Made by a program: the position numbers and the translations under genes. This document shows positions 1 to 64,000 of a stretch of 64,000 nucleotides of DNA, piece by piece. Below the pieces are notes generated by a model. The model was not told the DNA's origin. It worked only from the letters and a program-made list of their open reading frames with translations, and searched no databases. The DNA is from Nitrospirota bacterium (GTDB lineage Bacteria; Nitrospirota; UBA9217). The number at the start of each line of letters is the position of its first letter. Within the stretch, counting starts at the first letter, position 1. Location of the stretch: contig CAVVUN010000012.1 in assembly GCA_963751455.1 (NCBI GenBank), positions 512,001 through 576,000 on the forward strand, written 5' to 3'.

Positions 1-333
1 GCGTATGCTGTTGACCCGATAACCAACCGAGATGATCGCATCCAGATTATAATACTCCAGTTCCCGCCGGACACTGCGAGAACCCTCTTGCTGAACTGTT
101 GCAAAATTTGCAATAGTTGCCTCAGGTCGAAGTTCCCCTGTCTCATAGATGTTCGCAAGATGCCGGCTGATGCCGGATTTATCGACCTGAAACAGCTCAG
201 CCATCTGACCAAGGGTCAGCCAGACCGTCTCGCCTTGCAGCCGGACCTCTATCCTGATTTTCCCGTCCTCGGTCCGGTATAGGATCAACTCGTTTTTTGA
301 TGGAACAGGTTCGTTCTTTTTCTTCATGGACAT
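1..333 (-). CDS. RhuM-family (virulence RhuM/Fic-associated DNA-binding) protein, N-terminal part, runs off the window edge
   Basis: Own translation from ATG at 333 (RBS GGGGAG): MSMKKKNEPVPSKNELILYRTEDGKIRIEVRLQGETVWLTLGQMAELFQVDKSGISRHLANIYETGEL...YYNLDAIISVGYRVNSIR, the typical RhuM N-terminus; absent from the ORF track because there is no stop in the window. Confidence 0.85.
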   Translation of the reverse strand, partial: MSMKKKNEPVPSKNELILYRTEDGKIRIEVRLQGETVWLTLGQMAELFQVDKSGISRHLANIYETGELRPEATIANFATVQQEGSRSVRRELEYYNLDAIISVGYRVNSIR

Positions 334-369
334 ACTCCCCGGCAGTGTAAATGCAGGCAAGGTCGAAAA

Positions 370-1191
370 TTATCGCTTCAACCTTTTCTTAGATTCCGGC
401 GTTTGCAGGAAGTTGCCCCGCGAAACCACCCGTTTGCCGGTCTTCTGTTCAAGGTCCTTCCGCGCCTTCCCGGCGACTTCACCGCCCTTGCGCGCTGACT
501 GTTTGCTCTCGTGGAAGCCCTTCGCGTCATCAACCCGTGTTATTTCCGTCGTCGCCGCTTCGCCCAGCATGGAAAAAATCAATTCAAGGTCATTCATATG
601 GTCTCGCAGATTTTCGCGCGTCAGGCCCTTTATCTTCTTATGCTTGCCCGGCGTAATTCCGAACGCGGCCTTCGCGATCTCGGCCGTAAGGATCTCAAAT
701 TCCCGTTTTTCCTTCACGGCCCGCTTCTTCCACTCATCTGTCAGCTCTTCCCTGATGGCAATCCCGCGCATCCGCTTCTCGATCCAATCATCGGAATAGC
801 CTTTGGCCTTGTACAACGCCCTCGTTCTTTTCGTGGCAAGCTCCGGGTCCTCAATCTCCTGCACCCGTTCATAACCAACTTTTGCGAGCCAACGTTTGAA
901 GGGCTCGGCCTTGGGAGAAGGGATGGACTGAACGATACGGAAGATACCTTCCGTGTTGGCGCAGTTGACTTGTTGTTTGCCCCCTTCCGTATCAAGCCAA
1001 AGGGGGGTGACAATTTGTCCCCACCCTTTGGACAACTCCTCGTCACGCTTGCGCATTTTTTTGATATAGTCAGTTGCATTTGGCGTCTCGGTCAAAACTT
1101 CCACGACATCCGCGACTGAAAACCACCACGCGTTCTTGTGCAAGGTTCTCCGTATTTCTCTACCCTTGAAAACCGCTATACTCGTGTCCAT
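370..1191 (-). CDS. Bro-N domain protein (phage antirepressor-like)
   Basis: 273 aa; WWFSVADVVEVL, RIVQSIPSPKAEPFKRWLAKVGYERVQEIEDPE and ENLRDHMNDLELIF motifs typical of this family. Confidence 0.85.
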   Translation of the reverse strand: MDTSIAVFKGREIRRTLHKNAWWFSVADVVEVLTETPNATDYIKKMRKRDEELSKGWGQIVTPLWLDTEGGKQQVNCANTEGIFRIVQSIPSPKAEPFKRWLAKVGYERVQEIEDPELATKRTRALYKAKGYSDDWIEKRMRGIAIREELTDEWKKRAVKEKREFEILTAEIAKAAFGITPGKHKKIKGLTRENLRDHMNDLELIFSMLGEAATTEITRVDDAKGFHESKQSARKGGEVAGKARKDLEQKTGKRVVSRGNFLQTPESKKRLKR

Positions 1192-1284
1192 TTATCTACC
1201 CGTCCTTTTCGCAGCTGCCTGCTTTCGCCAAAGATATCATGCCCTTTTTTATCTGACCTCTGTGCTTTTTTCAGTTTCGTGAAT

Positions 1285-2217
1285 TCATACCGGCTGCCCT
1301 GGTGTAAAATTGCTATAGTATTGATTCTGTTGAATACGCTGACTCCTGTAGACTTCTATAATTCCGCGTTTAGATAACTCTGCCCGAGGCGGCTCTGTAC
1401 TATGGAGTTCCTTCAACGCCACCAATGAGCGAACTGTATCCAGTGTTATCGGACGGTCCCAAATGGGCCACGTAAACCAAACCTGATTCGTTGAACTACG
1501 GTGAAAGCCAGTCGTGGTAATCCGACCACCTTGAGGCATGGTTGGATACCACTGGAGTGCCTCAGCCGCTAGGCTGTTCGCGCCCATCATAGTCCCAGGC
1601 CCGTCTTTGAGATTCGATTTACTCGGGTCACGCCAGCGTAATGCGTAGCGTTGGTCATCGATTGGATCCCAACGCAGGCTGAACCCTTTGTCTTGGTAAT
1701 CCCATGGCATAAATAGCGTGCGTTTCAGCGCAGTGCGGTCGGTAGCAGTACGAATCGCGCGAATGTACGCCGGTAACCCTTGACCGGCGCTGTCGCCGCT
1801 GCGTACCATACGGAATCTTGAATCTTGAAATACTTCTTTCTCAGGGTTGACCTCACTGCCGAAGGCTGCTAAGAAATCAGCCATTCGGCGATCCGCGACA
1901 CTGGCTGATCGTTGAGCTTGCTTGAGACTGCTCTCAAACAACTCAACCGAGAAGGGTAGTTTGTTATCAATCTCAAAAGGCGCTATAGACGCAGCTTGCA
2001 ACACATCAAACAACTTGTCGAGAAACATTGCCCTGTCGCTTTCGCAACCACTTAAAGCAGGCCGCCAGGAACTGCCTTCCCTGCACCAGTAGAATTGAAC
2101 ATCAGGGCAATACGATCTCACAATAACGGCAGTACCTAAAGCAGCAAGAAAACCGAGAGGGTTACTACTCTGTATGCCGCTCATAATAAGCGGCTCTGAG
2201 GAATTAACTTTGTTCAC
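1285..2217 (-). CDS. csb3: Type I-G (I-U) CRISPR large subunit Cas8g (Csb3-like)
   Basis: GxxxSNPLGFLAALG N-terminus, LRWDPIDDQRYALR, GANSLAAEAL and FTWPIW motifs; directly downstream of cas3; start placed at GTG 2217 behind GGAGG, overlapping the cas3 stop. Confidence 0.75.
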   Translation of the reverse strand: MNKVNSSEPLIMSGIQSSNPLGFLAALGTAVIVRSYCPDVQFYWCREGSSWRPALSGCESDRAMFLDKLFDVLQAASIAPFEIDNKLPFSVELFESSLKQAQRSASVADRRMADFLAAFGSEVNPEKEVFQDSRFRMVRSGDSAGQGLPAYIRAIRTATDRTALKRTLFMPWDYQDKGFSLRWDPIDDQRYALRWRDPSKSNLKDGPGTMMGANSLAAEALQWYPTMPQGGRITTTGFHRSSTNQVWFTWPIWDRPITLDTVRSLVALKELHSTEPPRAELSKRGIIEVYRSQRIQQNQYYSNFTPGQPV

Positions 2218-5191
2218 TGTTTTTATCCTCCGCCTGCAACGCTTCTGCCTCACTTCGACGGTGATCCGCCAATCGCAAAATGGCTTCCAGCCAAGCCAAT
2301 CCCCACCAACCATAGCGCCTGGTAAGACGCCAAAAGCGATCAGACACACCTGAGTCGAGCAGCTCCATACTGGTGTCGCTGGAATGGCTAAGTAGCTGTC
2401 CATTAAATTTCAATTTGACTTCAACCGGCTTATTATCAAACACCACCGGCGCGAAGGGACGGCAGTAACCGTGACTGCTGGCAATGAGATGCAGTATAAG
2501 CTCTCTCGAACTCTTGTCTTCGGGCGTAAGCGTGGACACGCCTTCCAAGAACCGCACCGAAAGGAGTTCGTGTCTTCCACTCTCGGGGTAACCTGACAAT
2601 TTCAAAGCACGATTGTATGCTGCTCGCCCTTCAGGAATATCGTTTGACTTAGCCAATAGTTCACCGCTTACCCACGGAGTGCCGTTTCTTAATAGACATT
2701 GGAAACGCTGGTCAGCTTTGCCTAAATCGTGAAGTAGTCCCGCAAGCTCGACAATATCGGCAAGCGGTTGGGGCATCCCACAGCCCACGGCAAAACGCCT
2801 TGCATAAGCTGCTACACCAGGCAAATGATCCAATAAAGGAATGCGCACTGTTCCGGACGAATCTCCATCATTTTCATCACTGAAATAATCCGTATCATCG
2901 GATTTCTGTTTCAACCGTCGTTTACTTTGGACAACTATGCCAGAAAGCGGGTGCAGCTTGATACCATAGCGGAATCGTCTGTCTGCGATAATGGTTGAAG
3001 CAATTTCACGTAGCCACGTGGGAACACTTACGTCATTTGCCAGCGAGACCAGAGTTTCGTGCAGTTCTTCTGTCAGCGTTGCGGGGTCTTCCTCGTAGCG
3101 CGTGAAAGCTTCATTAGCGAGTTCCAGAATGCGCGATTTCGCGACACATTCGGGCCATTGACTGATCACTGCGGGAGTCAGGCGTAGGAGCGCCTTCGCG
3201 CGGGTCTGACTATGTGCTCGGTCACCCCAATCGAGTACAGGCTGCGTTCCAAGGGCATGAGGGAGATCGCCCAATTGATGCCACCCTTGCGTATCCGCGG
3301 GAATCACTACAACATCACCTGGACGGATCGCGCTCGGATCTTCCACAGCTTCGACTTCTTTGCGTCCGCGCCATCTTACCACTCGATACGCTTTTTCACC
3401 TTCTTCAGTTTGCGTTTCAATTTCGCTGACTGCGCCTTCTACATCTGAGCTGTCATCAGCAAGTTTTTCTCCCGCCATCCAACGACGAAACACGCCTATC
3501 GGAACAGACAAACATTCAGAAGAGGATGGGGGGCAAAGTGTAATCGCGTCGATTGAATCTTCCTCAGTGACAAATGTCGTTAGATTGATATCCGCCCGCC
3601 AGCAAACCTGCACGTCTGCTGCGCCGCGTTTGGGGCCACGAAGAAACAGCGCAACATCCGGCGTCGGATCGGGCTCCGGCTGTGTCTGCGCCCAGCAGTC
3701 CACATGAGCCGGCAACATCACAGGCGCATTAACCGTTGGCGCGTTAAATTCAGCGAGTACTTCGTTCTCAGGGAGAAGGGACTCTAGCGTATTGATACCA
3801 AAATCAACAACGCCGCTCGCTTTCGTTTGTTCGCTGAGCCAAGCCCATGTTTTTGCCAGGGACGATCCGTAGACCGGATCTTCATCGCTATTCTCGGCAT
3901 GATCAGCACGAATCAATATGGCCGCATGCGCTTCGATCGGACGACCCTTTCGATTGAGCCGACCGAAGCGCTGTCGCAAAGCGTCTAGGCTGGCGCACTC
4001 GGTCACCAAAGCATCGAAGTCCAGATTCGCGCCGACTTCCAATGTCTGAGTAGCAACAACGAATATCGGCTGCTTCAGGTTGCGCTCCTCGGAATTTTCA
4101 GCCGACAGCAATTGCAGCCTTTGCAGTATAGTGTCATCTTTATCAATGGGCCGCATACGCCCGGTCAATAGCACAGCAGACTCGCCATATTTTACGGTCA
4201 GCAGCCTGAAGGTTTCGCGGGCAGTGGCAACGCGGTTGACAAAAATAACAACGGCCTTGGCCGCCTCCTTCGTCATATCTTCCGCAACTTCGACTAACGC
4301 CTCTGCCAACGCACGAATTGCGTTTTTTCCATGAGCCTTTTCGACAACTCTTAATACCGCCGGTTTCCGCGCCAATTGCCGCTTACCCAGGGGATGTGTT
4401 GGATCAGTTGATTCTCGCGACTCATCGCGAAAAACATCCTCAAGACCTGCTGGCGGCGTAGCTGACATCACGACCGGATAAAATCTTGTTGGCAACGGAG
4501 CTTCGGCCCAGCCCCGGTATCGGGCAATCGCCTGAAGAGTCTGCAAAAAGGGCTGGGCGCAATGGGCCTCATCGAGCAATATCAGGCTATCGTTAGCAAC
4601 GAGCCCGGCGTAGATAGGCCACATGCCGGGTCCGCGACCGTAGGCACGAAACAATAATCTCGAACCCAATTGATCAACCGTAGAGGCTACAATGATAGGC
4701 TGGAGGGGCGATCGTGCCCAAGCCTCTGAACGATACATGCCGCCACGTAATTCAAAAACGGCCAGCGGATTCTCGGATTCGGCGCCCGCCCTCTCGCCGC
4801 GGGCCAAGAGTCGCAGTCGATCTGCGACTTCTTTAAGAACGCCCTCTTTCGCATCACGAAGCTTTGTAGATATGGCACGAGCGCGAGCATACGCCTCATC
4901 TACAATCACGCGTCGATCTACCACAAAGAAGATGCGACGCACGGCAGTGAGTGTCTTTCCGGCGTCTAGGCGTTCGGCCTGTGATGCCAAAGCATAAACG
5001 GCTATGTCGAGGCAGGCCGTCTTTCCAGCTGCGGTGGGCAGTGCGATGGCATCAGGCCAAGGTTTATCCGCAGTGAGAACACGCTTGGCAAGCCGGTGTT
5101 GCCACTGAAACGGGATCGTCGGCTCTTTCCCAGGCTTGGACCAGAGTTCTCTGAAGAATTCCTGAAAACGGTCTGCCGTGAGTTCAAGCAT
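2204..5191 (-). CDS. cas3: Type I-G (I-U) Cas3 helicase with C-terminal HD nuclease
   Basis: PFQWQ, LPTAAGKT (Walker A), RRIFFVVDRR, DEAH, MSAT, ATQTLEVGANLD, QRFGRLNRKG; C-terminal HD domain (DHL...HDLGKAD...RHE...SHG...ADH), the permuted order characteristic of I-G; start placed at ATG 5191. Confidence 0.95.
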   Translation of the reverse strand: MLELTADRFQEFFRELWSKPGKEPTIPFQWQHRLAKRVLTADKPWPDAIALPTAAGKTACLDIAVYALASQAERLDAGKTLTAVRRIFFVVDRRVIVDEAYARARAISTKLRDAKEGVLKEVADRLRLLARGERAGAESENPLAVFELRGGMYRSEAWARSPLQPIIVASTVDQLGSRLLFRAYGRGPGMWPIYAGLVANDSLILLDEAHCAQPFLQTLQAIARYRGWAEAPLPTRFYPVVMSATPPAGLEDVFRDESRESTDPTHPLGKRQLARKPAVLRVVEKAHGKNAIRALAEALVEVAEDMTKEAAKAVVIFVNRVATARETFRLLTVKYGESAVLLTGRMRPIDKDDTILQRLQLLSAENSEERNLKQPIFVVATQTLEVGANLDFDALVTECASLDALRQRFGRLNRKGRPIEAHAAILIRADHAENSDEDPVYGSSLAKTWAWLSEQTKASGVVDFGINTLESLLPENEVLAEFNAPTVNAPVMLPAHVDCWAQTQPEPDPTPDVALFLRGPKRGAADVQVCWRADINLTTFVTEEDSIDAITLCPPSSSECLSVPIGVFRRWMAGEKLADDSSDVEGAVSEIETQTEEGEKAYRVVRWRGRKEVEAVEDPSAIRPGDVVVIPADTQGWHQLGDLPHALGTQPVLDWGDRAHSQTRAKALLRLTPAVISQWPECVAKSRILELANEAFTRYEEDPATLTEELHETLVSLANDVSVPTWLREIASTIIADRRFRYGIKLHPLSGIVVQSKRRLKQKSDDTDYFSDENDGDSSGTVRIPLLDHLPGVAAYARRFAVGCGMPQPLADIVELAGLLHDLGKADQRFQCLLRNGTPWVSGELLAKSNDIPEGRAAYNRALKLSGYPESGRHELLSVRFLEGVSTLTPEDKSSRELILHLIASSHGYCRPFAPVVFDNKPVEVKLKFNGQLLSHSSDTSMELLDSGVSDRFWRLTRRYGWWGLAWLEAILRLADHRRSEAEALQAEDKNSEQS

Positions 5192-6893
5192 ATGCAGCCT
5201 CCCGCTTATCCATCGGTCTGCACAAACCATAGCCCCGATAACGTCCGGCTCCGACTAGCACCGGTCCAAGCACTGGTTTTTCAAATACAATCACTGCATG
5301 AGTGTGATGCATCCGCCCGCCGTCTCTCTTGCGGGTAAGGTACGGAAATTCGCGGGAATGAGGAACGCCTTCAACGAGCGAAAGGGGATGAAGCACTACT
5401 TCGTTCGGCCTCGGCAATCCGAGACGCTCACAGGAATCTTTCACCGATTCAGCAGCCTGCTCCCATTTTTCCTTACCGTCAAAATGACGATCCAGTGTAA
5501 CAGGTGTGACGCTTGCCCATATGCGAGACGGCCCTACCCACGCTTCAGAGAGAAGGTTCCTTGGCGGAGATTCGCGCTGCTCCTGCTCTGCTTGACATTC
5601 AAGCCATTGCCCAGCAAAAAGATGAACCTGCGCCGGAGCACCCGTCTCGATATCCCAGAAAAAATGATCGAGACATCGACTCGCCTCGGAAGGGTCAAGA
5701 TCCCTCGGAAGAACTAAGGCGATTCCCATAAGCCTGCCGTCAGCGTGCTCGCTGCCGACAAAAGGAAGCGGAATAAATGCCGTATGAGGCAGCGCGGTAG
5801 GCTTGCCGTCCGTCGTATGGCCGGACAACCATTCGGGAATCGGCTGCGGACAGGTCGCAAACAAAGCACCTCTCATTGTCTCGGTAAGCTTGAGAGTTGC
5901 AGGCAGCGACAGCTTCCTTCCAGACAACGCCAGGACCATTAATCGCGGATCGAAGATTGAACGCGGAGTATCATCTTTCACTTGCTTAACAGGCCGTTCG
6001 TATCCCTTCCATAAACTTGGTTCAGGACGGAGGGTAATTGGTATCCTGCCTTGAAATATTTGCTGCAATTCTTGCTGGCAAGCAGCCATCTTGGTATCAA
6101 TATCTTTGATAGCCTCCACGAACACAGCTTCCGCCGTCTTCTTTTCTGCACCTCTCAATCCTCTTGCCGCCACACGCCGTTGTTCGTTCAGACTTTTGCG
6201 TTTTTCGCTCAACGTCTCGATTTCTCCACGGTCACCAGCAAGGTCGCGATATCGCACAGCGTCATCCTTGTTGCAGCGCACCTTGAGATACTCTAGTCGT
6301 CCAGGGCCGAATACTCGTAGCCGATGCGTAGCTACTCCATCCGTAGACACCCAATTAGGTTCTGGCGAAGAAGCTGTTATCCACATCTGAACTAGTGAGG
6401 CGGAATAGCCAATACAAGTAACTTTTCGTACGATGCTCGATAATGCCACCAGATGCGCTTCAGGATCAGCATCTGCCCACACTAGGTGTACCTCTGGATC
6501 ACTGGGTATGGCGACAGGAAAGTTGCGAGGTTGACGAGATCTATATTCCGGCAAAAGAGAAAGACCTGCATCCTTAAGCTTCGAAAGATCGTTTGCCACA
6601 GGAAGTCTTCCAAGCTTGGCGTCGTTAACCGGAACATAGCTGGTAGTTGGCCCATATCCCCTTATGGCCTGTCTAACCGAGACATCGGAAGCAGCAATCC
6701 CAGGAGGTCCGAGAGTTTCGATCCAACGCAACGCGTCGCCTTCGGAGGCTTCCTCTCCAGTCTCGAACCATGCCGACGCTAATGCCATGAATATGCGATC
6801 AGGGTGAGGTGGCCATTCAGCACGCTCTTTCTTGGCGCCGTCTGATGCCGCCATCGCCCACCCCATAAGGTAGCGTATGCCAAGAGCGAACAT
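5184..6893 (-). CDS. csb2: Type I-G Csb2 (Cas5-Cas6 fusion)
   Basis: EWPPHPDRIFMAL, YVPVND, WASVTPVTLDRH and C-terminal GPVLVGAGRYRGYGLC glycine loop. Confidence 0.92.
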   Translation of the reverse strand: MFALGIRYLMGWAMAASDGAKKERAEWPPHPDRIFMALASAWFETGEEASEGDALRWIETLGPPGIAASDVSVRQAIRGYGPTTSYVPVNDAKLGRLPVANDLSKLKDAGLSLLPEYRSRQPRNFPVAIPSDPEVHLVWADADPEAHLVALSSIVRKVTCIGYSASLVQMWITASSPEPNWVSTDGVATHRLRVFGPGRLEYLKVRCNKDDAVRYRDLAGDRGEIETLSEKRKSLNEQRRVAARGLRGAEKKTAEAVFVEAIKDIDTKMAACQQELQQIFQGRIPITLRPEPSLWKGYERPVKQVKDDTPRSIFDPRLMVLALSGRKLSLPATLKLTETMRGALFATCPQPIPEWLSGHTTDGKPTALPHTAFIPLPFVGSEHADGRLMGIALVLPRDLDPSEASRCLDHFFWDIETGAPAQVHLFAGQWLECQAEQEQRESPPRNLLSEAWVGPSRIWASVTPVTLDRHFDGKEKWEQAAESVKDSCERLGLPRPNEVVLHPLSLVEGVPHSREFPYLTRKRDGGRMHHTHAVIVFEKPVLGPVLVGAGRYRGYGLCRPMDKREAAYA

Positions 6894-8098
6894 TATTCGA
6901 CTCCTTCCCCTGACGCACTTGCGAGATCCTGACTGCGTCGTACCAATTCGACAAGATCAGAATGCGGCGTAAGCGCAATAACGCCCTCCCAAGTCAATCC
7001 CGCCGCCTTAGCCTCTGCGAACGCCTCTGTAAATAGCTGCACAGCCTCGTTGCCGGTAAGTTGATATTTTTTAGGCGCTTCACCCGGTACATCGAGCAAT
7101 TCCCATAAAGGTATATTTTGAGCAATTAGATGACAGCGAGAGCGAAGGTCAGCGCTTTCATCGCGAGTAAGGGCTGCCGCGGTTAAACTCAAGGCCGCTA
7201 ATACAGTGCGTGCAGCAATATCCATTTTATTGTCTGAATCGGCAGATCCGTTCAAAGGAAAGCGCAGGCGACGAAGTGCAGTGAGAGAGAGAACCGTCGT
7301 CTGGATCGCTTTGGAGATGGTATATCCGCCCTCCGAAATACCAGGCGGAATATTACTGTGATTGGCTTCGGAAGGTTTGCCATCCTTGCCCAATTTTTTT
7401 GATCCCTCAGTTTGCTCAATTGCCCAATCTGGCGAACTATCGTTCTTTTTCTTGCGATCATATATCGGGCCTGCAGCCAGCATGATTTGAGCGGGGTCTA
7501 TACGGCTGCTCGTCCTAACTCCACCCTGGGCTTGGTGTCCCACCATTTCCGACACCATTGCCCGCTGGAACTTAGAACCCAGTCCCCCACGCGGTCCGGT
7601 TGAGTCCCACACACCGAAAATTAAAGCAGTCGGGCACAGACGGTACAGACCAGTTGCATTTCGTACATCAGCCGTGTCGAGAAGCTTGCCTTTTTCAGAT
7701 TTCCGAAAAATTACTCCGTCGAGAAGACTATCACGAAATATGGCGTCAGCAACCCGATGCGGCGCTTCAAGGCTAGTAACGGTGAACTTCTTCTTGAGCC
7801 CCTCATGATCGAATCGTGCCTCCAGTAGCGGCAAACTGATTCGTTTGGCCCTATGCGCTTCCAGCAATGCCAATTCCATACGGTTGGCCTGGGACTGAAC
7901 CGAGTCTAACAGCACGCATTGAACCGGCTGACCATCGATCGTCCGTGTTTCTACTGCATACTTTCCGCCCTGATATGTGGCTGGAAATATTTTGTCCCCC
8001 ACCCCGCCTGCGGGCTGATACTCAGTCACACAGCGAAACGCTGCTGCCGTTCCCCCAACTGCTTCTTTCAAATCTTTGAGTGTTAATGAAGTCGTCAT
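6893..8098 (-). CDS. csb1: Type I-G Cas7 (Csb1)
   Basis: QPAGGVGDKIFPATY, LLDSVQSQANRME, APHRVADA, PTALIFGVWDS, SRIDP, KPSEANHSNIPP; RBS GAAAGGAG. Confidence 0.93.
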   Translation of the reverse strand: MTTSLTLKDLKEAVGGTAAAFRCVTEYQPAGGVGDKIFPATYQGGKYAVETRTIDGQPVQCVLLDSVQSQANRMELALLEAHRAKRISLPLLEARFDHEGLKKKFTVTSLEAPHRVADAIFRDSLLDGVIFRKSEKGKLLDTADVRNATGLYRLCPTALIFGVWDSTGPRGGLGSKFQRAMVSEMVGHQAQGGVRTSSRIDPAQIMLAAGPIYDRKKKNDSSPDWAIEQTEGSKKLGKDGKPSEANHSNIPPGISEGGYTISKAIQTTVLSLTALRRLRFPLNGSADSDNKMDIAARTVLAALSLTAAALTRDESADLRSRCHLIAQNIPLWELLDVPGEAPKKYQLTGNEAVQLFTEAFAEAKAAGLTWEGVIALTPHSDLVELVRRSQDLASASGEGVE

Positions 8099-8123
8099 AT
8101 CATGCTCCTTTCGGTTGAATTCA

Positions 8124-8147
8124 ACGCAGGCTGAAGCCTGCGGCTAC
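8124..8147. repeat. GTAG-type REP-like palindrome
   Basis: Minus strand GTAGC-CGCAGGCT-TC-AGCCTGCG-T: GTAG foot plus 8-bp stem. Confidence 0.6.
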
Positions 8148-8159
8148 CAACTTCTTTCC

Positions 8160-8331
8160 ATAGCCTGCACAACCGCCGCAGTCTTGCCCAGTCCCGTGGG
8201 AACGTCGAGCAATTCCGGAAACGTCTCATCCGTCGCCAGCCGATTTGGTACGGATACGGCCCTTCCTCGATCCCGATCGCTTTTGTAAAAAATTTCTCGT
8301 ACTGTTCCTCGTAATCCCGTTTTGTCGTCAT
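8160..8331 (-). pseudogene. cas3: 5' remnant of a second type I-G cas3 (copy 1), frameshifted and truncated
   Basis: MTTKRDYEEQYEKFFTKAIGIEEGPYPYQI/(1-nt deletion)/[25 protein letters not shown] then unrelated sequence; Q motif and Walker A visible. Confidence 0.8.
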
Positions 8332-8341
8332 ACCGCGAACC

Positions 8342-9369
8342 TCATCGCCCTCCACCCAACTCCTTCTCCAACTCTGCTATTGTCGGCAGCTTGCCCTGTA
8401 GTTTCTTCGGGAGTGACCCTGTGAGCTTGTACCCGGAAACTCCGATAGGCTTTCTGGTGTCCCGCAGGGCGTATTCTACGATCACCTTGTTTTTTTCCTT
8501 GCAGAGAATGATGCCGATGCTCGGTTGGTCGTCTTTGTGGCGCAAAAGATCGTCAATCGCGGAAAGATAAAAGTTCATCTTACCGGCGTATTCCGGCTGG
8601 AACTCGCCCATCTTGAGATCGATCACCACGAAGCAACGCAGCCGCGATGGCAGAAAAGCATATCGAGATAGAAATCCTGATCACCTACTTCAAGACGATA
8701 CTGGCTTCCGACAAAGGCAAAGCCCACGCCCAACTCCAGCAGAAATTTTCCGATGTGCTCCATCAGGCCGCGTTCGAAGTCGCGCTCTTCCGCTTCTTCA
8801 CCAAGATTCAGGAAATCGAACAGGTATGGATCCTTCAAGGCCTGGTGGGCAAGTTCGGATTGGGGTTTCGGGAGTGTGCGCTCGAAATTGATGATCGCGC
8901 TCCCTTGCCGGTTATACAGGCCGCTCTCTATCTGATGGACAAGCACGGGCCGGCTCCAGCCATGCTCGATGGTTTTATTGATGTACCACCGGCGCTCGGA
9001 GGGTTCCTTGATCTTCTGGATTATGCGAATAATGTGCCCCCACGGTATTTGTGAAACAAGCTGTTTCACAATTGACTCATCGGAGAACGCCTCCGCAAAA
9101 CTCCTCATGAACAAGAGATTTCTTGATGAAAACCCTTTCATCTCCGGAAATTCCATTCGAAGATCAGCGGCCAGACGCCCAATAACCTTTGCGCCCCATT
9201 TTTCCGCCGCCTGCCGATTCAGAATGTCGCCGCCAATGTGCCAGTAGAGCAGCACCAACTCGCGGTTGGCCGAAAGGGCGGCCCGGACCTGCGCCGCGCG
9301 AATGCGCTCTTTGATGTCTTTGAGAAACTCAGCATAATCGCGTGAAACCTTTACAAGGTCATTTCCCAT
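8342..9369 (-). pseudogene. DUF1016/YhcG PD-(D/E)XK nuclease-family gene split by one frameshift near 8645
   Basis: ORF 8623..9369 (ELVLLYWHIG, GFSSRNL, LKDPYLFDFL, FLLELGVGFAFVG) continues in ORF 8342..8629 (VIDLKMGEFQPEYAGKMNFYL, SIGIILC); one base is missing in CAT-CGCGG-CTG. Could be a sequencing error. Confidence 0.85.
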
Positions 9370-9664
9370 TCAATGGTTCCTGCCTCCCCCGCACCCATAC
9401 CGGTTGTAGCGTAAACGTCTGCTGCGGTCTATTAGGATATCTCAGTTTCTAAGGTCATCAAACTCCGCCATCCTGGTTTTTTCATCCTCTTTCGTAGTTC
9501 TTGCCTGCCGATTATATATATTGCCAAGCTCAAAATACGAGCCTGACTCTATGTTTTTTGTTGCTCGGCGCGCTCGTCCGGACGTTTATGGTTTCTATTT
9601 TTTCCCTGTTCCTTGGCCTTCACCGGCTAAACAGAGAGGGGAGCTATGGGAAGCCTAACGTTTG

Positions 9665-10027
9665 TCACTTCGTTTTACTTCTGACAAATTCCATAAACGC
9701 CCGGAAACCTTCAATTGCAGTGAGGGGGAAAGGCGCAGCTTCGACGGTGTCCTGGGTTCCGTTATGAAAATGGTGGGGATAGGTTGTTACGTATTGCCAG
9801 TTTTTGTCGGGGAAGTTATCGTATTGGTAGATGGTGTTCCCGTCATCCATGCATTCCCAGTGAAAGCCGAGTTTGTCCGGCAGTGTTCTGGAGAGATGCA
9901 CGTCGACGAAACCCTTGGAAGAAAGAATGATCCGCAGCTTATAATCAACTCGATGGGAACTCTTTACAATGTCCGAAAATTCGACCTCCGCAATCCTTTT
10001 GAGATCATCAAGGTCCGGGCTCGGCAT
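9665..10027 (-). CDS. DUF6516 (TumE-like) putative toxin
   Basis: 120 aa, YQYDNFPD...TYPHHFH motif; overlaps the upstream small gene by 1 nt. Confidence 0.7.
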   Translation of the reverse strand: MPSPDLDDLKRIAEVEFSDIVKSSHRVDYKLRIILSSKGFVDVHLSRTLPDKLGFHWECMDDGNTIYQYDNFPDKNWQYVTTYPHHFHNGTQDTVEAAPFPLTAIEGFRAFMEFVRSKTK

Positions 10028-10302
10028 CAGAGTTCCTCTAAAAACTTCTTTATTTTTTCGCGTTCCGCTTCCAGATTGTCCAGTGCAAAATAGTCATCGT
10101 ACGCCTCGCGTTCGCCCACGGTGCCGCTCTTTGCCTTCTCGTCCAGCTCGAAGACGTTGCGCACTCCGTGTTTCTTCGCTATGGTAAAGATTTCCGCCTC
10201 AATATTTACGAGGCGCTGTTCCAGGTAGGTTTTGAGGCTTTCCTTGAGCAGTTCGCCGGGCTTCATATGCAATTCTTTTGCGACAATATCGATTGCAGCC
10301 AT
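10027..10302 (-). CDS. Putative antitoxin partner of the DUF6516 protein
   Basis: 91-aa helical charged protein (KKHGV...ELDEK...YDDYFALDNL), RBS GGAGG, translationally coupled to the DUF6516 gene. Confidence 0.65.
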   Translation of the reverse strand: MAAIDIVAKELHMKPGELLKESLKTYLEQRLVNIEAEIFTIAKKHGVRNVFELDEKAKSGTVGEREAYDDYFALDNLEAEREKIKKFLEEL

Positions 10303-10442
10303 TTTTAGACCTCCTTCCGTCGTCCCTGCATTATGCCGTTCTTATGTATTTCTACCTGCATGGAGTTTCCCTGGGACTTCAATAAAGCGATTTGCCTAAA
10401 AACACTCACGGTCACGTCAAAGTCGTCCATAAACTTCTATAA

Positions 10443-10519
10443 TGTCATTCCCGCAAGCGTAGCGCGTCGGGAATCCTTCTGAGAAATATAGGAAAGATTC
10501 CGGACAAGCCGGAATGACG
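10443..10519. repeat. Palindromic element of the GTCATTCC...GGAATGAC family
   Basis: GTCATTCCCGC..GGGAATC and GATTCCGGACAAGCCGGAATGAC arms; the same arms recur at ~27958-28032 and ~32615-32690. Confidence 0.75.
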
Positions 10520-10658
10520 GCGGTAGAAGCGAGAATGCGTGAAAAGACTTTTGTTATTGCACAGTTGTGTTGAACAATGACACAACCCTAAAAACACTAT
10601 ATCATATTCCGCTGTTTTATCAAAGTCCATCTTGCACCGCTACATCCACGTTTGTTTA

Positions 10659-10994
<336 letters not shown>

Positions 10995-11102
10995 ATCGCG
11001 CACCTCATCGCCCTCCACCCAACTCCTTCTCCAACTCTGCTATGTAAGATGAACTTTTATCTTTCCGCAATTGACTATCTTTTGCGCCACAAAGACGACC
11101 AA
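10995..11102. pseudogene. Scrambled fragments of a second yhcG 3' end (one direct, one inverted)
   Basis: 10995-11043 repeats 8332-8380; 11044-11102 is the reverse complement of 8525-8583 with few mismatches (reads KMNFYLSAIDYLLRHKDDQ on the + strand). Confidence 0.8.
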
Positions 11103-11109
11103 AACTTGG

Positions 11110-11220
11110 ATCAGTATGGAGCGGGGCAAGCATTCTGTCTCGCATGAACTCGATATCGCGCTGGGCGGTGCGCGGCGATATCTCGAACTTTTCGGCAAAA
11201 CAGGAGGCATTCGGATAACC
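11110..11220 (-). pseudogene. Fragment of an HTH-WYL (PafB/YafY-like) regulator N-terminus
   Basis: GYPNASCFAEKFEISPRTAQRDIEFMRDRMLAPL matches the winged HTH of WYL regulators often found upstream of cas operons. Confidence 0.7.
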
Positions 11221-11563
11221 CTGAAAACGGCAGTTGGGCGCAGATGAACGCAGATAACCGCGGATCAAACAAAAGAATTTTTAGAGAAAAAAATTCACCC
11301 GCAGGGTGACTGCTTTTACGATACAAGAACGTTTTTTTATCCGACCTTATCTGCGTTTATCCTAAAAACGGCATTTGAACACGGATGAACACGGAAACAG
11401 CGGATCAAAACAATGTGATAGAGCAAAAAGCCATCTCGCCTTTTGGGTGAATCCATTACTGTTCGTAACTTCCTATAAATCCGTGTTGATCAGATTTTAT
11501 CCGTGTCCAACTGCTTTTTTCAGGTTTATCCGATTTTTCTGCGTCCCAAATGCTTTTTTTAGG
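11220..11563. mobile_element. Nested MITE-like elements (outer 11220-11563, inner 11361-11524)
   Basis: Both have CCT(G/A)AAAACGGCA(G/T)TTG ... CAA(A/C)TGCTTTTTT(T/C)AGG imperfect terminal inverted repeats; the inner one is flanked by a TTTAT duplication (11356-11360, 11525-11529). Confidence 0.7.
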
Positions 11564-11680
11564 CTAATAGAAAGGGATGAAAAAACGCTGGCACAAGGCG
11601 GGGAAAATAGCAATACCCTGACATACCCTGAAAATACCGACGGCGATTTCGCAATTAAAACGGAGAACAAGCGAGAAGGG

Positions 11681-12691
11681 CTAGAGCGGAAAGTGACAGG
11701 CAACGAGATGTCCTTCGCCGGCGTCCTTTAACTCCGGTTCAGACGCGGCATCGGTACATATGGAAGGTCTGCCCTGGGATGCATACACAGGGCAGCGTGG
11801 TGCAAAACGGCAGCCTGAACCGGGCCGCTCGAAATCAAAAACGCCCCATGTGCCTGTTTGGACGTTTTTTGACGTCATTGAGGCTTCCTTGCTGTGTTTT
11901 TCGGCCAGAGAAGACCACAGGATGTGAGTGTAAGGGTGGCTTGCCTTGCCCGCAATACGGCCGGCGAGACCCATCTCGACTATCTTGCCCAGGTACATTA
12001 CGGCAACGGTATGGCTGATCAGTTCCACGACCCTGAGATCATGTGATATGAACAGAAAGGAAAGGCCGAGCTGCTTTTGCAGGTCCCGAAGAAGGTTGAT
12101 GACCTGCGCCTGGATGGATACATCGAGGGCGCTGGTGGGTTCATCGGCCACGATGAGTCGAGCGCCTACCGAGAGAACCCGGGCCACGCCGACACGCCGC
12201 TTCTCTCCGCCGGATAACTCATGGGGGAAATTCGACAGTTTGCTCTTTTTAAGGTTGACTTGTTCCAGCAAATCGCTGATGCGCTGGTTCACGTCGGCGT
12301 CACTCATTTCATGATGGACCTGGATCGATTCCTTCAGAATGTCCCGTATGCGCATCTTCGGATTGAGAGCTGCGTCCAGGTCTTGAAAAATCATCTGCAT
12401 CTGTCCGCGGAGCAGCCGCAGGTCCTCGGGAGGCATGGCAATGATATCCTTGCCGTCGAAAAGGATTTTGCCCGAGGTGGCCGGCAGGAGCCGAAGAATC
12501 GTCTTGCCGATCGTGGTCTTTCCGCACCCGGATTCCCCTACAAGCCCCAGGGTCTCATTCTCCTTGAGAGAAAAGGTTACTCCATCCACCGCGGGAATAG
12601 ACCGTTTCTTTTCCTTGAACGCCGAGAAGAGGCCCGCGTGCTGGGCAAAGTGCTTTTTAAGGTCTATGACTTCGAGTATGGTTTTTGACAT
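11681..12691 (-). CDS. Oligopeptide/dipeptide-type ABC transporter ATPase (OppF/DppF-like)
   Basis: GESGCGKT, LSGGE, VADEPTSALD, HDL, HPYT, GCRFAPRC, VACH. Confidence 0.92.
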   Translation of the reverse strand: MSKTILEVIDLKKHFAQHAGLFSAFKEKKRSIPAVDGVTFSLKENETLGLVGESGCGKTTIGKTILRLLPATSGKILFDGKDIIAMPPEDLRLLRGQMQMIFQDLDAALNPKMRIRDILKESIQVHHEMSDADVNQRISDLLEQVNLKKSKLSNFPHELSGGEKRRVGVARVLSVGARLIVADEPTSALDVSIQAQVINLLRDLQKQLGLSFLFISHDLRVVELISHTVAVMYLGKIVEMGLAGRIAGKASHPYTHILWSSLAEKHSKEASMTSKNVQTGTWGVFDFERPGSGCRFAPRCPVYASQGRPSICTDAASEPELKDAGEGHLVACHFPL

Positions 12692-12701
12692 AATCAAATC
12701 A

Positions 12702-12812
12702 TTGGACGCAGATAAACGCTGAGAGCTGACGCTCGCAGAAAACGCCGACTGCCTCTCTAAGAACCGCTTCCCCGATTTAATCTGCGTTCATCTGCGTAAA
12801 TCCGCGTCCCAA
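12702..12812. repeat. Intergenic REP-like inverted doublet (CGCAGAT.../...ATCTGCG family)
   Basis: GGACGCAGATAAACGCTGA...ATCTGCGTTCATCTGCGTAAATCCGCGTCC; related doublets at ~16093-16202, 28357-28480, 35185-35433, 40640-40732, 50906-51072 and 53214-53302. Confidence 0.65.
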
Positions 12813-12823
12813 CGGCTTTTGTC

Positions 12824-13925
12824 TTAATCAAAATACAACCAGCAGCGCACCGTATGGCCGGGCGTGATCTCTCTCAGGTCCGGCTCCTTATGCTCGCACT
12901 TCTCGCGTATCGCATGGGTCACCCGGTTGCAGCGGCTGTAGAACCGGCACCCTGCCGGAATGTTGATCGTGTCGAGAACATCCCCCTCGATTGCGTGCAG
13001 ATAGCCTTTCTCTTTTATATTCTGCGCGGTAGGGATGGAAGACAGAAGTGCCATCGGTATAAGGGTGCTTCGATGCAAACCCTTTCCCGAGAATGTCCCT
13101 GGCCGGTCCATATTCGAAAACCGTGCCCCCGTACATCACGGCCACGCTGTCCGAGAGACGGGAAATGATGCTGATGTCATGGCTGATCAGCATCGTCGTG
13201 ATCCCGAGTTCCTGTTTGAGCTCCGCAAGAAGGTCAACAATCTTCGATTGTATCGTGGCGTCCAGGCCTGTTGTCGGCTCGTCCGCAATCAAAAGAGACG
13301 GCTCGCAGGCCAGCGCCATGGCGATCATCGCGCGCTGGCACATTCCGCCTGAAAGGCCGTAGGGATAGTTGTCAAACCTGAGCCGCGGCGAGTCTATCCG
13401 AACCCGGTCGAGCCAGAAGTATGCGCGGTCCGCGGCCTCCCGGTTACTCGTGATCGAGGTATGAAGCCGGATCGCCTCGGTTATCTGCTTGCCGACGGTA
13501 GTAAAGGGATTGAGCGAGGACTTCGGGTTCTGGAAGATCATGGCAATCTCTTTGCCGCGCACCCCGCTCATAATACGTTCCGCATTGTCGCTCCCATCCG
13601 ATAACATCCTTGCTTGCCCGCATGATCATGCCGTTCTTCTTCTCGAGCCTTACGTAGTCGCCAAGATCCGGGAGAAGGTCCTTCCGGACCCGCGTTGTTT
13701 TTAATTCGACCTTGCCGGTGATAACGCCAGGGCCGTCGCTGATAAGTCCCATGACCGACAACGCCGTGATGCTTTTGCCGCTCCCGCTCTCGCCCACGAC
13801 CCCGAGAGTCTCACCGGGCGCAATCGCGAGGCTCACCCCATCGACGGACCGGATAAAGGCCCGCTTGCTGCGGGAGTAAAAATACGTGCGAAGATCCTCA
13901 ATTTCAGGAGCGAAGCTGTCGTCAT
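12824..13925 (-). CDS. ABC transporter ATPase (OppD/DppD-like), broken by several frameshifts
   Basis: Pieces in different frames: GESGSGKS (13444..13836), [24 protein letters not shown] (12888..13607), GCRFYSRC...VRC (12824..13111); ATG 13925 overlaps the permease stop. Confidence 0.85.
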
Positions 13926-14818
13926 TTGCCCCTCTTGCCTTCGAAGATATTGTTCAGCCCGTCTCCGAGCAAATGAAACCCGAGGATCGTGAAAAGAATC
14001 GCAAGCGAAGGAACGGTCGACGGCCAGAATTTGCCTTGCATGAAATAATTCGCGCCGGACTGCACCATGTTTCCCCATGAGGGCATTGGCTCCTGAACGC
14101 CGAACCCGAGATAGCTAAGGGACGTTTCCATGAGTATCGCCTCTGCCATGCCGAGCGTGGCCTGGATGATGAGGAGCGAGCGGCAATTATACCAGAGAAT
14201 GTGTTTTAGGATAATTGTTCGGGTAGGCAGGCCGAGTGCGGTATCGGCCTCGATAAAGTTCTTTTGTTTCAGAAACTGGATCTTCCCCTTGATGAGGGAT
14301 GCCACAACCGGGACATTGGTCAGCCCAACGACGAGCATGATGTAATAGATGTCCGGCTTGAAAGACGCGATGACGAGCAGGATGAGCACAAGCCGCGGGA
14401 AGGAATCCACCAGGTTCATAAAATAGGTGATCACCCTGTCCAATCCCGCCCTGGCGGGATATCCGGCGAGCACGCCGAGTATCGTGCCGAAAAAAAGGGC
14501 TATGAAGATAGCGAGCACTCCCGGAAGAAAATATGCCTGGATTCCAACGATGAGCCGGGACAGCATGTCCCGGCCCATGAAGTCCGTACCCAGGAGATGC
14601 CCTTCGGTTCCCGGGGAAGCCATCATGAGCTCGAGGTCGATGTCCTGGGGGTCGCGCGGCAAAAGATCGAATGAGCCAAGGATGTAGGACACGACAACAA
14701 GCGTAACGATGAGCAGGCCATATGCTATATAGGCAAGGTCAACCACGTCCGCTTTTTTCCAGAACGGCAGGTCTGAAAATTCGCCTATTGCGCCGGGCAT
14801 TTGAGTGTAGGTTTTCAT
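13922..14818 (-). CDS. ABC transporter permease (OppC/DppC-like)
   Basis: [41 protein letters not shown]; start placed at MKTYTQ. Confidence 0.92.
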
Positions 14819-14969
14819 AATGAGTCTTGTCAAGCGGATACGGCAACGATGCCTGTGTCGTCGAGCGTCTATCGGCAACGTATTAAAGACGAACGACGTA
14901 ACACGTGACCGAAACGGGCTTCATTACCGATTCACCCCTTACGCCTCACACCCACTTCTTACGGGTTTC

Positions 14970-15944
14970 TTATTCCTTTGACCCCCTCGGATTCACTGCC
15001 ACATATACGATACTTTGAAGGAGACTGCCCATGCGCACGATGACAGCGGCGAGGATCGAGATGCCCATGATGACAGGGTAATCCCGGTCCTGAGCGGCCT
15101 GCCACGCCATTCTTCCCATGCCCGGCCAGTTGAAAACCTGCTCGACAATGACGGCGCCGCCCAGAATAAAGGGGATCTTGGACGCGACGATCTCGGTAAC
15201 CGGTATCACGAGGCCTTCCTTAAATGAATGCTTCCATACGGAGGCGCCCTTTGCACGGGCTGTGCGGATGTAGTCTTCGGCCATTACCCTGCCCATCTCG
15301 TCACGCAGAAAACGGATCACCTCGCTGATCGTGCCGTTCCCGATGCCCAGCACAAGGATCGGCAGCAGGGCATAAAGCCAGCCGAACCGGTTCGAGGATG
15401 TCGAGTAGCCGAGGGCTATTGGAAAAAGGCCGAGTTTATGCGTAAAGAAATAAATGACGATATAGCCGAGCCAGAAGACGGGTAAAGCGGAAATGATGTA
15501 GGAGAACATGGTAAGCGGCCAGGAAATTTTATCAGTGCCGCGAACGGCGGAATAAAGCGCGATCGGGATGGCGATCAACAGCGTGATGAACAGGGACCCG
15601 AGGGTGAGGGAGAGAGTATTCAGCCCTACTCGAACCACCTCCTTCAGCACCGGTAAGCCGGTCCGCATGGATGTGCCGAAATCGCCGCGCAGCATCCCGG
15701 TCAGCACTGAGAAATACTTGCCGTACCATGATGTGGGTACGCTAACGGCATCCCTGATGCCGGTTTGCGCCTCAAGCGTGGACACCCCGCCCTCGACCAG
15801 GGTGCTGAAAGGATCTCCTGGCGACAGATAGAGAATTATGAATACAACAAAGCTGACCCCGAGAAGCAGGAGCGCTGTCATCAGCAATTCCCTTGACAGT
15901 GCCAGGGCAATTGGACGGATAGCGGATAATTTCAGCGATGCCAT
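14970..15944 (-). CDS. ABC transporter permease (OppB/DppB-like)
   Basis: PGDP, GDFGTS, DYIRTARAKG, VEQVFNWPGMG, RDYPVIMG. Confidence 0.93.
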   Translation of the reverse strand: MASLKLSAIRPIALALSRELLMTALLLLGVSFVVFIILYLSPGDPFSTLVEGGVSTLEAQTGIRDAVSVPTSWYGKYFSVLTGMLRGDFGTSMRTGLPVLKEVVRVGLNTLSLTLGSLFITLLIAIPIALYSAVRGTDKISWPLTMFSYIISALPVFWLGYIVIYFFTHKLGLFPIALGYSTSSNRFGWLYALLPILVLGIGNGTISEVIRFLRDEMGRVMAEDYIRTARAKGASVWKHSFKEGLVIPVTEIVASKIPFILGGAVIVEQVFNWPGMGRMAWQAAQDRDYPVIMGISILAAVIVRMGSLLQSIVYVAVNPRGSKE

Positions 15945-16322
15945 GCGGAAGCTGGATATTTCATCGGTTGCCGAGCCATTGAGCGTTATCCCTTCTTTCT
16001 TAATATTTTAAAAAACCGGTGCCAATACCGTTAAAAACCTTTACTTCGCATTATCTTTAAATTTGAGTCAAGTTTTTGAGAAGCTAAAAAGCATTTACCG
16101 CGAAGGCGCGAGGAGCGCGAAGGAAACCATACGACAAAATCTTATTTCTGGTTTAAACCCGTTTCAATTCCTGCTTTCCTCGCGTCCTGCGCCTTCGCGG
16201 TTCCAAGGTATTTTTTTCATCGGTCTGAGGCCTTGCCTCGTTAAAAGTTGCACTAAAAACAAAACAGAAGACGCTGTCTCAGCGTACTTAGATCGATACA
16301 GATTTGTCATTAACTATTGGCC

Positions 16323-17933
16323 TTACTTCTGTTCTTTTTCCTCCATGAACCATTCATCCGCGTACGAGAAGAATTTATAGGGATGAATCGCCACGCGCCG
16401 TATCTTTTTGTGATAGGCCGCGTAATTCGTGAGCGTCCAGAGAAATGTGTAGGGGTTTTCATCTGCGAGAATCGAGTGGAGCTTGCGATTGATCGTGCGG
16501 CGTTTTTCATGGTCCAGGGTGAGTTTGCTCTCGTTGATCAGCCCGTCCACTTCCGGATTGGAATACCCTCCGAAGTTGTTCCTCCAGGGTCCGATCTCGC
16601 CTGAATGGAACAGCGAGGAGATGTCCGCTGAATCGTCAAAAACCCACGAGGCGAAAATGACATCGAAATCGTGCTCGAGGAAGACATCCTCCTTCCAGGA
16701 TTGCCACTCCTTGAACTCCACTTTGATGTCCACACCGATGTTTTTCAGGTAATTCTTAAAGGCGAGCACCACGCGTTTCACCGCCTCGCTTTCCTTTTCA
16801 ATGGGCACCTTGAGCGAGAGCTCCAGCTTTCTGCCCGCCTTCCGCATGAAGCCGTCAGGGCCGCGGCTGAAACCGGCTTCCTCGAGAAGTGCTATCGCCT
16901 TCTGAGGGTTAAAGGGCACCGGCTGTACATCGAGATTATATGCCCAGCTGCCAGGCGCAAAAGGCCCCGAGATGATCGTGCCCTGGCCGTTAAAGAACGA
17001 GTCGAGCATCTCCTGCCTGTTGACGGCGCAGGTAAACGCCTTCCGCACGCGCCTGTCTGCAAGAAACGGGTTCCGGGCATTATAGCCGAAGAAGGAGTAC
17101 GAAAGGGCATTATAGGGCTGGAGGACGAAACGCTTGTCGCCCTGGATCTCGGGGATATCCCGGGGATTCACAAGCACGATCATATCTATTGCGTTGAACA
17201 TCAACGCCTGGGTCATGATATTCTGATCCGCAAAGGGTTTGGCTACGAACTTATCGGGGTGCGGTCTACCCTTGAAATACGCCTCGTTTGCGGTGAGAAC
17301 AATCTCCCGTTCCGCCGTAATATTCTTCAGGATGAAAGGCCCGGTGCCGATCGGATGCTGTACGAAGCCGTCGTCCCGGGTAAGGTAAACCGGGTTGCTC
17401 GGGCCGTGCTTGGGTATCACTTTAAAGCTGAATTTCGCGAGCGCGTTCAGGATCGGCCGCTTCAGCGTAAACTTGACCGTGTAGTCATCGATCTTCTCCG
17501 TGGATTCGATAAACTCATAACGCACCTTGAGCGGCGTGATCGTTTTGGGATGCATCATGATCTTCCAGGTGAAGACCACGTCTTCTGCCGTAAACGGATG
17601 CGGTGCTTCGCCCTCGCGCTGATGCCAGGTCACGTCCTTGCGAAGGTAAAAAGTATAGGTGCGACTGTCAGGGGAACTCTCCCATCGCTCGGCGAGCTCC
17701 GGTACGATCTCCTGCTTTTCGTTGATCCCGACCAGACCGTTGAAAATAAGCTCCGAGAGCCTGAGCGAAATCATTTCATTGCTCGTGATCGGGTCCAGCG
17801 TCGCAGGACGGCCGTATTCGCCGTAGCTCACGGTGCCGCCGTCCGTTCTGCCGTCCTGCTTGCGGCCTGCCCACGTCTCGTTCGCTGCGAGCGTAACTGC
17901 TGTCAGCATCACTGCCATCAAGATCCGTTGCAT
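16323..17933 (-). CDS. ABC transporter substrate-binding protein, family 5
   Basis: Signal peptide; TLDP, PELAERWE, FTAEDVVFT, PIGTGPF, NFGGYSNPEVD. Confidence 0.93.
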   Translation of the reverse strand: MQRILMAVMLTAVTLAANETWAGRKQDGRTDGGTVSYGEYGRPATLDPITSNEMISLRLSELIFNGLVGINEKQEIVPELAERWESSPDSRTYTFYLRKDVTWHQREGEAPHPFTAEDVVFTWKIMMHPKTITPLKVRYEFIESTEKIDDYTVKFTLKRPILNALAKFSFKVIPKHGPSNPVYLTRDDGFVQHPIGTGPFILKNITAEREIVLTANEAYFKGRPHPDKFVAKPFADQNIMTQALMFNAIDMIVLVNPRDIPEIQGDKRFVLQPYNALSYSFFGYNARNPFLADRRVRKAFTCAVNRQEMLDSFFNGQGTIISGPFAPGSWAYNLDVQPVPFNPQKAIALLEEAGFSRGPDGFMRKAGRKLELSLKVPIEKESEAVKRVVLAFKNYLKNIGVDIKVEFKEWQSWKEDVFLEHDFDVIFASWVFDDSADISSLFHSGEIGPWRNNFGGYSNPEVDGLINESKLTLDHEKRRTINRKLHSILADENPYTFLWTLTNYAAYHKKIRRVAIHPYKFFSYADEWFMEEKEQK

Positions 17934-18055
17934 GAATAACCTCCTCTTTAAGTACGGAATTCACCCTGCACTCGCGCTGCCGCACTGATAAACGCTGGGT
18001 GCAGGCGGAGTGCGGAGTGAGTGTTAAATCCGAACTCCGCAATCCGAAATTATGT

Positions 18056-19543
18056 TCAATTGATCTTCACGTCTCCCGCGCTCTTATGCTCCATTGCATA
18101 AATTCCCTGAAGCGCCTCCTGGATCTGGCGCACCTCGGGGAACTGCCTGCTCATTTCGAAATATATCTCGAGCGCTTCTGAAAACTTCTTCGTCTTTCCG
18201 TATGCCTCGGCAAGGCCGACAAGCATGGCCGTATCGTTGGACTCGATCTTGTTCTTGTTGCCCTTGTCCCGCCCGGCCTCCAGATATGAAAGCGCCCGGC
18301 CATATTCTTTTCTGGACAGGTAATAATCCCCCAGCGCTATATTCAACGGAGAGAATCTTTTTCCCTGCCCCGCCTCGGCGGACGCCTCCGCTTGTTTCGC
18401 GAGCTTCCCGCAATTTATCCGGATGCTCCCGCATGACAACATTATCTCCGCGAGCACATCGACGTCTTGCGACCCCTTCGAAAGCTCGTCCCAGGCTCTA
18501 AGCGATTCTGTTTTACGGCCTTTCCTGTAGTCATTGGCCGCCTGGCGAACCCTGGCCCTGGCCCGGTACCCGGCAGGAACTGCTGATGCGCCGAGGAATA
18601 CGTTCAGCGCTTTTGTGGACAGGTCGATTTTACCGTCCAAAGCATATGCCTCTCCAAGGTAGAAATTCGCAGTTTCCCGGAGTTTGCCTTCTCCCGCGGC
18701 TTTTTCCAGTGCCGCTATCCCCGCCTTCAGGTAAAGCGTCGACAGGTGACGGAGCAGCGAAAGATCGTAAAAATTAATTGTCTTCGATTTCCCGGCCGAT
18801 TCCCTGGTAGGAAAAACCGGCAAGATCGGCTTCTGCGGCCGCGCCGAGTGCTTTGTCGATCATCCCGGCACCGGAATAAACGGAAATCAGGCTGCTGATC
18901 TGGCGCATCGACAAAGTTTTTCCCGCTTTTTTCACCGCACCAAAGCTCTCTTCCGCGAGCGCCACAGGATTCTTGTCCATGATAGCCTGACCTGGTATAT
19001 GCGGCTGCGAGTGCGGACTTGATCTCCGGTTCGGCAAGGTCCAGACCGGCCCAGACATCCTCTGCCGCTTGTCGTTTGTTTTGAAGCGCGTAGCAGAGTC
19101 CCTTATCTACAGCCGCTATCGCTTTGTGAAGAGGGGCCACATCGTCCTCCCGGACGAATATATCGAGATAGCGTATGGCCTGATCGAACCTGCCGTGCTT
19201 CCAGCAGCGTTTCGGCGAGGTACAGATTTGCAAAGCGGCTCCTGTTTTTGCCGTGCCCCGCGGCAATTTTCCTTAAATACTCCAGGTGGACGGCAAGCGA
19301 TTGACGGTATAGTCTTTCGTGAAGATCGGCGTTCCTGAGATAGCTCATGCCGAGCGTCAGCTGGGCCGCTGCCTGCCGGGCCGGGTCGAGTGATGGCAGG
19401 GATGTTCGAAGCATCGATGCGGCCTCGGCAAAATGCCGCTTTTCGTACAGCTTCATGGCGCGGGTCGCGGCGTCCTCACCAGCAGGCGCCTGCGCAGCGG
19501 ACAAGAGGATAAGGAAGGAAATCAGAAATCTCATAGCTTTCAT
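18056..19543 (-). CDS. Exported TPR-repeat protein (~490 aa if joined), broken by frameshifts
   Basis: Signal peptide in ORF 19103..19543; helical TPR-like segments continue in overlapping ORFs 18727..19266, 18774..19058 and 18056..18823. Confidence 0.65.
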
Positions 19544-19586
19544 GGCTTTTCCTTTGTTACAAGCATGTACTTCCCGGTCTTTAAGC

Positions 19587-20845
19587 TCACTCCTTCAGCC
19601 TCATTACATATATCTGGTCCCACTGGTTGACCTGTGCACGGAACGCGATGGCTGCCGTCGCGCGAACAAGTCACGTCGTGATTCATCCTGGTTTCCGTCT
19701 TAACGGGGATATTTCTCTTGCCCGCAATATCGGCAATATAAATCGGATTATACTCATGCCGGTCATTCTTCACATATGCGATCCTCGCGCTGTCAGGCAT
19801 CCATGCAGGTCCGACCTCGATGTCCGGGACCACATCGGTCGCGACAATCTTCCCGGCGAGCGTCAGCCCCTCGCTCGGGTCTGAACCGTCCGATGCAATT
19901 ACGACGATGGACCATACCTTTGGGTCTGCCTCCGCGTTATAGTTCGAGTAGAAAGCGATGTTTTTGCCGTCAGGAGACCAGACCGGTCGAAGATCATCAG
20001 GCGCCCACGTGGTCAGTCTCTTCATCGACTGCACCGGGTTCATGACGTCCCCGACGAGCAGGATGTCATGGTTTTCATTGCTGCCCGCCGTCATCACGAT
20101 TTTTTTCCCGTCAGGCGACCACCGGGGATGAAGATACGGCTTCCCGCCCGCGGGTCAAACGGGTCAGCGCGCGAGACGGGAGATCGAGGATATAGATATC
20201 GCCATGGCCTGTACGACCGGATACAAAGGCAACCCGGTCGGCCGTATGCGACCAGTCGGGCTGACCGTCCTTTTCCCGGTGATCGGTAAGCCGGACCGCC
20301 GCCTTCCCGCCCAGTTCCTGAAGATACAGGTCATAATTGCCTTCCCCGCCATTGCTCATGAATATGAACCGGTTGCTGCCGGGAGACCACGTGATGCCGG
20401 CGTTATAGCTGGTCTCGTCGTTGAAGCCCGGAAGAAAAAACTTCGTTTCGTTTCCATCGTCGGATGAACCGATGGACACAGTCTGCATTTCACTTCCGTC
20501 CCGGTAAACAATGCGGATCTCTTTTTTATCGCTGATGCTCCGTTCAAAGGCGACGAGCGCCCCTGGTGGAGACCATTGCGGGTTCGAGTCGTTTCGCCCG
20601 GGTTCTATTTTGGTAAGCGGAATGACGGACACAGGTTCTATTGCCTGTGTCGCTCTCTCTTCCTCTTTTTTTCCGGTATTCTCTCCCGAAGTTGAAAGTA
20701 AATCGAGTACCGGAACGGGAGGCCCGGCCGGCGCCGGCGCCGACGTGTTTGCCGGCAGGGACCTCAATTCCTCGGCGGGGCATTCAAGCCCGATGCATAC
20801 GATTACGAGAGCATAGGCCAGCGCCGCGTTCTTACTCTGCTTCAA
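19587..20845 (-). CDS. TolB-like PD40 beta-propeller protein, broken by frameshifts
   Basis: NPQWSP, ITWSPG, QPDWSH, RPVWSPDGKNIAFYSN, PAWMPD repeats; my translation of the last frame ends ...QVNQWDQIYVMRLKE-TGA at 19587. Confidence 0.8.
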
Positions 20846-20936
20846 ACTGGAATCCTCCCCTTGCCTCTCACCATCTCTTTCCCCGCTCCGAATGTGTTCG
20901 TCTCATCGGGAGTACAGAGAGGAATAAGGCGCATCC

Positions 20937-23501
20937 TTACAGGTCCTTGATCTGGTCCCAGTACTTGCGTGCTGATTCACGGGCTTCAACGAATGGTGCG
21001 TTCGCCTCCAGGTTCTTAGGGAAAAAATCGAAATATTCCCTCCACGCGAGATTGGCGCTGTTCAAAATCGAACTCTTTCTGGTGATGAGGTAGAGCTTGT
21101 GATATGCGAGCGCGGTATAATAATATGTGTCATGGATCGCCTCGTCGTATTGGACATTCGGGAAGAACCGGGTGTTCTGTTTCGCGGTCTGGAGGTTCTG
21201 AATCGCCCGGGCGAAGTTCTGGGCCGCGGAGTCCTTGTCGCTCTGCACCAGTTGATTGCCCTTTTCGTAGTAAGCGTGACCAAGGTTGGTGAAAGCAACC
21301 GCGTACTGTTTATAGACAAGCTGCTTGTTCTCGGGCAGCGACAGCACGTTCTCAAACTCCTGCGCGGCAGAGTCATAGTCATTGAGGTCGTCGAGATAAA
21401 TACGGGCCAGCCTGTGGTGGGCTTCTGCGTAGTCGGGGTGCCCCTTCTCCGCACTCTTGTATGCCTGCACGGCCGCGCCGGTATTCCCATCCTGGAGCGC
21501 CCGCTCGCCGAGCTTGAGGTAGTTCTTATAAAGAAGTATTTTCGCTCCGCCGGTGCGGTTTTCGACCGTCTTATCGAACTCCACGACTTCTTCCCAGTCG
21601 CGGTAGTCCCCGCCGTACGACACTTTTACCGTATGGAATCCCAGGTTCACCAGTTGCCCTTCGAGGATCGGCGTCTTCCCGATCTTATCTCCATCCAGGA
21701 ACACCCGGCAGATGATGGGTCCGATTCTATCTTAAACAATGCATTGTTGACGGCAGAGCACGAATTCTTTCGCGTCCTTATTTTTGTCGATCTTTACGTT
21801 TTGTATTACCTGCTGGTATCCGTGCCGGTAAAGAACGAGGTTGAAGTTTTTGCCGATGCGGACAGGCACCTCCGCTTTTCCATCCGCTGCCGTGCTGCCG
21901 CGCCACTCATCATTCACGTAAATATTCACGCCGGACAGCGGGGACAGATCCGGCGCCAACCCTCCCTTTGCCGAGAGAATGAAATAATTGCGGGCTGTTG
22001 CGTCATCTTCAAGGGAGAGTCGCCTGACCACACGGTCCCCGAGACTGATCTTTTCGCCCTTCTTAAGGTCCTCAACTTCCGTCCATGCCCCCGAGTCCTC
22101 TGATTTTTTGACTTTGAGTCTGCCCGACTCCCGGTACCCGGATATCTTGCCGCTCTCATCGCGTCGCGGAGCCATCAACACCAGTTCAGCGCCCCGGCTT
22201 ATCTTATAGCTCCGGCCGATGTTAACCCGGTATCGCTCCTCTTCGGACCCGATCACGGTGCCCTCGAAGGGAAAACGTTCAAGCACGCTGGAAGCTATTT
22301 CCTTCGCCGCCCTCGTAATATCCCCTTCACCCGGAGCCCGGGTGATCTGGCTCAGGATGAGCCTGCCTCCGGCCGCATAAAACTTGGTTTCGATCAACAG
22401 CCCCTTATCGTCTTTCGCCACGCTGCCGAGTATAATCATGTCCACGGTTCTGAACAGCGGAGTTTCGCGCCATCCCTTCACGATAATTATTTCTATACTC
22501 AGCTTCGCATGCTTGATCTCGGCCTGGAGAGTCTTCGTAGAAACCTCACGGAAGCAGGGATTTTTGAAAAGCTGGGCGGCAACCGAGGATTCCACCTTGC
22601 CGAGGACTTCTTTCATGTCCGCCTTCGGCGCGTTGCTGACGAACCGGTAGATGCCCGCTCGTATCGGCTTCGCGGTTGCCGGATAGAAATAGTGCTGGAC
22701 TGCCGCTTCCCCTTCAAGCACGACTGAGGTCTTCCAGACAGCGGGGACATGGCCGGGCGCTTCGAGCGTTATCTGTGCCTTCCTGCCGGGCTCGCCGTCA
22801 TACCTGTATATGAGAGCGCCCTTTGCGTCGGTCCTGCCGATCTGCTTGTTGTCCAGCCGCACGGACACACCCGCGATGCCGTTGGTCTGTCCATACTCCT
22901 CGGTAAGCGCGGCAACAACGATCGACACTTGTTTGGAAAGCGCTGCTGCAAGCCGCTGACCGGGTTCGACGTCCGCGGTCTTGCGCCATGGGGCGTAGCC
23001 CTGCTTCACAACGGTAAGCTCAAGACCGCCCTTCGGCGAATCCTTATAGTGATAAACAAATTCGCCCTGTGCATCGGTTTTTCCGGCTTCTTTACCTCCG
23101 GCCTTCACAACCGCTTCAGCCACCGGAGAGCCCTGGTCCGTTGCGACAATGGTAATATAGCGGAGGGCGGACAGCTCTGCATTTAAGGAATAGGTATCTA
23201 TGCTGCCCGACTTCGGCAGCTTCATCAGGAAAGTGCTTTTCCACGGTTTAATGCTGTACCCCGGCAGTTCCCGGGCAACCGTCACCTCGACGTCGGCGCC
23301 CGGCTTTTTCCTGATTATTTTCGTAAAGGCCCCGTTCGCGTCGGCGACACCCTCTTCTTTTCCGTCAACCAGGATCTTCGCCTCGGCCGCGGGCTTCCCG
23401 TCCATTCTGGCATTTACCCTGAGCTCAAGTTTTTCACCGCATCCGTACAGCAGCATCGACGCCGAAATTATAAAAACTAAACGTATAGCATGCTTTATCA
23501 T
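20937..23501 (-). CDS. Lipoprotein with PEGA/carboxypeptidase-regulatory-like beta repeats and C-terminal TPR; two compensating indels near 21705-21755
   Basis: Lipobox LYGC; repeated GxTDAxG beta domains; VFLDGDKIGKTP PEGA motif; TPR C-terminus (AFTNLGHAYYEKG); ATG 23501 behind GAGGAGG. Confidence 0.75.
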
Positions 23502-23582
23502 ACAATGCCTCCTCAAAGCGCTATAACAAAATAGAAGCGTATAATTAAATTAGAATAAAAAAAAACCAGACGCACTGCATCT

Positions 23583-24032
23583 TTACATCGTCGGCGGCTG
23601 AATATTGACCTCGCCGGGGTTCACGATTTTGTCTTCGTCAGACTTCGCCCCCTCGATGCTTTTTCGCCTACCCTCGGGTATTTTTTTGAGTTTAAAATCG
23701 ACTTTTTTGCCGCCATATTTCGTCACCTCAAGGGTTTGTGTATCGGTCATGTAGCCGATCCTGCTTGCTTCCACCTTATAGGTGCCCGGAATAATATAAT
23801 CCTTGGCCGATTCGTATTTTCCATCGACTTGGACCGTCACTGCCTGCGAGGCCCTCTCGAGGCTTGTCGTAATATTGATCATGTTGACCACAGTGCCCTG
23901 GGGGCTTTCCTTCGCGGGCGGGATCGGTTGCAGATTCGCATCCAGCAGTTGAACCGTTCCGTATATTTTCGGCGCGCATGCTTCCAGTGCAAACATCAGA
24001 ACAAACAGCAACAGAATTTTTTCTCGCTTCAT
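23583..24032 (-). CDS. Small lipoprotein with carboxypeptidase-regulatory-like domain; first gene behind riboswitch 1
   Basis: MKREKILLLFVLMFALEAC lipobox; PGTYKVEASRIGY; RBS GGGAGG; the longer ORF start at 24143 lies inside the riboswitch and is not used. Confidence 0.75.
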   Translation of the reverse strand: MKREKILLLFVLMFALEACAPKIYGTVQLLDANLQPIPPAKESPQGTVVNMINITTSLERASQAVTVQVDGKYESAKDYIIPGTYKVEASRIGYMTDTQTLEVTKYGGKKVDFKLKKIPEGRRKSIEGAKSDEDKIVNPGEVNIQPPTM

Positions 24033-24089
24033 GACAATCCTCCCGGGCTTTATCATATTTGGCGGGTACGTGCCGCGCATTGGTCGCTT

Positions 24090-24133
24090 AAACAAAAAGC
24101 CGCCAAAAAGAAACAATCTGTTCTTTGGCGGCT
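24090..24133 (-). terminator. Intrinsic terminator (expression platform of riboswitch 1)
   Basis: AGCCGCCAAAG...TTTTGGCGGCT followed by TTTTGTTT; the 5' arm is the aptamer 3' strand. Confidence 0.85.
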
Positions 24134-24249
24134 CGACTAGCATATAAACAGTAGAATCTCTTTCTGGTCGGATGAGATATCGGGTTACTGTTTTATTTAG
24201 CTTCGTGGCTCTGCGCCCCGCGGTTTCCCGCGGTTTGCTCTGAGCAAAG
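24123..24249 (-). ncRNA. GEMM-I cyclic-dinucleotide riboswitch, A20 variant (predicted 3',3'-cGAMP), copy 1
   Basis: CTTTG-CTCAG-A-GCAAACCGCGG-GAAA-CCGCGGGGCGC-AGA-GCCACGAAGCTAAA...ATGCTAGTCGAGCCGC-CAAAG: P1, P2 with GAAA tetraloop, P3 with receptor; A at 24239 in the G20 position. Confidence 0.88.
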
Positions 24250-24274
24250 GGATATTATGTTGGTTGTGGAAATG

Positions 24275-24303
24275 ACTTTATCATGTCATGCAGGGGTTGT
24301 CAA
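24275..24303 (-). promoter_or_regulatory. Sigma70-type promoter of the lipoprotein/TolB/ABC operon
   Basis: TTGACA-N17-TAAAGT with extended -10 TG, about 25 nt upstream of the aptamer. Confidence 0.8.
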
Positions 24304-24588
24304 GTGTGCAGGATAAATCACGAACCTGCTGATATCTCTGCATTTCCAACCGAAAAAAGGTATCCTTTGCGTCATCTTAAAATAACATTTGCCATCGACA
24401 ATTCGCAGCATTTGCGAGATTGTGAAGCTGTCTGTGCTGATTACCATCCGGGGCTTGTCGAGCGTACCCGGGGAAAATTGGATCGTTTTCAACCCCCTGA
24501 ATATTTATTGTATGAATACTTCGTAACAGCTGCGGAAAGATCTGTTTCTCTTTCCTGGAATTCCGACTTCAGTCACCAGCCTCAGGCA

Positions 24589-24804
24589 CTAGTGTAGTGT
24601 CTCACAAACGACTGGTGTTATCATAGCGCGGCAGTAGGCCGCAGCCAAACTTGTAGGGTAAGGCTTTAGCCTTGCTGAAAGCGCCGGGACAGCAGCAACC
24701 CTAAAGGGTCGCCCTACAAATTCATCAGCAAATATTTATGCGAAGATAAGTTTTCGATGAGAAATCATCATATAACACCGTCCATTTAAGAAACACTACA
24801 CTAG
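24589..24804. mobile_element. MITE-like element containing a GTAG-REP doublet
   Basis: Terminal inverted repeats CTAGTGTAGTGTCTCACAAA / TTTAAGAAACACTACACTAG (17/20); internal TGTAGGGTAAGGCTTTAGCCTTGC...GCAACCCTAAAGGGTCGCCCTACA; the right end coincides with the TAG stop of the gltG-like gene. Confidence 0.7.
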
Positions 24805-26210
24805 CCTGCGGGCAGGAAATCAATCGGGTACAGGATGGTCGTCCTGGGAACCTTCGCCTTCGGTCCGAAGTTGAACTTCTTGACACGCTCCACAATCTGC
24901 GCCACCAGCTGCGGCGAGGCGAGATCGTTCGACTGCACCGTACATGCCGAGACTTCGCCACCCGACTCGATGATGATGCGCAGTATAATCTTGCCGCGCA
25001 GGGTCGGCTTCTTGCGCAGTTCTGCATTGTAAATCCGGTAGAGCGTAGCCTTGTATCTATCGAAGACGATCTGTATCTCTTCGTCGGTTCGGGCCGGCCC
25101 GGGTCCGGAACCGACAGGCTTCGCCTTTTCCGCCAGCCCCGCAACCGTACTTTCTACCCTTGTAAAACCCACACCCCCGATCCGATTTCCATTGCCGCTC
25201 CCGACATTACGGCTCACGCCGGCATTGCTGATACCGCCGCTCGAGCCTGCCGTTGATTGCATGGCGAGTATCGATCGACCTGCACGAGCCTGACCTGCCG
25301 CCACTGTCGGCTCTTTACTCAGCCGCGCCTCGGCGCCGAGTCGCGCAGCGGGAGTTTCTTCCATCAGATCTTTAAACGTCTCTTTGAAGGCCAGGACCCC
25401 CGTGCTTTCCGCTTTTTTACGAGCAGCCTGTGTTTCTGCGGGTGTTGCTTTCGGTTTGTCTTCCTTAGCAGCTTTTTCCTGATCTTTCTTTTCTTCTTTT
25501 CGTTCAGGCGCCGGCTCAGGCTTGGGCGGCTCATTTCTCAGCATGGAGACCAGACGTTCCGGAATTACAGGCACGGCCGGGCGCACCGGCGCGGGCAGCT
25601 TCACCAGGGGAATCACAGCGCCGAAAACGAGATAGAACGATAAAACGACAATCAGAGCCTTGTGGAAGCGTTCTTCGCTCGCAGCCTCAAGCATCGGGCG
25701 ATCAGGGACCGGTGAAACCTCCCGCTCTATGACGTACTCTTCCTGGCGCCGTTCTTCACGGGCGTATACATCACGCAGTTCTTCGCGGAAGATGTTCAGT
25801 TCTGCTCCGCAAAGATTGATCTCCTCCCGGAGAGAAGCCTGTTTTTCCAGGACCCCGCTTATCGTCCGCTCAAAGCCGGCAATCCGTCTCCGGGTCCGTT
25901 CGACGTGTCCGGGGACATTCTGAGGCTCCGAGACTCCTGCCCAGAAGAGTTCCTCGGCTTTCAGTTCCCCCAGTTTGTCGAGCGCAGTGCAGACGTCCCG
26001 CAATGCATCGAACCGCTGTCTCTCGGCGGAAAAAGTCTCCAGCTCCACCTCTACAGCGCGCAACTCTTCTTCGAGCACCGCGCCTATTTGCCGGGCATGC
26101 TCGATCTGTGCGTTGAGGCCCGCCAATTCTTCTGCTAAGATGTCCTCTTCCAACAGAAATGTATCCATGGCAGCCCCACTAGGTTTTTGCGGCCTTCTGA
26201 ATGACGGCAA
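24801..26210 (-). CDS. GltG/PglI-like TonB/TolA-type protein (AgmX/PglI C-terminal domain) with N-terminal coiled coil
   Basis: Coiled coil, single TM, Pro/Lys/Glu linker, ARKKAESTGVLAF, Gly-rich linker, C-terminal RTDEEIQIVFDRYKATLYRIYNAELRKKPTLRGKI...YPIDFLP. Confidence 0.8.
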   Translation of the reverse strand: MPSFRRPQKPSGAAMDTFLLEEDILAEELAGLNAQIEHARQIGAVLEEELRAVEVELETFSAERQRFDALRDVCTALDKLGELKAEELFWAGVSEPQNVPGHVERTRRRIAGFERTISGVLEKQASLREEINLCGAELNIFREELRDVYAREERRQEEYVIEREVSPVPDRPMLEAASEERFHKALIVVLSFYLVFGAVIPLVKLPAPVRPAVPVIPERLVSMLRNEPPKPEPAPERKEEKKDQEKAAKEDKPKATPAETQAARKKAESTGVLAFKETFKDLMEETPAARLGAEARLSKEPTVAAGQARAGRSILAMQSTAGSSGGISNAGVSRNVGSGNGNRIGGVGFTRVESTVAGLAEKAKPVGSGPGPARTDEEIQIVFDRYKATLYRIYNAELRKKPTLRGKIILRIIIESGGEVSACTVQSNDLASPQLVAQIVERVKKFNFGPKAKVPRTTILYPIDFLPAG

Positions 26211-26673
26211 GGGAAATCCTTCCGTATCCGGAGGCCGTGCAGGTTGACATTATTTTTTTAAGCACTTTGAACGGAATCGTTTTATCGGCAAGGAGCGTGA
26301 CTTCCCTGCTTTCGGCATCCGTCCTCGTGCCTGTCCCCATACTATTGCGTTCAAGTTGTGCCAGTCGGTTTTGTACTTCATAAACCAGCCCGATGCCGTC
26401 GTCGAGAAGCTGAGCGGTTGCAATCACAGCTTCGCCCTGGACCTGTACTGTTTCGGGGCTAACCACGATCGTCAGTGTTTCCCTCGGCCTGGTCTCGACG
26501 ATCGAATCGGGCAGCGCAATCTTCGCGTCCGGAAGATCTCCGTTGAATGAGTGGAAAAGCAGAAAGAACACCAGAACCGTAAGAACATCCATCATCGGTA
26601 TGAGGTTCAGGCCGAGACCGGTCAGCTTCGTGTTGTTGCGTTCCATCCGTTTTATACGTCTGCTGTCTCTCAT
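26179..26673 (-). CDS. ExbD/TolR-family protein (AglQ/AglS-like)
   Basis: LNLIPMMDVLTVLVFFLL with the conserved TM Asp; ADKTIPFKVLKKIMSTC. Confidence 0.9.
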   Translation of the reverse strand: MRDSRRIKRMERNNTKLTGLGLNLIPMMDVLTVLVFFLLFHSFNGDLPDAKIALPDSIVETRPRETLTIVVSPETVQVQGEAVIATAQLLDDGIGLVYEVQNRLAQLERNSMGTGTRTDAESREVTLLADKTIPFKVLKKIMSTCTASGYGRISLAVIQKAAKT

Positions 26674-27176
26674 GGCGCGTCTCCTATGGATATCTTCGGA
26701 AAGAGCGCTATTTTTTCGACCTCTGCGCTCCCTTCCGCCCTCACGACAGCTTCACGAACCGCATCCATGACCTGAATCAGGTTGTCGTATTCGATCTTCG
26801 GCTCCATCAAAACCGTCGCGTCTTCCTTCTCCGGATATTGGGCTTTGATGCGAACAAGCGCTTTGGTCAGCAGCTCGATATCGTATTTGCCGTCTTTCTT
26901 CGGAATAGAAGCTTCCACGGACGATCCGTTCGCAATCTGCAGCCCTGAGTCGCGAACGATCACCTCGATCGAGAAGTTCGGCTGGTTCACGCCGGCTTGG
27001 CCGGCGGCCGTCGGAACACTCAATTCCATGATCGTAATCCGCATAAAGACTGCAGTGATGAGCAGAAAGACCACCAGAACGGTAAGAATATCCATCATGG
27101 GTGTCAGGTTCAGAACGTGCATGATATCCGTATCGAATGATACTTCCTTTCCCCTTTTATGATATCGTCTGGTCAT
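26670..27176 (-). CDS. ExbD/TolR-family protein (AglQ/AglS-like)
   Basis: LNLTPMMDILTVLVVFLL; YDNLIQVMDAVR...LFPKISIG C-terminus. Confidence 0.9.
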   Translation of the reverse strand: MTRRYHKRGKEVSFDTDIMHVLNLTPMMDILTVLVVFLLITAVFMRITIMELSVPTAAGQAGVNQPNFSIEVIVRDSGLQIANGSSVEASIPKKDGKYDIELLTKALVRIKAQYPEKEDATVLMEPKIEYDNLIQVMDAVREAVVRAEGSAEVEKIALFPKISIGDAP

Positions 27177-27855
27177 GGACAGCTCCTGTCAAAGCCGCAT
27201 CTGTTAAAATGGGAGATCTTTCGAATTGGCGCTTGGTAAAATTGGAGATGGTATTGAGCGCTTTTACTGATGCCATCTCCAGGCTGTTCACGATCTTCCC
27301 CGTGGTCGTGGTGAGCTTGGCATGGAGCAGGAGAAGCGGGATCGCCGACATAAGACCGAAGGCAGTGCAGTTCATGGCCTCCGAAATGCTGGCCGCAAGC
27401 AGGGCGGCCTTCTCGGCGGGGCCCGCGGTGGCGACCGCAGTGAAGGCCTGGATAAGACCCATGATGGTGCCGAGCAGTCCGAACAGCGTGGCGATATTCG
27501 AGAGCAGCGCCAGGTACTGCGTGCGCTTTTCCAATTGAGGAATTATCTCCATCAGGCTCTCTTCCATGGCGATTTCTATATCTTCCCGCCGCCTGACCGC
27601 GCCCTGGCGCGCCAGTCCCATCTCCAGCATTTGCGCCATACTGGATTTGTCCTTGTTGGTAATTTCCCGGGCTTTCTCGAACTCTCCCTTGGCCAGCGCC
27701 GGATACAGCAACTTCCAGGTTTTTTGATTTGCGTCCCGAACGCGCTTTAAATGAACCCAGCGTTCAAACGCGATGGCCAGACCGACCGAAAGCACGAGTA
27801 GAATAGGGTACATGAAGAACCCACCCATCTGGAAAAACCTCACTATTGTATGCAT
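27157..27855 (-). CDS. MotA/TolQ/ExbB proton channel protein (AglR-like)
   Basis: GGFFMYPI, ATLFGLLGTIMGLIQAF, ISEAMNCTAFGL. Confidence 0.92.
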   Translation of the reverse strand: MHTIVRFFQMGGFFMYPILLVLSVGLAIAFERWVHLKRVRDANQKTWKLLYPALAKGEFEKAREITNKDKSSMAQMLEMGLARQGAVRRREDIEIAMEESLMEIIPQLEKRTQYLALLSNIATLFGLLGTIMGLIQAFTAVATAGPAEKAALLAASISEAMNCTAFGLMSAIPLLLLHAKLTTTTGKIVNSLEMASVKALNTISNFTKRQFERSPILTDAALTGAVHDQTIS

Positions 27856-27896
27856 CTTTGTTTCCTCCTTTTTTGTTTATGAGTACGAATTATTTC

Positions 27897-28056
27897 GTAA
27901 CTACTCAGGTGCGTATTCCCATGTTGCCGCCCTGCTGGATTTGAATCTTTTTTTGATGTCATTCCGGCTTGTCCGGAATCGTATAAAGCAAACAATTGAA
28001 AACAACGACGATTCCCGACAAGCGGGAATGACACCTAACAGGTAGTGAGCAGTTAC
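27897..28056. mobile_element. MITE-like element carrying a GTCATTCC palindrome doublet
   Basis: TIR GTAACTACTCA / TGAGCAGTTAC; flanks ATTATTTC and ATCATTTC (8-bp duplication, 1 mismatch). Confidence 0.7.
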
Positions 28057-28057
28057 A

Positions 28058-28333
28058 TCATTTCTTGGTGCTGATTTCAAAAAAATCCAATTGCCGCATA
28101 AACACATCTCGATCCACTGGCATGGCATTTTCGGTTAACATCATGCTCAAACTTGTCTCCACACCGATTTCAGAGCTTTTCCAGGGTACAATATACAGGG
28201 CTTTCGGGGCTTCATCGTTACCGACGATTGACATGCCCGAAAGTTCTTTGGCTTCGTGGCCCTTGTCCCCGGCCATGGCCGCGCCAACCGGCGCCAGAAG
28301 CACAAGCACCCAAAGCAATAGATTTCGATACAT
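28058..28333 (-). CDS. Small exported protein in the GltF position of the glt-like cluster
   Basis: MYRNLLLWVLVLLAPVGAAMA signal peptide; LSGMSIVGNDEAPKALYIVPWK; RBS AAAGGAG; lies between the TPR lipoprotein and tolQ. Confidence 0.7.
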   Translation of the reverse strand: MYRNLLLWVLVLLAPVGAAMAGDKGHEAKELSGMSIVGNDEAPKALYIVPWKSSEIGVETSLSMMLTENAMPVDRDVFMRQLDFFEISTKK

Positions 28334-28511
28334 ATTCTCTCCTTTCTTCAAACCTTTTGCCACGGATGAACACCGATAAAAATCTCTCTGCCGCAAATTA
28401 GCGCGAATTGACGCGAATAAAAGCATGATAAAGTTTTTTATTAAATCTCATTCGCGATCATTAGCGTTCATTCGCGGCTAACCGATCTCTTTTCTCCTGC
28501 GTTCTCTGTGA

Positions 28512-29312
28512 CTAATTTTTTCCCATTCGCATGCGCAGCTCGGCAATCCAGATTTTGACCTGCGCGTCCGCGGGCATCCCCTCGCTGTAAATCTCGAATT
28601 GTTTGAGCGCGCATTCCGGGTCATTGAGATACAGATCACAGAGGATCCCGAGATTTCTGCGGACGGGAAGATAGTCAGGAAAAACCGCAAGCGCCTTCTC
28701 ATAGATCTCCCGGGCCTCCTTAAAACGGCCCCCCTTGCGAAGCAGCAATCCATACTCATTACTGGCCACCGGGTGATTAGGAACCATTCCAAGAGCGGTT
28801 TTGAGGTGCTGCTCCGCCGGCTCGAACTTGCCGGTCCGCATGTAGGCCACCGCAATATTGATATAAGGCGCCGTGACTCCCGGTGAGCGCTCGATCACCT
28901 TTGCCAGAAGTTCGATGGCCTTGTCATTTTTTCCGTCGTTCATCATGGCGACAGCGCGCTCGAATTCTTCGCGCGACTCCGCATCCATGCTCGGGTTTTC
29001 CCTGATGACGAACCCTTGTCGCCCATCCTGGAGTTGTGCCACGGATGGCCCTTGACCTGTAAGGGGCTGGTTGGGGCTGGTGACGCACCCGGAAAAAAGC
29101 GCGAGTACGAACCCAAGACCAAAGACAAAAGCAGTTTTCGCGCAAAGACGCCAAGTCGCAAAGAAAGACAAAACATTTTTGATTTTAAAGACAAGCTCAA
29201 GATTTAATCTTTTCTTTGCGCCTTTGCGGCTCTCGTGCCCGCGTTTTCGAGCACTCGATGCGAGAGCAGGGTATTGCGCGAGACCGCCTTTGATTTTGAC
29301 TTCATGTTTCAT
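28512..29312 (-). CDS. TPR lipoprotein (GltE/AglT-like) with a palindromic element in the signal n-region
   Basis: Lipobox FSGC; TPRs; RNLGILCDLYLND...QVKIWIAEL C-terminus. Confidence 0.8.
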   Translation of the reverse strand: MKHEVKIKGGLAQYPALASSARKRGHESRKGAKKRLNLELVFKIKNVLSFFATWRLCAKTAFVFGLGFVLALFSGCVTSPNQPLTGQGPSVAQLQDGRQGFVIRENPSMDAESREEFERAVAMMNDGKNDKAIELLAKVIERSPGVTAPYINIAVAYMRTGKFEPAEQHLKTALGMVPNHPVASNEYGLLLRKGGRFKEAREIYEKALAVFPDYLPVRRNLGILCDLYLNDPECALKQFEIYSEGMPADAQVKIWIAELRMRMGKN

Positions 29313-29352
29313 CGATCTGAGGCCTCCTTCTTAAACCTATTCGACCGCCGCA

Positions 29353-32300
29353 TCAGGCCGAGGGCTTTGGTTGCCGCTGTCGTCCGCTCCCAGCGCCGGC
29401 TCTTTTGCCTTTGCCGCCTTTCTTGGTCTCAACAGGCTTGGCGGTCTGCGACGGTTCCGCTACGCGCGCGGCTTCTTTCGTCTCGACAGGCTTCACAGCC
29501 TCCTGCGGTTCTTCGGCCGGCGCTGCTTCTTTGGCCGCGGCAGGTTTCTCAGTCTGAGCCGGCTCCGTCGCCTGCACCGCTTCTGTGGTCGCGGGCGGTT
29601 CCGGACGGTCGATGGCGAACAAGTATGAATCCAGCGAAGAGATAACGGCACTCTCCTCTTCCCGCTTGGCGTAACGCGCGGGTACGAACACGGCCAGCTT
29701 CTCCAGGCTCTTGTCGATCCACTCGTTGTAGATGCCGATGGTCATCAGTTCAAGATTCTTTTCGTGCATTTTGATGGCCTTATCCTCAAAGGGATAGGCC
29801 TGCTCTTCGATGGCTAACTCGTACTGCTCCATCTCCAGCGGCGCCAAACCCTTCGGACGTTCGGATTCCAGCAGAGCTTTGCTGAAGTGGGCATTGATCT
29901 CGGCCAGATAGAAAGTGGCCGCTGCCGTAACCTCGCCGACTTCATAGTCCAGAAGTTTGGAAAATTCCTGCGTGGCCGTCTTCATCAGCTGGCGCTTCTT
30001 GCGCAAATTGACATCAAAGGGTTTGACCAGCCTGACTTCGGCGAAACTGGTGAATTTCGGTTGAGTCAGCACCACAGCGGCCTTGCCGCCAAAATAGCGG
30101 GTCCGGTCGGTACGCTCGCGTCCCGCTGCGGCATCAAGTGCGACAACCTCCCGGAGTTCCTTCAAGTAACCTTTCTGGTCATCTTTCTCCTTCAGAATCT
30201 CGCCAATTTTGCTGCGGGTTTCGAGGTTGAGCTCCAGCGGCTGCGGGAAGTAATCCGCGTAGCGCCGATACACGACCAACGTGCGAGCCGGGTTCCCTGC
30301 TTTCTGATGCAAATCCGCCGCGATCAGCAGTGCCTCCCTCCTTGCCTCATTATCCCGGGACTCTCTTTCTATGCGTTCATATTCATCGGCTGCGAGGGAG
30401 AGCTGCCCATCCTCGCGGTAGATGTAGGCGATCTTCTTGGTCACCTCGGTCTGCAGTGCGTGTCCGGGGAACAGGTCCCGGAAGCCCTTCAGCACAGCCG
30501 CCGCCATCTTCCAGTCCTTAAGCTGCATCAGGGCGGCCGCCGCATCGTACTCCGCGGTCACCCTGATTTTGGAAGTCGGGGCCATACGCCCGACGCGGAG
30601 AAAATGCTGCGTGGCTGCCCGATAATCCGCGAGGGCATTCGCCTGTTCACCTTGCTTGTATATCGCTGACGCAAAATTATCGATCAGGGCATCGCGACTT
30701 TTGTCCCCGGCAGGGAGCAGCGCCAGCACATTCGCGTAAGCGGTTTCAGCTTCGCTGTAGCGCAGCAGCTCGTAGGTCGAGTGGCCAACCACCAGCCAGG
30801 CTGCGCGCTTGACATCCTTATCGGCGCCGGGGAAAACCTTGTTGAGTTTGTGCGCGGTAGCCAGCGCCTGCTCATAATCCCGCAAATCGTACAGATCATC
30901 CGCTGCCGCCCCCAGAACAATCGCCGCCTTCTCATGCTCAGGATAGATGTCCGCAAACTTCAGCGAGCTGCGTACGACCTCCCGTCTCACCTGATCTTTT
31001 GCCGCGGGCGCAGCGCCCACGAGGTGTTGGCGATAGGCGTAAATTGCCGCGTAGCCGGCCTGCGGGGACTTTTCGTGGCGCGGGTATTCATAGGCGATTT
31101 TCTCGTATTCCATTGCCGCAAGATCGAACGAGCGGTTTTCCAGAAACAGATCCGCCAACAGATAATGAATAGCCGGCGACTCCGGGTCCATCGGGAAAGA
31201 AGTGAGGAACTCGCGATACCAATGCAGCGCTTCATCGAAGTTTGTCTTTTTTTCCTTGATCTGCTGCGGGCTCTGGTAAAGCGCGTGATAATGCTTTGCC
31301 AGATCAGTGAGGTTCGTTTTGAGCCAGGCCAGCACTTCCGGACGGGCGCTCGGTTCGAAATGCTGCCAGTATTCGGCCTTGAGTCCGTACTTTTCGGCAA
31401 ATTGCTTTTTTGCGTCAATAACGAGGCTGGGGAACGCCCCGGCAAGATCGATTTCGATGACCCGCATGGCGAATTGAGGGGATACTTTGTGAAACAGATT
31501 GCGGCTGACAAAGGCGTTGTAGGCTGCCGCGGCGTCGCTATAGCGGCGTTTGTCGAAGTAAAATTCCCCGAGGTTGCTGTAGACGCTGTCCTCGTAACTG
31601 CGCTTGCCGTGGCGGTTGAAGTACTCGACCACGGAGTCGGCGCCGCCGAGGTTGGAAAAACTCAAACTGATGATCCGGAAGGTGTCATCAATTCGCTTGC
31701 GTTCCGGCTCATCCGCGGTCTGAGAAAAGTCGTAGCCCACCGACACCTTGTAATCCAGCAGAGCAATGAATCGATGCAGAGCCTCGTCATAAAGTTCCTG
31801 CTTGTAAAAGGTCCAGCCCAGCTTGTAGAGCGCGAGCTGAAAATAGGAAGAAGAGACGCCGATGGTCACGATGCTGGCGTAGGCCTCCTCGGCATCCAGG
31901 TAATGCCTGCGGGTGAAGAAATATTCAGCGCGCCGGAACTGCACTTCATCGATATAACGGGACCGTGGGTAGACGCGCACCAACCGGTTCATGACTTCCA
32001 TGGCCTCCTCGACCCGGCCCAGTTCCTCATAGGCGCGGGACATCTGATACAGCACCTGATCGTTTCGCTCGTACGTTGGATAATCGTTCAGCAGTTTCTT
32101 GTAGAGGTCAACGGCTTCAAGGGCGCCGACCCGCTCCAGGTCATGAGCACCTTCGGCAAGTCCGTCCGCAGCCGAGGCCGGCCCGGGCGCCCAGCCCTGA
32201 GCCGCCCTTTTCTCAAAATCGGCCTGCGATTCTCCCAGCACCGGGCCCTGCGCCGGTGCAGGAACAGAGGAGCGCGTGGGTTGCGCCGTAAGCTTCGGAG

Positions 32301-32745
32301 AGGGCAAGGCGGCGGCCCGCCGCTCTGCTGCGGTATCGCCGGAAAGAAGGCCATATTCCCTTTCGACCTTCAGATCTGCCAGGCGGCGAATAGCCTCCGG
32401 CGACAGGGCCGCGTCCGGCTTTTCTTCCAGAAACCGCCGGTAACCCTCCATGGCTTTTTCGAGTCCGCCTTCGATCTTCTCGTCCTTGATTTCGATCTGC
32501 ATGTTACGCAACTTGGCAATCGTATCCTTGCCGCCGCCCGTTTGACAGGCGCTCAGGAGCAGCGGCAGCGCGAGCACGATGATTTGGTAAAAAGTCGAAA
32601 ATCGCCGATGGACCGTCATTCCGGCTTGTCCGGAATCGTTTCTAATTAGCGCGTTATACGGCAATTCGATTCCCGACAAGCGGGAATGACGACTTTTTAC
32701 GAGTTTATCAAGTACGCTCCATCGAAGCCGATTGGTTGTCTTCAT
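29353..32745 (-). CDS. Large TPR lipoprotein (GltD/AgmU-like)
   Basis: 1130 aa; lipobox LSAC; many TPRs (EVQFRRAEYFF, ALYKLGWTFYKQ); EEQAYPFEDKAIKMHEKN; low-complexity P/A/E/K tail. Confidence 0.8.
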   Translation of the reverse strand: MKTTNRLRWSVLDKLVKSRHSRLSGIELPYNALIRNDSGQAGMTVHRRFSTFYQIIVLALPLLLSACQTGGGKDTIAKLRNMQIEIKDEKIEGGLEKAMEGYRRFLEEKPDAALSPEAIRRLADLKVEREYGLLSGDTAAERRAAALPSPKLTAQPTRSSVPAPAQGPVLGESQADFEKRAAQGWAPGPASAADGLAEGAHDLERVGALEAVDLYKKLLNDYPTYERNDQVLYQMSRAYEELGRVEEAMEVMNRLVRVYPRSRYIDEVQFRRAEYFFTRRHYLDAEEAYASIVTIGVSSSYFQLALYKLGWTFYKQELYDEALHRFIALLDYKVSVGYDFSQTADEPERKRIDDTFRIISLSFSNLGGADSVVEYFNRHGKRSYEDSVYSNLGEFYFDKRRYSDAAAAYNAFVSRNLFHKVSPQFAMRVIEIDLAGAFPSLVIDAKKQFAEKYGLKAEYWQHFEPSARPEVLAWLKTNLTDLAKHYHALYQSPQQIKEKKTNFDEALHWYREFLTSFPMDPESPAIHYLLADLFLENRSFDLAAMEYEKIAYEYPRHEKSPQAGYAAIYAYRQHLVGAAPAAKDQVRREVVRSSLKFADIYPEHEKAAIVLGAAADDLYDLRDYEQALATAHKLNKVFPGADKDVKRAAWLVVGHSTYELLRYSEAETAYANVLALLPAGDKSRDALIDNFASAIYKQGEQANALADYRAATQHFLRVGRMAPTSKIRVTAEYDAAAALMQLKDWKMAAAVLKGFRDLFPGHALQTEVTKKIAYIYREDGQLSLAADEYERIERESRDNEARREALLIAADLHQKAGNPARTLVVYRRYADYFPQPLELNLETRSKIGEILKEKDDQKGYLKELREVVALDAAAGRERTDRTRYFGGKAAVVLTQPKFTSFAEVRLVKPFDVNLRKKRQLMKTATQEFSKLLDYEVGEVTAAATFYLAEINAHFSKALLESERPKGLAPLEMEQYELAIEEQAYPFEDKAIKMHEKNLELMTIGIYNEWIDKSLEKLAVFVPARYAKREEESAVISSLDSYLFAIDRPEPPATTEAVQATEPAQTEKPAAAKEAAPAEEPQEAVKPVETKEAARVAEPSQTAKPVETKKGGKGKRAGAGSGRQRQPKPSA
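32578..32709. mobile_element. 132-bp MITE inserted in frame in the signal peptide of the GltD-like gene
   Basis: TIR GATGATTTGGTAAAAAGTC / GACTTTTTACGAGTTTATC around a GTCATTCCGGCTTGTCCGGAATC...GATTCCCGACAAGCGGGAATGAC doublet; same termini as 57313-57445. Confidence 0.8.
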
Positions 32746-34631
32746 TGCCCGGTCTCCTTGCGGAGTTGGGCCTTGCTGGCCCGATCATAGCTGTCCGCCA
32801 GGGCGAAGCGCGCCTTGACCTGGAATTCATCAAGACGGTCACGACGTTTGGTGAGTTCATTCACTGCCATCATCTCGAGCATCTGCCCCTGGCGCGCCAT
32901 CAGTTCCCGCACTTTTTCCCGGGCGGCCGTGATCCGGGCCCGCTGGCTGCGGATTACATCGCGGTAGCCCTGGTAGCTTTGCGTGGCAGCCTGGCGTGTA
33001 CGCACAAAGGAAGTGTACTGCTTCCGCAGCAAGTCGATGACTTGATTCAGCTCTCGAAGGTTTTTGTGCGCCACCGTAAGGCGCTGGTCATATTCCGTAT
33101 GAATGTTCCAGTCCAGCACTCCGCGCAGCCGCCTGATCCGGTCGCTATTCCCGGGCGCGATTACGGCACCGCCGGCCGTCAGCGTCTGCTCCAGATGTGC
33201 CAGCTGTTCGCCGATGACACGCTCTTCAGCTGTGGCAAGATAATCGGGGCGAGGCGCTACCAGCATGGTCTGGAGCCGTTGTTCGATCCGGTCACGCTGC
33301 TCCAGCCGCAACCGCATCTGCGAGTCGAGCCGTCTGAATTCCCGGTCGATCGCAGGCAACAGCGGCTTGTAATACGCCTCACGCTGCTCGATGATATCCT
33401 CAAAGGCGACCAGGTCCCCCGGCCAGACCTCCAGTTTTTTGCGCAACTGCTCAAGATCGAGATAATTTTTCAGTGATTCCTGGAAATCATGGGAGGCCAT
33501 CAAATCGAGCAGGTAGAATGTCTCGGGCGTTTCCGGCAGCTCGCGCAGCTTGACAACCCAGTTGGCGTCCTGTTCCAGCTCTTCCCGCACCAGGGCCTTG
33601 AGAAATTTGCCTTCGCGGATGCTGGTGATAGAGGCGCTGAGCTTGTCAATCTCCTTGCCGAACGCCTCCAGGGCCTTACCATACTTCAGCGCCGCCTGGC
33701 TGTACACGCCGAGCTTCGCATACGCATAGGGTACGGCAAGCATGGCTTCCTGCACCGCCGAATCCGTGACCTCGCGTTCAGCCAGGAGGGTCCACGGCGC
33801 CAGGGCATTTTCGAACCGTTCCCGGAAGGCGTCGGCCCAACCCGAACCAAGCAGCGCGCGGTTGGAAAACGGCCCGCTCAGGCGCACCCTGTCGAGCACC
33901 TCCTTGGCGCCCTCGAAATTATTTTCATTCAGCAGCTTTTCGCCGAGCACAAGGTTCGCTTTGTCCTTGATCGCCAGCGTGGCCGGATTATCGCTCTCAA
34001 TCCGGCCGGTAAGGTCGAGATAGTGACGCCCTTCCCGGGCGTTCCCGCTCTTGAGCAGCACGATCCCGAGGTTATACGTGGTAAAACCTTCAAGGCTCCC
34101 GGCGCCCTGGAGATCTTTCAGTATACGGGTCGCATCATCGAAGCGGCCGTTGGCCATAAGGACGTGCGCCTGCAGAAACGCCAGATCATCGCGAATTTCT
34201 CCGGGAACAGCGCCCTTGATGCGGTCCAGGGCATGAATAGCGTTCTCCGGCTGGTCTTTCTGGAAGTATATCCGGGCGAGGCGGAAAATGGCCTCGTTGC
34301 GCACGATCTCCTCGACATTGCCCTCGATCACGGCCTTGATCGCGCGCCCGGCGCGCTGGTGCATGCGGTAGAAAAGCTCGAAATCGCCCACGTTAAACTC
34401 GGCCTGATCAACATGGTAGTAAAGGGAATTGAGTGCAGGCTCATCCAGCCCGCGATACTGCCCAAGCTCACTGTCGAGCCGGGCAATGGCCTCGAACCAG
34501 TCATCTTGATAGGCGTAATACAGTGCCTCGCCGAAATAAAGGTCCTTCAAGTCTTTTGGCGCGGCTGTGCTCGTGGCCAGTGCAGGCGCTGCGAACAACA
34601 GGGAAGCCAGCAAGATAAGGAATCTGGACAT
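32742..34631 (-). CDS. Exported TPR/coiled-coil protein (GltC-like position)
   Basis: 629 aa; signal peptide; DLYFGEALYYAYQDDWFEAI; LLGSGWA; QEAMLAVPYAY; ARFALADSYD. Confidence 0.75.
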   Translation of the reverse strand: MSRFLILLASLLFAAPALATSTAAPKDLKDLYFGEALYYAYQDDWFEAIARLDSELGQYRGLDEPALNSLYYHVDQAEFNVGDFELFYRMHQRAGRAIKAVIEGNVEEIVRNEAIFRLARIYFQKDQPENAIHALDRIKGAVPGEIRDDLAFLQAHVLMANGRFDDATRILKDLQGAGSLEGFTTYNLGIVLLKSGNAREGRHYLDLTGRIESDNPATLAIKDKANLVLGEKLLNENNFEGAKEVLDRVRLSGPFSNRALLGSGWADAFRERFENALAPWTLLAEREVTDSAVQEAMLAVPYAYAKLGVYSQAALKYGKALEAFGKEIDKLSASITSIREGKFLKALVREELEQDANWVVKLRELPETPETFYLLDLMASHDFQESLKNYLDLEQLRKKLEVWPGDLVAFEDIIEQREAYYKPLLPAIDREFRRLDSQMRLRLEQRDRIEQRLQTMLVAPRPDYLATAEERVIGEQLAHLEQTLTAGGAVIAPGNSDRIRRLRGVLDWNIHTEYDQRLTVAHKNLRELNQVIDLLRKQYTSFVRTRQAATQSYQGYRDVIRSQRARITAAREKVRELMARQGQMLEMMAVNELTKRRDRLDEFQVKARFALADSYDRASKAQLRKETGQ

Positions 34632-34634
34632 ACG

Positions 34635-35159
34635 CTACCAATCCTTAAGCGTGATAGTTTGAGCGTCGGAACCGGCAAGATGAATTTCTACCATCTTGGG
34701 TCCGACGTCCTTGCTGAACTTGAAGCTTTCCGTCCCGCGGAGCTCGGATCCGCCCCCGGTTTTGCCGTTCAGGAGCACCTGCAGGTCGTGCTCGCCGGAT
34801 TTGATATTGCCGGTATAGATGCGCTGCACTCCGCCCTTCAGAAGCGCTTCGAGTTCCTTGAAGGTATAGAGGTGATGAGTGACGGGCTTGCCGTCCAACT
34901 GAACCTCCATCGAATCGAGGCGAAATTTCGCCCCGTTATCCATTGACACAAAGACGGCAACCTGGGTATTGGACGGATACAGCAGCTTCTCTTCGAGCAA
35001 GCTCAGCTCCGCCGCGATACCGAGAACATCGGTCTTGATTTCCTGAACCTGTTCATCCAGACCCTTGATCTGTTCCTTGGAGACTTTTTCCGCATAGGCG
35101 GGAACGGTCAGTATCACCATCGCAATGGAGAGAATGATCCGTCTTGAAATGTGCAACAT
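34635..35159 (-). CDS. Exported coiled-coil + beta-sandwich protein typical of glt-like clusters
   Basis: Signal peptide; LEEKLLYPSNTQVAVFVS...HHLYTFKELEALLKGGVQRIYTGN; no HTH visible. Confidence 0.7.
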   Translation of the reverse strand: MLHISRRIILSIAMVILTVPAYAEKVSKEQIKGLDEQVQEIKTDVLGIAAELSLLEEKLLYPSNTQVAVFVSMDNGAKFRLDSMEVQLDGKPVTHHLYTFKELEALLKGGVQRIYTGNIKSGEHDLQVLLNGKTGGGSELRGTESFKFSKDVGPKMVEIHLAGSDAQTITLKDW

Positions 35160-35439
35160 GGCTGCCTCCTGAAAAATTCCGTTTTAACCGCAGAGACGCG
35201 GAGAGAAACGAAAATCAATTAGCCGCGAATAAACGCGAATGATCGCGAATGAGAAAAAATGTGAAATGTTTAGCCACGGATTGACACGGATTTACACGGA
35301 GAGAGGCTAAAGCATTTATCCCGAATGAATCTTTTTCAAAAAAGAGATTTCTTTTTTTATTTGCGTCAATTTGCGTAAATTCGCGGCAAAAGTTTTTGTT
35401 TTTATCCGTGGCCATCCGTGTTCTCCGTGGCAAAGATTT

Positions 35440-38400
35440 TTATATTTTCCCGATGATATTGATGAAGAGACCCTGGTGTTCGTAATCCATATCGGTCAGA
35501 TCATCAGAGAACTTGCTGAAGTTGTACCCGATTCCCAGCTTGACGTAATTGCCCAGATGCCGGTAAATACCAACCAGTACCCCATCGAGTCGATCGTGCG
35601 CGTCAGGCAGATCGAGCAGGCGGCCTTCGATCAGGGCGTCCCACGTATGCACAATATGCCAGTCAACGCGCAGGATATACAGCGATGCCCGGCTGTCAAA
35701 GTACTCGGGATCGGCCCGGTCCAGGCTAACCTGCGCCAGCCGATAGGCGTACTTGCCGCCCACGGTCCAGCGCGACGTCAGGTCGTACATGACATCAACC
35801 GCCGCAATGTGACTGCGCTGGATAATGCCCGCCGTGCTGGTGCCGCTGAGCTGCTCCGCTGCCGGCACATTGTAAAAATAGGTGTACTTGAGCAGCGCAT
35901 TCAAACGGTCATTGTTGACAGGACGGTAAGCATAGCCCATCACCGCCTCCGTATAGCTGCCGTCGTAGAACTGGCCCTGCGAACTCTCGCTCTGTGAATA
36001 GTTTAATTTGCCGTTGAGGCGCCAGTCCGGAGACAACTGATACCTGAGGCTGTTTTTCAGCAGCCAGGTGGTCCGTTTGATGGTGCTGGTATCCAGCTGC
36101 TCCGAATCATCCACCCGATATTCAAAGGCGCTGGTCATCTTCAGCTTCTTGAATCCATAACCAACGCTCGCTCCGGCCGCCGTTCTCCTGATCTCGGCCC
36201 CTGTCCGATTGTCCCGCAGAGTGCCGAAATCCAGTTTGGCTCCGAGATTAAGACGATCGGTGGGCGCCAGATCGACGCCGGTGGAATGCATGAGACCCGT
36301 GGGGACATCTCCATGGGTATAGCGCTCTTCCAGATAGACACTGGCGCTGTCCGAGTAGCGGGTGCGAAACCCTGACGCCATGTTCCCCTTTCTCGCTCGG
36401 AGGCCGTTGTCCGTGTGCTCGTTCTCCAGGCCATAATTGAGGTAGAGAGTAGTCCGGTCGGAATAAAGATATTCCGTGCCGAGCCGGCCGGCCATTCCAA
36501 GATCCCCTTCGGAGACCTCGCCGTCCAGCTTAAGGCGGTCGGTTACCCGATAACCGCCGCCAGCGCCGATCCGGTCGTTGTCCTCGCGATTGCCGCTCAT
36601 CTGTACCGACTCCTGCGCGAAACCGTAACCGCTCCATCGCGCCTTGGAATCATACAACGCCCTGGCCACCACATCGGTGCGGTGCCCCTCTTCCTGGGTC
36701 AACGGAACCACCGCTGAATTATCCGTGCGTTGGTCCCGGCGCAGGCCCGAACTCATTGTCCAGTGTGCGTTCATTTGATAATCGAAATTCAGTTCAGCGG
36801 CCTCTGTTTCAAGCCCCTGGTCCACAGTCCGTTTGTCGGCCTTGATGTGCATCCCCACACGCTCGGTGATGGGCAATTCCGTTGTGCCGCCAATTTGGGA
36901 CACGTCCCGATCGGCGGCCAGTCCCGGCGCCGCATAGCCCGCCTCGAGCTCCTGGTTGTATAAGGTGAACCGCCCCTTCCCTTTTTCGAAGAGGTCCTGG
37001 AAACCGACGCTGACATCGACGCGGTGGGCCATGGCATCAACATCGGATTGACTCAAAGAGTCGGTGGTGCTGAAATTGAAACCGCCGTCCAGTGAATTCG
37101 TGGTGAAGAGACTCGACCCCTTGCTGCGGCCGGCTTCGAGCTTGACCCAGGTATTGGAGGATTTGCGGATGGTCACATCCGCGCCATCCAGGTTGTTATC
37201 ATCTCCCTCTTCCTCGTTCCGGCTGGCGGTCACGCCGACCTTGACATTGTCGCCGAACCAGTAATGTCCCCGGCCGCCAAATGCCATCGCATCCAGGTGC
37301 TCAACCCCGGGCGTGAATTCGTAACGGACAACCAGAAAGACGGGGTTGCCGCCGGTCGAGTCACTCTGCACCAGCAGAGAGTCGTCCGCCGTCGAAGCCA
37401 GGGGTTGGGACAGCAGCAAGCGGCCCTGCAAATAGTCGAGCTCGTAATCCAGAGCCGGCAACAGGTTTTTAACAGCAAGCACCATGCCTGAATCCTTGTC
37501 GCGGACCTCGATGCGCACCCGTTCCGAACCGGTAAGAATGTCCTGCCGGCGCAGGAAGTAGAGTGACCCGCTCGTCCCGCGGAATTCATCACGCCCGGCC
37601 ATTGTGCCCGGTTCGGCGGCAAACCCGTCGAGCAGGAAGCGCTGCTCGCCGAAGCTGGCAGTGTCAAGGGTCTGATAATGCAAATTGGCCCCGTACAGCC
37701 CGCGGTCGACGTGCGCCAGGTCGTTACCGGTATAGCCGATCTTGAAATTGCCCCAGAGGCCGTAGTTTCGATCCTTGCTCAGCATGGCGTAGAATTTCCC
37801 CATGGTTGGTGCATCTTCTACAACGCTGCTGTCATCGCCATAGGTTGGCATGTGGTAATCCGGATCGATACGCCGGAACAGCGCATCAGGCGACTTGTCC
37901 AGGAAGTTGCTGAAGATCTCGTCCAGCGGCCCTTCGCGCGTATCGGCGCTGGCTGTCAGCCCCCAGCCGTTGCCGAACCGGCCTTTCGTATAGAAGGCAA
38001 ACCGTCCCTGGAGGTCAAAGTCATCGCTGTATTGCGGCTTGTCCGGGGCGAGCAGCTTGGCCGGGCCGTTGGTCTTGTTGCGCGACAGGGTCAGGTCGGC
38101 GATGCCCACCGTGAACCAGCCGTTCTTCTCCAGCGCCAGATCGCGCAGATAGAGTTCACCGTTGCCGGACTTGTCAAGCACGGCCACCTCAACGGTATGC
38201 AGACCCGCCGGCAGGATTTCTTCGGCTATGAAACGGCCCTTGTCATCCACCGGCACCGGGTATCCGGCCAGCCAGACGCCGTATCCGGCCGGGATCGCGC
38301 TGCCATGGGCCTGCACGACTCCGCCGCTCAGCGGGATGTTCCGGCTCGCGATACGGCTTTCACCATAGCCCACACGCAATTCCGTACGCGGGTCGGACTG

Positions 38401-40548
38401 GATAACGACCGGATCGATCTGGTCGACCACCCACAGCGGCTGGGCCGTGGTCTCGTCGAATTGATCTTTCGCAGCGTACACGCGGACCAGATATTTGAGC
38501 TCCCGGCCCGGCGCCGACAAAGTTTCGAAAACGGGCTGCCATTCAGCCATGCCCTCATCATTCATGGGGATGACGGCCATTGGCGTGTCACGGACAGACT
38601 GGGCCTCATCGAAAACCCTGACCTCCGCCCGCTTGATAAAGGTGTTGTAGTTGGCGTAGAGCCGAAAGCGGACCAGGTTCTCGGCAAACTCGGTCTCCGC
38701 AAGGTCCTGATAGCGGATGCTGCGCGGCCATGCGGTTACGTTCAGCCGCGGCTCCGCCTTCAGGTTGTCGTATTTGAACTCGATGCGGGCATGGTCAAGG
38801 GCCACGTCAATACAGCGCTGCACGTCCGGAATGCTCTTGCCCGGATCGTCGATCGGCTTGCCGTCAACGGTGATGCGCATGAGATTCAGGCCAAACGGAT
38901 TGGTTGTGCTCACCTCGCGGGTCATACGGGTGATATCCACCCCTTCGTAGTTATCGAGGGCGACGAGTTCATCATAGATAACCTGCACCTCGACCCGCGA
39001 TGTGTCCGACTCGATGAAGCCGACATTGACCACGTCCGCGGTCTGGACATAGCCCCGGCCTTCAAACTCCGCCTGCTGCTCGGTCAGTCCCATCTGCCCG
39101 CGCACCGCGGTCATGGCCCGGCGGGCACGCGCAGTGGACCAGCCGATATCGTCGCCATAAACCGAAGCGGTGCGCCGGTCGAGCCGCTTGTTGCTGGTAT
39201 AGCCGATAAAGCGCAAGCGGACGTTGACCTTGTCCTTGATCTCTTCCATGAGCCGCTTCAACCGCTCCGTATAACCGGCAGGCAGGACCGGGGCGCCCTT
39301 TTCGAACAGTACCGGAGCAATGCCGCCCGACGGCGGGTCATAGACCTTGGTGACCGTTTCAGCGCCGGCATCTTCCGGACACAGCCGCGGCTCAGCAGGC
39401 AGGTCCTGGAGCGGATCGTCATGCCAGAATTCGACCTCGACGCGCCGGTTCATGGCCCTGCCCTGCGGCGTGTCATTGGAGGCGGCTTGCGTCGCTCCTT
39501 TGCCCTCGGTTTCAACCGCGACATTGGACAAACGCAGAGCGTCATGGACCGCAAGGGCAACACGCCGCGCCACCGCCTTCGACATTCCCAGATGGTCGCC
39601 GTAGATACGCTCGTCGCGCCCTTCCAGCGGGGTATTGTCGGTATAGGCAGTGAATTTGACGGTGATATTTTCTTTGGCTCTCAAATTGATCAGCGCCTGT
39701 CCGATCTGCTGCAGAAATTCTTCCGGCACGGTCACCATGCTCTTTTCGTAATGCATGGGCGCAACCAGGTTCTTGACGCGGGCCCGATGGAAATGGCCTT
39801 CCTTATAACGCAATTTGCAGACCGTCTCGGTGCGGCAAACCTTGACGCGATTCACCTGCCGGGGAACGATCACTTCCTTTTCGACCAGCTTTTCGCTGAT
39901 CTCGTCATACCAGACCTCAACCTCCACCCGCCGGTTGAGCGCCCGGCCCGCCTTGGTGGCATTGCTGGCGATTGGCCGGCTCTCTCCCAAACCCTCATAG
40001 GAGATGGCTTCCGGGGGAAGCCGAAGGGCGCGCTGGCAATATTCGGCGGTAGTGCCCGCGCGTTCCCGGGACAGGCCGGTATTGTCCCTGTATTTCTCCT
40101 TCAGCGCGCCGCTCAGCCCCTGCGAATCGGCGTAGCCGACAAAGTGCAGGCGCACATTCGCGCGATCACGCATGCTCTCGAGCACGCCGCGCAGAAGCGT
40201 CACATACTCCTCGGGAATGTCCGCCTCACCCTGGCGGAAACGGATGGGCGGGACGACATTCGCCAACTTGATCGTCTTCACTTTCTTTTCCGCGATCTGT
40301 CGCAACTCAGTGCGGTCCCCCTGGTCCTCCGCAAAAACGGACGGATCAAAAAGCCACGGAAAGAAGGCCCTGTCCTTTGGCAGGTGCATTTCCGTCGTTT
40401 CGCCGAATGTGGCAGCCTCCCTTGTTCCCGGGCCCGCAGTCACGGTCGCCGCAGATAATATTTCCGCATAGACAGCGGTCTCCGGTCCGGCTACGGACAT
40501 AACGAACATAAATATAAGGGCGATACAGCGCTTCATCATTAATCCCAT
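35440..40548 (-). CDS. Large outer-membrane protein: three OmpA-like peptidoglycan-binding domains plus a long C-terminal predicted beta-barrel
   Basis: 1702 aa; signal peptide; GYADS..LSRERA..GRALNRRVEV, AYTDN..GRAMNRRVEV, GYTSN..WSTARA..SRVEV; the last ~800 aa are amphipathic beta strands ending GLFINIIGKI. Confidence 0.8.
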   Translation of the reverse strand: MGLMMKRCIALIFMFVMSVAGPETAVYAEILSAATVTAGPGTREAATFGETTEMHLPKDRAFFPWLFDPSVFAEDQGDRTELRQIAEKKVKTIKLANVVPPIRFRQGEADIPEEYVTLLRGVLESMRDRANVRLHFVGYADSQGLSGALKEKYRDNTGLSRERAGTTAEYCQRALRLPPEAISYEGLGESRPIASNATKAGRALNRRVEVEVWYDEISEKLVEKEVIVPRQVNRVKVCRTETVCKLRYKEGHFHRARVKNLVAPMHYEKSMVTVPEEFLQQIGQALINLRAKENITVKFTAYTDNTPLEGRDERIYGDHLGMSKAVARRVALAVHDALRLSNVAVETEGKGATQAASNDTPQGRAMNRRVEVEFWHDDPLQDLPAEPRLCPEDAGAETVTKVYDPPSGGIAPVLFEKGAPVLPAGYTERLKRLMEEIKDKVNVRLRFIGYTSNKRLDRRTASVYGDDIGWSTARARRAMTAVRGQMGLTEQQAEFEGRGYVQTADVVNVGFIESDTSRVEVQVIYDELVALDNYEGVDITRMTREVSTTNPFGLNLMRITVDGKPIDDPGKSIPDVQRCIDVALDHARIEFKYDNLKAEPRLNVTAWPRSIRYQDLAETEFAENLVRFRLYANYNTFIKRAEVRVFDEAQSVRDTPMAVIPMNDEGMAEWQPVFETLSAPGRELKYLVRVYAAKDQFDETTAQPLWVVDQIDPVVIQSDPRTELRVGYGESRIASRNIPLSGGVVQAHGSAIPAGYGVWLAGYPVPVDDKGRFIAEEILPAGLHTVEVAVLDKSGNGELYLRDLALEKNGWFTVGIADLTLSRNKTNGPAKLLAPDKPQYSDDFDLQGRFAFYTKGRFGNGWGLTASADTREGPLDEIFSNFLDKSPDALFRRIDPDYHMPTYGDDSSVVEDAPTMGKFYAMLSKDRNYGLWGNFKIGYTGNDLAHVDRGLYGANLHYQTLDTASFGEQRFLLDGFAAEPGTMAGRDEFRGTSGSLYFLRRQDILTGSERVRIEVRDKDSGMVLAVKNLLPALDYELDYLQGRLLLSQPLASTADDSLLVQSDSTGGNPVFLVVRYEFTPGVEHLDAMAFGGRGHYWFGDNVKVGVTASRNEEEGDDNNLDGADVTIRKSSNTWVKLEAGRSKGSSLFTTNSLDGGFNFSTTDSLSQSDVDAMAHRVDVSVGFQDLFEKGKGRFTLYNQELEAGYAAPGLAADRDVSQIGGTTELPITERVGMHIKADKRTVDQGLETEAAELNFDYQMNAHWTMSSGLRRDQRTDNSAVVPLTQEEGHRTDVVARALYDSKARWSGYGFAQESVQMSGNREDNDRIGAGGGYRVTDRLKLDGEVSEGDLGMAGRLGTEYLYSDRTTLYLNYGLENEHTDNGLRARKGNMASGFRTRYSDSASVYLEERYTHGDVPTGLMHSTGVDLAPTDRLNLGAKLDFGTLRDNRTGAEIRRTAAGASVGYGFKKLKMTSAFEYRVDDSEQLDTSTIKRTTWLLKNSLRYQLSPDWRLNGKLNYSQSESSQGQFYDGSYTEAVMGYAYRPVNNDRLNALLKYTYFYNVPAAEQLSGTSTAGIIQRSHIAAVDVMYDLTSRWTVGGKYAYRLAQVSLDRADPEYFDSRASLYILRVDWHIVHTWDALIEGRLLDLPDAHDRLDGVLVGIYRHLGNYVKLGIGYNFSKFSDDLTDMDYEHQGLFINIIGKI

Positions 40549-40792
40549 CTACTCCAAGGAGGTCAATAAGATCCATCCGCAAGGGCTTGCCCAATGCCTG
40601 CCCCGACATTTCATACCTGACCCATAAAGCAAAACATTTGAACCGCTAAGGCGCAAAGGTCGCGAGGAAAACTAAACAACTCAAGATTTTTTTGTTTTGA
40701 CATCCTTTGCGTCCTTCGCGTCTTCGCGGTAAATATTTTCTTGCCGTTTTGAATGATTCTCGTAACTAATCATCAATCGCATGGCTTCCGCA

Positions 40793-43700
40793 TCAGGGCG
40801 GCGAGCCCCGGCGCCAGAAGACCTCGGTTTCGATCGTGAGCCGATATTTACCATTCCACTTGCCCGTAATCTCCTTCTTCAAGGCTTTGAGACGCTTCTC
40901 TACCAGGCGTTCGTTCTCGATGTCCGCCAGGTACGATAGACGCAGCACCGAGGGCGCTTTCAGCAATTCCTTCAGCAAAAGATCGATCCTCGGCTGCCAA
41001 TGCTGACGCAGCTTCGTGCTCGTCGGTTCGAACGCCCCATCCGCGATATCCATGGACACAACGTGGTGGATCGTTGCTCCGAAGTTGAAGCGCAGCATTT
41101 TGCCGCGCGTGGCGCGCTGCACCCGCGGGTTTTCGGTGGTCATTCGATAGCCGGTGGGCAGGGTGCGATCATCCAACTTCAGGATGAAGTTACTGCCGCG
41201 AATCTCGTCAGGCGCCATTGCACAGGTGACATGGAAGCGTCCGTGCTCGTCAGTGGCGGCAATCAGACCGCGTGCAGTTGCCACGCGCACCCCCGGCAAA
41301 CCCCGCTCGCCCGCGTCCTGCCGCCCGTTCAGGTCGCGATCGTCGAATACCTTGCCGACCACGTCTGTGCAATCGAAGGTCGGGTCGGGGACGACCCGGA
41401 CCGTCGCCGTTGCTGCCTCGGAGAAGGGTCCGCCTGTTTCTGTATTGATCACCTGCGCCTGGTTGACGTACTCGCCTTCCGAGACGCCGGCGCCCGCTAA
41501 CAGCAGCAGCTTGATGGTGTGCTTCTGCTTATAGCCGACGTCGAGATTGTTCCACCCCAATTGCCGGCCGTTAACGGCCGGCTCAAGCGGGGTCCCGTCG
41601 AAGCGGCTTGAGCCTTCCACATACTTGAACCCGGGCGGCAGCGTATCGACGAGGCCCAGAGGGGGCAGCGTGCTGCGCAGGGTGTTCTTGAAGGTGATCG
41701 TGTAGGGAACGAGCTGTCCGCGTGTGACATTTATCAGGGGGCTCGTCTTCGTGATGGAAATCTTTTCCTCGACATACGGATCGACCGGAATATGGTTGTT
41801 GAAGATCTGGTTGGCCGTCGAATCCAGCGTGAGATGCAGGTAGTAGGTGGCGATTGCCCCCGTCGGCGCGGTCGTCGAGACGTGCGCCTCGCATTGCGCC
41901 GTGGCCGGAATGGCGTCAGCGGAACACACCGGCGCCGAATACGGAGCGGTTTTATCACTGGTGGTCGGCAAAAGGACGAGCGACGGCTCCGCCACGTATC
42001 CCGCGGGCACTGCCGTAACCGCGATGAGATAGTCCGCGCCTTCGGGACAATTAGTTGAGTCGAATTTCAGATCGAACTTGTATTCCCCGCTTGCCGGCGT
42101 CACCTGATACTGCTGAGACGAATCGACGAAGCAGCTCGAGGGTAAATCGGTCCCCGTTGACGCCAACCGCATAGTGAGTGTCGCTCCCTCCAGCGGCTTC
42201 CGAAACTCCGACTCATAGATGACGCCATTCGCCGGGATTATGGTTTGCGTCGGGTTCTCGGTGCCCGAAACATTCGGGTCGTCGCTCTTGATCGGCGCGG
42301 GCCATGGGCCTGATAGCTCTGCCTGGTTCAATACAACGGTGCCGCTTTTGAGATCCGTCTTGAGGACAGCCTCGAACTCGATCGTAAGAGTTTCGTTCGG
42401 GCCGATATTCAGGCTATTGACGCTGAGCGTGCCTTCATTGATTTCGTAAGTAACTCCTATGGGCACGACAACGTTCCCGATCGAACCCGGCTGGAACCTC
42501 GGCGTAGCGTTCAGGCGATCGAGCTCATCGAGCAGCGAGAAATTTTCCAGCCGGATACCCGTCGGATTCTGGATGGCGATGGTGTAGCGTAACCGGTCAC
42601 CCGGGTTTCCAATCGGCTTGTCCACGGTCTTCTGTAACGTAAGGGTTGGAATCGGTACGGTCAGCGGCGGCGCGGTCGTGGTGGCCACGTAATCGTTGAA
42701 AGATGGCGTGCCGCTGCCGGTGCGCTCGTAAGCATTGTCGTTGTCAAGGCCGGTCCAGCAGGCAATCACGCTGTTGGTCAACGTCTGACCGGCCACGACC
42801 ATATCAAGCACGCGCACCTGGTAGATAAGGGGGACCGTTGTCCCTTCCGGGAGGTCGATGCCGCTGGCCCAGGTGAGGGTCTGCACTGTGCTCGCTCCAT
42901 CGCCAACCACAGTCGGTTCAACGGTTACGCCGCCGATCCGCGCGCTTCCGGATACATACACCAGCCCGAGGCTCATGGTGTCGGCAACGACGGCATCAAA
43001 GACACTTGAGAAGTCGGCGCCCGTGGCCGACGTCAGGTTCACCGTATAGGTCAGAATGTCACCCGCCTTGGGCGGCGTCGCCGGATTCACGCTCTTGGCC
43101 ACGGTAACTGAAGGCTCAACGATGGTCAGCGGACCGCTCGTGCCGTCGGTCACCGCGCCGGCCGGGATGTCCGTATAGGTATACGATGCAGCATTGGTGA
43201 AACTCGTCCCTCCATTGGCCTGCTCGTTGTTGGCCAGGCGGGCGGTAAGCGTGATCATCGCCTGCCGGCCGGCAGTAATGGCGCCGAGAGCCCAGGTCAG
43301 GGCTTGCCCGGACTGGGTGGTGGTAATGGTCAGGGGCGCGCCGTTCAGGGTGGCCGTGGCGCTCACATACGCAAGGGCGCCGTGCAGGGTGTCGCTCACC
43401 ACCACGTTGGCGAGCGAGGCGTTGACCGGCGTGCCCGGTACGGTGATCTGGTAGGTCACTGTCTCGCCGATGGTCGCCTCCCCGTTTGTCGGCGAAGTAA
43501 TTCTTTTTGCCAGCGATAGGCCGCTCACTATATTCGTCATCCAGACTTGCGCCATATTCGACGAATTGTAGATACGGCCATTAGTCGGCAGTGACGCGTA
43601 CTGGGTCAGCCCGGCCTCATTGCTCCAACTCGTCTGACCGGTAAGATCGGTATGAAAGCCGATGTTGTAGTCGATTGTCACGCACTGGCCCGGATTGACC

Positions 43701-46700
43701 GGCGTGTTGAGCACGAAAGTCATAGTTCCGCCGCGTCCCGGCGAAGGCGTATACGTGTAATCGGTGCCGGCGGCCAGCACTGTGGTGCCCACGGTAACCA
43801 CCGGCGCAGTCATGCTGGCCACATCCAACTGGCTCGCCAGCACGTCAGTAAGCTGGACGTTGTAGGCCGGGGCCAGGCCGTTGTTGCACGAATTCAGCTG
43901 GAACCTCATCACATCATTAGCTATGTAGACCTGGTACGGATTGGCATTGGAACCATCGCCACTGGCTGTCCGACCGACAACTGCGCCGGTCTTGGCGATG
44001 ATCGACATGGCCGGCTGGCGCACGTCAACTCTTTTCGTGGTCGTCAATCGGGCGGGATAGACCGTTGGGTCGCCGCCCGTATAGAAAAGTTTCGCCCTGT
44101 TGTCGAGCAGAATGGATGTGCCATTGGCCACACCCGCGGGCGGCGCATCAATGACGACCTTTGCGACATACCGGATCACCAGGGCGTCGTCAGTCGATGT
44201 GCCGTCCGGCGTGTTGATGATGTCGCCGAACTCCCAACGCAAGGTGCCGGCCGCACCCGCAGCCGGCTGTGTCCCCAGGGTATAACTGAAGTTCGCACCA
44301 CCGATGATTGAAAAGCTTTGCAGCGCCATGCCCGCTGGCAGCGCATCCTCGACCACGACGTTCCGGGTCGTGTATTCCTGCAGATTGAGCGTCAGGTCGT
44401 AGGTGACGGTGTCGCCTACTCGAACGATCGGATCGATGGTGCTCGCCGGGGTCTCGGCATAGGAATCCGTGTTGACCGATTTGGCGATGAAGGTGTTGTT
44501 AACCGTGTTGACAATGACACTGGCCGGGCCGAAGCAATAGTCGTTCGGCAAGGTCGTTGTCGGACAGCCCGCGCCGGTGCGCTCACGCCCTGGGGCTGGA
44601 TTACTCACCGGATCGATCGGATAGTCCTCATCGAGCGAGGTCCAGTCCAGATAAACGCTGTTGGTGAAGGAGCTCCCTGAGTAGGCGTCCACGACCCTTA
44701 CCTGATCGGTGAGCACCAGCGACTGGCCGGCGGGAATGTCGAGACTGCCGTCACCGTTCTCGCGTCCCCAGACCAGGGTGGTGCCGGAGGGCGTGGAGGG
44801 ATTCGCGATAAAGCCGCTGACCGCGACGCCGTTGATCGCGGCCGTGGCGGAACCGGCTACCAGCGCTACGTTCGCCGGCAAGGTGTCGACGATGTTGGCA
44901 TCAAACGCAGTGGAAGTGCCGTTATTGAGAATCGTAACCGTATATTCGAGAATGTCGCCCACCGTGGCGGGATCCGTTGCCGGCTTGCTCATGGGCGAGA
45001 CAAAGCGCACCGTCTTGGCAACGGTCAGGAAAGGTTCGATCACGGTCATGTTGGCGGTTGTGCCCGCGCCGCCGGCCAATTTGGTGCTATCGACGCCGTT
45101 TGCCCGGTTGCAGGTATACGACGCGCTGTTGGTGAAAGGCACGCTGCCCTGGTTAGCGGCGCTGTTCAGCAGCTCCACGGTGATCGAGATCTTCGCCTGT
45201 CCACTGGCAGATAAAGACTTGGCAGGGATATCGATGCCAATGGTCGTGTCTTCAAGGATGAGCGAGTTGCCGCTGCCCGTATTGCTGACCGTCCAGGCGC
45301 CGCCCGATACCACCCGCGCGCTCACAAAGCGCAGGTTGGCGGGCAGAGTATCCAGGATCTGCACGTCGTACAGGGGAACGGTGGTCGCGGTTGCGGGCAC
45401 GGTGATGGTATACTCGAACCGCTCGCCGATCGTGGCGGTTGTCTTTGCAGGGTTCGCCTTCGCCAGCGTGCCCGGAGTCTGGATCTTCACGATGGTGGGA
45501 TCTTCGTCGCCCGGATCTTCGGGCGAGGCCACGCCGTTGACGTACGGGTCATCGCTATCGGCGGTGAAGCCGCCGGCGGCGGTGAGGGTCGCCTGGTTGG
45601 AGACCGTGGTGCCGGTAACGCCTGATCTCAGTTTGATGTCGAAATCGACCACGAGCTGGCCGTTGACATTGACGTTCAGAGTAGGCGCACCATAGATCTG
45701 CAACAGACCCGTAGAGGAATTAAAATTATATGTGGCGCTGTATTGGGTTCCCGTGACAATGCTGACGATGCCAAAGGTGGCCGGATCGAACGAGTTCAGG
45801 TCCAGCTGATCGTTGATCGTGATCGTGTTGATCGTCTGATCAACATTGAAGACTCGCAGCCGGTAGCGCAAGGTGTCACCCGGCGCCGCCGTTGTGGCCG
45901 GGTTCGCAAGACTGGTCAGGTTCTGGACTGTCTTCTCGAAGTAGTAGCCGTGCAGGGCCGCCGTTACGGCCTGGCTGTCCTGATAGTCGATGATCGCTGG
46001 CGTACCGTCGGTAAGTGACCTGACGAATTCGCGACGGCCGGCATGGCTGTTGTCGGCGCTGAACCACTGGGTGACGCCGGCGACGTTGGTAAGCGTTGCG
46101 CCATCATTCGTAAAATCTATATCGAGCTGCGTCTGGTAGGTGATGATCAGGTGCTGCTCGGGCGCGATCTTGGCCGCCGTCGTAAGCATGGTCAGTGTGA
46201 GGTCGCAACCGCTATAGGTGACCGAGTAGTCGGTGTTCGGCATCAACGCCAATCCCGAGCCCGGGGTGCCGCCAGCCGCAATGATCTCGGCAGTAAGCGG
46301 GGTAGGAGGGTTGAGAGAGCCGGGGGGAAGGCCGGTGATGGGGTTGGTGACGCACATGCCGGCGGGGAGCTTGTCGAGGATGGTGGCGTTCCAGGCATCG
46401 CTGCCGCCGGTGTTCTGGACGTCGATGGTAAAGATCGCCGGGTCCCCAACGTTCAGGGCCGTCGCCGGGCTCGTCTTGTTGACCACGAGAACGGGGGCCA
46501 CGATGGTCATCGGCGCCGAGATGCCGGACTCGCCCGGGAGGGGATTAAAGAATTCATTCGCTTCAATGAGGCCGTTCTCATTGAGATCGATCCACCTTGA
46601 AAATTGCCACGTGGCAGTGTTGGTGAACGACAATCCCGGCTGGTTCGTTGGCGTGTCATCGAGGACCACCTCCACCTCGATCACGACCTGCTGATAGGCC

Positions 46701-47536
46701 GCGATATTGGGAAGCGTGAAGTGAAGATACTTATTGGTACTGTCAGGCAGTTGCGTGATCGGCACAGATGTGGTGGTGCCCTTGTAGTGGGCGTTCAAAC
46801 TCTGAAGGGTGAGAGCGGCGCCCGTGGCGGTGAGATCGTCCCAGACCTCGATGTTGCCCAACTCGTGATCTGACGGAGCGCCTGCGGGAAAGTTCATGGA
46901 CGGGATCGTGAGCGTGTAGGTGAAAGGCAGACCGATGGTTGCCGTAGTCGCGGGGGCCTGCTTAGCGATGGTCTCAGCGGGGATCATGATATCCTGGCAT
47001 GAACCACTGAAAGACCCCTCCGGGGAGTTAACTATCCAGAGCTTGTGGTCAATATTGGAACACGCCATATTGCCGTCGAACCAAACATTGTCGAATACAA
47101 TGAGATAGATTGTGGGGTCATTGGTTTGAAAGTTAATGGTTGCGGTCAGCGGATTGGACAGCGGCCAGTTCTGGAACGTGCAAGTCATGTCGATCGTGAC
47201 CTGAACAGGAGAGGCGCCGAGAACATTACCGTCAACCACTCCCTGCACTCCGTTGGCCCAGAATTGGGAGCAAAATTTATCCTCCGCCTGTGCGGAGAAG
47301 GCCGCGCCCAGCAACAGGGCGAAGAGGAGCAGCAGCGGGAAACCGAGCCTTGCGCCGCGTGCTGCCAGCGCTTTAAGGAAACCCTCCCACTTCCAGGCCT
47401 TCCGGCTCGAACACATCCCCCGCAGCAACTCGACTGAGCTCGCCGAAGTCTTACCGCGCAGCGGCAACGCCGCGGCGACCCCAAGTACCCGGGCTGCTCG
47501 AACAAGAAGGCCTGTAAGAGTCTCCTTTAACTTCAT
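40793..47536 (-). CDS. Giant adhesin-like protein with 11 DUF11/isopeptide-type Ig domains and an SdrD-B-like C-terminal region
   Basis: 2247 aa; long signal region ending AFSAQA; 11 repeats of K..G(D/E)xxxY..DxLP..NxA; C-terminal GKVFDDRDLNGRQDAGERGLPGV. Confidence 0.85.
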   Translation of the reverse strand: MKLKETLTGLLVRAARVLGVAAALPLRGKTSASSVELLRGMCSSRKAWKWEGFLKALAARGARLGFPLLLLFALLLGAAFSAQAEDKFCSQFWANGVQGVVDGNVLGASPVQVTIDMTCTFQNWPLSNPLTATINFQTNDPTIYLIVFDNVWFDGNMACSNIDHKLWIVNSPEGSFSGSCQDIMIPAETIAKQAPATTATIGLPFTYTLTIPSMNFPAGAPSDHELGNIEVWDDLTATGAALTLQSLNAHYKGTTTSVPITQLPDSTNKYLHFTLPNIAAYQQVVIEVEVVLDDTPTNQPGLSFTNTATWQFSRWIDLNENGLIEANEFFNPLPGESGISAPMTIVAPVLVVNKTSPATALNVGDPAIFTIDVQNTGGSDAWNATILDKLPAGMCVTNPITGLPPGSLNPPTPLTAEIIAAGGTPGSGLALMPNTDYSVTYSGCDLTLTMLTTAAKIAPEQHLIITYQTQLDIDFTNDGATLTNVAGVTQWFSADNSHAGRREFVRSLTDGTPAIIDYQDSQAVTAALHGYYFEKTVQNLTSLANPATTAAPGDTLRYRLRVFNVDQTINTITINDQLDLNSFDPATFGIVSIVTGTQYSATYNFNSSTGLLQIYGAPTLNVNVNGQLVVDFDIKLRSGVTGTTVSNQATLTAAGGFTADSDDPYVNGVASPEDPGDEDPTIVKIQTPGTLAKANPAKTTATIGERFEYTITVPATATTVPLYDVQILDTLPANLRFVSARVVSGGAWTVSNTGSGNSLILEDTTIGIDIPAKSLSASGQAKISITVELLNSAANQGSVPFTNSASYTCNRANGVDSTKLAGGAGTTANMTVIEPFLTVAKTVRFVSPMSKPATDPATVGDILEYTVTILNNGTSTAFDANIVDTLPANVALVAGSATAAINGVAVSGFIANPSTPSGTTLVWGRENGDGSLDIPAGQSLVLTDQVRVVDAYSGSSFTNSVYLDWTSLDEDYPIDPVSNPAPGRERTGAGCPTTTLPNDYCFGPASVIVNTVNNTFIAKSVNTDSYAETPASTIDPIVRVGDTVTYDLTLNLQEYTTRNVVVEDALPAGMALQSFSIIGGANFSYTLGTQPAAGAAGTLRWEFGDIINTPDGTSTDDALVIRYVAKVVIDAPPAGVANGTSILLDNRAKLFYTGGDPTVYPARLTTTKRVDVRQPAMSIIAKTGAVVGRTASGDGSNANPYQVYIANDVMRFQLNSCNNGLAPAYNVQLTDVLASQLDVASMTAPVVTVGTTVLAAGTDYTYTPSPGRGGTMTFVLNTPVNPGQCVTIDYNIGFHTDLTGQTSWSNEAGLTQYASLPTNGRIYNSSNMAQVWMTNIVSGLSLAKRITSPTNGEATIGETVTYQITVPGTPVNASLANVVVSDTLHGALAYVSATATLNGAPLTITTTQSGQALTWALGAITAGRQAMITLTARLANNEQANGGTSFTNAASYTYTDIPAGAVTDGTSGPLTIVEPSVTVAKSVNPATPPKAGDILTYTVNLTSATGADFSSVFDAVVADTMSLGLVYVSGSARIGGVTVEPTVVGDGASTVQTLTWASGIDLPEGTTVPLIYQVRVLDMVVAGQTLTNSVIACWTGLDNDNAYERTGSGTPSFNDYVATTTAPPLTVPIPTLTLQKTVDKPIGNPGDRLRYTIAIQNPTGIRLENFSLLDELDRLNATPRFQPGSIGNVVVPIGVTYEINEGTLSVNSLNIGPNETLTIEFEAVLKTDLKSGTVVLNQAELSGPWPAPIKSDDPNVSGTENPTQTIIPANGVIYESEFRKPLEGATLTMRLASTGTDLPSSCFVDSSQQYQVTPASGEYKFDLKFDSTNCPEGADYLIAVTAVPAGYVAEPSLVLLPTTSDKTAPYSAPVCSADAIPATAQCEAHVSTTAPTGAIATYYLHLTLDSTANQIFNNHIPVDPYVEEKISITKTSPLINVTRGQLVPYTITFKNTLRSTLPPLGLVDTLPPGFKYVEGSSRFDGTPLEPAVNGRQLGWNNLDVGYKQKHTIKLLLLAGAGVSEGEYVNQAQVINTETGGPFSEAATATVRVVPDPTFDCTDVVGKVFDDRDLNGRQDAGERGLPGVRVATARGLIAATDEHGRFHVTCAMAPDEIRGSNFILKLDDRTLPTGYRMTTENPRVQRATRGKMLRFNFGATIHHVVSMDIADGAFEPTSTKLRQHWQPRIDLLLKELLKAPSVLRLSYLADIENERLVEKRLKALKKEITGKWNGKYRLTIETEVFWRRGSPP

Positions 47537-47686
47537 GCCAAAATCCTGCCCCCGGTTCCGTTCAGCGTTATCATCAATTTGCTTCCAGCGATGGTTTGGC
47601 CAGCCATGGTGGGGACGGTCTCCTTCTTATGTACTGCCGTACCCGGAACCGGGCTGTGGTGTCTGCTTTCGTACCTCAGTCGTTGT

Positions 47687-48238
47687 CTATTCGGACGCCG
47701 CTATAAAATCGCCTCTGCGATTTTTTGCGCGGCAATCCTCGGTCAACGTGGCGCATACCGGCTTCTCCATACCATAGCTGATGAGCGCGATTCGGCTTGA
47801 CAAGATTCCGAGATCAGTCAAATATCTCTTTGCGCTCTGCGCCCTCTGCTGGCCGAGGGCCTGGTTATATTCTCTCGTGCCGCGGTCATCACAATTGCCC
47901 TCTATCCTGATGCTCACTGCGGGATTTGCCTTGAGCCACTGGGCATTCGCCTGCATGACGGCGCTTGCATCTTCACGGATAGAAGAGCTGTCGAAATCAT
48001 AATAGACCGACTGCAGACCGGCTAATGAAGCACCTGCCCGTTCAGCAGGTTCCTGTTTCATCTCGGGCTTCATCTCGGGTTTCGTCTCGGGTTTCGTCTC
48101 GGACTCGGCAACCGGAGCAGGTTCAATCTTTTGCGCTTCGGGTATGGAGCTCAGTTCGACCTTCTTTGGACAACCCCAGAGTGCTAAAAAACATGCTGCC
48201 ACAAGAACAACAAACACACTGATTTTTGCGGTTTTCAT
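47687..48238 (-). CDS. pal: Pal-like peptidoglycan-associated lipoprotein; first gene behind the tandem riboswitch
   Basis: Lipobox LWGC; VYYDFDSSSI, IEGNCDDRGTREYNQALGQQRA, ISYGMEKP, KNRR; PETK/PEMK linker repeats. Confidence 0.85.
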   Translation of the reverse strand: MKTAKISVFVVLVAACFLALWGCPKKVELSSIPEAQKIEPAPVAESETKPETKPEMKPEMKQEPAERAGASLAGLQSVYYDFDSSSIREDASAVMQANAQWLKANPAVSIRIEGNCDDRGTREYNQALGQQRAQSAKRYLTDLGILSSRIALISYGMEKPVCATLTEDCRAKNRRGDFIAASE

Positions 48239-48313
48239 ACTTGGTTCCTCCTATAAGTTAATAGCTTGTGTCTCGCACATAGTATTCCGGCATTTTCAAT
48301 GGATGCTGGACTC

Positions 48314-48347
48314 AAATAAAAAAGCCGCCAAAAGATCCTTTGGCGGC
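48314..48347 (-). terminator. Intrinsic terminator of riboswitch 2
   Basis: GCCGCCAAAG-GAT-CTTTTGGCGGC followed by TTTTTTATTT. Confidence 0.85.
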
Positions 48348-48437
48348 CCGACAAGCATATAAAACAGAGATTATTCTGTTTTAAGTAGCTTCGTGGCTCT
48401 GCGCCCCGCGGTTTCCCGCAGTTTGCTCTGAGCAAAG
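48338..48437 (-). ncRNA. GEMM-I riboswitch, A20 variant (predicted 3',3'-cGAMP), copy 2 (downstream member of the tandem)
   Basis: CTTTGCTCAGAGCAAACTGCGGGAAACCGCGGGGCGCAGAGCCACGAAGCTA...ATGCTTGTCGGGCCGCCAAAG; A at 48427. Confidence 0.88.
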
Positions 48438-48553
48438 TAGTTGTGTTGCTGTCGTATTATGGATGCCATCATTATCTTATAGGTAAAGATAATGTCATCG
48501 GCTGTTTAGTTCATATCCGTTTTCCTCCTGCATGATCAATTTTTAATGGTCTT

Positions 48554-48593
48554 AAATAAAAAAGCCGCCAAAGATAAATTAACCTTTGGCGGC
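48554..48593 (-). terminator. Intrinsic terminator of riboswitch 3
   Basis: AGCCGCCAAAG-GTTAATTTAT-CTTTGGCGGCT followed by TTTTTATTT. Confidence 0.87.
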
Positions 48594-48725
48594 TCGACTA
48601 GCATAGAAACAGTATGCATTCTCTTTCCGGTGTAAAAAAACTTCGATGAATGAGAATGTGAGTACTGTTTTTTTAGCTTCGTAGCTCTGCGCCCCGCGGT
48701 TTCCCGCAGTTTGCTCTGAGCAAAG
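48584..48725 (-). ncRNA. GEMM-I riboswitch, A20 variant (predicted 3',3'-cGAMP), copy 3 (upstream member of the tandem)
   Basis: CTTTGCTCAGAGCAAACTGCGGGAAACCGCGGGGCGCAGAGCTACGAAGCTAAA...ATGCTAGTCGAGCCGCCAAAG; A at 48715; long P3 extension. Confidence 0.88.
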
Positions 48726-48748
48726 TATTATATTTTGTTCTCGAAATG

Positions 48749-48777
48749 ACTGTATCATGCCATTTTGACCTTGTCAA
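48749..48777 (-). promoter_or_regulatory. Sigma70-type promoter of the pal/adhesin/glt-like operon
   Basis: TTGACA-N17-TACAGT with extended -10 TG; same layout as 24275-24303. Confidence 0.8.
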
Positions 48778-49001
48778 GAAAATCGCGCTCTGTTGCCGAA
48801 TTACCAATTTTCCCTGTGTAACTTGAACATTTCTGTTTGCATTGCCTTAAAATAATATTTGCCATCAACAAAATCATACGGTAATATAGCGTTTTATTTC
48901 ATCGGTGATACTGTTTCTCAAAAAACTTTTTGCATTCTCGCTAGAGGCGAATCAGAAAATGCCGAAAAACATTACAGCGGAAAAGAAATGAAAGGTCAGA
49001 A

Positions 49002-50864
49002 ATGCTCCAGGTAACAAACATCGAAAAATCGTACGGCAAACAGTTGCTGTTCGACGGCGTCAGCTTTACGATAAACCCCCGGGAGCGTGTAGGGCTGGTC
49101 GGCCGGAACGGCTACGGCAAATCTACGCTCTTCCGGATGATCCTGGGCGAGGAGCACGCGGACTCGGGCACAATTACGCTGCCTTCCGGATATACAGTAG
49201 GCCATCTTTCACAGCATATTCATTTCACGGAGGAGAGCGTGCTGAAAGAGGCGTGCCTGGCCCTTCCGCCGCAGGAAGACCATCGTGATGAAACGTACAA
49301 GGCCGAGGCGATCCTGCATGGCCTCGGATTCACCAACGACGATTTCGATACGCCGCCTTCGTCGCTCTCGGGCGGCTACCAGGTGCGCTTGAATCTTGCC
49401 AAAGTGCTTGTATCGGAGCCGAACCTTCTGCTCCTTGACGAGCCAACCAACTATCTTGACATCGTTTCGGTACGCTGGATCACCCAGTTTCTGCGCGCAT
49501 GGCGAAACGAGCTGATCATCATCACGCATGACCGTGACTTCATGGACAGCGTGACGACCCATACGATGATCATTCATCGCTGCAAAATGCGGAAGATCGC
49601 GGGAGGCACTCAGAAGCTGTACGACCAGATATTGATGGAAGAGGAAATTTACGAAAAGACACGGCAAAACGACGAGAAGAAACGAAAGGAGATCGAGCAG
49701 TTCATCAATCGGTTTCGCGCCCAGGCGACAAAGGCCCGCGCCGTCCAGTCCCGGATCAAAGCGCTGGCGAAGCACGAAAACCTCGATAAGCTTGAGGAAA
49801 TCAAAACGCTTGATTTCAAGTTCCGGGCCTCGCCGTTCGAAGCCAAGTGGCTGATGACGGTTGAAGACCTTTCCTTTTCCTTCTCGCCTGACAGCCCGAC
49901 CCTGGTCGAAGGACTTTCTTTCGCGGTGGGGAAAAAGGACCGCATAGCGGTGATCGGGAAGAACGGGAAGGGCAAAACGACGCTGCTGAACCTGCTTGCA
50001 AAAGAACTTTCTGCTACGAGCGGAGACATAAAGGTACACGCAAATACAAAAATCGGCTACTTCGGCCAAACTAACATAAACCGCTTGCGGCCGGACAAAA
50101 CCGCGCTCCAGGAAATCATGGACACCCACCCTGACAACAGCCAGGGTGAGTCACGTGCAATATGCGGGCTGATGATGTTCGAGGGCGACAATGCGCTCAA
50201 GAAAGTGAGCGTGCTGTCCGGCGGGGAAAAGAGCCGGGTATTGCTGGGCAAACTCCTGGTCTCGCCCTCAAACCTGCTCCTGCTGGATGAGCCCACGAAC
50301 CATCTGGACATGGAATCGATTGATTCTCTGATCGAAGCGATGGACGCCTTTCAGGGGGCGGTCATCATCGTTACCCACAGCGAGCTGATCCTCGAGGCCG
50401 TGGCCACGAAATTGATTGTCTACGACAATGACACGGTCTCCGTATTCGAAGGCACATATCTCGATTTCCTGGAACGTGTCGGATGGAGCGACGAGGGCGG
50501 CGTCATACGAAAAGGAAAAAAGCGGGAGGCGGAAAAAAGCATCAACCGGAAAGATGTGAAGAAACTGAGGACCGGGATCGTCTCGGAAAAATCGAAGGTA
50601 CTCGGTGCGCTGAAAAAAAGAATGGACGAGCTGGAGGCAGAGATCATGAAGTTGGAGCTCGATATGGAGCGGGACAATCAGGCGCTCCTCGATGCGTCGA
50701 TGACGGGCAAAGCACTGGACATCAAGCGGTTGTCCCAGGCCCTGCGCGACGCAAAAGCACTGACCGAACACCTGTTTGCTGAACTGGAAACTGTGACGAA
50801 CAGGCACGACGCAAAAGCCAGGGAGTTCGATCAGCAGCTGAGCGAACTTGCGGAAATTTCATAA
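49002..50864 (+). CDS. ABC-F family ATPase (YheS/Uup-like)
   Basis: Two NBDs (GRNGYGKST, LSGGY, LLDEPTNYLD; GKNGKGKTT, LSGGE, LLDEPTNHLD), no TM segments, C-terminal coiled coil. Confidence 0.93.
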   Translation: MLQVTNIEKSYGKQLLFDGVSFTINPRERVGLVGRNGYGKSTLFRMILGEEHADSGTITLPSGYTVGHLSQHIHFTEESVLKEACLALPPQEDHRDETYKAEAILHGLGFTNDDFDTPPSSLSGGYQVRLNLAKVLVSEPNLLLLDEPTNYLDIVSVRWITQFLRAWRNELIIITHDRDFMDSVTTHTMIIHRCKMRKIAGGTQKLYDQILMEEEIYEKTRQNDEKKRKEIEQFINRFRAQATKARAVQSRIKALAKHENLDKLEEIKTLDFKFRASPFEAKWLMTVEDLSFSFSPDSPTLVEGLSFAVGKKDRIAVIGKNGKGKTTLLNLLAKELSATSGDIKVHANTKIGYFGQTNINRLRPDKTALQEIMDTHPDNSQGESRAICGLMMFEGDNALKKVSVLSGGEKSRVLLGKLLVSPSNLLLLDEPTNHLDMESIDSLIEAMDAFQGAVIIVTHSELILEAVATKLIVYDNDTVSVFEGTYLDFLERVGWSDEGGVIRKGKKREAEKSINRKDVKKLRTGIVSEKSKVLGALKKRMDELEAEIMKLELDMERDNQALLDASMTGKALDIKRLSQALRDAKALTEHLFAELETVTNRHDAKAREFDQQLSELAEIS

Positions 50865-51085
50865 AAATCATAATATATGAAAATGGATTAATAAGTGTCC
50901 TTGAATTAGCCGGATTTCGCGGATTAAACAGATTTGATTCTTAAGTTCTTTCTTTATGAAAAGATCATCCTTTGCGGCTTCACCGTAAATTCTATTATTC
51001 AAAGCTTTTCTCCAAACTGAATCCTTTATTCATGCTTTTTTAAGCTGCGCAAATCTGCGAAATCTGCGGACAAAAAGGTAGGGCC

Positions 51086-53062
51086 ATGACTTCCTGGAAC
51101 CGCTTCATATGGCAGCTTAAAAAGGACCTGAAGCAGTGGCTTTTTTTCATGGCGCTGCTCTCGTTCATGAGACTCGTTCTGATAGTCGTGTTCCACGGCA
51201 AGATCGGGGCAACAACTCCCTGGGCTGACATACCCAAGACGTTCCTGAACGGCCTGCGCTACGACGTCATGGTCGCGACGTATATTGCGCTCATCCCGCT
51301 TCTGATGAGCGTACTTTGCGGCTTTGTCGATATCCGTAAAGCGGCTGAGCCCGTACGTGCCCTGTTCGGACGGCTCTTTATAGTCCTGTCCGTTGTCCTC
51401 TCGGTTGTCACCATAGGTTATTTCAAGGAATACAACGACCAGTTCAATCATTGGATCTTCAATCTGTTCTACGACGACACCAGAGCAATTTTTTCCACGA
51501 TCTGGGCGGAATACCACCCGGTTCCCGGCCTGATCGCTGCAGGCCTCGTATCATTCGTTCTTTTGAAATTGTACGGCTTCCATATGAAGAGCGCGTGGCT
51601 GAGCGCCGATGCAGCCGACCGGCGGTGGCCGCCCCTTCTCCTTCGTATTCTGTACGGTATTATCCTTGCCTCCCTCGTGACCATTGGCCTTCGCGGATCA
51701 TATGGACACCGTCCGTTAAAACTCGAGGATGCCGCAGTTACGAGAGATGATTTTTTAAACAAGGCTGTCCTCAATCCGTACAGAGCTCTCACTTCCGCAT
51801 ACGCGGCACATACGAAAATCTTGAGCCTGTCCAACGGACTTGAAGCGTATCTTCCTGATGGCGACGTTCGCCGGGCTGCCCGAGAACTATTGAGCAAACA
51901 TGAATCGTTCTCATACCTCGATGAGTATTTAAAAAGAACCGCGCCTGGACATAGGAACAAACAGCCTTCCCATATTTTTCTCGTTGTAATGGAGAGTTAT
52001 GATGCCTGGCCTCTTTTGAAAAAATACTCTTCTCTCGGTTTGACGCATGAGCTGTCGTCACTTGCCGGAAAAGGTATCCATATCGCTCATTTTCTGCCTG
52101 CCTCGGACGGGACCGCTACCTCCCTGTCTGCTCTAATTACCGGACTTCCTGACGTAAACGTCGTAACCAATTACCAAAAAATGTCTCAGAAAGCCTATCC
52201 CTCGTCGCTTGCGGAATCCTTCAAACGGCTCGGTTACCGTACAAGATTCTTCTACGGCGGATATCTCAGCTGGCAGAAAGTGGGTGACTTCGTAAAAGCG
52301 CAGGGGTTCGAAGAGATTTACGGGGCAGCGCATATCGGGACGTGGGCGTCGCATAACGAATGGGGGGTTGAAGACGAGGCGCTTTTCGATTTCATCGTGA
52401 GGAGCGTAAATTCCTCAGCTGCTCAGCCAAGCCTGAACGTCGTCGTGACGACCAGCTATCATCCTCCCTACGAATTGGACGTGTATGGAAAGGGTTTTCC
52501 GGTGAAGACGGTCCCTGATGATCTTGCCTCGCAGTTTGACAATTCAGTAACATTAAAGGTGCTTGGACATTTATGGTATGCGGACCGCTGTATCGGCGAT
52601 TTTGTCCGGGCTGCAGAAAACAAGCTCGGCTCTGCCCTCTTTGTATTTACCGGAGATCATTACGGAAGAAAGTTTCTCAATACCCATCCCGATTTTTTCG
52701 AAGGATCGGCAGTTCCTTTTGTGCTCTACGGGAAGGACGTACTGCGTGGTGTAAACGTGCCAACGAATGCCGCAGGGAGCCATATCGACATTGCATCCAC
52801 CCTGATCGAAATGGCCGCGCCGAAAGGGTTCACGTATTATTCGCTCGGCAGCAGCATGTTCACTCCCGGCGTCCGGATCGGCATCGGACGTGATAAAGTG
52901 ATCTCTTCTGATTATCTTTTCGATGTAGCCGCTATGAAATTTTATTCTCTTCCGGACAGACCCCTTCCGAAGAACCTGCCTGACCCGGAACAGCTCAAAC
53001 TCCTGCACGACCGCCTGAGCGGCATCGCCTGGTGGCGCATTATGAAAGGTGGAAAACTGTAG
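51086..53062 (+). CDS. LTA synthase/sulfatase-family membrane protein (phosphoglycerol transferase-like)
   Basis: About five N-terminal TMs, GLRYD, VMESY, catalytic Thr region SDGT, TSYHPPY, FTGDH, SHIDI. Confidence 0.88.
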   Translation: MTSWNRFIWQLKKDLKQWLFFMALLSFMRLVLIVVFHGKIGATTPWADIPKTFLNGLRYDVMVATYIALIPLLMSVLCGFVDIRKAAEPVRALFGRLFIVLSVVLSVVTIGYFKEYNDQFNHWIFNLFYDDTRAIFSTIWAEYHPVPGLIAAGLVSFVLLKLYGFHMKSAWLSADAADRRWPPLLLRILYGIILASLVTIGLRGSYGHRPLKLEDAAVTRDDFLNKAVLNPYRALTSAYAAHTKILSLSNGLEAYLPDGDVRRAARELLSKHESFSYLDEYLKRTAPGHRNKQPSHIFLVVMESYDAWPLLKKYSSLGLTHELSSLAGKGIHIAHFLPASDGTATSLSALITGLPDVNVVTNYQKMSQKAYPSSLAESFKRLGYRTRFFYGGYLSWQKVGDFVKAQGFEEIYGAAHIGTWASHNEWGVEDEALFDFIVRSVNSSAAQPSLNVVVTTSYHPPYELDVYGKGFPVKTVPDDLASQFDNSVTLKVLGHLWYADRCIGDFVRAAENKLGSALFVFTGDHYGRKFLNTHPDFFEGSAVPFVLYGKDVLRGVNVPTNAAGSHIDIASTLIEMAAPKGFTYYSLGSSMFTPGVRIGIGRDKVISSDYLFDVAAMKFYSLPDRPLPKNLPDPEQLKLLHDRLSGIAWWRIMKGGKL

Positions 53063-53155
53063 CACTGCTCAGAAAAAACCACTCGATAGAATAGCCGACT
53101 GTCGGCCCTGCTTACGAATAAACCTAATACATTATCCTGCTATGCAATAAATTTT

Positions 53156-53323
53156 GTAACTATTCAGCTTCTTTTCAGAACAGCATTAAGACAAATCTAA
53201 GAAAAAGCCCTTTTATCCGCAGATTTCGCAGATTGACGCAGATTCTAAAACCGGAATTCTGGTTTTGTTTTTATCTGCGAAATCTGCGTAATCTGCGGAT
53301 AAAAAAATGACCTGAGTAGTTAC
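53156..53323. mobile_element. MITE-like element carrying a CGCAGAT/ATCTGCG doublet
   Basis: TIR GTAACTATTCAG / CTGAGTAGTTAC; flanks ATAAATTTT and TTAAATTTT; internal TTTTATCCGCAGATTTCGCAGAT...ATCTGCGTAATCTGCGGATAAAA. Confidence 0.75.
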
Positions 53324-53515
53324 TTAAATTTTGATATACGACCCTGTACGCCATTGCTTCTTAATTTGAAACAGACGAATTCTTTTACATACCGGACCCC
53401 CGCCAAAATCAAGCTCAATTTCCTCTTTTAATTCAATTCACTAAAGCCTGGTATTTATCTTGCTCTTTCTGAAACAGATTTACCTTTTTCTTGAGTATTT
53501 CAGCAGGAATTAGAA

Positions 53516-53746
53516 ATGAAGATTTTGATCAAGGTCCTGCAGTGGTTCAGTTTCGCATGGTTCATTTTTGCCGGCATGCTGATGCTTGGGGGTATGATCG
53601 GCATATGGCTGCAGGACGGTTTTATAGGAATGCTGAAGATGTACGGCCCGTTTGACCTCGCCAATTCCGTAATTATTGCGCTAACGTTTGCGCCTGCTGT
53701 CGGTGCGATTAAGTGGGCTGATAAACTGCGGGCCCAGAGCAAATAA
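53516..53746 (+). CDS. Small two-TM membrane protein, unknown function
   Basis: 76 aa, two hydrophobic segments, AGGA upstream. Confidence 0.55.
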   Translation: MKILIKVLQWFSFAWFIFAGMLMLGGMIGIWLQDGFIGMLKMYGPFDLANSVIIALTFAPAVGAIKWADKLRAQSK

Positions 53747-54104
53747 CAGAAGCAACCTCGGCAAACCTTGTTTTAGGATGGCACAGACTGTTTTAGAACA
53801 GGGCAGATCCGCCATGGACTCCCGGGTCGTAATCACCCGCCTTTTCTAGTTGACTTTTCCGCTCACTATCTTTAATCTTGTTACACATTCGAACTTGTAT
53901 TTCACACTCCATTCCCTCATCACGAATTTCCTATGAAATCAGGTTTACATATGGATTATTTTCAATTATCCGGCTTCCGCCGTCTTTTGAATATTTAATC
54001 GTTTCTCAGCTTGCGGCACAAGTTCGATTTCGTTATCTCGGGGAGAAGGTCAAACATGCAATGCAGACCTGCCTCGGGGGGTTTCTAACCCGGGGCGCAG
54101 TGCT

Positions 54105-57100
54105 ATGAAACAAGCTATTTTCATTTTTATACTGTTTTGTTGCATATTCCCATCGCAGCTTCGAGCTGAAGAGCCCGAGAAAGCAGGCACCCCCGCACCA
54201 AAACAACCATCAGCAGGATCGCCGGTTGTAGTGGAAATACCGAGAACGCAGTGGTGTCAATGCGTGCGCGCTCTATTACAGGTCGAAGGAGGCGACATAG
54301 CCGGCTGTGTCAAGAGCGGCGCCTCTGAAGAGAAATTAAAGATGTTCCGGCAGCGGGGGGCCGGGGACGAGAAGGCCACCTCGGTGCAATTTCTTTTGTC
54401 TGTTGCAGGCTGCGTGGAGAAGGAAAATGAGAACGTAGGGTCTGTCTCATTCGACTTACAATGGCTTGAGCAGTCGACCGGTTCGCTGCCGCCGGCACCC
54501 CCAGCCGGGAAGAAAGAGCAATCATATTCGCCGATAACCTGCGAAAACGGCGGGATAAACAGTATCGAAGCCACGTTCTACCGTTGGTCCAAGGAAAAAC
54601 TGGCAGCGGCACGCCCCTGGAATTGCTCCAATGCTGTGAACACGCTCAATAGCATTCCTGCAGCTGCAAATATCCGGCTTATCATAACAGGCAAAAATGC
54701 TTCCGGAGCTGTACTCTACCGGGCGGAACAGACCGGTGTAACGATTACCTATCGTGAAATAACGGCTCTCGGGACCCTCAAGGCCCTTCCTTTTATTCCG
54801 GCGCTTTCAGCGCCTGACAATGCGGCGCTGCTCGGGAGCGGACGGGTCAGTTTTGCCTGGAGCGCGCCCGGCGCCTTGTCGTATCAGATACAGGTTTCCG
54901 AAAATGCAAATTTCAACCCGGTAACCATAGATACTCACTCTTCAATCGCGTCATATGAAACGGGAACACCTCTGAAGTCGGGCGTATATTTTTGGCGGGT
55001 AAAGGCACGGGACGGCTTTGAAAACATCAGTGAATGGTCCGCGCCTTCGACAATGACGATCGACGCAGAACCACCGACCAATACAACGGGAAAAGAATTT
55101 ATCAATAAAGGAGCGCAGGCGACGAATTCGAGAGCTGTGGTGCTTGCCATATCGGCTGTAAAAAAGAACGGCATTACCGGCATTACCGGATACTATATTT
55201 CTGAACAGTCGAAAAAACCGCAAACAGGCAAGGCCGGTTGGGTCGCGATACCGTCGACCCCGTCATATTCTGGCGACATTCCGTTCACGCTCAGCAAAGG
55301 CGATGGGAAAAAGACGATACACGTATGGTTCAGGGACGCAGTGGGGCATGTCTCTGAAGGGAAAAGTGATTCCATTGTTTTCGATACCAAGCTGCCCCGG
55401 GTCACGATCACGAGTCATCCTTCACTTACGACAAACTCGACATCTGCGGATTTCCACTTTACGTCCAGTAAGGCCAAATCAAAGTTTGAATGTCAGATCG
55501 ATCAAGGCGCCTACTCCGCGTGCACTAGTCCGAAGACCTACGAGGAACTTCTTGAAGGACCGCACAGCTTTGCCGTCAAGGCAACGGACGCGGCCGGCAA
55601 CACCGACCCGACCCCTGCAACGTTCGCCTGGACAATAGATATAACGCCGCCTGATACGGCCATTACCAATCAACCGCCTCTTTCGACGAATGCAACGTCA
55701 GCGACTCTGGCTTTTTCCTCTACTGAGGCAGGTTCAACTTTCGAATGCCAGCTCGACGGAAAAGGGTATCGGGCATGCGCAGGCCCGCAGAAATTTGAGA
55801 AGCTCGCAACAGGTTCGCATACCTTTACTGTAAGAGCGACGGATGCCGTGGGGAATGTCGATCCCGTTCCTGCAAGTTACACCTGGACCGTTATAACCGT
55901 CTTCAAGACGAGTATTACAAACTACCCCTCTAACCCTTCAGATGAGGAAAACGCCATTTTCAGTTTTATTGCCAACCGGCCCGGAGCGGAATTCGAGTGC
56001 CAACTCGATAACAACGTCTATTCCGCGTGTACATCGCCGATAACCTATTCCGGCCTTGCCGAGAAAAGCCACACGTTCGCTGTCAAGGCGATAGATGCTG
56101 CCGGTGAAGAGAGCGAGCCCGCCGATTACTCATGGTTGATCAGCATTACTCAAGTGGATATTTCAAAGGCCCTCGAGGAATTACCGTTTGCCTTGTCCCC
56201 GGCGCTGGCAATGATCGGCGTAACGCCTGCGATCGTACCGCCTGCGCCTTCGCGCAGACTTGTGACATCATTTATGCAATCGGTAGATATGAATGCGAAT
56301 CCCGAGACTGCAATCGCGGTTGATGTAGTGCCGTACCTCTGGTACGTTAAAGAACCTTCTCTTCAACACTATCGGGAAGACAAACGGGAACAGGCGCTCT
56401 CACGGATACTTGTTTCAATCGCTCTTTCAAACACTTCAACTGACAACGATACTGCAAGCCGCATCGGGACGGCAATTCGCTGGACTATCTGGGATGAAAG
56501 CGACCCGCGCCTGGACGAAGACCTTGTAGCCTGTCTTGAGGAAACTGAAACGTATGGCGAGGCGCAGAATTTTGATTCACAGTGGCCGCGTGAGGCGGGA
56601 GAAACGATTTTTTCTCCGGATTATTTATACGAATCCATCGCGAAACAATGCGGCAAAGAAAGCTATAAAAGAAACTGGAACAGATCCGCAATGGCAGTCG
56701 GGCTGGCCCGCGCCTGGATTTATAAAAATGGAAACGGAGACGGCTTTACATCGGATGGGATCGGCCTCTGGACGTCATTGTCTTACGGCTTCGACAGATT
56801 TTTAACTTTACGCGATCGCTCACAAATCATACTTCATGCGCGCTACCGCACGCATGAGTCGGTGCCGGACGCGGGCAGGCACCCGCAGTATACTGATCAC
56901 AATACCTTGTCTCTTGGAGCCAGATACCGGTGGTCCGCCGATCCGCGCAGCACCCTGTTCCTTCAAGAGCTGCTCGTAGAAAAAAAACCCGAGGGACGTG
57001 ACCGCGACCGGTTATACATATTTTCCATCGGAGCCGAAGTAAGAAGCAACGACAATTTATGGGGGGAAGTTGAAATCGGATTGATCAGCGGGTACAACAA

Positions 57101-57170
57101 CGATCGCGTACCGGGGTTCTTGACGGCGCAGATAAAAGTGGCGTTCCCCGAAGGGAAAACAAAGAAATGA
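54105..57170 (+). CDS. Exported protein with FN3/Ig-like domains, three Cys-paired Ig repeats and a predicted C-terminal beta-barrel
   Basis: Signal peptide; YFWRVKARD FN3-like domain; FECQxD...YxACxxP repeated three times; C-terminal amphipathic strands. Confidence 0.75.
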   Translation: MKQAIFIFILFCCIFPSQLRAEEPEKAGTPAPKQPSAGSPVVVEIPRTQWCQCVRALLQVEGGDIAGCVKSGASEEKLKMFRQRGAGDEKATSVQFLLSVAGCVEKENENVGSVSFDLQWLEQSTGSLPPAPPAGKKEQSYSPITCENGGINSIEATFYRWSKEKLAAARPWNCSNAVNTLNSIPAAANIRLIITGKNASGAVLYRAEQTGVTITYREITALGTLKALPFIPALSAPDNAALLGSGRVSFAWSAPGALSYQIQVSENANFNPVTIDTHSSIASYETGTPLKSGVYFWRVKARDGFENISEWSAPSTMTIDAEPPTNTTGKEFINKGAQATNSRAVVLAISAVKKNGITGITGYYISEQSKKPQTGKAGWVAIPSTPSYSGDIPFTLSKGDGKKTIHVWFRDAVGHVSEGKSDSIVFDTKLPRVTITSHPSLTTNSTSADFHFTSSKAKSKFECQIDQGAYSACTSPKTYEELLEGPHSFAVKATDAAGNTDPTPATFAWTIDITPPDTAITNQPPLSTNATSATLAFSSTEAGSTFECQLDGKGYRACAGPQKFEKLATGSHTFTVRATDAVGNVDPVPASYTWTVITVFKTSITNYPSNPSDEENAIFSFIANRPGAEFECQLDNNVYSACTSPITYSGLAEKSHTFAVKAIDAAGEESEPADYSWLISITQVDISKALEELPFALSPALAMIGVTPAIVPPAPSRRLVTSFMQSVDMNANPETAIAVDVVPYLWYVKEPSLQHYREDKREQALSRILVSIALSNTSTDNDTASRIGTAIRWTIWDESDPRLDEDLVACLEETETYGEAQNFDSQWPREAGETIFSPDYLYESIAKQCGKESYKRNWNRSAMAVGLARAWIYKNGNGDGFTSDGIGLWTSLSYGFDRFLTLRDRSQIILHARYRTHESVPDAGRHPQYTDHNTLSLGARYRWSADPRSTLFLQELLVEKKPEGRDRDRLYIFSIGAEVRSNDNLWGEVEIGLISGYNNDRVPGFLTAQIKVAFPEGKTKK

Positions 57171-57312
57171 GGCATCCCTCCGTTTGACAGAACACTTTTC
57201 TTTCTCTCATTGTCATAATGATAATTACATGATGATGAAAGAAAGTTTGGGGCCGGGATAAAAGACTGCCCGGCCCCTGAAAAGTTCGCTTTTTTGACAT
57301 GCAACCAATCTT

Positions 57313-57445
57313 GATGCATTCGTAAGAAGTCAGAAAACACCCAATTTCGTCATACCGGCGAACGCTGGTATCCAGTCTTTTCAATAAGTTCGATAACCAC
57401 TGGACCCCGGTTTTCACCGGGGAGACGACTTTTTACGAGATCATC
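57313..57445. mobile_element. 133-bp MITE with 6-bp target duplication
   Basis: TIR GATGCATTCGTAAGAAGTC / GACTTTTTACGAGATCATC flanked by AATCTT on both sides (57307-57312, 57446-57451); two internal hairpins. Confidence 0.8.
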
Positions 57446-57609
57446 AATCTTTCTATCTGCCTGAATGACTGCCACTGCAGCACAATCAATATAACCGGCC
57501 GGTTATTCCAATGCTGGTCTCCAGACTGCCAGGCGAGAGCAAAAATTCACCACGTTTGCGGCCCCATCAGCCCGTGACTATTTCTCGCTCTTACGCCCTT
57601 TTATTTCAG

Positions 57610-58512
57610 CTAGAACCGGCCTGCAAGAGTCAGATCATATGACCATTCGTCCGTAAAGCCGTCGTTGCTGTTGAGGAACCTGTCGTAACCCGCTTCGATG
57701 GAGAACCGCGGGGTGATGAAGAAGCGGGTATTCGCGCTGTACGACATGCCCTCGCTGCTCTCATCGTCACCAGAACTTTTTTCAATGCCGATGCCTGCGC
57801 TCAGCCTCCGGTTGAAATAATAATCAGCGGACACTTCAACATTCGTGTTTTTCAAAGTCTCTGTATCATCCTCAAACGCGCTCTGCCCCAGGCTTCCTTC
57901 AAGATTCAAATACCTGTTGCCTGCGAGCTGAGCGATATATTTTGTGAATAATGCATAGTCCGTGGTCTTGAAGTCCATGGGAAAAAAACCGGCAGACAAT
58001 TCTGTCTTCCTGTTCATGTACTCAATACCTGCAAGAAAGTTGTCCTTTAAATAGCCGCCCACGCTGACGCCGTAGCCGTTCGTTTTATACGTGGCATTGC
58101 TGGGCGCATCATAGTCCAATTTTGAGGTCGTGTATAAAACCTGGATGGCAAGCGGGAAGCCCGGGCGAGCTATATTAACTCCAGCCACGTAAGCCATGCC
58201 GTCCCCAGATGCAGTCGTTCCTTTTGCGTCCTGGAGCGCTGCCATCAGAAAACCGCTCCCGATGCGCTCGAGAAATGCCGCCTCTGCGTAGGGATGATTT
58301 GCGGTTTTTACCGGCGCGAAAAAAATTTCAGCAGCTAAAGCGGTGGTAGTGCCTTTGAAATCATCGCTGGCTTCGGACCGATTATACATGGCAGATACCT
58401 CAGCAATATATTGTTCCTTCTGGTTCTGTTCCTTGGCGTATGCCGTGAAAGCGACAAAAAGAAGCCCGGTGAACAAACATGATACAGCGATACTGACAAT
58501 TGCTTTTTTCAT
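57610..58512 (-). CDS. Putative general outer-membrane porin
   Basis: Signal peptide; FFAPVKTANHPYAEAAFLER motif; beta strands; C-terminal Phe. Confidence 0.8.
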   Translation of the reverse strand: MKKAIVSIAVSCLFTGLLFVAFTAYAKEQNQKEQYIAEVSAMYNRSEASDDFKGTTTALAAEIFFAPVKTANHPYAEAAFLERIGSGFLMAALQDAKGTTASGDGMAYVAGVNIARPGFPLAIQVLYTTSKLDYDAPSNATYKTNGYGVSVGGYLKDNFLAGIEYMNRKTELSAGFFPMDFKTTDYALFTKYIAQLAGNRYLNLEGSLGQSAFEDDTETLKNTNVEVSADYYFNRRLSAGIGIEKSSGDDESSEGMSYSANTRFFITPRFSIEAGYDRFLNSNDGFTDEWSYDLTLAGRF

Positions 58513-59251
58513 AATTTCTCCTTTTTCTTGTCATCGATTGAACTCTTGAAATTCTTTTTATATCGAATCGTCAATCTGCATGATTACTGCCCGGATATCC
58601 GGTCCTTTGCACGCAGCCGTGAAGTTACCGTTACAATAGGACGAGCAAGAATGGATACTTCCCATGTCACCTGGTCTCCGCGATATATTCTTTTGCGCAT
58701 AACCTGTCAGCCTGCTTGCAGCTTGTTCTTAATTGTTTATAAAGTGTGAAACTTTGTTATTTGAATAGGTATCAAACTATGGTTGTATTGTCAAATAAAA
58801 AGCAAAATTAATCACTTTTTCTCAAAAAATTGCACAAAATATTGCATCTCTTTTTGAAAAAGCGTTGAGTTATGGCGAATAGGGTATGCAAAAAGGAATT
58901 GTTATAGCGCGAGTATGTTCGTTTCCGAATACTATTTCTCAGTGGGGTAGCGGACAAAGCGGAGGAAGCTGAAACACAGAAGTGATTTGAAGCCGCTGCT
59001 TCATCGCAGCTTCTATGACGCACCGCACAATGCGGAGCACTTATGTTTCGCCTTTTTTACGCAAAACCGCCTTCTTGAACAACCGGAGTACTCCCCTATA
59101 TCCTTCCAAGAGAAAATTCCTAAAATCCTCCTTCCAAGTCATTCAACCGCGTAACTGTGATAAGGATCACATTTCTAAACCAGCGCACCCCGTAGTATAG
59201 CACTTTGGTTCCATTTACATATGCTGAAAATCCAATCTTAAAACGGTATCA

Positions 59252-60046
59252 ATGCGTGTTTTGAACTTCGTTTTCCGGCAGAGGCTGCTTCTCGAAAAAG
59301 CGCTCATTGCCGTTTTGTTGTGTCACCTCCTTGGCTGCAGCACTACATCGGGACAAGCGCCTGAAAGCTGGGGTTGGAGCCGTATTCGTGACGCAGCAGT
59401 GAATGCGGCCACTTCACCCGCAACATGGGCGCCGGCTGCAGGAGCGCTCGCTTTTTCTATTGGTAATGCCGACCGAAAGGTCTCTGACTGGGCTTCGAGC
59501 AGAGCGCCGGTATACGGGTCGCAGGAACGAGCCGGACGCATCAGCGACACACTGTTGCGGACATCAGATTACCTCTTCGTCGGAAGCGCTCTTGCATCCC
59601 CGCTTTACACTATCCCGGCGGTACTCTCCGTGGAGACCGGAGCCGGCATCCTGATGCGGTCATCTGTGGGAGCTATCAAACAGAAAACCGGCAGGACCCG
59701 GCCAAACGGCCGCGACAAAGTCAGTTTTCCCTCAGGACATTCGGCAGGCTCGTCGATCAGCGCAACGCTGGCATATCGTAATATAGAACCCTTTACTATG
59801 CCGTATCCTGCAGTAGACGCCGCGTCACAAGTAGCCTTTACCGGTATTGCGGCTGCAACAGCATGGGCCAGGGTTGAGGCAAAGCAGCACTATCCCTCGG
59901 ATGTGCTTGCTGGCGCGGCAATCGGCCATTTTTTCGGCGTCTTCTTGACTGATTTATTGCTAGGTCCTGTGCATTCGACTGTCATCACTCCCGTCATACA
60001 GCCCGCCCCGGGCGGATTTGTCGCTTCTCTCACCTGGCATTTTTGA
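59252..60046 (+). CDS. PAP2-family phosphatase, probable lipoprotein
   Basis: KxxxGRTRP, FPSGH, ARVEAKQHYPSDV; lipobox LLGC. Confidence 0.88.
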   Translation: MRVLNFVFRQRLLLEKALIAVLLCHLLGCSTTSGQAPESWGWSRIRDAAVNAATSPATWAPAAGALAFSIGNADRKVSDWASSRAPVYGSQERAGRISDTLLRTSDYLFVGSALASPLYTIPAVLSVETGAGILMRSSVGAIKQKTGRTRPNGRDKVSFPSGHSAGSSISATLAYRNIEPFTMPYPAVDAASQVAFTGIAAATAWARVEAKQHYPSDVLAGAAIGHFFGVFLTDLLLGPVHSTVITPVIQPAPGGFVASLTWHF

Positions 60047-60177
60047 TTGGAAAAAGGGGCCGCACCGACTGAAATAAACCGCCACAAATAAAAAGGGCAA
60101 GCGCTCAATAAACGCCTGCCCTCTGGTTCATCTTTCTCTTCCGGCGCAACAACCGGTCAAGGCCTGAAATAAATATT

Positions 60178-60705
60178 CTACTTCCCGCCTTTCATATTTT
60201 GAATCATCTGCTGGATATCGGCGGCATCATGTGCAGTCGGTGATAGCTCCAGATACTTTTCAAACTCCTTGATGGCCCCCTTCGTGTCCTTTAGATCGAA
60301 CGCAAGAACGATCCCCATGTTCCGGTGAGCATACAGATGGCTCGGGTTGATCTTTATCGCCTGCTTGTATTCTTGAAGGGCCAGAGCGGGCCTGCCGGAA
60401 TTCTTCAAACAGGTGCCCCTGTCAACCCGGACGTCCACATTCTTCGGATAAATGACAAGCGCTTTCTGGTAGGCGTCGACTGCCTCGTTGTACCGCTTTG
60501 AATCCATGTATGCATTGCCGAGGGCAATCCATACATCGCCGTTTTTCGGCGCCTGCTTCGCCATGTCCTCGAGCTGACGCATTTCTTCCGGCGATTTCAT
60601 CGGAATGCCGCCGGTATACCCGGCCGGGGCTTTCGGCTCCTGGGGCTGCTTGCAGCCGGTTGCTGCAAGAAGTGCCAGCACAATCACAATAAAAGCTTTT
60701 TTCAT
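60178..60705 (-). CDS. TPR-repeat lipoprotein
   Basis: Lipobox ATGC; three TPRs (WIALGNAYMD, VRVDRGTC, AHRNMGIV). Confidence 0.85.
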   Translation of the reverse strand: MKKAFIVIVLALLAATGCKQPQEPKAPAGYTGGIPMKSPEEMRQLEDMAKQAPKNGDVWIALGNAYMDSKRYNEAVDAYQKALVIYPKNVDVRVDRGTCLKNSGRPALALQEYKQAIKINPSHLYAHRNMGIVLAFDLKDTKGAIKEFEKYLELSPTAHDAADIQQMIQNMKGGK

Positions 60706-60727
60706 ATTTCCTCCTTAGTGAATATTT

Positions 60728-61045
60728 TTATGCTTTGATGAATGAGCAGCAGTAATCCGACAGCTTCCTTATTATAAGCTTGAATTTGGCGTTCGCAGGC
60801 ACTTCAAAGGATTCTCCGCTCTTGATCGGTTTCCAGGAAGTTTGACCGGGCAGAAGTACGTCGAGGTCTCCTGAGAATATCTCCATGACTTCCTTCTCGG
60901 CTGTATTGAACTCATATTCGCCGGGCAGCATCACGCCCAGGGTCTTTTTCGAGCCGTCAGCGAACAGCACGGTCCTGCTCGTAACTTTGCCGTCAAAATA
61001 AATATTCGCTTCCTTCACAACGGTTACATTCTTGAATTCCGACAT
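60728..61045 (-). CDS. ppnP: Pyrimidine/purine nucleoside phosphorylase (DUF1255)
   Basis: [44 protein letters not shown]. Confidence 0.92.
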
Positions 61046-61279
61046 CCGGTCCCCCTTTAGCGCAAATATCGTATGGTGCGACGCAGTATCTTTTGTACAC
61101 TTTCTGACACTGCAATGTCAACCCAAAAAAATTCAATCCCATATTCCAGAGTTGTACGCCCTCGAAAGAATCGGTTCAGTCCTTGACAACCGGCGCACAG
61201 GGAACTAAATTTTAATTATTACGGTGAGCGGCTAGCACCTAAAGTATTATTATAAATCCAGCTAAACAGGAATGCAATT

Positions 61280-61927
61280 ATGATATTCGAGAACAGACAG
61301 GATGCCGGAATTTTTCTCGCGGAACGACTCGAACACTATAAGGGACGAAAAGATGTGGTTATATGCGCTCTGCCGAGAGGCGGCGTAGTCACTGCATATC
61401 AGATTGCGGGTTTTCTGAAAGCGCCGCTCGACGTGCTTATCGTACGCAAGATCGGTTTCCCCGGAGAATCAGAGCTCGCGGTCGGGGCAGTTGCCGAAAC
61501 AGGAGCCGTGGTCCTGAACCCTTCAATTATCGAGCTTAACCGGGTGCCGGACGAATACATCCGGGCTGAAATCGCACGGCAGAAGCAGGAAATCGCACGG
61601 CAAGTCGAGCTCTATCGCGGCGGAGCAGCAAGAATTAACGTTAGGAATAAAGCGGTCATCCTCGTGGATGACGGCGTCGCAACCGGGGCAACGATGAAAG
61701 CTGCGATAGAGGCGGTGAAGCAGGAAGGCGCGGCAAAGATCGTTATAGCCCTGCCGGTAAGTCCGCCTGAAACAGCCGCTGCGCTGAGAAACTTGTCCGA
61801 TGAATTCGTGTGTATCAATACGCCCTATAATTTCATGGCGGTCGGCTTCCATTACAAGCATTTCGATCAAGTGAGCGACAAGGAAGTCATAGATCTGCTG
61901 CAGCGATCATCAGCCCGGGCAGCGTAA
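61280..61927 (+). CDS. Phosphoribosyltransferase-family protein
   Basis: FENRQDAG, ALPRGGV, VRKIG, ILVDDGVATGATM, FDQVSDKEV. Confidence 0.92.
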   Translation: MIFENRQDAGIFLAERLEHYKGRKDVVICALPRGGVVTAYQIAGFLKAPLDVLIVRKIGFPGESELAVGAVAETGAVVLNPSIIELNRVPDEYIRAEIARQKQEIARQVELYRGGAARINVRNKAVILVDDGVATGATMKAAIEAVKQEGAAKIVIALPVSPPETAAALRNLSDEFVCINTPYNFMAVGFHYKHFDQVSDKEVIDLLQRSSARAA

Positions 61928-62032
61928 AACGGTATAGTATCAAAGTGTCGGAGCGGCATAGTATCAGAGTGATAGCGCCACCCTTTGAACTGTTTGATCT
62001 GACACTTTGACACTTTAATACTGACTTTCTCT

Positions 62033-63715
62033 CTATCTCGTCAAATGCCGGTACTTTATCCTGTGCGGTTGGGCTGCGTCAGCGCCGAGCCGCGCCTTCC
62101 GGTCCGCTTCGTATTCGGAATAATTCCCGTCGAAGAACACGACTTTGCTTTCTCCTTCGAAGGCCAGGATGTGCGAGGCGATCCGGTCAAGGAACCACCG
62201 ATCATGGCTGATGACCACCGCGCAGCCGGCGAAGTTCTCGAGTCCCTCCTCGAGCGCCCGCATGGTGTTTACATCAATGTCATTCGTGGGCTCATCGAGC
62301 AGCAGCACGTTCGCCTCTTCCTTTAATACACGCGCGAGGTGCACCCTGTTCCTTTCGCCGCCGGACAGCACGCCAACCTTTTTCTGCTGGTCCGTACCTC
62401 CGAAGTTGAACCGCGAAACATAAGCGCGGGAGTTCATCAGCGCCTTGCCCAGTTGTACCTGCTCCTGACCGCCGGTGATCACTTGCCAGATGGTCTTGTC
62501 CGGATCGAGGGCGTCCCGGCTCTGGTCCACATACCCAAGCTTTACGGTGTCGCCGATCCTAAGGACTCCCTTGTCCGGCTTGTCCTGGCCGGTTATCATC
62601 CGAAAAAGAGTGGTCTTGCCCGCGCCATTCGGCCCGATCACTCCCACGATGCTGCCGGGCGAGAGCAAAAAAGACATGCCGTCAACCAGGATATTGTCGC
62701 CATAGGCCTTGGTCACATTGTCGGCCTCGATCACCACTTTGCCGAGCCGGGGTCCCGGCGGGATATAGATCTCCAACTCCTTTGCGCGCGCCTCGCCTTG
62801 CTTGCTGAGCAGCTCTTCATAGGAGCTGATGCGCGCCTTCGCTTTCGCATGCCTGCCTTTGGGCGACATCCTGATCCATTCCAGCTCCCGCGCGAGCGTT
62901 TTCTGGCGTTCGCTCTCGGATTTTTCCTCAAGCTTCAACCGCTCACCCTTCTGTTCGAGCCATGAAGAGTAGTTCCCCTTCCAGGGAATGCCCTGGCCGC
63001 GGTCAAGCTCCAGAATCCAGCCGGCCACATTGTCCAGGAAGTACCGGTCATGGGTCACGGCGATTACCGTGCCCTCGTAGTTCTGAAGATGGTGTTCGAG
63101 CCAGGCCACAGACTCGGCATCCAGATGGTTCGTGGGCTCGTCAAGAAGAAGAATGTCCGGTTTCTTGAGCAGCAGCCTGCACAGCGCTACCCGCCGTTTT
63201 TCGCCTCCTGACAACACCTTTACGTTTGCGTCCCCGTCGGGGCAGCGCAGCGCGTCCATTGCCATTTCGAGCCTGCTGTCCAGCTCCCAGGCGTTCAAAT
63301 GATCGAGCTTCTCTTGCACTTCTCCCTGCCGGGCGATCAGCTTGTTCATCTCGTCATCCGACATCGGGTTCGCGAAGCTCTCATTGATTTTATTGTACTC
63401 ATTGAGGAGGTCGACCGTTTCCTGTACGCCTTCTTCTACGACCTGCCGCACTGTTTTCGACGGATCAAGCTTCGGTTCCTGTTCGAGAAACCCGACTGTA
63501 TAGCCGGGCGACAGCACCGCCTCTCCCACGTGCTCCTTGTCAATGCCTGCCATGATCCGGAGAAGCGAACTCTTGCCGGATCCGTTCAGACCAAGAACGC
63601 CGATCTTGGCGCCGTAAAAGTACGATAGATAAATGTCCTTCAGTACGGGTTTTTTATCATAGAACTTGCTTACCCCCACCATGGAGTAAATTATTTTGTT
63701 CGGTTCGTTTGCCAT
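62033..63715 (-). CDS. ettA: Energy-dependent translational throttle protein EttA
   Basis: GAKIGVLGLNGSGKS, LSGGEKRRVALCRLLL, THDRYFLDNVAGWILELDRG, ELEWIR, IPPGPRLG, PHRIKYR. Confidence 0.95.
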   Translation of the reverse strand: MANEPNKIIYSMVGVSKFYDKKPVLKDIYLSYFYGAKIGVLGLNGSGKSSLLRIMAGIDKEHVGEAVLSPGYTVGFLEQEPKLDPSKTVRQVVEEGVQETVDLLNEYNKINESFANPMSDDEMNKLIARQGEVQEKLDHLNAWELDSRLEMAMDALRCPDGDANVKVLSGGEKRRVALCRLLLKKPDILLLDEPTNHLDAESVAWLEHHLQNYEGTVIAVTHDRYFLDNVAGWILELDRGQGIPWKGNYSSWLEQKGERLKLEEKSESERQKTLARELEWIRMSPKGRHAKAKARISSYEELLSKQGEARAKELEIYIPPGPRLGKVVIEADNVTKAYGDNILVDGMSFLLSPGSIVGVIGPNGAGKTTLFRMITGQDKPDKGVLRIGDTVKLGYVDQSRDALDPDKTIWQVITGGQEQVQLGKALMNSRAYVSRFNFGGTDQQKKVGVLSGGERNRVHLARVLKEEANVLLLDEPTNDIDVNTMRALEEGLENFAGCAVVISHDRWFLDRIASHILAFEGESKVVFFDGNYSEYEADRKARLGADAAQPHRIKYRHLTR

Positions 63716-63934
63716 GCTCGTTCGAATCCTCCCCCTCGGCGTTCCAAATCAAATTTGGGTCAGCAGCGCACACTGTGCGAATTGCAGGTTTCTTTGTACA
63801 CTTATCAAAACAGAGTGTCAATGATAAAAAGAGTCCGTCCGGCACCAGACATACTAAGTGCGTATGAGCGGCCGGGAGACCCTGGAATCTCGGGCCTTGT
63901 TGACAAGGTTTTAGGGTATTGATACGCTCAAGCT

Positions 63935-64000
63935 ATGAAGCCGGATCCGGTTGTGCACACTTGCCCGAACTGCGGCCAGCCTATCGAAGAATACCGCTAC
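63935..64000 (+). CDS. Start of a zinc-ribbon protein, possibly a NUDIX hydrolase (truncated by the window edge)
   Basis: MKPDPVVHTCPNCGQPIEEYRY; only 22 codons visible; TTGACA just upstream. Confidence 0.4.
   Translation, partial: MKPDPVVHTCPNCGQPIEEYRY

Follow-up and report, generated by a model that had tools for sequence, protein, structure and literature searches.

A riboswitch-headed operon of a Nitrospirota bacterium is predicted to couple an Agl-Glt-related motor to a giant adhesin and a 40-strand barrel

The window, a 64,000-nucleotide stretch of a Nitrospirota genome (CAVVUN010000012.1:512001-576000), harbors two neighboring riboswitch-headed operons of together ~37 kb (11681..48871), and all features described below lie on its minus strand. 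The ORFs named in the original prediction are all present where it placed them. Each operon is preceded by a promoter-like region (48749..48871 for operon 1 and the homologous 24275..24401 for operon 2), in which a TTGACA-N17-TA(C/A)AGT site with an extended -10 TG and a common 26-nt upstream box were read from the sequence and the leader alignment as putative signals. In operon 1, the box occupies 48871-48846, the -35 TTGACA 48777-48772, and the extended -10 48754-48749, and their promoter function is suggested by the sequence. Downstream of these sites, Rfam finds three GEMM-I (c-di-GMP-I, RF01051) aptamers at scores of 51.6-55.5 bits against a gathering threshold of 35. Two stand in tandem in the leader of operon 1 (riboswitch 1, 48555..48725, aptamer 48585-48725, 51.6 bits, fold z -5.35; riboswitch 2, 48315..48437, aptamer 48339-48437, 55.5 bits, fold z -4.94), and the third heads operon 2 (24090..24249, aptamer 24124-24249, 55.5 bits). 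Each is followed by an intrinsic terminator whose 5' strand overlaps the aptamer 3' end, with fold z-scores of -4.1 to -5.4 and no equally good shuffle among 200. The homology of promoters and GEMM-I/terminator units ahead of both operons, as originally claimed, is thus seen in the aligned leaders, while the number of units is three rather than two.

The Pal-like lipoprotein of operon 1 (183 aa, 47687..48238; TIGR02802 128.9 bits, cut-off 125.35) has three other Pal genes for company elsewhere in the genome. A Pal/OmpA-type match occurs in 22 of 76 motor loci, and in several relatives the Pal-like gene sits after gltG instead. The giant adhesin (2247 aa, 40793..47536) comprises a signal-like N-terminus, a variable DUF11 (isopeptide) stalk, three pilin-like Ig domains, and a C-terminal alpha/beta domain. 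Its repeats exceed the cut-offs of DUF11 (PF01345, seven stretches), TIGR01451, and TIGR04226 (202.6 bits), at least seven DUF11 repeats carry an isopeptide-type N-terminal Lys motif, and the model (pLDDT 84) matches pilins in structure. By its sequence, the protein is a DUF11/CLIPPER fibrillar adhesin with predicted isopeptide bonds. The SdrD_B-like domain at residues 2046-2155 (41072..41401) is strongly conserved (79% mean column identity in 60 homologues), while the last domain is modeled as beta-alpha-beta-alpha-beta and resembles the OmpA-C profile only at E 0.015-0.026.

The adhesin gene is followed by that of a 1702-aa outer-membrane protein (35440..40548) composed of three OmpA-like periplasmic domains (E 4e-13, 6e-9, and 5e-9 in profile alignments to Pal), a middle region, and a barrel. 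AlphaFold2 (pLDDT 83.9, pTM 0.79) predicts residues 811-1702 (35440..38118) to form a beta-barrel of about 40 membrane strands, as counted by DSSP and amphipathy, into which a beta domain (983-1078) is inserted and which has a conserved loop in its lumen. Neither Pfam nor NCBIfam matches the barrel, a profile search against the PDB returned nothing below E 0.05, and no solved structure close to the fold was found; FhaC, TamA, and EstA gave generic matches only (Z 9-10, rmsd 10-18). It belongs to a family of more than 3000 clusters without a Pfam model. Assignment as a SprA/Sov-homologous T9SS translocon was rejected, as there is no sequence match and Foldseek superposition onto 8gl8 yields a TM of 0.21 at an rmsd of 35. 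Likewise, a type V barrel (autotransporter/Omp85/TpsB) was dismissed given ~40 modeled strands and no Autotransporter, ShlB, or Omp85 Pfam match.

The remainder of operon 1 begins with a conserved 174-aa secreted protein (34635..35159; 56/76 loci) that has no Pfam or NCBIfam match. Its gene is the first core gene in every clade seen, distant core clades included, and is missing both from the seven core genes listed in PMC3169522 and from the original prediction. It precedes a GltC-like TPR protein (629 aa, 32742..34631), which corresponds in size and position to Gura_3077 (629 aa), the homologue of MXAN_2541, a GltD-like TPR lipoprotein (ORF of 1130 aa, 29353..32745) in the position of Gura_3076 (1108 aa), and a GltE-like TPR lipoprotein (28512..29312; NF033758 E 6e-6, below cut-off) in that of Gura_3075. 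A small secreted protein (28058..28426, likely start 28333; motif GMSIxGNxEAPK..IVPWK) recurs in 74 of 76 loci; it is the 'additional gene' of the core and, by analogy with PMC11761067, possibly a GltF-like bridge. Then follow an AglR-like MotA/TolQ/ExbB proton-channel subunit (27157..27855; PF01618, MotA_ExbB), found in 76 loci at 60-89% identity, two AglQ/AglS-like ExbD/TolR subunits (26179..27176; PF02472), both of which, as the alignment shows, keep the transmembrane Asp in this genome, and a GltG-like TonB/TolA-type transducer (24801..26210), whose TonB-like (AgmX/PglI) C-terminal domain scores 57.3 bits against NF033768 (cut-off 40; NF033760 E 6e-8, below cut-off).

Judged by gene order and sizes (PMC3169522 supplement) together with the NCBIfam GltE/GltG matches, operon 1 is the Agl-Glt core complex described earlier (Gura_3077-3070), with all member genes in one cluster, in line with the resemblance noted in the original prediction, and not an ordinary Tol-Pal or TonB system. 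A housekeeping Tol-Pal role was rejected, since no TolB over cut-off accompanies operon 1 and the true TolB lies near another tolQ (G000:C15:622075). Of the group A genes of the myxobacterial gliding machinery (gltA, B, F, H, I, J, K), the genome was searched for GltJ (NF033761) and, with the barrel model TIGR04565, for the GltA/B type, and nothing exceeded the cut-offs.

Modeling of the barrel with the adhesin C-terminus, proposed as a check beforehand, predicts docking of an adhesin domain in the barrel lumen with complex scores of 0.74, 0.74, and 0.71, against 0.00 for the best of three controls; the mark set for this score is reached by 116/157 solved and 2/215 mismatched pairs. At least 80% of contacts are shared between the runs, with a partner pLDDT of at least 77. 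In the predicted complex, residues 2046-2155 bind strands 32-40 and 1-3 on their lumen-facing side, and 42 of 45 strand contacts lie on the polar face. Moreover, conservation is higher at contact residues than in the rest of the lumen (0.76 vs 0.51, p 2e-8). The models thus predict that the adhesin C-terminal domain binds inside the barrel.

Adhesin and barrel travel with the core, as had been anticipated, although kin are not independent in any of the following co-occurrence counts. In 55 of 76 loci, an adhesin or barrel is found no more than 10 kb from the motor gene, on the upstream side of the core in 31 and on the downstream side in 24; the other 21 are mostly cut by contig ends. The linkage spans two gene orders and at least seven phyla by record titles. 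The barrel is present in 45 of 46 core-bearing genomes, a subset of the 76 loci chosen for length. Within the family, all 22 close barrels (at least 55% identity) co-occur with GltC, and none is found in the 36 core-less genomes. In a sample of 301 gammaproteobacterial genomes, the four GltC homologues at 52% identity or more all have a barrel about 24 kb away or less. In 7/60 loci, a single ORF encodes a fusion of adhesin and barrel. Further, distances among GltC proteins track those among barrels (Mantel rho 0.82, 0/2000 permutations, 41 rows). Speaking against a fixed coupling, the window's barrel groups with Geobacteraceae copies and its GltC with Nitrospirota; consequently, the modules can be exchanged.

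The riboswitch upstream of the adhesin recurs in other phyla, as a scan of the kind originally suggested revealed. With a profile built from matches that include these same loci, GEMM-I elements were found up to 1.7 kb upstream of the adhesin in 25/48 core-linked loci, 0/8 distant pairs, and 0/56 internal control stretches; in the family, this riboswitch is absent from 10 of 13 loci scanned. Homologous loci in other phyla carry G20 (c-di-GMP-type) aptamers (22/25 loci). In contrast, all three aptamers of the window are of the A20 type, with A where Vc2 has G20 (an unpaired site just ahead of the first GC pair), a mark of GEMM-Ib cGAMP-sensing aptamers (PMC6140456). A20 aptamers can be bispecific. 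The aptamer sequences make cGAMP a plausible ligand, and the signal is probably cGAMP or both cGAMP and c-di-GMP. A motif scan, which can miss frameshifted genes, found no canonical Ser/GGDEF (Hypr) cyclase in the genome; of 39 cyclase motif matches, one carries the Ser signature, but with GGEEF. This Ser/GGEEF cyclase is conserved in 5/5 relatives, and a Ser-type cyclase with GGEEF was reported to be inactive (PMC6456294). The Geobacter GEMM-Ib cGAMP regulon (PMC6456294) likewise has A20 aptamers, some of them in tandem, that act as ON switches of the terminator type ahead of genes for surface proteins; it differs in phylum and in that the only Ser-type enzyme found here carries GGEEF. That A20 aptamers replace G20 ones in this Nitrospirota family may, along with the conserved Ser/GGEEF cyclase, point to a cGAMP network beyond the organisms studied so far.

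Operon 2 encodes a 149-aa lipoprotein with a carboxypeptidase-regulatory-like domain (23583..24032), a PEGA/carboxypeptidase-regulatory-like/TPR lipoprotein (20937..23501, about 860 aa in relatives), a PD40 beta-propeller protein (19540..20845), a TPR protein (18056..19543, about 495 aa in relatives), and a family-5 (Opp/Dpp-type) ABC importer consisting of a binding protein, two permeases, and two ATPases (11681..17933). The propeller, taken for TolB-like in the original prediction, scores 68 bits against a TolB cut-off of 343. The importer shares its five-component composition with Opp/Dpp/App systems (best solved matches 8efz and AppA, 1xoc) and differs in the four envelope proteins fixed upstream and in the binding protein, whose identity among relatives is 68-89%. 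In 17/20 related loci, operon 2 is headed by the same aptamer subtype. The best guess for its function, of low confidence, is that it takes up a specific peptide-like ligand while the cells grow on surfaces. Ten single-base indels (eight insertions, two deletions), which had gone unmentioned before, break four of the nine operon 2 genes: two each in the PEGA lipoprotein and the propeller, three each in the TPR protein and the first ATPase. Relatives have single ORFs, and the indels are likely assembly errors.

Taken together, operon 1 would couple a proton-driven, Agl-Glt-related motor to a giant surface fiber that is predicted to plug into a predicted 40-strand barrel, which is likely an undescribed way of displaying adhesins. 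In the reading we favor, at a probability of roughly 0.55, operon 1 would be a surface-attachment machine, in which the DUF11 adhesin is held by its C-terminal domain in the barrel and serviced by the Agl-Glt-type proton motor, and operon 2 would be a separately inherited uptake operon. Given the aptamers and their overlap with the terminators, binding of a cyclic dinucleotide to the tandem aptamers would stop the terminators from forming and turn the operon ON. Adhesin and barrel, both with signal-like N-termini, presumably cross the inner membrane by Sec. Residues 2046-2155 of the adhesin would then dock in the barrel lumen, with the stalk facing outward, and the last domain of the adhesin and the OmpA-like domains of the barrel would reside in the periplasm and tether the assembly to peptidoglycan. 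In the weakest step of this scheme, drawn by analogy, the adhesin might be loaded, threaded, or released by a pull of the AglRQS-like motor, which would act from the periplasm on the barrel via GltG and a TPR scaffold of GltD/E/C. According to the Myxococcus model, it is GltC that as a scaffold links the motor with outer-membrane barrels (PMC11761067). As adhesin-barrel pairs exist without the motor, it is more likely that the latter regulates or assists display than that export strictly depends on it.

Such pairs, like cores that lack a barrel, speak against a motor role in display and also bear on whether adhesin and barrel are a self-sufficient two-partner display system, with the Glt core doing a separate envelope job (e.g. 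for other outer-membrane cargo or lipoproteins) and clustering only via a common surface-growth regulon. They occur without GltC in G086 (one contig, 98% complete), G024, and G092, and 11 of 25 barrel-positive genomes of the gammaproteobacterial sample have no GltC match. Moreover, 5/27 family cores lack a barrel, and since the 174-aa gene is directly preceded by an A20 riboswitch in all five, the core persists under regulation even in the absence of a barrel. Other core clades adjoin unrelated outer-membrane genes: in the gammaproteobacterial sample, 42/56 GltC-like genomes have no barrel, and several adjoin small OMP_b-brl/DUF3570 genes instead. We nevertheless consider such independence rather unlikely, because the linkage outlasts a change of gene order across phyla, GltC and barrel distances correlate, and core-linked barrels mostly carry three OmpA-like domains, whereas most stand-alone barrels have 0-2.

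Homology to the Agl-Glt core, the retained proton-channel Asp residues, and the combination of motor, scaffold, barrel, and long adhesin would also be consistent with gliding, in which the adhesin is driven over the surface of the cell by the motor, as Agl-Glt does with CglB or T9SS with SprB. Against this, the barrel has three peptidoglycan-binding-type domains, and because of these wall anchors static attachment is more likely. The c-di-GMP signal, for which the G20 aptamers of other phyla are typed, usually favors sessile growth. Gliding is further made improbable by the fact that no GltJ or GltA/B-type gene exceeds the cut-off in the genome, and motility powered by nothing but the core is considered unlikely (PMC3169522). 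The original view of the 37 kb as a single machine, with the PEGA/PD40/TPR/ABC module as a working motor part, is supported in part, for the linkage of motor, adhesin, and barrel genes in operon 1, and not for operon 2. Homologous promoters and riboswitches do connect the operons here, and all seven other family genomes with an A20-headed core also have operon 2, which is weak at a base rate of 45/63. In the 63 family genomes, however, core and operon 2 are not associated (19 carry both, 8 the core alone, 26 operon 2 alone, and 10 neither; odds ratio 0.91), the operon 2 marker occurs in 1/46 core-bearing genomes from many phyla, none of the 76 loci has operon 2 less than 10 kb from the motor gene, and this riboswitch subtype is found before unrelated genes as well, for the most part those of Big_2/fn3 lipoproteins. 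A single two-operon machine is therefore highly improbable, and operon 2 is largely refuted as an obligatory part and not supported as an accessory one: the transporter operon has the riboswitch in common but is separately inherited.

The surface-attachment reading places operon 1 among several known systems. It shares GltC, GltD, GltE, the extra small gene, AglR, two ExbD-like subunits, and GltG, in the same order and at similar sizes, with the core of non-gliding bacteria (PMC3169522; Geobacter uraniireducens Gura_3070-3077), to which this clade adds one more conserved gene, the ninth, together with a giant barrel, an adhesin dedicated to it, and regulation by GEMM-I. The function of the core was given as unknown (PMC3169522); it has been called standalone (PMC3858216), and a secretion role has been floated (bioRxiv 10.1101/2020.07.22.216333). 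For this question, open since the core was defined, a candidate cargo, outer-membrane partner, residue-level docking site, and regulatory signal can now be named. Myxococcus xanthus Agl-Glt (GltABH barrels, GltK, CglB) has the same layers of motor, TonB-like GltG, TPR scaffold, outer-membrane barrel, and adhesin, but uses three small barrels and a VWA lipoprotein in place of one predicted 40-strand barrel with wall anchors and a DUF11 fiber, and has the GltJ and GltA/B-type genes not found over cut-off here.

Type V secretion resembles the adhesin-barrel pair in its passenger-then-barrel order and its split and fused forms. Type V barrels have 12 strands (autotransporter) or 16 (Omp85/TpsB), while the barrel here is far larger, the OmpA-like domains lie between passenger and barrel, and the docking domain is C-terminal. 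The T9SS with SprA and SprB is alike in outline, as a very large single-chain barrel takes the C-terminal Ig-like domain of its substrate into the lumen near a proton motor; SprA binds substrate in its lumen. Here, in contrast, there is no SprA sequence match, the motor is TolQR-like instead of PorLM, and the cargo is a dedicated neighbor or fused. With 36 strands, SprA is the largest known single-chain barrel (bioRxiv 10.64898/2026.03.07.710327), so that a 40-strand barrel, if true, would exceed the biggest one solved and offer a new display route for very large, covalently stabilized proteins. Somewhat short of even odds, we would tentatively regard the adhesin-barrel pair as an unrecognized secretion and anchoring system, which is built on the largest predicted single-chain barrel, captures a folded C-terminal Ig domain, and is powered in one widespread clade by the orphan Agl-Glt core; it would be an independently evolved counterpart of the T9SS and show what the gliding motor of myxobacteria originally did. 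The cluster is also carried by cultured Geomonas, Citrifermentans, Microbulbifer, and Lentisalinibacter strains.

All open reading frames named in the original prediction were recovered on the minus strand, from position 11681 to 48238 of the window. In operon 1, a Pal-like lipoprotein, a 2247-aa DUF11 adhesin, and a 1702-aa OmpA/barrel protein accompany a motor cluster (174-aa gene, GltC, GltD, GltE, a small gene, AglR, two ExbD-like genes, GltG), whose part from the TPR proteins to GltG had been read as resembling the Agl-Glt core. Gene order and sizes bear this reading out, as they match the Geobacter example listed in the available text of PMC3169522 (629, 1108, and 240 aa, an extra gene, 211 and 166 aa, another ExbD-like protein, and 484 aa). 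The motor of operon 1 is the published Agl-Glt core complex. The same text describes a cluster of seven genes, with one additional gene, from Geobacter and Gammaproteobacteria, gives its function as unknown, and judges motility by the core alone unlikely; the accessible part of a later preprint (bioRxiv 10.1101/2020.07.22.216333) also calls the function not known and offers protein secretion as a possibility. No GltJ or GltA/B-type gene scores over the cut-off in G000, the genome of the window. A TolB-Pal pairing between operons 1 and 2 was rejected. Outside the two operons, G000 carries a TolB and further Pal genes. The GltC-like protein groups with Nitrospirota records (quick tree, support 98), and we therefore treat the window's family as Nitrospirota.

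PMC3858216, in its accessible part, terms the core 'standalone'. In the clade of the window, it is not. Among 76 motor-gene loci, the best of 579 matches, an adhesin or barrel gene lies within 10 kb of a motor gene in 55, a count that, like the co-occurrence counts that follow, includes kin and hence non-independent genomes. The adhesin or barrel gene is located upstream of the core, as in the window, in 31 of these loci and downstream in 24, and most of the remaining 21 motor loci stop at a contig border. A whole-genome search covering 46 of the 76 motor loci recovers the C-terminal part of the barrel in 45 of 46 genomes; in the 46th, the start of the barrel gene is visible at the contig end of the locus. 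Of the 63 genomes compared of the window's family, 27 have GltC; a close barrel is found in 22 genomes, all of which also carry GltC. Moreover, adhesin and barrel form a single open reading frame in 7 of 60 loci examined. A GEMM-I aptamer precedes the adhesin by no more than 1.7 kb in 25/48 core-linked loci, 0/8 distant adhesin-barrel pairs, and 0/56 control stretches, by a search profile built partly from the same core-linked loci.

The link between core and adhesin-barrel pair is not obligatory. Among 301 gammaproteobacterial genomes, a barrel homologue occurs in 25 and a GltC-like gene in 56: the two together in 14, the barrel alone in 11, and GltC alone in 42. Five family genomes carry the core with no detectable barrel or adhesin (loci L095, L100, L107, L220, and L221), and in all five an A20 riboswitch, with A at the specificity position of the aptamer, directly precedes the 174-aa gene; in 8 family loci, Rfam finds no riboswitch upstream of the core. 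The window barrel groups with Geobacteraceae copies (0.98) in a FastTree phylogeny calculated on query-anchored rows and read without a formal clade test. As GltC groups with Nitrospirota, these placements suggest that adhesin-barrel and core modules may have been exchanged between lineages, with GltC and barrel distances overall still correlated (rho 0.82).

Distant cores often adjoin small beta-barrel, DUF3570, HZS_alpha, and ApbE genes. In a separate gammaproteobacterial core clade with a short GltG of ~315 aa (L191, L194, L196, L198), the core adjoins a pair of small beta-barrel genes (one of them with SH3), DUF3570, and an HZS_alpha protein, joined in some loci by ApbE; this neighborhood may be read as another outer-membrane module of the same motor. 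Conversely, adhesin and barrel occur as a pair or fused at loci L199-L208, L222, and L186-L188, where core genes are absent from the vicinity and OmpA-like domains mostly number 0-2; homologous open reading frames are as long as 5036 and 11777 aa.

Residues 767-1702 of the barrel protein have matches in 3314 protein clusters (E 0.001 or better), with no Pfam or NCBIfam model and no solved structure among the profile matches. The AlphaFold2 model (pLDDT 83.9, pTM 0.79, from 69 sequences) predicts 40 strands over residues 811-1702, counted indirectly as long amphipathic strands in the DSSP string rather than from coordinates, and a beta domain inserted at residues 983-1078. Small closed porins align over model residues ~45 to 936, which is what pairing of the first and last strands would give. 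In the available text of a 2026 preprint (bioRxiv 10.64898/2026.03.07.710327), the largest known barrel is SprA with 36 strands, and automated counts on predicted models range from 5 to 40 before unusual counts are filtered. Structure searches with Foldseek (best TM 0.25) and VIA (best Z 12.8, rmsd 7, 327 aligned residues) return generic large barrels only, which does not in itself prove a new fold; SprA is absent among the 50 VIA matches listed, and ESM Atlas matches are restricted to clusters automatically named 'outer membrane protein'. N-terminal to the barrel lie three OmpA-like domains. The Asp and Arg usually tied to peptidoglycan binding in such domains are both kept only in the first.

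The variable adhesin stalk consists of DUF11, an isopeptide-bond stalk domain of fibrillar adhesins according to the accessible part of PMC12617251. Modeling of the last 500 residues yields three Ig domains that resemble pilins, and an alpha/beta domain whose element order is like that of OmpA, the latter with a weak profile match. Residues 2046-2155, the predicted docking domain, reach 79% column identity, far above the conservation of the stalk, and are also matched in distant adhesin-barrel pairs. The original prediction had put forward modeling of the barrel with the adhesin C-terminus, and the predicted complex supports binding of the docking domain: three runs score 0.74, 0.74, and 0.71, compared to 0.00 for the best of three controls, on a scale where the mark is reached by 116/157 solved complexes and 2/215 mismatched pairs. 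The runs share at least 80% of contacts, with partner pLDDT of at least 77. Profile and Foldseek searches of the PDB return no similar complex, so that recall is an unlikely source of this result, with the caveat that adhesin and barrel are halves of a naturally fused gene. Of 45 docking strand contacts in the model, 42 involve the polar side of strands 32-40 and 1-3. Conservation is higher at these contact residues than in the rest of the lumen (0.76 vs 0.51, p 2e-8).

GEMM-I units had been predicted before both operons. They are present, and their number is three rather than two: Rfam places a tandem pair of c-di-GMP-I aptamers before operon 1 and a single one before operon 2, out of six in G000. 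Each is followed by a hairpin and a U-run, the 5' strand of the hairpin being the end of the aptamer, a layout from which we infer a putative transcriptional ON switch. As also anticipated, homology between the two leaders extends well upstream of the aptamers and includes a TTGACA-N17 promoter-like site. A 26-nt box, possibly a transcription-factor site, lies ~70 nt upstream of the -35 site in both leaders (48846-48871 and 24376-24401).

In its available text, PMC6140456 gives A at position 20 as the mark of cGAMP-type aptamers, which may bind c-di-GMP too. Among the 25 GEMM-I loci, 22 have G and three have A (G000 and two other genomes, G229 and G240) at this position. Of 39 GGDEF-like motifs in G000, one displays the Hypr serine, in a GAF-GGDEF protein (L209:168-1325, corresponding to G000:C15:613967-615124; homologues L210-L215) that bears GGEEF with a short insertion before this motif and is kept in 5/5 family relatives. 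According to the accessible part of PMC6456294, Ser paired with GGEEF is inactive and does not occur among natural Ser/Thr enzymes. On balance, we lean slightly toward cGAMP as a physiological ligand of the window aptamers. The Ser/GGEEF protein is a candidate non-canonical cGAMP synthase or receptor. A SMODS-family nucleotidyltransferase over the Pfam cut-off (G000:C6:271632-272027) is another possible cyclic dinucleotide source.

In the mechanism that we propose, a cyclic dinucleotide would switch on an attachment system in which the adhesin would be held in the barrel through its docking domain, the barrel would be tied to the cell wall, and the motor would act on the barrel via GltG and the TPR scaffold. 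We assign this mechanism as a whole a probability of roughly 0.55. Computation directly supports its first two links. The putative motor-to-barrel link rests on linkage and on analogy to Myxococcus, where GltC connects motor and barrels in the model outlined in the available text of PMC11761067. The system resembles type IX secretion and two-partner display in its working, but belongs to neither. The listings searched, of mostly open literature, contain no description of the adhesin-barrel-core link; within them, the adhesin-barrel module is apparently undescribed. The motor belongs to a known family.

Operon 2 (minus strand, ~11.7-24 kb) had been assigned to the same machine as an accessory part, a role that its distribution does not support. 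Its nine-gene order is kept in 20 related loci, three with genes lost at contig ends, and a riboswitch precedes it in 17. The operon 2 marker occurs in 45/63 family genomes, in 6/6 of one sister family, and strongly in one further genome. Within the family, the presence of operon 2 is not associated with that of the core, and the marker is found in 1 of 46 core-bearing genomes reached via motor loci. The A20 aptamer subtype also heads other genes: at 20 further sites (L129-L148), it precedes Big_2/fn3 surface lipoproteins in most, and in a few a cytochrome-like protein (L133) or other secreted proteins. Consequently, operon 2 is a co-regulated neighbor of operon 1. Tentatively, its gene content and the very strong conservation of its binding protein among relatives could mean that it captures one specific peptide-like ligand and imports it.

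Four operon 2 genes contain ten single-base indels in this assembly, most likely assembly errors. Pseudogenes are a less likely explanation: every lesion is a single-base indel, and nonsense changes were not seen. The numbers of private changes at invariant sites fall within or just above the range of relatives, exceeding all of them in one TPR fragment only (5 vs at most 4). Candidate frameshifts occur at ~5-12 per 100 kb on 14 of 15 G000 contigs by a rough codon-model proxy applied without a control genome. Operon 1 has no frame break over 24 kb, and recent local decay of operon 2 is possible.

Elsewhere in the window, CRISPR-Cas genes of the GSU0053/GSU0054/Cas3 kind, which we take to be type I-G, occupy 1285-8098. 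They are followed at 8623-10302 by a DUF1016/YhcG gene that ends early, possibly through a frameshift, and a TumE-family toxin-antitoxin pair. A 1021-aa secreted protein (54105-57170) combines Big_13 Ig-like repeats with a barrel-like C-terminus ending near a beta-signal. Elsewhere in G000, matches to TolB-like propellers fall in an open frame of 7054 aa (G000:C4:55325-63952).

Follow-up and report, generated by a model that had tools for sequence, protein, structure and literature searches.

The closest described relatives of the elements reported here are the GEMM-Ib riboswitches of Geobacter, such as those of G. metallireducens pilM and G. sulfurreducens Gs1761/pgcA, which combine the RF01051 fold with A20, A47 and C92. 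The part that position 20 plays in the specificity of GEMM-I aptamers is described in PMC6140456, where the G20A variant of Vc2 is reported to bind both ligands, c-di-GMP and 3',3'-cGAMP. The pilM element, as presented in PMC9262584, is an ON-switch in which aptamer and terminator are mutually exclusive, and the account of the Geobacter cGAMP regulon in PMC6456294 includes lipoprotein and polysaccharide genes as well as tandem switches. On the enzyme side the reference is GacA (GSU1658/Gmet_1914, PDB 6D9M), and we use the term canonical Hypr for proteins with Ser or Thr at the GacA Ser348 position together with a GGDEF motif. The mutational sections of Hallberg et al. (2019; PMC6456294) report that GacA D374E is inactive, as are the Asp-to-Ser mutants of four GGEEF enzymes, and their statements on natural sequences hold that Ser/Thr enzymes are exclusively GGDE[F/Y] and that Ser/GGEEF is not found in nature; in their Goldilocks model only GGDEF enzymes lie on the path to cGAMP synthesis. 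In the literature searched we found no description of Hypr-type cGAMP signalling in Nitrospirota.

The DNA analysed here (the window) is a 64,000-nt stretch of contig CAVVUN010000012.1 from the genome of an uncultured Nitrospirota host (G000, the study genome). Comparisons were made with the 54 genomes of the host's family (f1) and with a phylum scan of 301 Nitrospirota genomes, leaving 247 outside the family; the phylum counts come from motif patterns run on draft genomes, and genomes within one family are not independent. Three GEMM-I aptamers, all on the minus strand, match RF01051 in cmscan above the gathering score of 35 bits:

24124..24249, minus strand: RS1 aptamer, RF01051 match (A20 at 24239, A47 at 24212, C92 at 24128), with a long insertion in the second hairpin
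48339..48437, minus strand: RS2 aptamer, the downstream member of a tandem, RF01051 match (A20 at 48427, A47 at 48400, C92 at 48343)
48585..48725, minus strand: RS3 aptamer, the upstream member of the tandem, RF01051 match (A20 at 48715, A47 at 48688, C92 at 48589)

Their scores are, in this order, 55.5, 55.5 and 51.6 bits (E 4e-8 to 3.5e-7), and RF01051 gave no match in any of 14 control genomes. The Rfam alignment, the check that the initial annotation had itself proposed, bears out its reading of the specificity position: model position 11, the consensus G before GCAAA, is A in all three copies, at 24239, 48427 and 48715. This position we take to be G20 in Vc2 numbering. The A47- and C92-equivalent bases are kept in all three, again as had been claimed, giving the base signature of GEMM-Ib (A20 with A47 and C92). 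RS1, RS2 and RS3 are near-duplicates of each other and hence do not count as three independent observations. In an alignment of 33 A20 aptamers (three from the window and 30 from relatives), 94.6% of 726 cells are paired and 11 of 22 pairs are altered on both sides, with compensatory changes in all four helices. None of 500 shuffles scored as high on four of five measures and slid controls were also lower; as the rows are related and the structure was taken from the Rfam model, this supports the fold and is not a test of significance. The covarying P1, P2 and P3 helices, and the location of each copy in a 5' leader with an expression platform, are those of RF01051 members, and judged by sequence and alignment RS1-RS3 are genuine additions to the GEMM-Ib type. 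They share with the Geobacter examples the RF01051 fold and the A20/A47/C92 set, and differ in their Nitrospirota host, in a G at position 48 where the consensus has A (24211, 48399 and 48687, and most A20 aptamers of the family), and in an insertion of 42-58 bases in the second hairpin of RS1 and RS3.

The 5' strand of P1 can also pair with A20 and the five bases after it, forming a six-pair hairpin that is a predicted ligand-free state and may be incidental, since the altered P1 of relatives breaks one pair:

24234-24248, 48422-48436 and 48710-48724, minus strand: predicted P1/A20 fold-back hairpin

Each aptamer overlaps an intrinsic terminator at its 3' end, and candidate promoters lie upstream:

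24090..24133, minus strand: RS1 intrinsic terminator, hairpin of -17.8 kcal/mol followed by a U run
48555..48595, minus strand: RS3 terminator, overlapping the 3' end of the aptamer
48315..48349, minus strand: RS2 terminator, overlapping the 3' end of the aptamer
24275..24303, minus strand: sigma-70-like promoter candidate for RS1 (10/12 matches, 17-base spacer, extended -10)
48749..48777, minus strand: sigma-70-like promoter candidate for RS3
48471..48498, minus strand: weaker promoter candidate ahead of RS2 (16-base spacer)
48506..48528, minus strand: ribosome-binding-like site and, after it, a two-codon ORF, in the RS3-RS2 interval, by sequence

The RS1 terminator was missed by a simple scanner because its loop is longer than 8 bases. 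In each copy the 5' arm of the terminator is the aptamer's own 3' strand (the base of P3, C92 and the 3' strand of P1), and folding of the three copies favours the terminator by 10.7 to 16.7 kcal/mol over a fold with its 3' arm kept unpaired. The shared strand and these energetics imply that the ligand-bound aptamer and the terminator are mutually exclusive, as in the Geobacter ON-switches, and the same overlap and U run are present in 45 of the 58 A20 aptamers from relatives that could be parsed (four others were unparsed). Ligand binding would thus block termination and switch on two sets of cell-surface genes. Tandem copies are another feature shared with Geobacter. Here the RS3-RS2 pair may be a duplicated module and not a designed two-lock switch, since RS1 and RS3 have promoter and insertion sequence in common and a ribosome-binding-like site follows the RS3 terminator; this site and its two-codon ORF may be what is left of a former gene start.

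The genes that lie downstream of the switches on the minus strand are as follows:

23583..24032, minus strand: 149-aa lipoprotein-like protein, the first gene under RS1, whose start at 24032 agrees with relatives
11681..23516, minus strand: PEGA/carboxypeptidase-regulatory-like, TPR, PD40 and peptide-ABC-transporter genes, likely the rest of the RS1 operon (inferred co-transcription)
47687..48238, minus strand: Pal-family OmpA lipoprotein, the first gene under RS3/RS2 (TIGR02802 above cut-off)
40793..47536, minus strand: 2247-aa DUF11/isopeptide-domain surface protein
35440..40548, minus strand: 1702-aa OmpA-domain protein
24801..35159, minus strand: cluster of three TPR genes, a TolQ/MotA-like gene, two ExbD/TolR genes and an AgmX/PglI C-terminal-domain gene

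The lipoprotein label of the 149-aa protein comes from our reading of a signal peptide and a cysteine. RS1 would control the lipoprotein/PEGA/TPR/ABC operon, in which many genes between 11681 and 21731 (minus strand) are split across reading frames, as assembly indels or operon decay could explain, and the RS3-RS2 pair would control pal, the DUF11 adhesin and the Tol/Agl-Glt-like cluster. The TPR-TolQ-ExbD-AgmX cluster resembles gliding-type Agl-Glt genes, with the AgmX/PglI C-terminal domain as the only Agl-Glt-related model above cut-off within 24801..35159; the equivalog cut-offs for GltG, GltJ and GltE were not reached there, GltG and GltJ scoring far below. These lipoprotein/ABC, DUF11 adhesin and Tol/Agl-Glt-like targets differ from those of the Geobacter switches, and control of cell-surface genes is common to both. 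In Bdellovibrio, cGAMP is reported to raise the expression of gliding genes (PMC9140294), and the likeness to the Bd0367 system is that A20 switches here head the TPR-TolQ-ExbD-AgmX cluster; by comparison, the link here would be a direct riboswitch and gliding would be a prediction from gene content. If this holds, cGAMP signalling in Nitrospirota would be tied to adhesin and Tol/Agl-Glt-like genes.

The same arrangement recurs in relatives. Among 60 A20 loci from the host's family, 29 lie ahead of the RS1 lipoprotein, four ahead of the TPR cluster and one ahead of the DUF11 gene, the aptamer directly heading the TPR cluster in those four relatives, with the run traced through to AgmX in G014, and lying directly upstream of the DUF11 homologue in G195. 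That DUF11 homologue is also broken into pieces. Further A20 loci of the family lie ahead of genes for Big_2 surface proteins and for multihaem cytochromes, and one of these cytochromes matches OmcS (E 1e-93). The initial annotation had contrasted envelope and adhesin targets with the cytochrome genes usually cited, and this contrast stands for the study genome, in which none of six GEMM-I matches precedes a cytochrome gene and no OmcS-like gene was found. As a wider statement it does not hold: A20 aptamers of relatives precede OmcS-like cytochromes, and in Geobacter lipoprotein and polysaccharide genes are already known members of the cGAMP regulon, so that the envelope targets here are a difference of degree. 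In the study genome we also counted 61 open frames, located on contig C12 and elsewhere, that have at least three CxxCH motifs (among them frames with 34, 32 and 21), none preceded by a detected GEMM-I aptamer.

RS1-RS3 probably sense cGAMP, and 3',3'-cGAMP would accordingly be named as their ligand in the mechanism that we propose. It is unlikely, in our judgement, that they are instead bispecific or c-di-GMP-preferring ON-switches, in which a protonated A20 reads guanine and the surface operons follow chiefly the many diguanylate cyclases of the genome. In favour of this reading, adhesins are classic c-di-GMP targets, and at least 41 of the 50 GGDEF matches in the study genome have the c-di-GMP-type Asp. 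In the binding data of PMC6140456 protonated A20 binds c-di-GMP, and one A20 aptamer, Cbe 1-2, prefers it (30 vs 463 nM). Three observations on the host's family speak against this reading. The RS1 lipoprotein is present in 37 of the 54 family genomes, and its leader carries A20 in 36 of these (35 by pattern and one by eye), a degenerate aptamer in one and G20 in none; A20 is fixed at this locus in the family. The study genome also keeps G20 aptamers on other genes, three of its six GEMM-I matches being the A20 copies of the window and three being G20 copies (one of them at C12:152282) that lie ahead of genes for a PAS/GAF/HD-GYP, an NmrA and a CBS protein and would serve a separate c-di-GMP regulon. 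Finally, Ser-type cyclases and an RxxQ HD-GYP protein, described below, are conserved in the family. Of four RS1-lipoprotein homologues outside the family, one, in G126, has a G20 aptamer, which favours the c-di-GMP reading, and three have no aptamer. The OmcS-like genes of the family point the same way, in that a single aptamer subfamily ahead of them varies between A20 and G20 from genome to genome, which would be a natural specificity toggle (loci L318:342-1592, L299, L319, L341 and L379, L383, L387, L391, L393, L398, L399). A further locus, L401 in G129, has an RS1-type leader that lacks the 5' half of the aptamer and keeps the terminator.

The phylum scan bears on the same choice. A loose A20 pattern proved noisy and was replaced by a strict one of fixed length, which matches 45 of the 54 family genomes and 37 of the 247 others; when the 37 outside matches were judged by eye for pairing, 26 were good, one was doubtful and 10 were unpaired. 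With the unpaired and doubtful matches set aside, a well-paired A20 aptamer occurs outside the family in 25 of the 89 genomes that have canonical Hypr and in one of the 158 that lack it, which argues against c-di-GMP as the ligand; no well-paired match to the strict pattern was seen in the remaining 64 of those 89 genomes. The Ser/GGDEF pattern itself is found in 89 of the 247 outside genomes and in none of the 54 of the family. A20 and Hypr travel together in genomes outside the family; within the family, where A20 is most frequent, no canonical Hypr was found. By these motif counts the phylum scan places putative Hypr-type cGAMP signalling in much of the Nitrospirota.

What would make cGAMP in the study genome is a separate question. 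The search for a Hypr GGDEF protein, which the initial annotation had named as a check, gave a divided answer: none of the 50 GGDEF matches is a canonical Hypr enzyme with Ser/Thr and GGDEF, and two are Ser-bearing members of the GGDEF family, P0001 (Ser/GGEEF) and P0002 (Ser/GGDDF). At the Hypr position 41 matches have Asp, two Ser and one Asn, and the six that the pattern did not parse include none with Ser or Thr when read by eye. The annotation's broader claim that this organism uses cGAMP gains from three separate sequence signatures, P0001, P0002 and the RxxQ HD-GYP protein, and is weakened by the missing canonical Hypr and by the preference of some A20 aptamers for c-di-GMP. In the proposed mechanism cGAMP would be made by P0002, a protein of the GSU1937 type, and probably by P0001, which is specific to the family and would stand where canonical Hypr is missing. 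Another GGDEF protein of the study genome, at G000:C15:824707-825834 (L012), is a membrane protein with a GGEEF motif that carries Asn at the position which reads the base; G004 and G014 contain similar Asn-type domains, and Asn is also seen in some of the HAMP-GGDDF paralogues. More than 10 GGDEF genes, some of them frameshifted, lie densely on one strand at G000:C12:365000-413000.

P0002 (G000:C9:341150-342553) has transmembrane segments, a HAMP domain, Ser and GGDDF, and neither an EAL nor an HD-GYP domain, which is the architecture and motif of GSU1937; the motif also lies in a similar place (Gly364 in P0002, Gly372 in GSU1937). The experiments described in PMC8835794 show that deletion of GSU1937 lowers a cGAMP reporter and that its GGDDF domain makes cGAMP in one fusion, and full-length GSU1937 is reported there to be inactive in E. 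coli. The Ser of P0002 is kept in 118 of the 120 homologues listed, among which there is no Geobacter-named protein, and the likeness to GSU1937 is one of architecture and motif.

P0001 (G000:C15:613967-615124) is a soluble GAF-GGDEF protein of 385 residues with Ser255, Tyr211 and GGEEF. Aligned with the GacA structure chain, Tyr211 corresponds to Tyr304, Asn246 to Asn339, Ser255 to Ser348 and Glu283 to Asp374, and P0001 thereby has the Ser348 equivalent and the non-Arg cross-dimer residue (Tyr211) of Hypr enzymes. It departs from them at the third motif position, where canonical Hypr has Asp: Ser with GGEEF is found in 120 of the 120 homologues listed, in which the active site is near-invariant. 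Its AlphaFold model has a mean pLDDT of 79.9, and a fold search against GacA (rmsd 2.2 over 158 columns) confirms the GGDEF fold and gives no side-chain distances. With GacA it shares the Ser348, Tyr304 and Asn339 equivalents and the GGDEF fold, and with GacB of M. xanthus the GAF input domain; unlike both, it has GGEEF in place of GGDEF and an insertion of two residues that disrupts the inhibitory RxxD site, and it groups with an Asp/GGEEF paralogue and not with the Nitrospirota Hypr enzymes. The full-length family forms one cluster at 50% identity and the nine closest named homologues are from Nitrospirota; among the best 150 representatives, only two of 127 parsed motifs are Ser/GGEEF, both from the host's family. 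This conserved Ser/GGEEF protein is a natural counter-example to the statement that the combination is not found in nature, and the new element is a conserved natural Ser/GGEEF family whose distribution is complementary to that of canonical Hypr, the Ser/GGEEF pattern occurring in 53 of the 54 family genomes and in two of the 247 others. The latter two proteins (L235 in G276 and L236 in G239) differ from P0001 and lie on long branches in the tree, one having an FHA-like N-terminus by eye and the other a GAF domain, which suggests that the Ser and GGEEF combination arose more than once.

We consider it quite possible, if just short of probable, that P0001 is a separately evolved cGAMP synthase. 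The competing reading, which departs from this one in the source of cGAMP only, is that the HAMP-GGDDF enzyme P0002 is the sole source and that P0001 is catalytically dead, acting as a receptor that binds nucleotide, as a scaffold or as a partner subunit; we lean against it and still regard it as a real possibility. The mutants described in PMC6456294 speak for it, as no activity was seen for Ser/GGEEF versions of GacA, WspR and four further cyclases. A second source would also usually exist, with the Ser/GGDDF pattern in 45 of the 54 family genomes (and 23 of the 247 others), and the insertion in P0001 is common to the Asp/GGEEF paralogue, so that there is no obvious compensating change. Against a dead enzyme are the near-invariance of catalytic-type residues in the 120 listed homologues, the complementarity to canonical Hypr, the wider presence of the P0001 gene in the family than of the HAMP enzyme (53 vs 45 of 54), and eight family genomes that have A20 and lack the Ser/GGDDF pattern. 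Of these eight, G006, G010 and G019 have Asn at the Ser position, and G015 and G148 retain only a short N-terminal piece. G004 (95% complete) and G014 (97%), also among the eight, carry A20 aptamers and an RxxQ HD-GYP protein, and of their 22 and 23 GGDEF matches the P0001 orthologue is the sole one with Ser. An active P0001 would mean that cGAMP synthases have evolved more than once and that screens insisting on GGDEF overlook such enzymes; an inactive one would be a conserved nucleotide-binding protein.

The origin of P0001 can be followed in part. A sister paralogue with about 35-40% identity, Asp and GGEEF, and the same two-residue insertion is present in most relatives and was not found in the study genome, and trees, one of them a quick tree, join it to the P0001 clade with support of 89-99. 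The non-Arg cross-dimer residue is not specific to Hypr, since 16 of 18 of these paralogues already lack the Arg (His in 13, Tyr in three, Arg in two). Union of the GAF part with canonical Hypr is rejected (p-AU 0.003) and that of the GGDEF domain alone is not (p-AU 0.35 and 0.57); together with the segment around the Ser, which is 46% identical to Hypr and 39% to the paralogue, the latter result is compatible with convergence and with local recombination. We tentatively put forward, as a plausible course of events that we hold somewhat short of probable, that the family lost a secA-adjacent Hypr and that a Ser/GGEEF replacement from a duplicated GAF-GGEEF cyclase, off the Goldilocks pathway, feeds A20 switches for adhesin and gliding-type machinery. 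Canonical Hypr adjoins secA in 16 of 30 loci, and in the study genome secA is followed by other genes; P0001 adjoins clpB in 27 of 32 and trxB in 20 of 32 loci, neither of which was found near canonical Hypr or paralogue loci. The names secA, clpB and trxB are our reading of the sequences and not family-scan results.

Two simpler ideas about P0001 were tried and set aside. Replacement of Hypr by P0001 in place is rejected, as the neighbourhoods differ, and the two-residue insertion before the motif is unsupported as a Ser-specific compensation, as the Asp paralogue has it too.

A further potential source of cGAMP in the study genome is a CBASS locus:

G000:C6:270879-273012 (L173): CBASS pair of a patatin phospholipase and a DncV-like CD-NTase

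We regard it as highly improbable that the switches read cGAMP from this cyclase and so couple phage infection to envelope genes. The pair itself is the reason to raise the idea; the cyclase scores 86 bits with the NCBIfam cGAS model, below the cut-off of 150, and CBASS enzymes are patchy and infection-triggered, unlike the A20 locus conserved across the host's family.

Removal of cGAMP would fall to the HD-GYP protein at G000:C1:625099-626271, the only one of 19 HD matches in the study genome with the RxxQ form of the Rxx(Q/N) signature. In the preprint that proposes it (bioRxiv 10.1101/600031) this signature marks cGAMP phosphodiesterases, and three of the six screened Q/N candidates are reported there as cGAMP-selective. 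Orthologues occur in 18 of 24 relatives in the family, with Q in 16 of the 17 loci read and H in one (3 more were unread). The protein shares RxxQ, here conserved in the family, with PmxA and Bd2325, and differs from them in having no Cache or HAMP domain by Pfam and in reading HHxK, where other HD-GYPs read HHE.

Beyond the riboswitch operons, at 1285-8098 of the window (minus strand), Cas3, GSU0054-family and GSU0053-family genes and one further ORF form a cas operon that is presumably type I-G/I-U-like, and just past the right end of the window, at G000:C12:576112-576606, lies an HD-GYP gene with the canonical RxxR motif.
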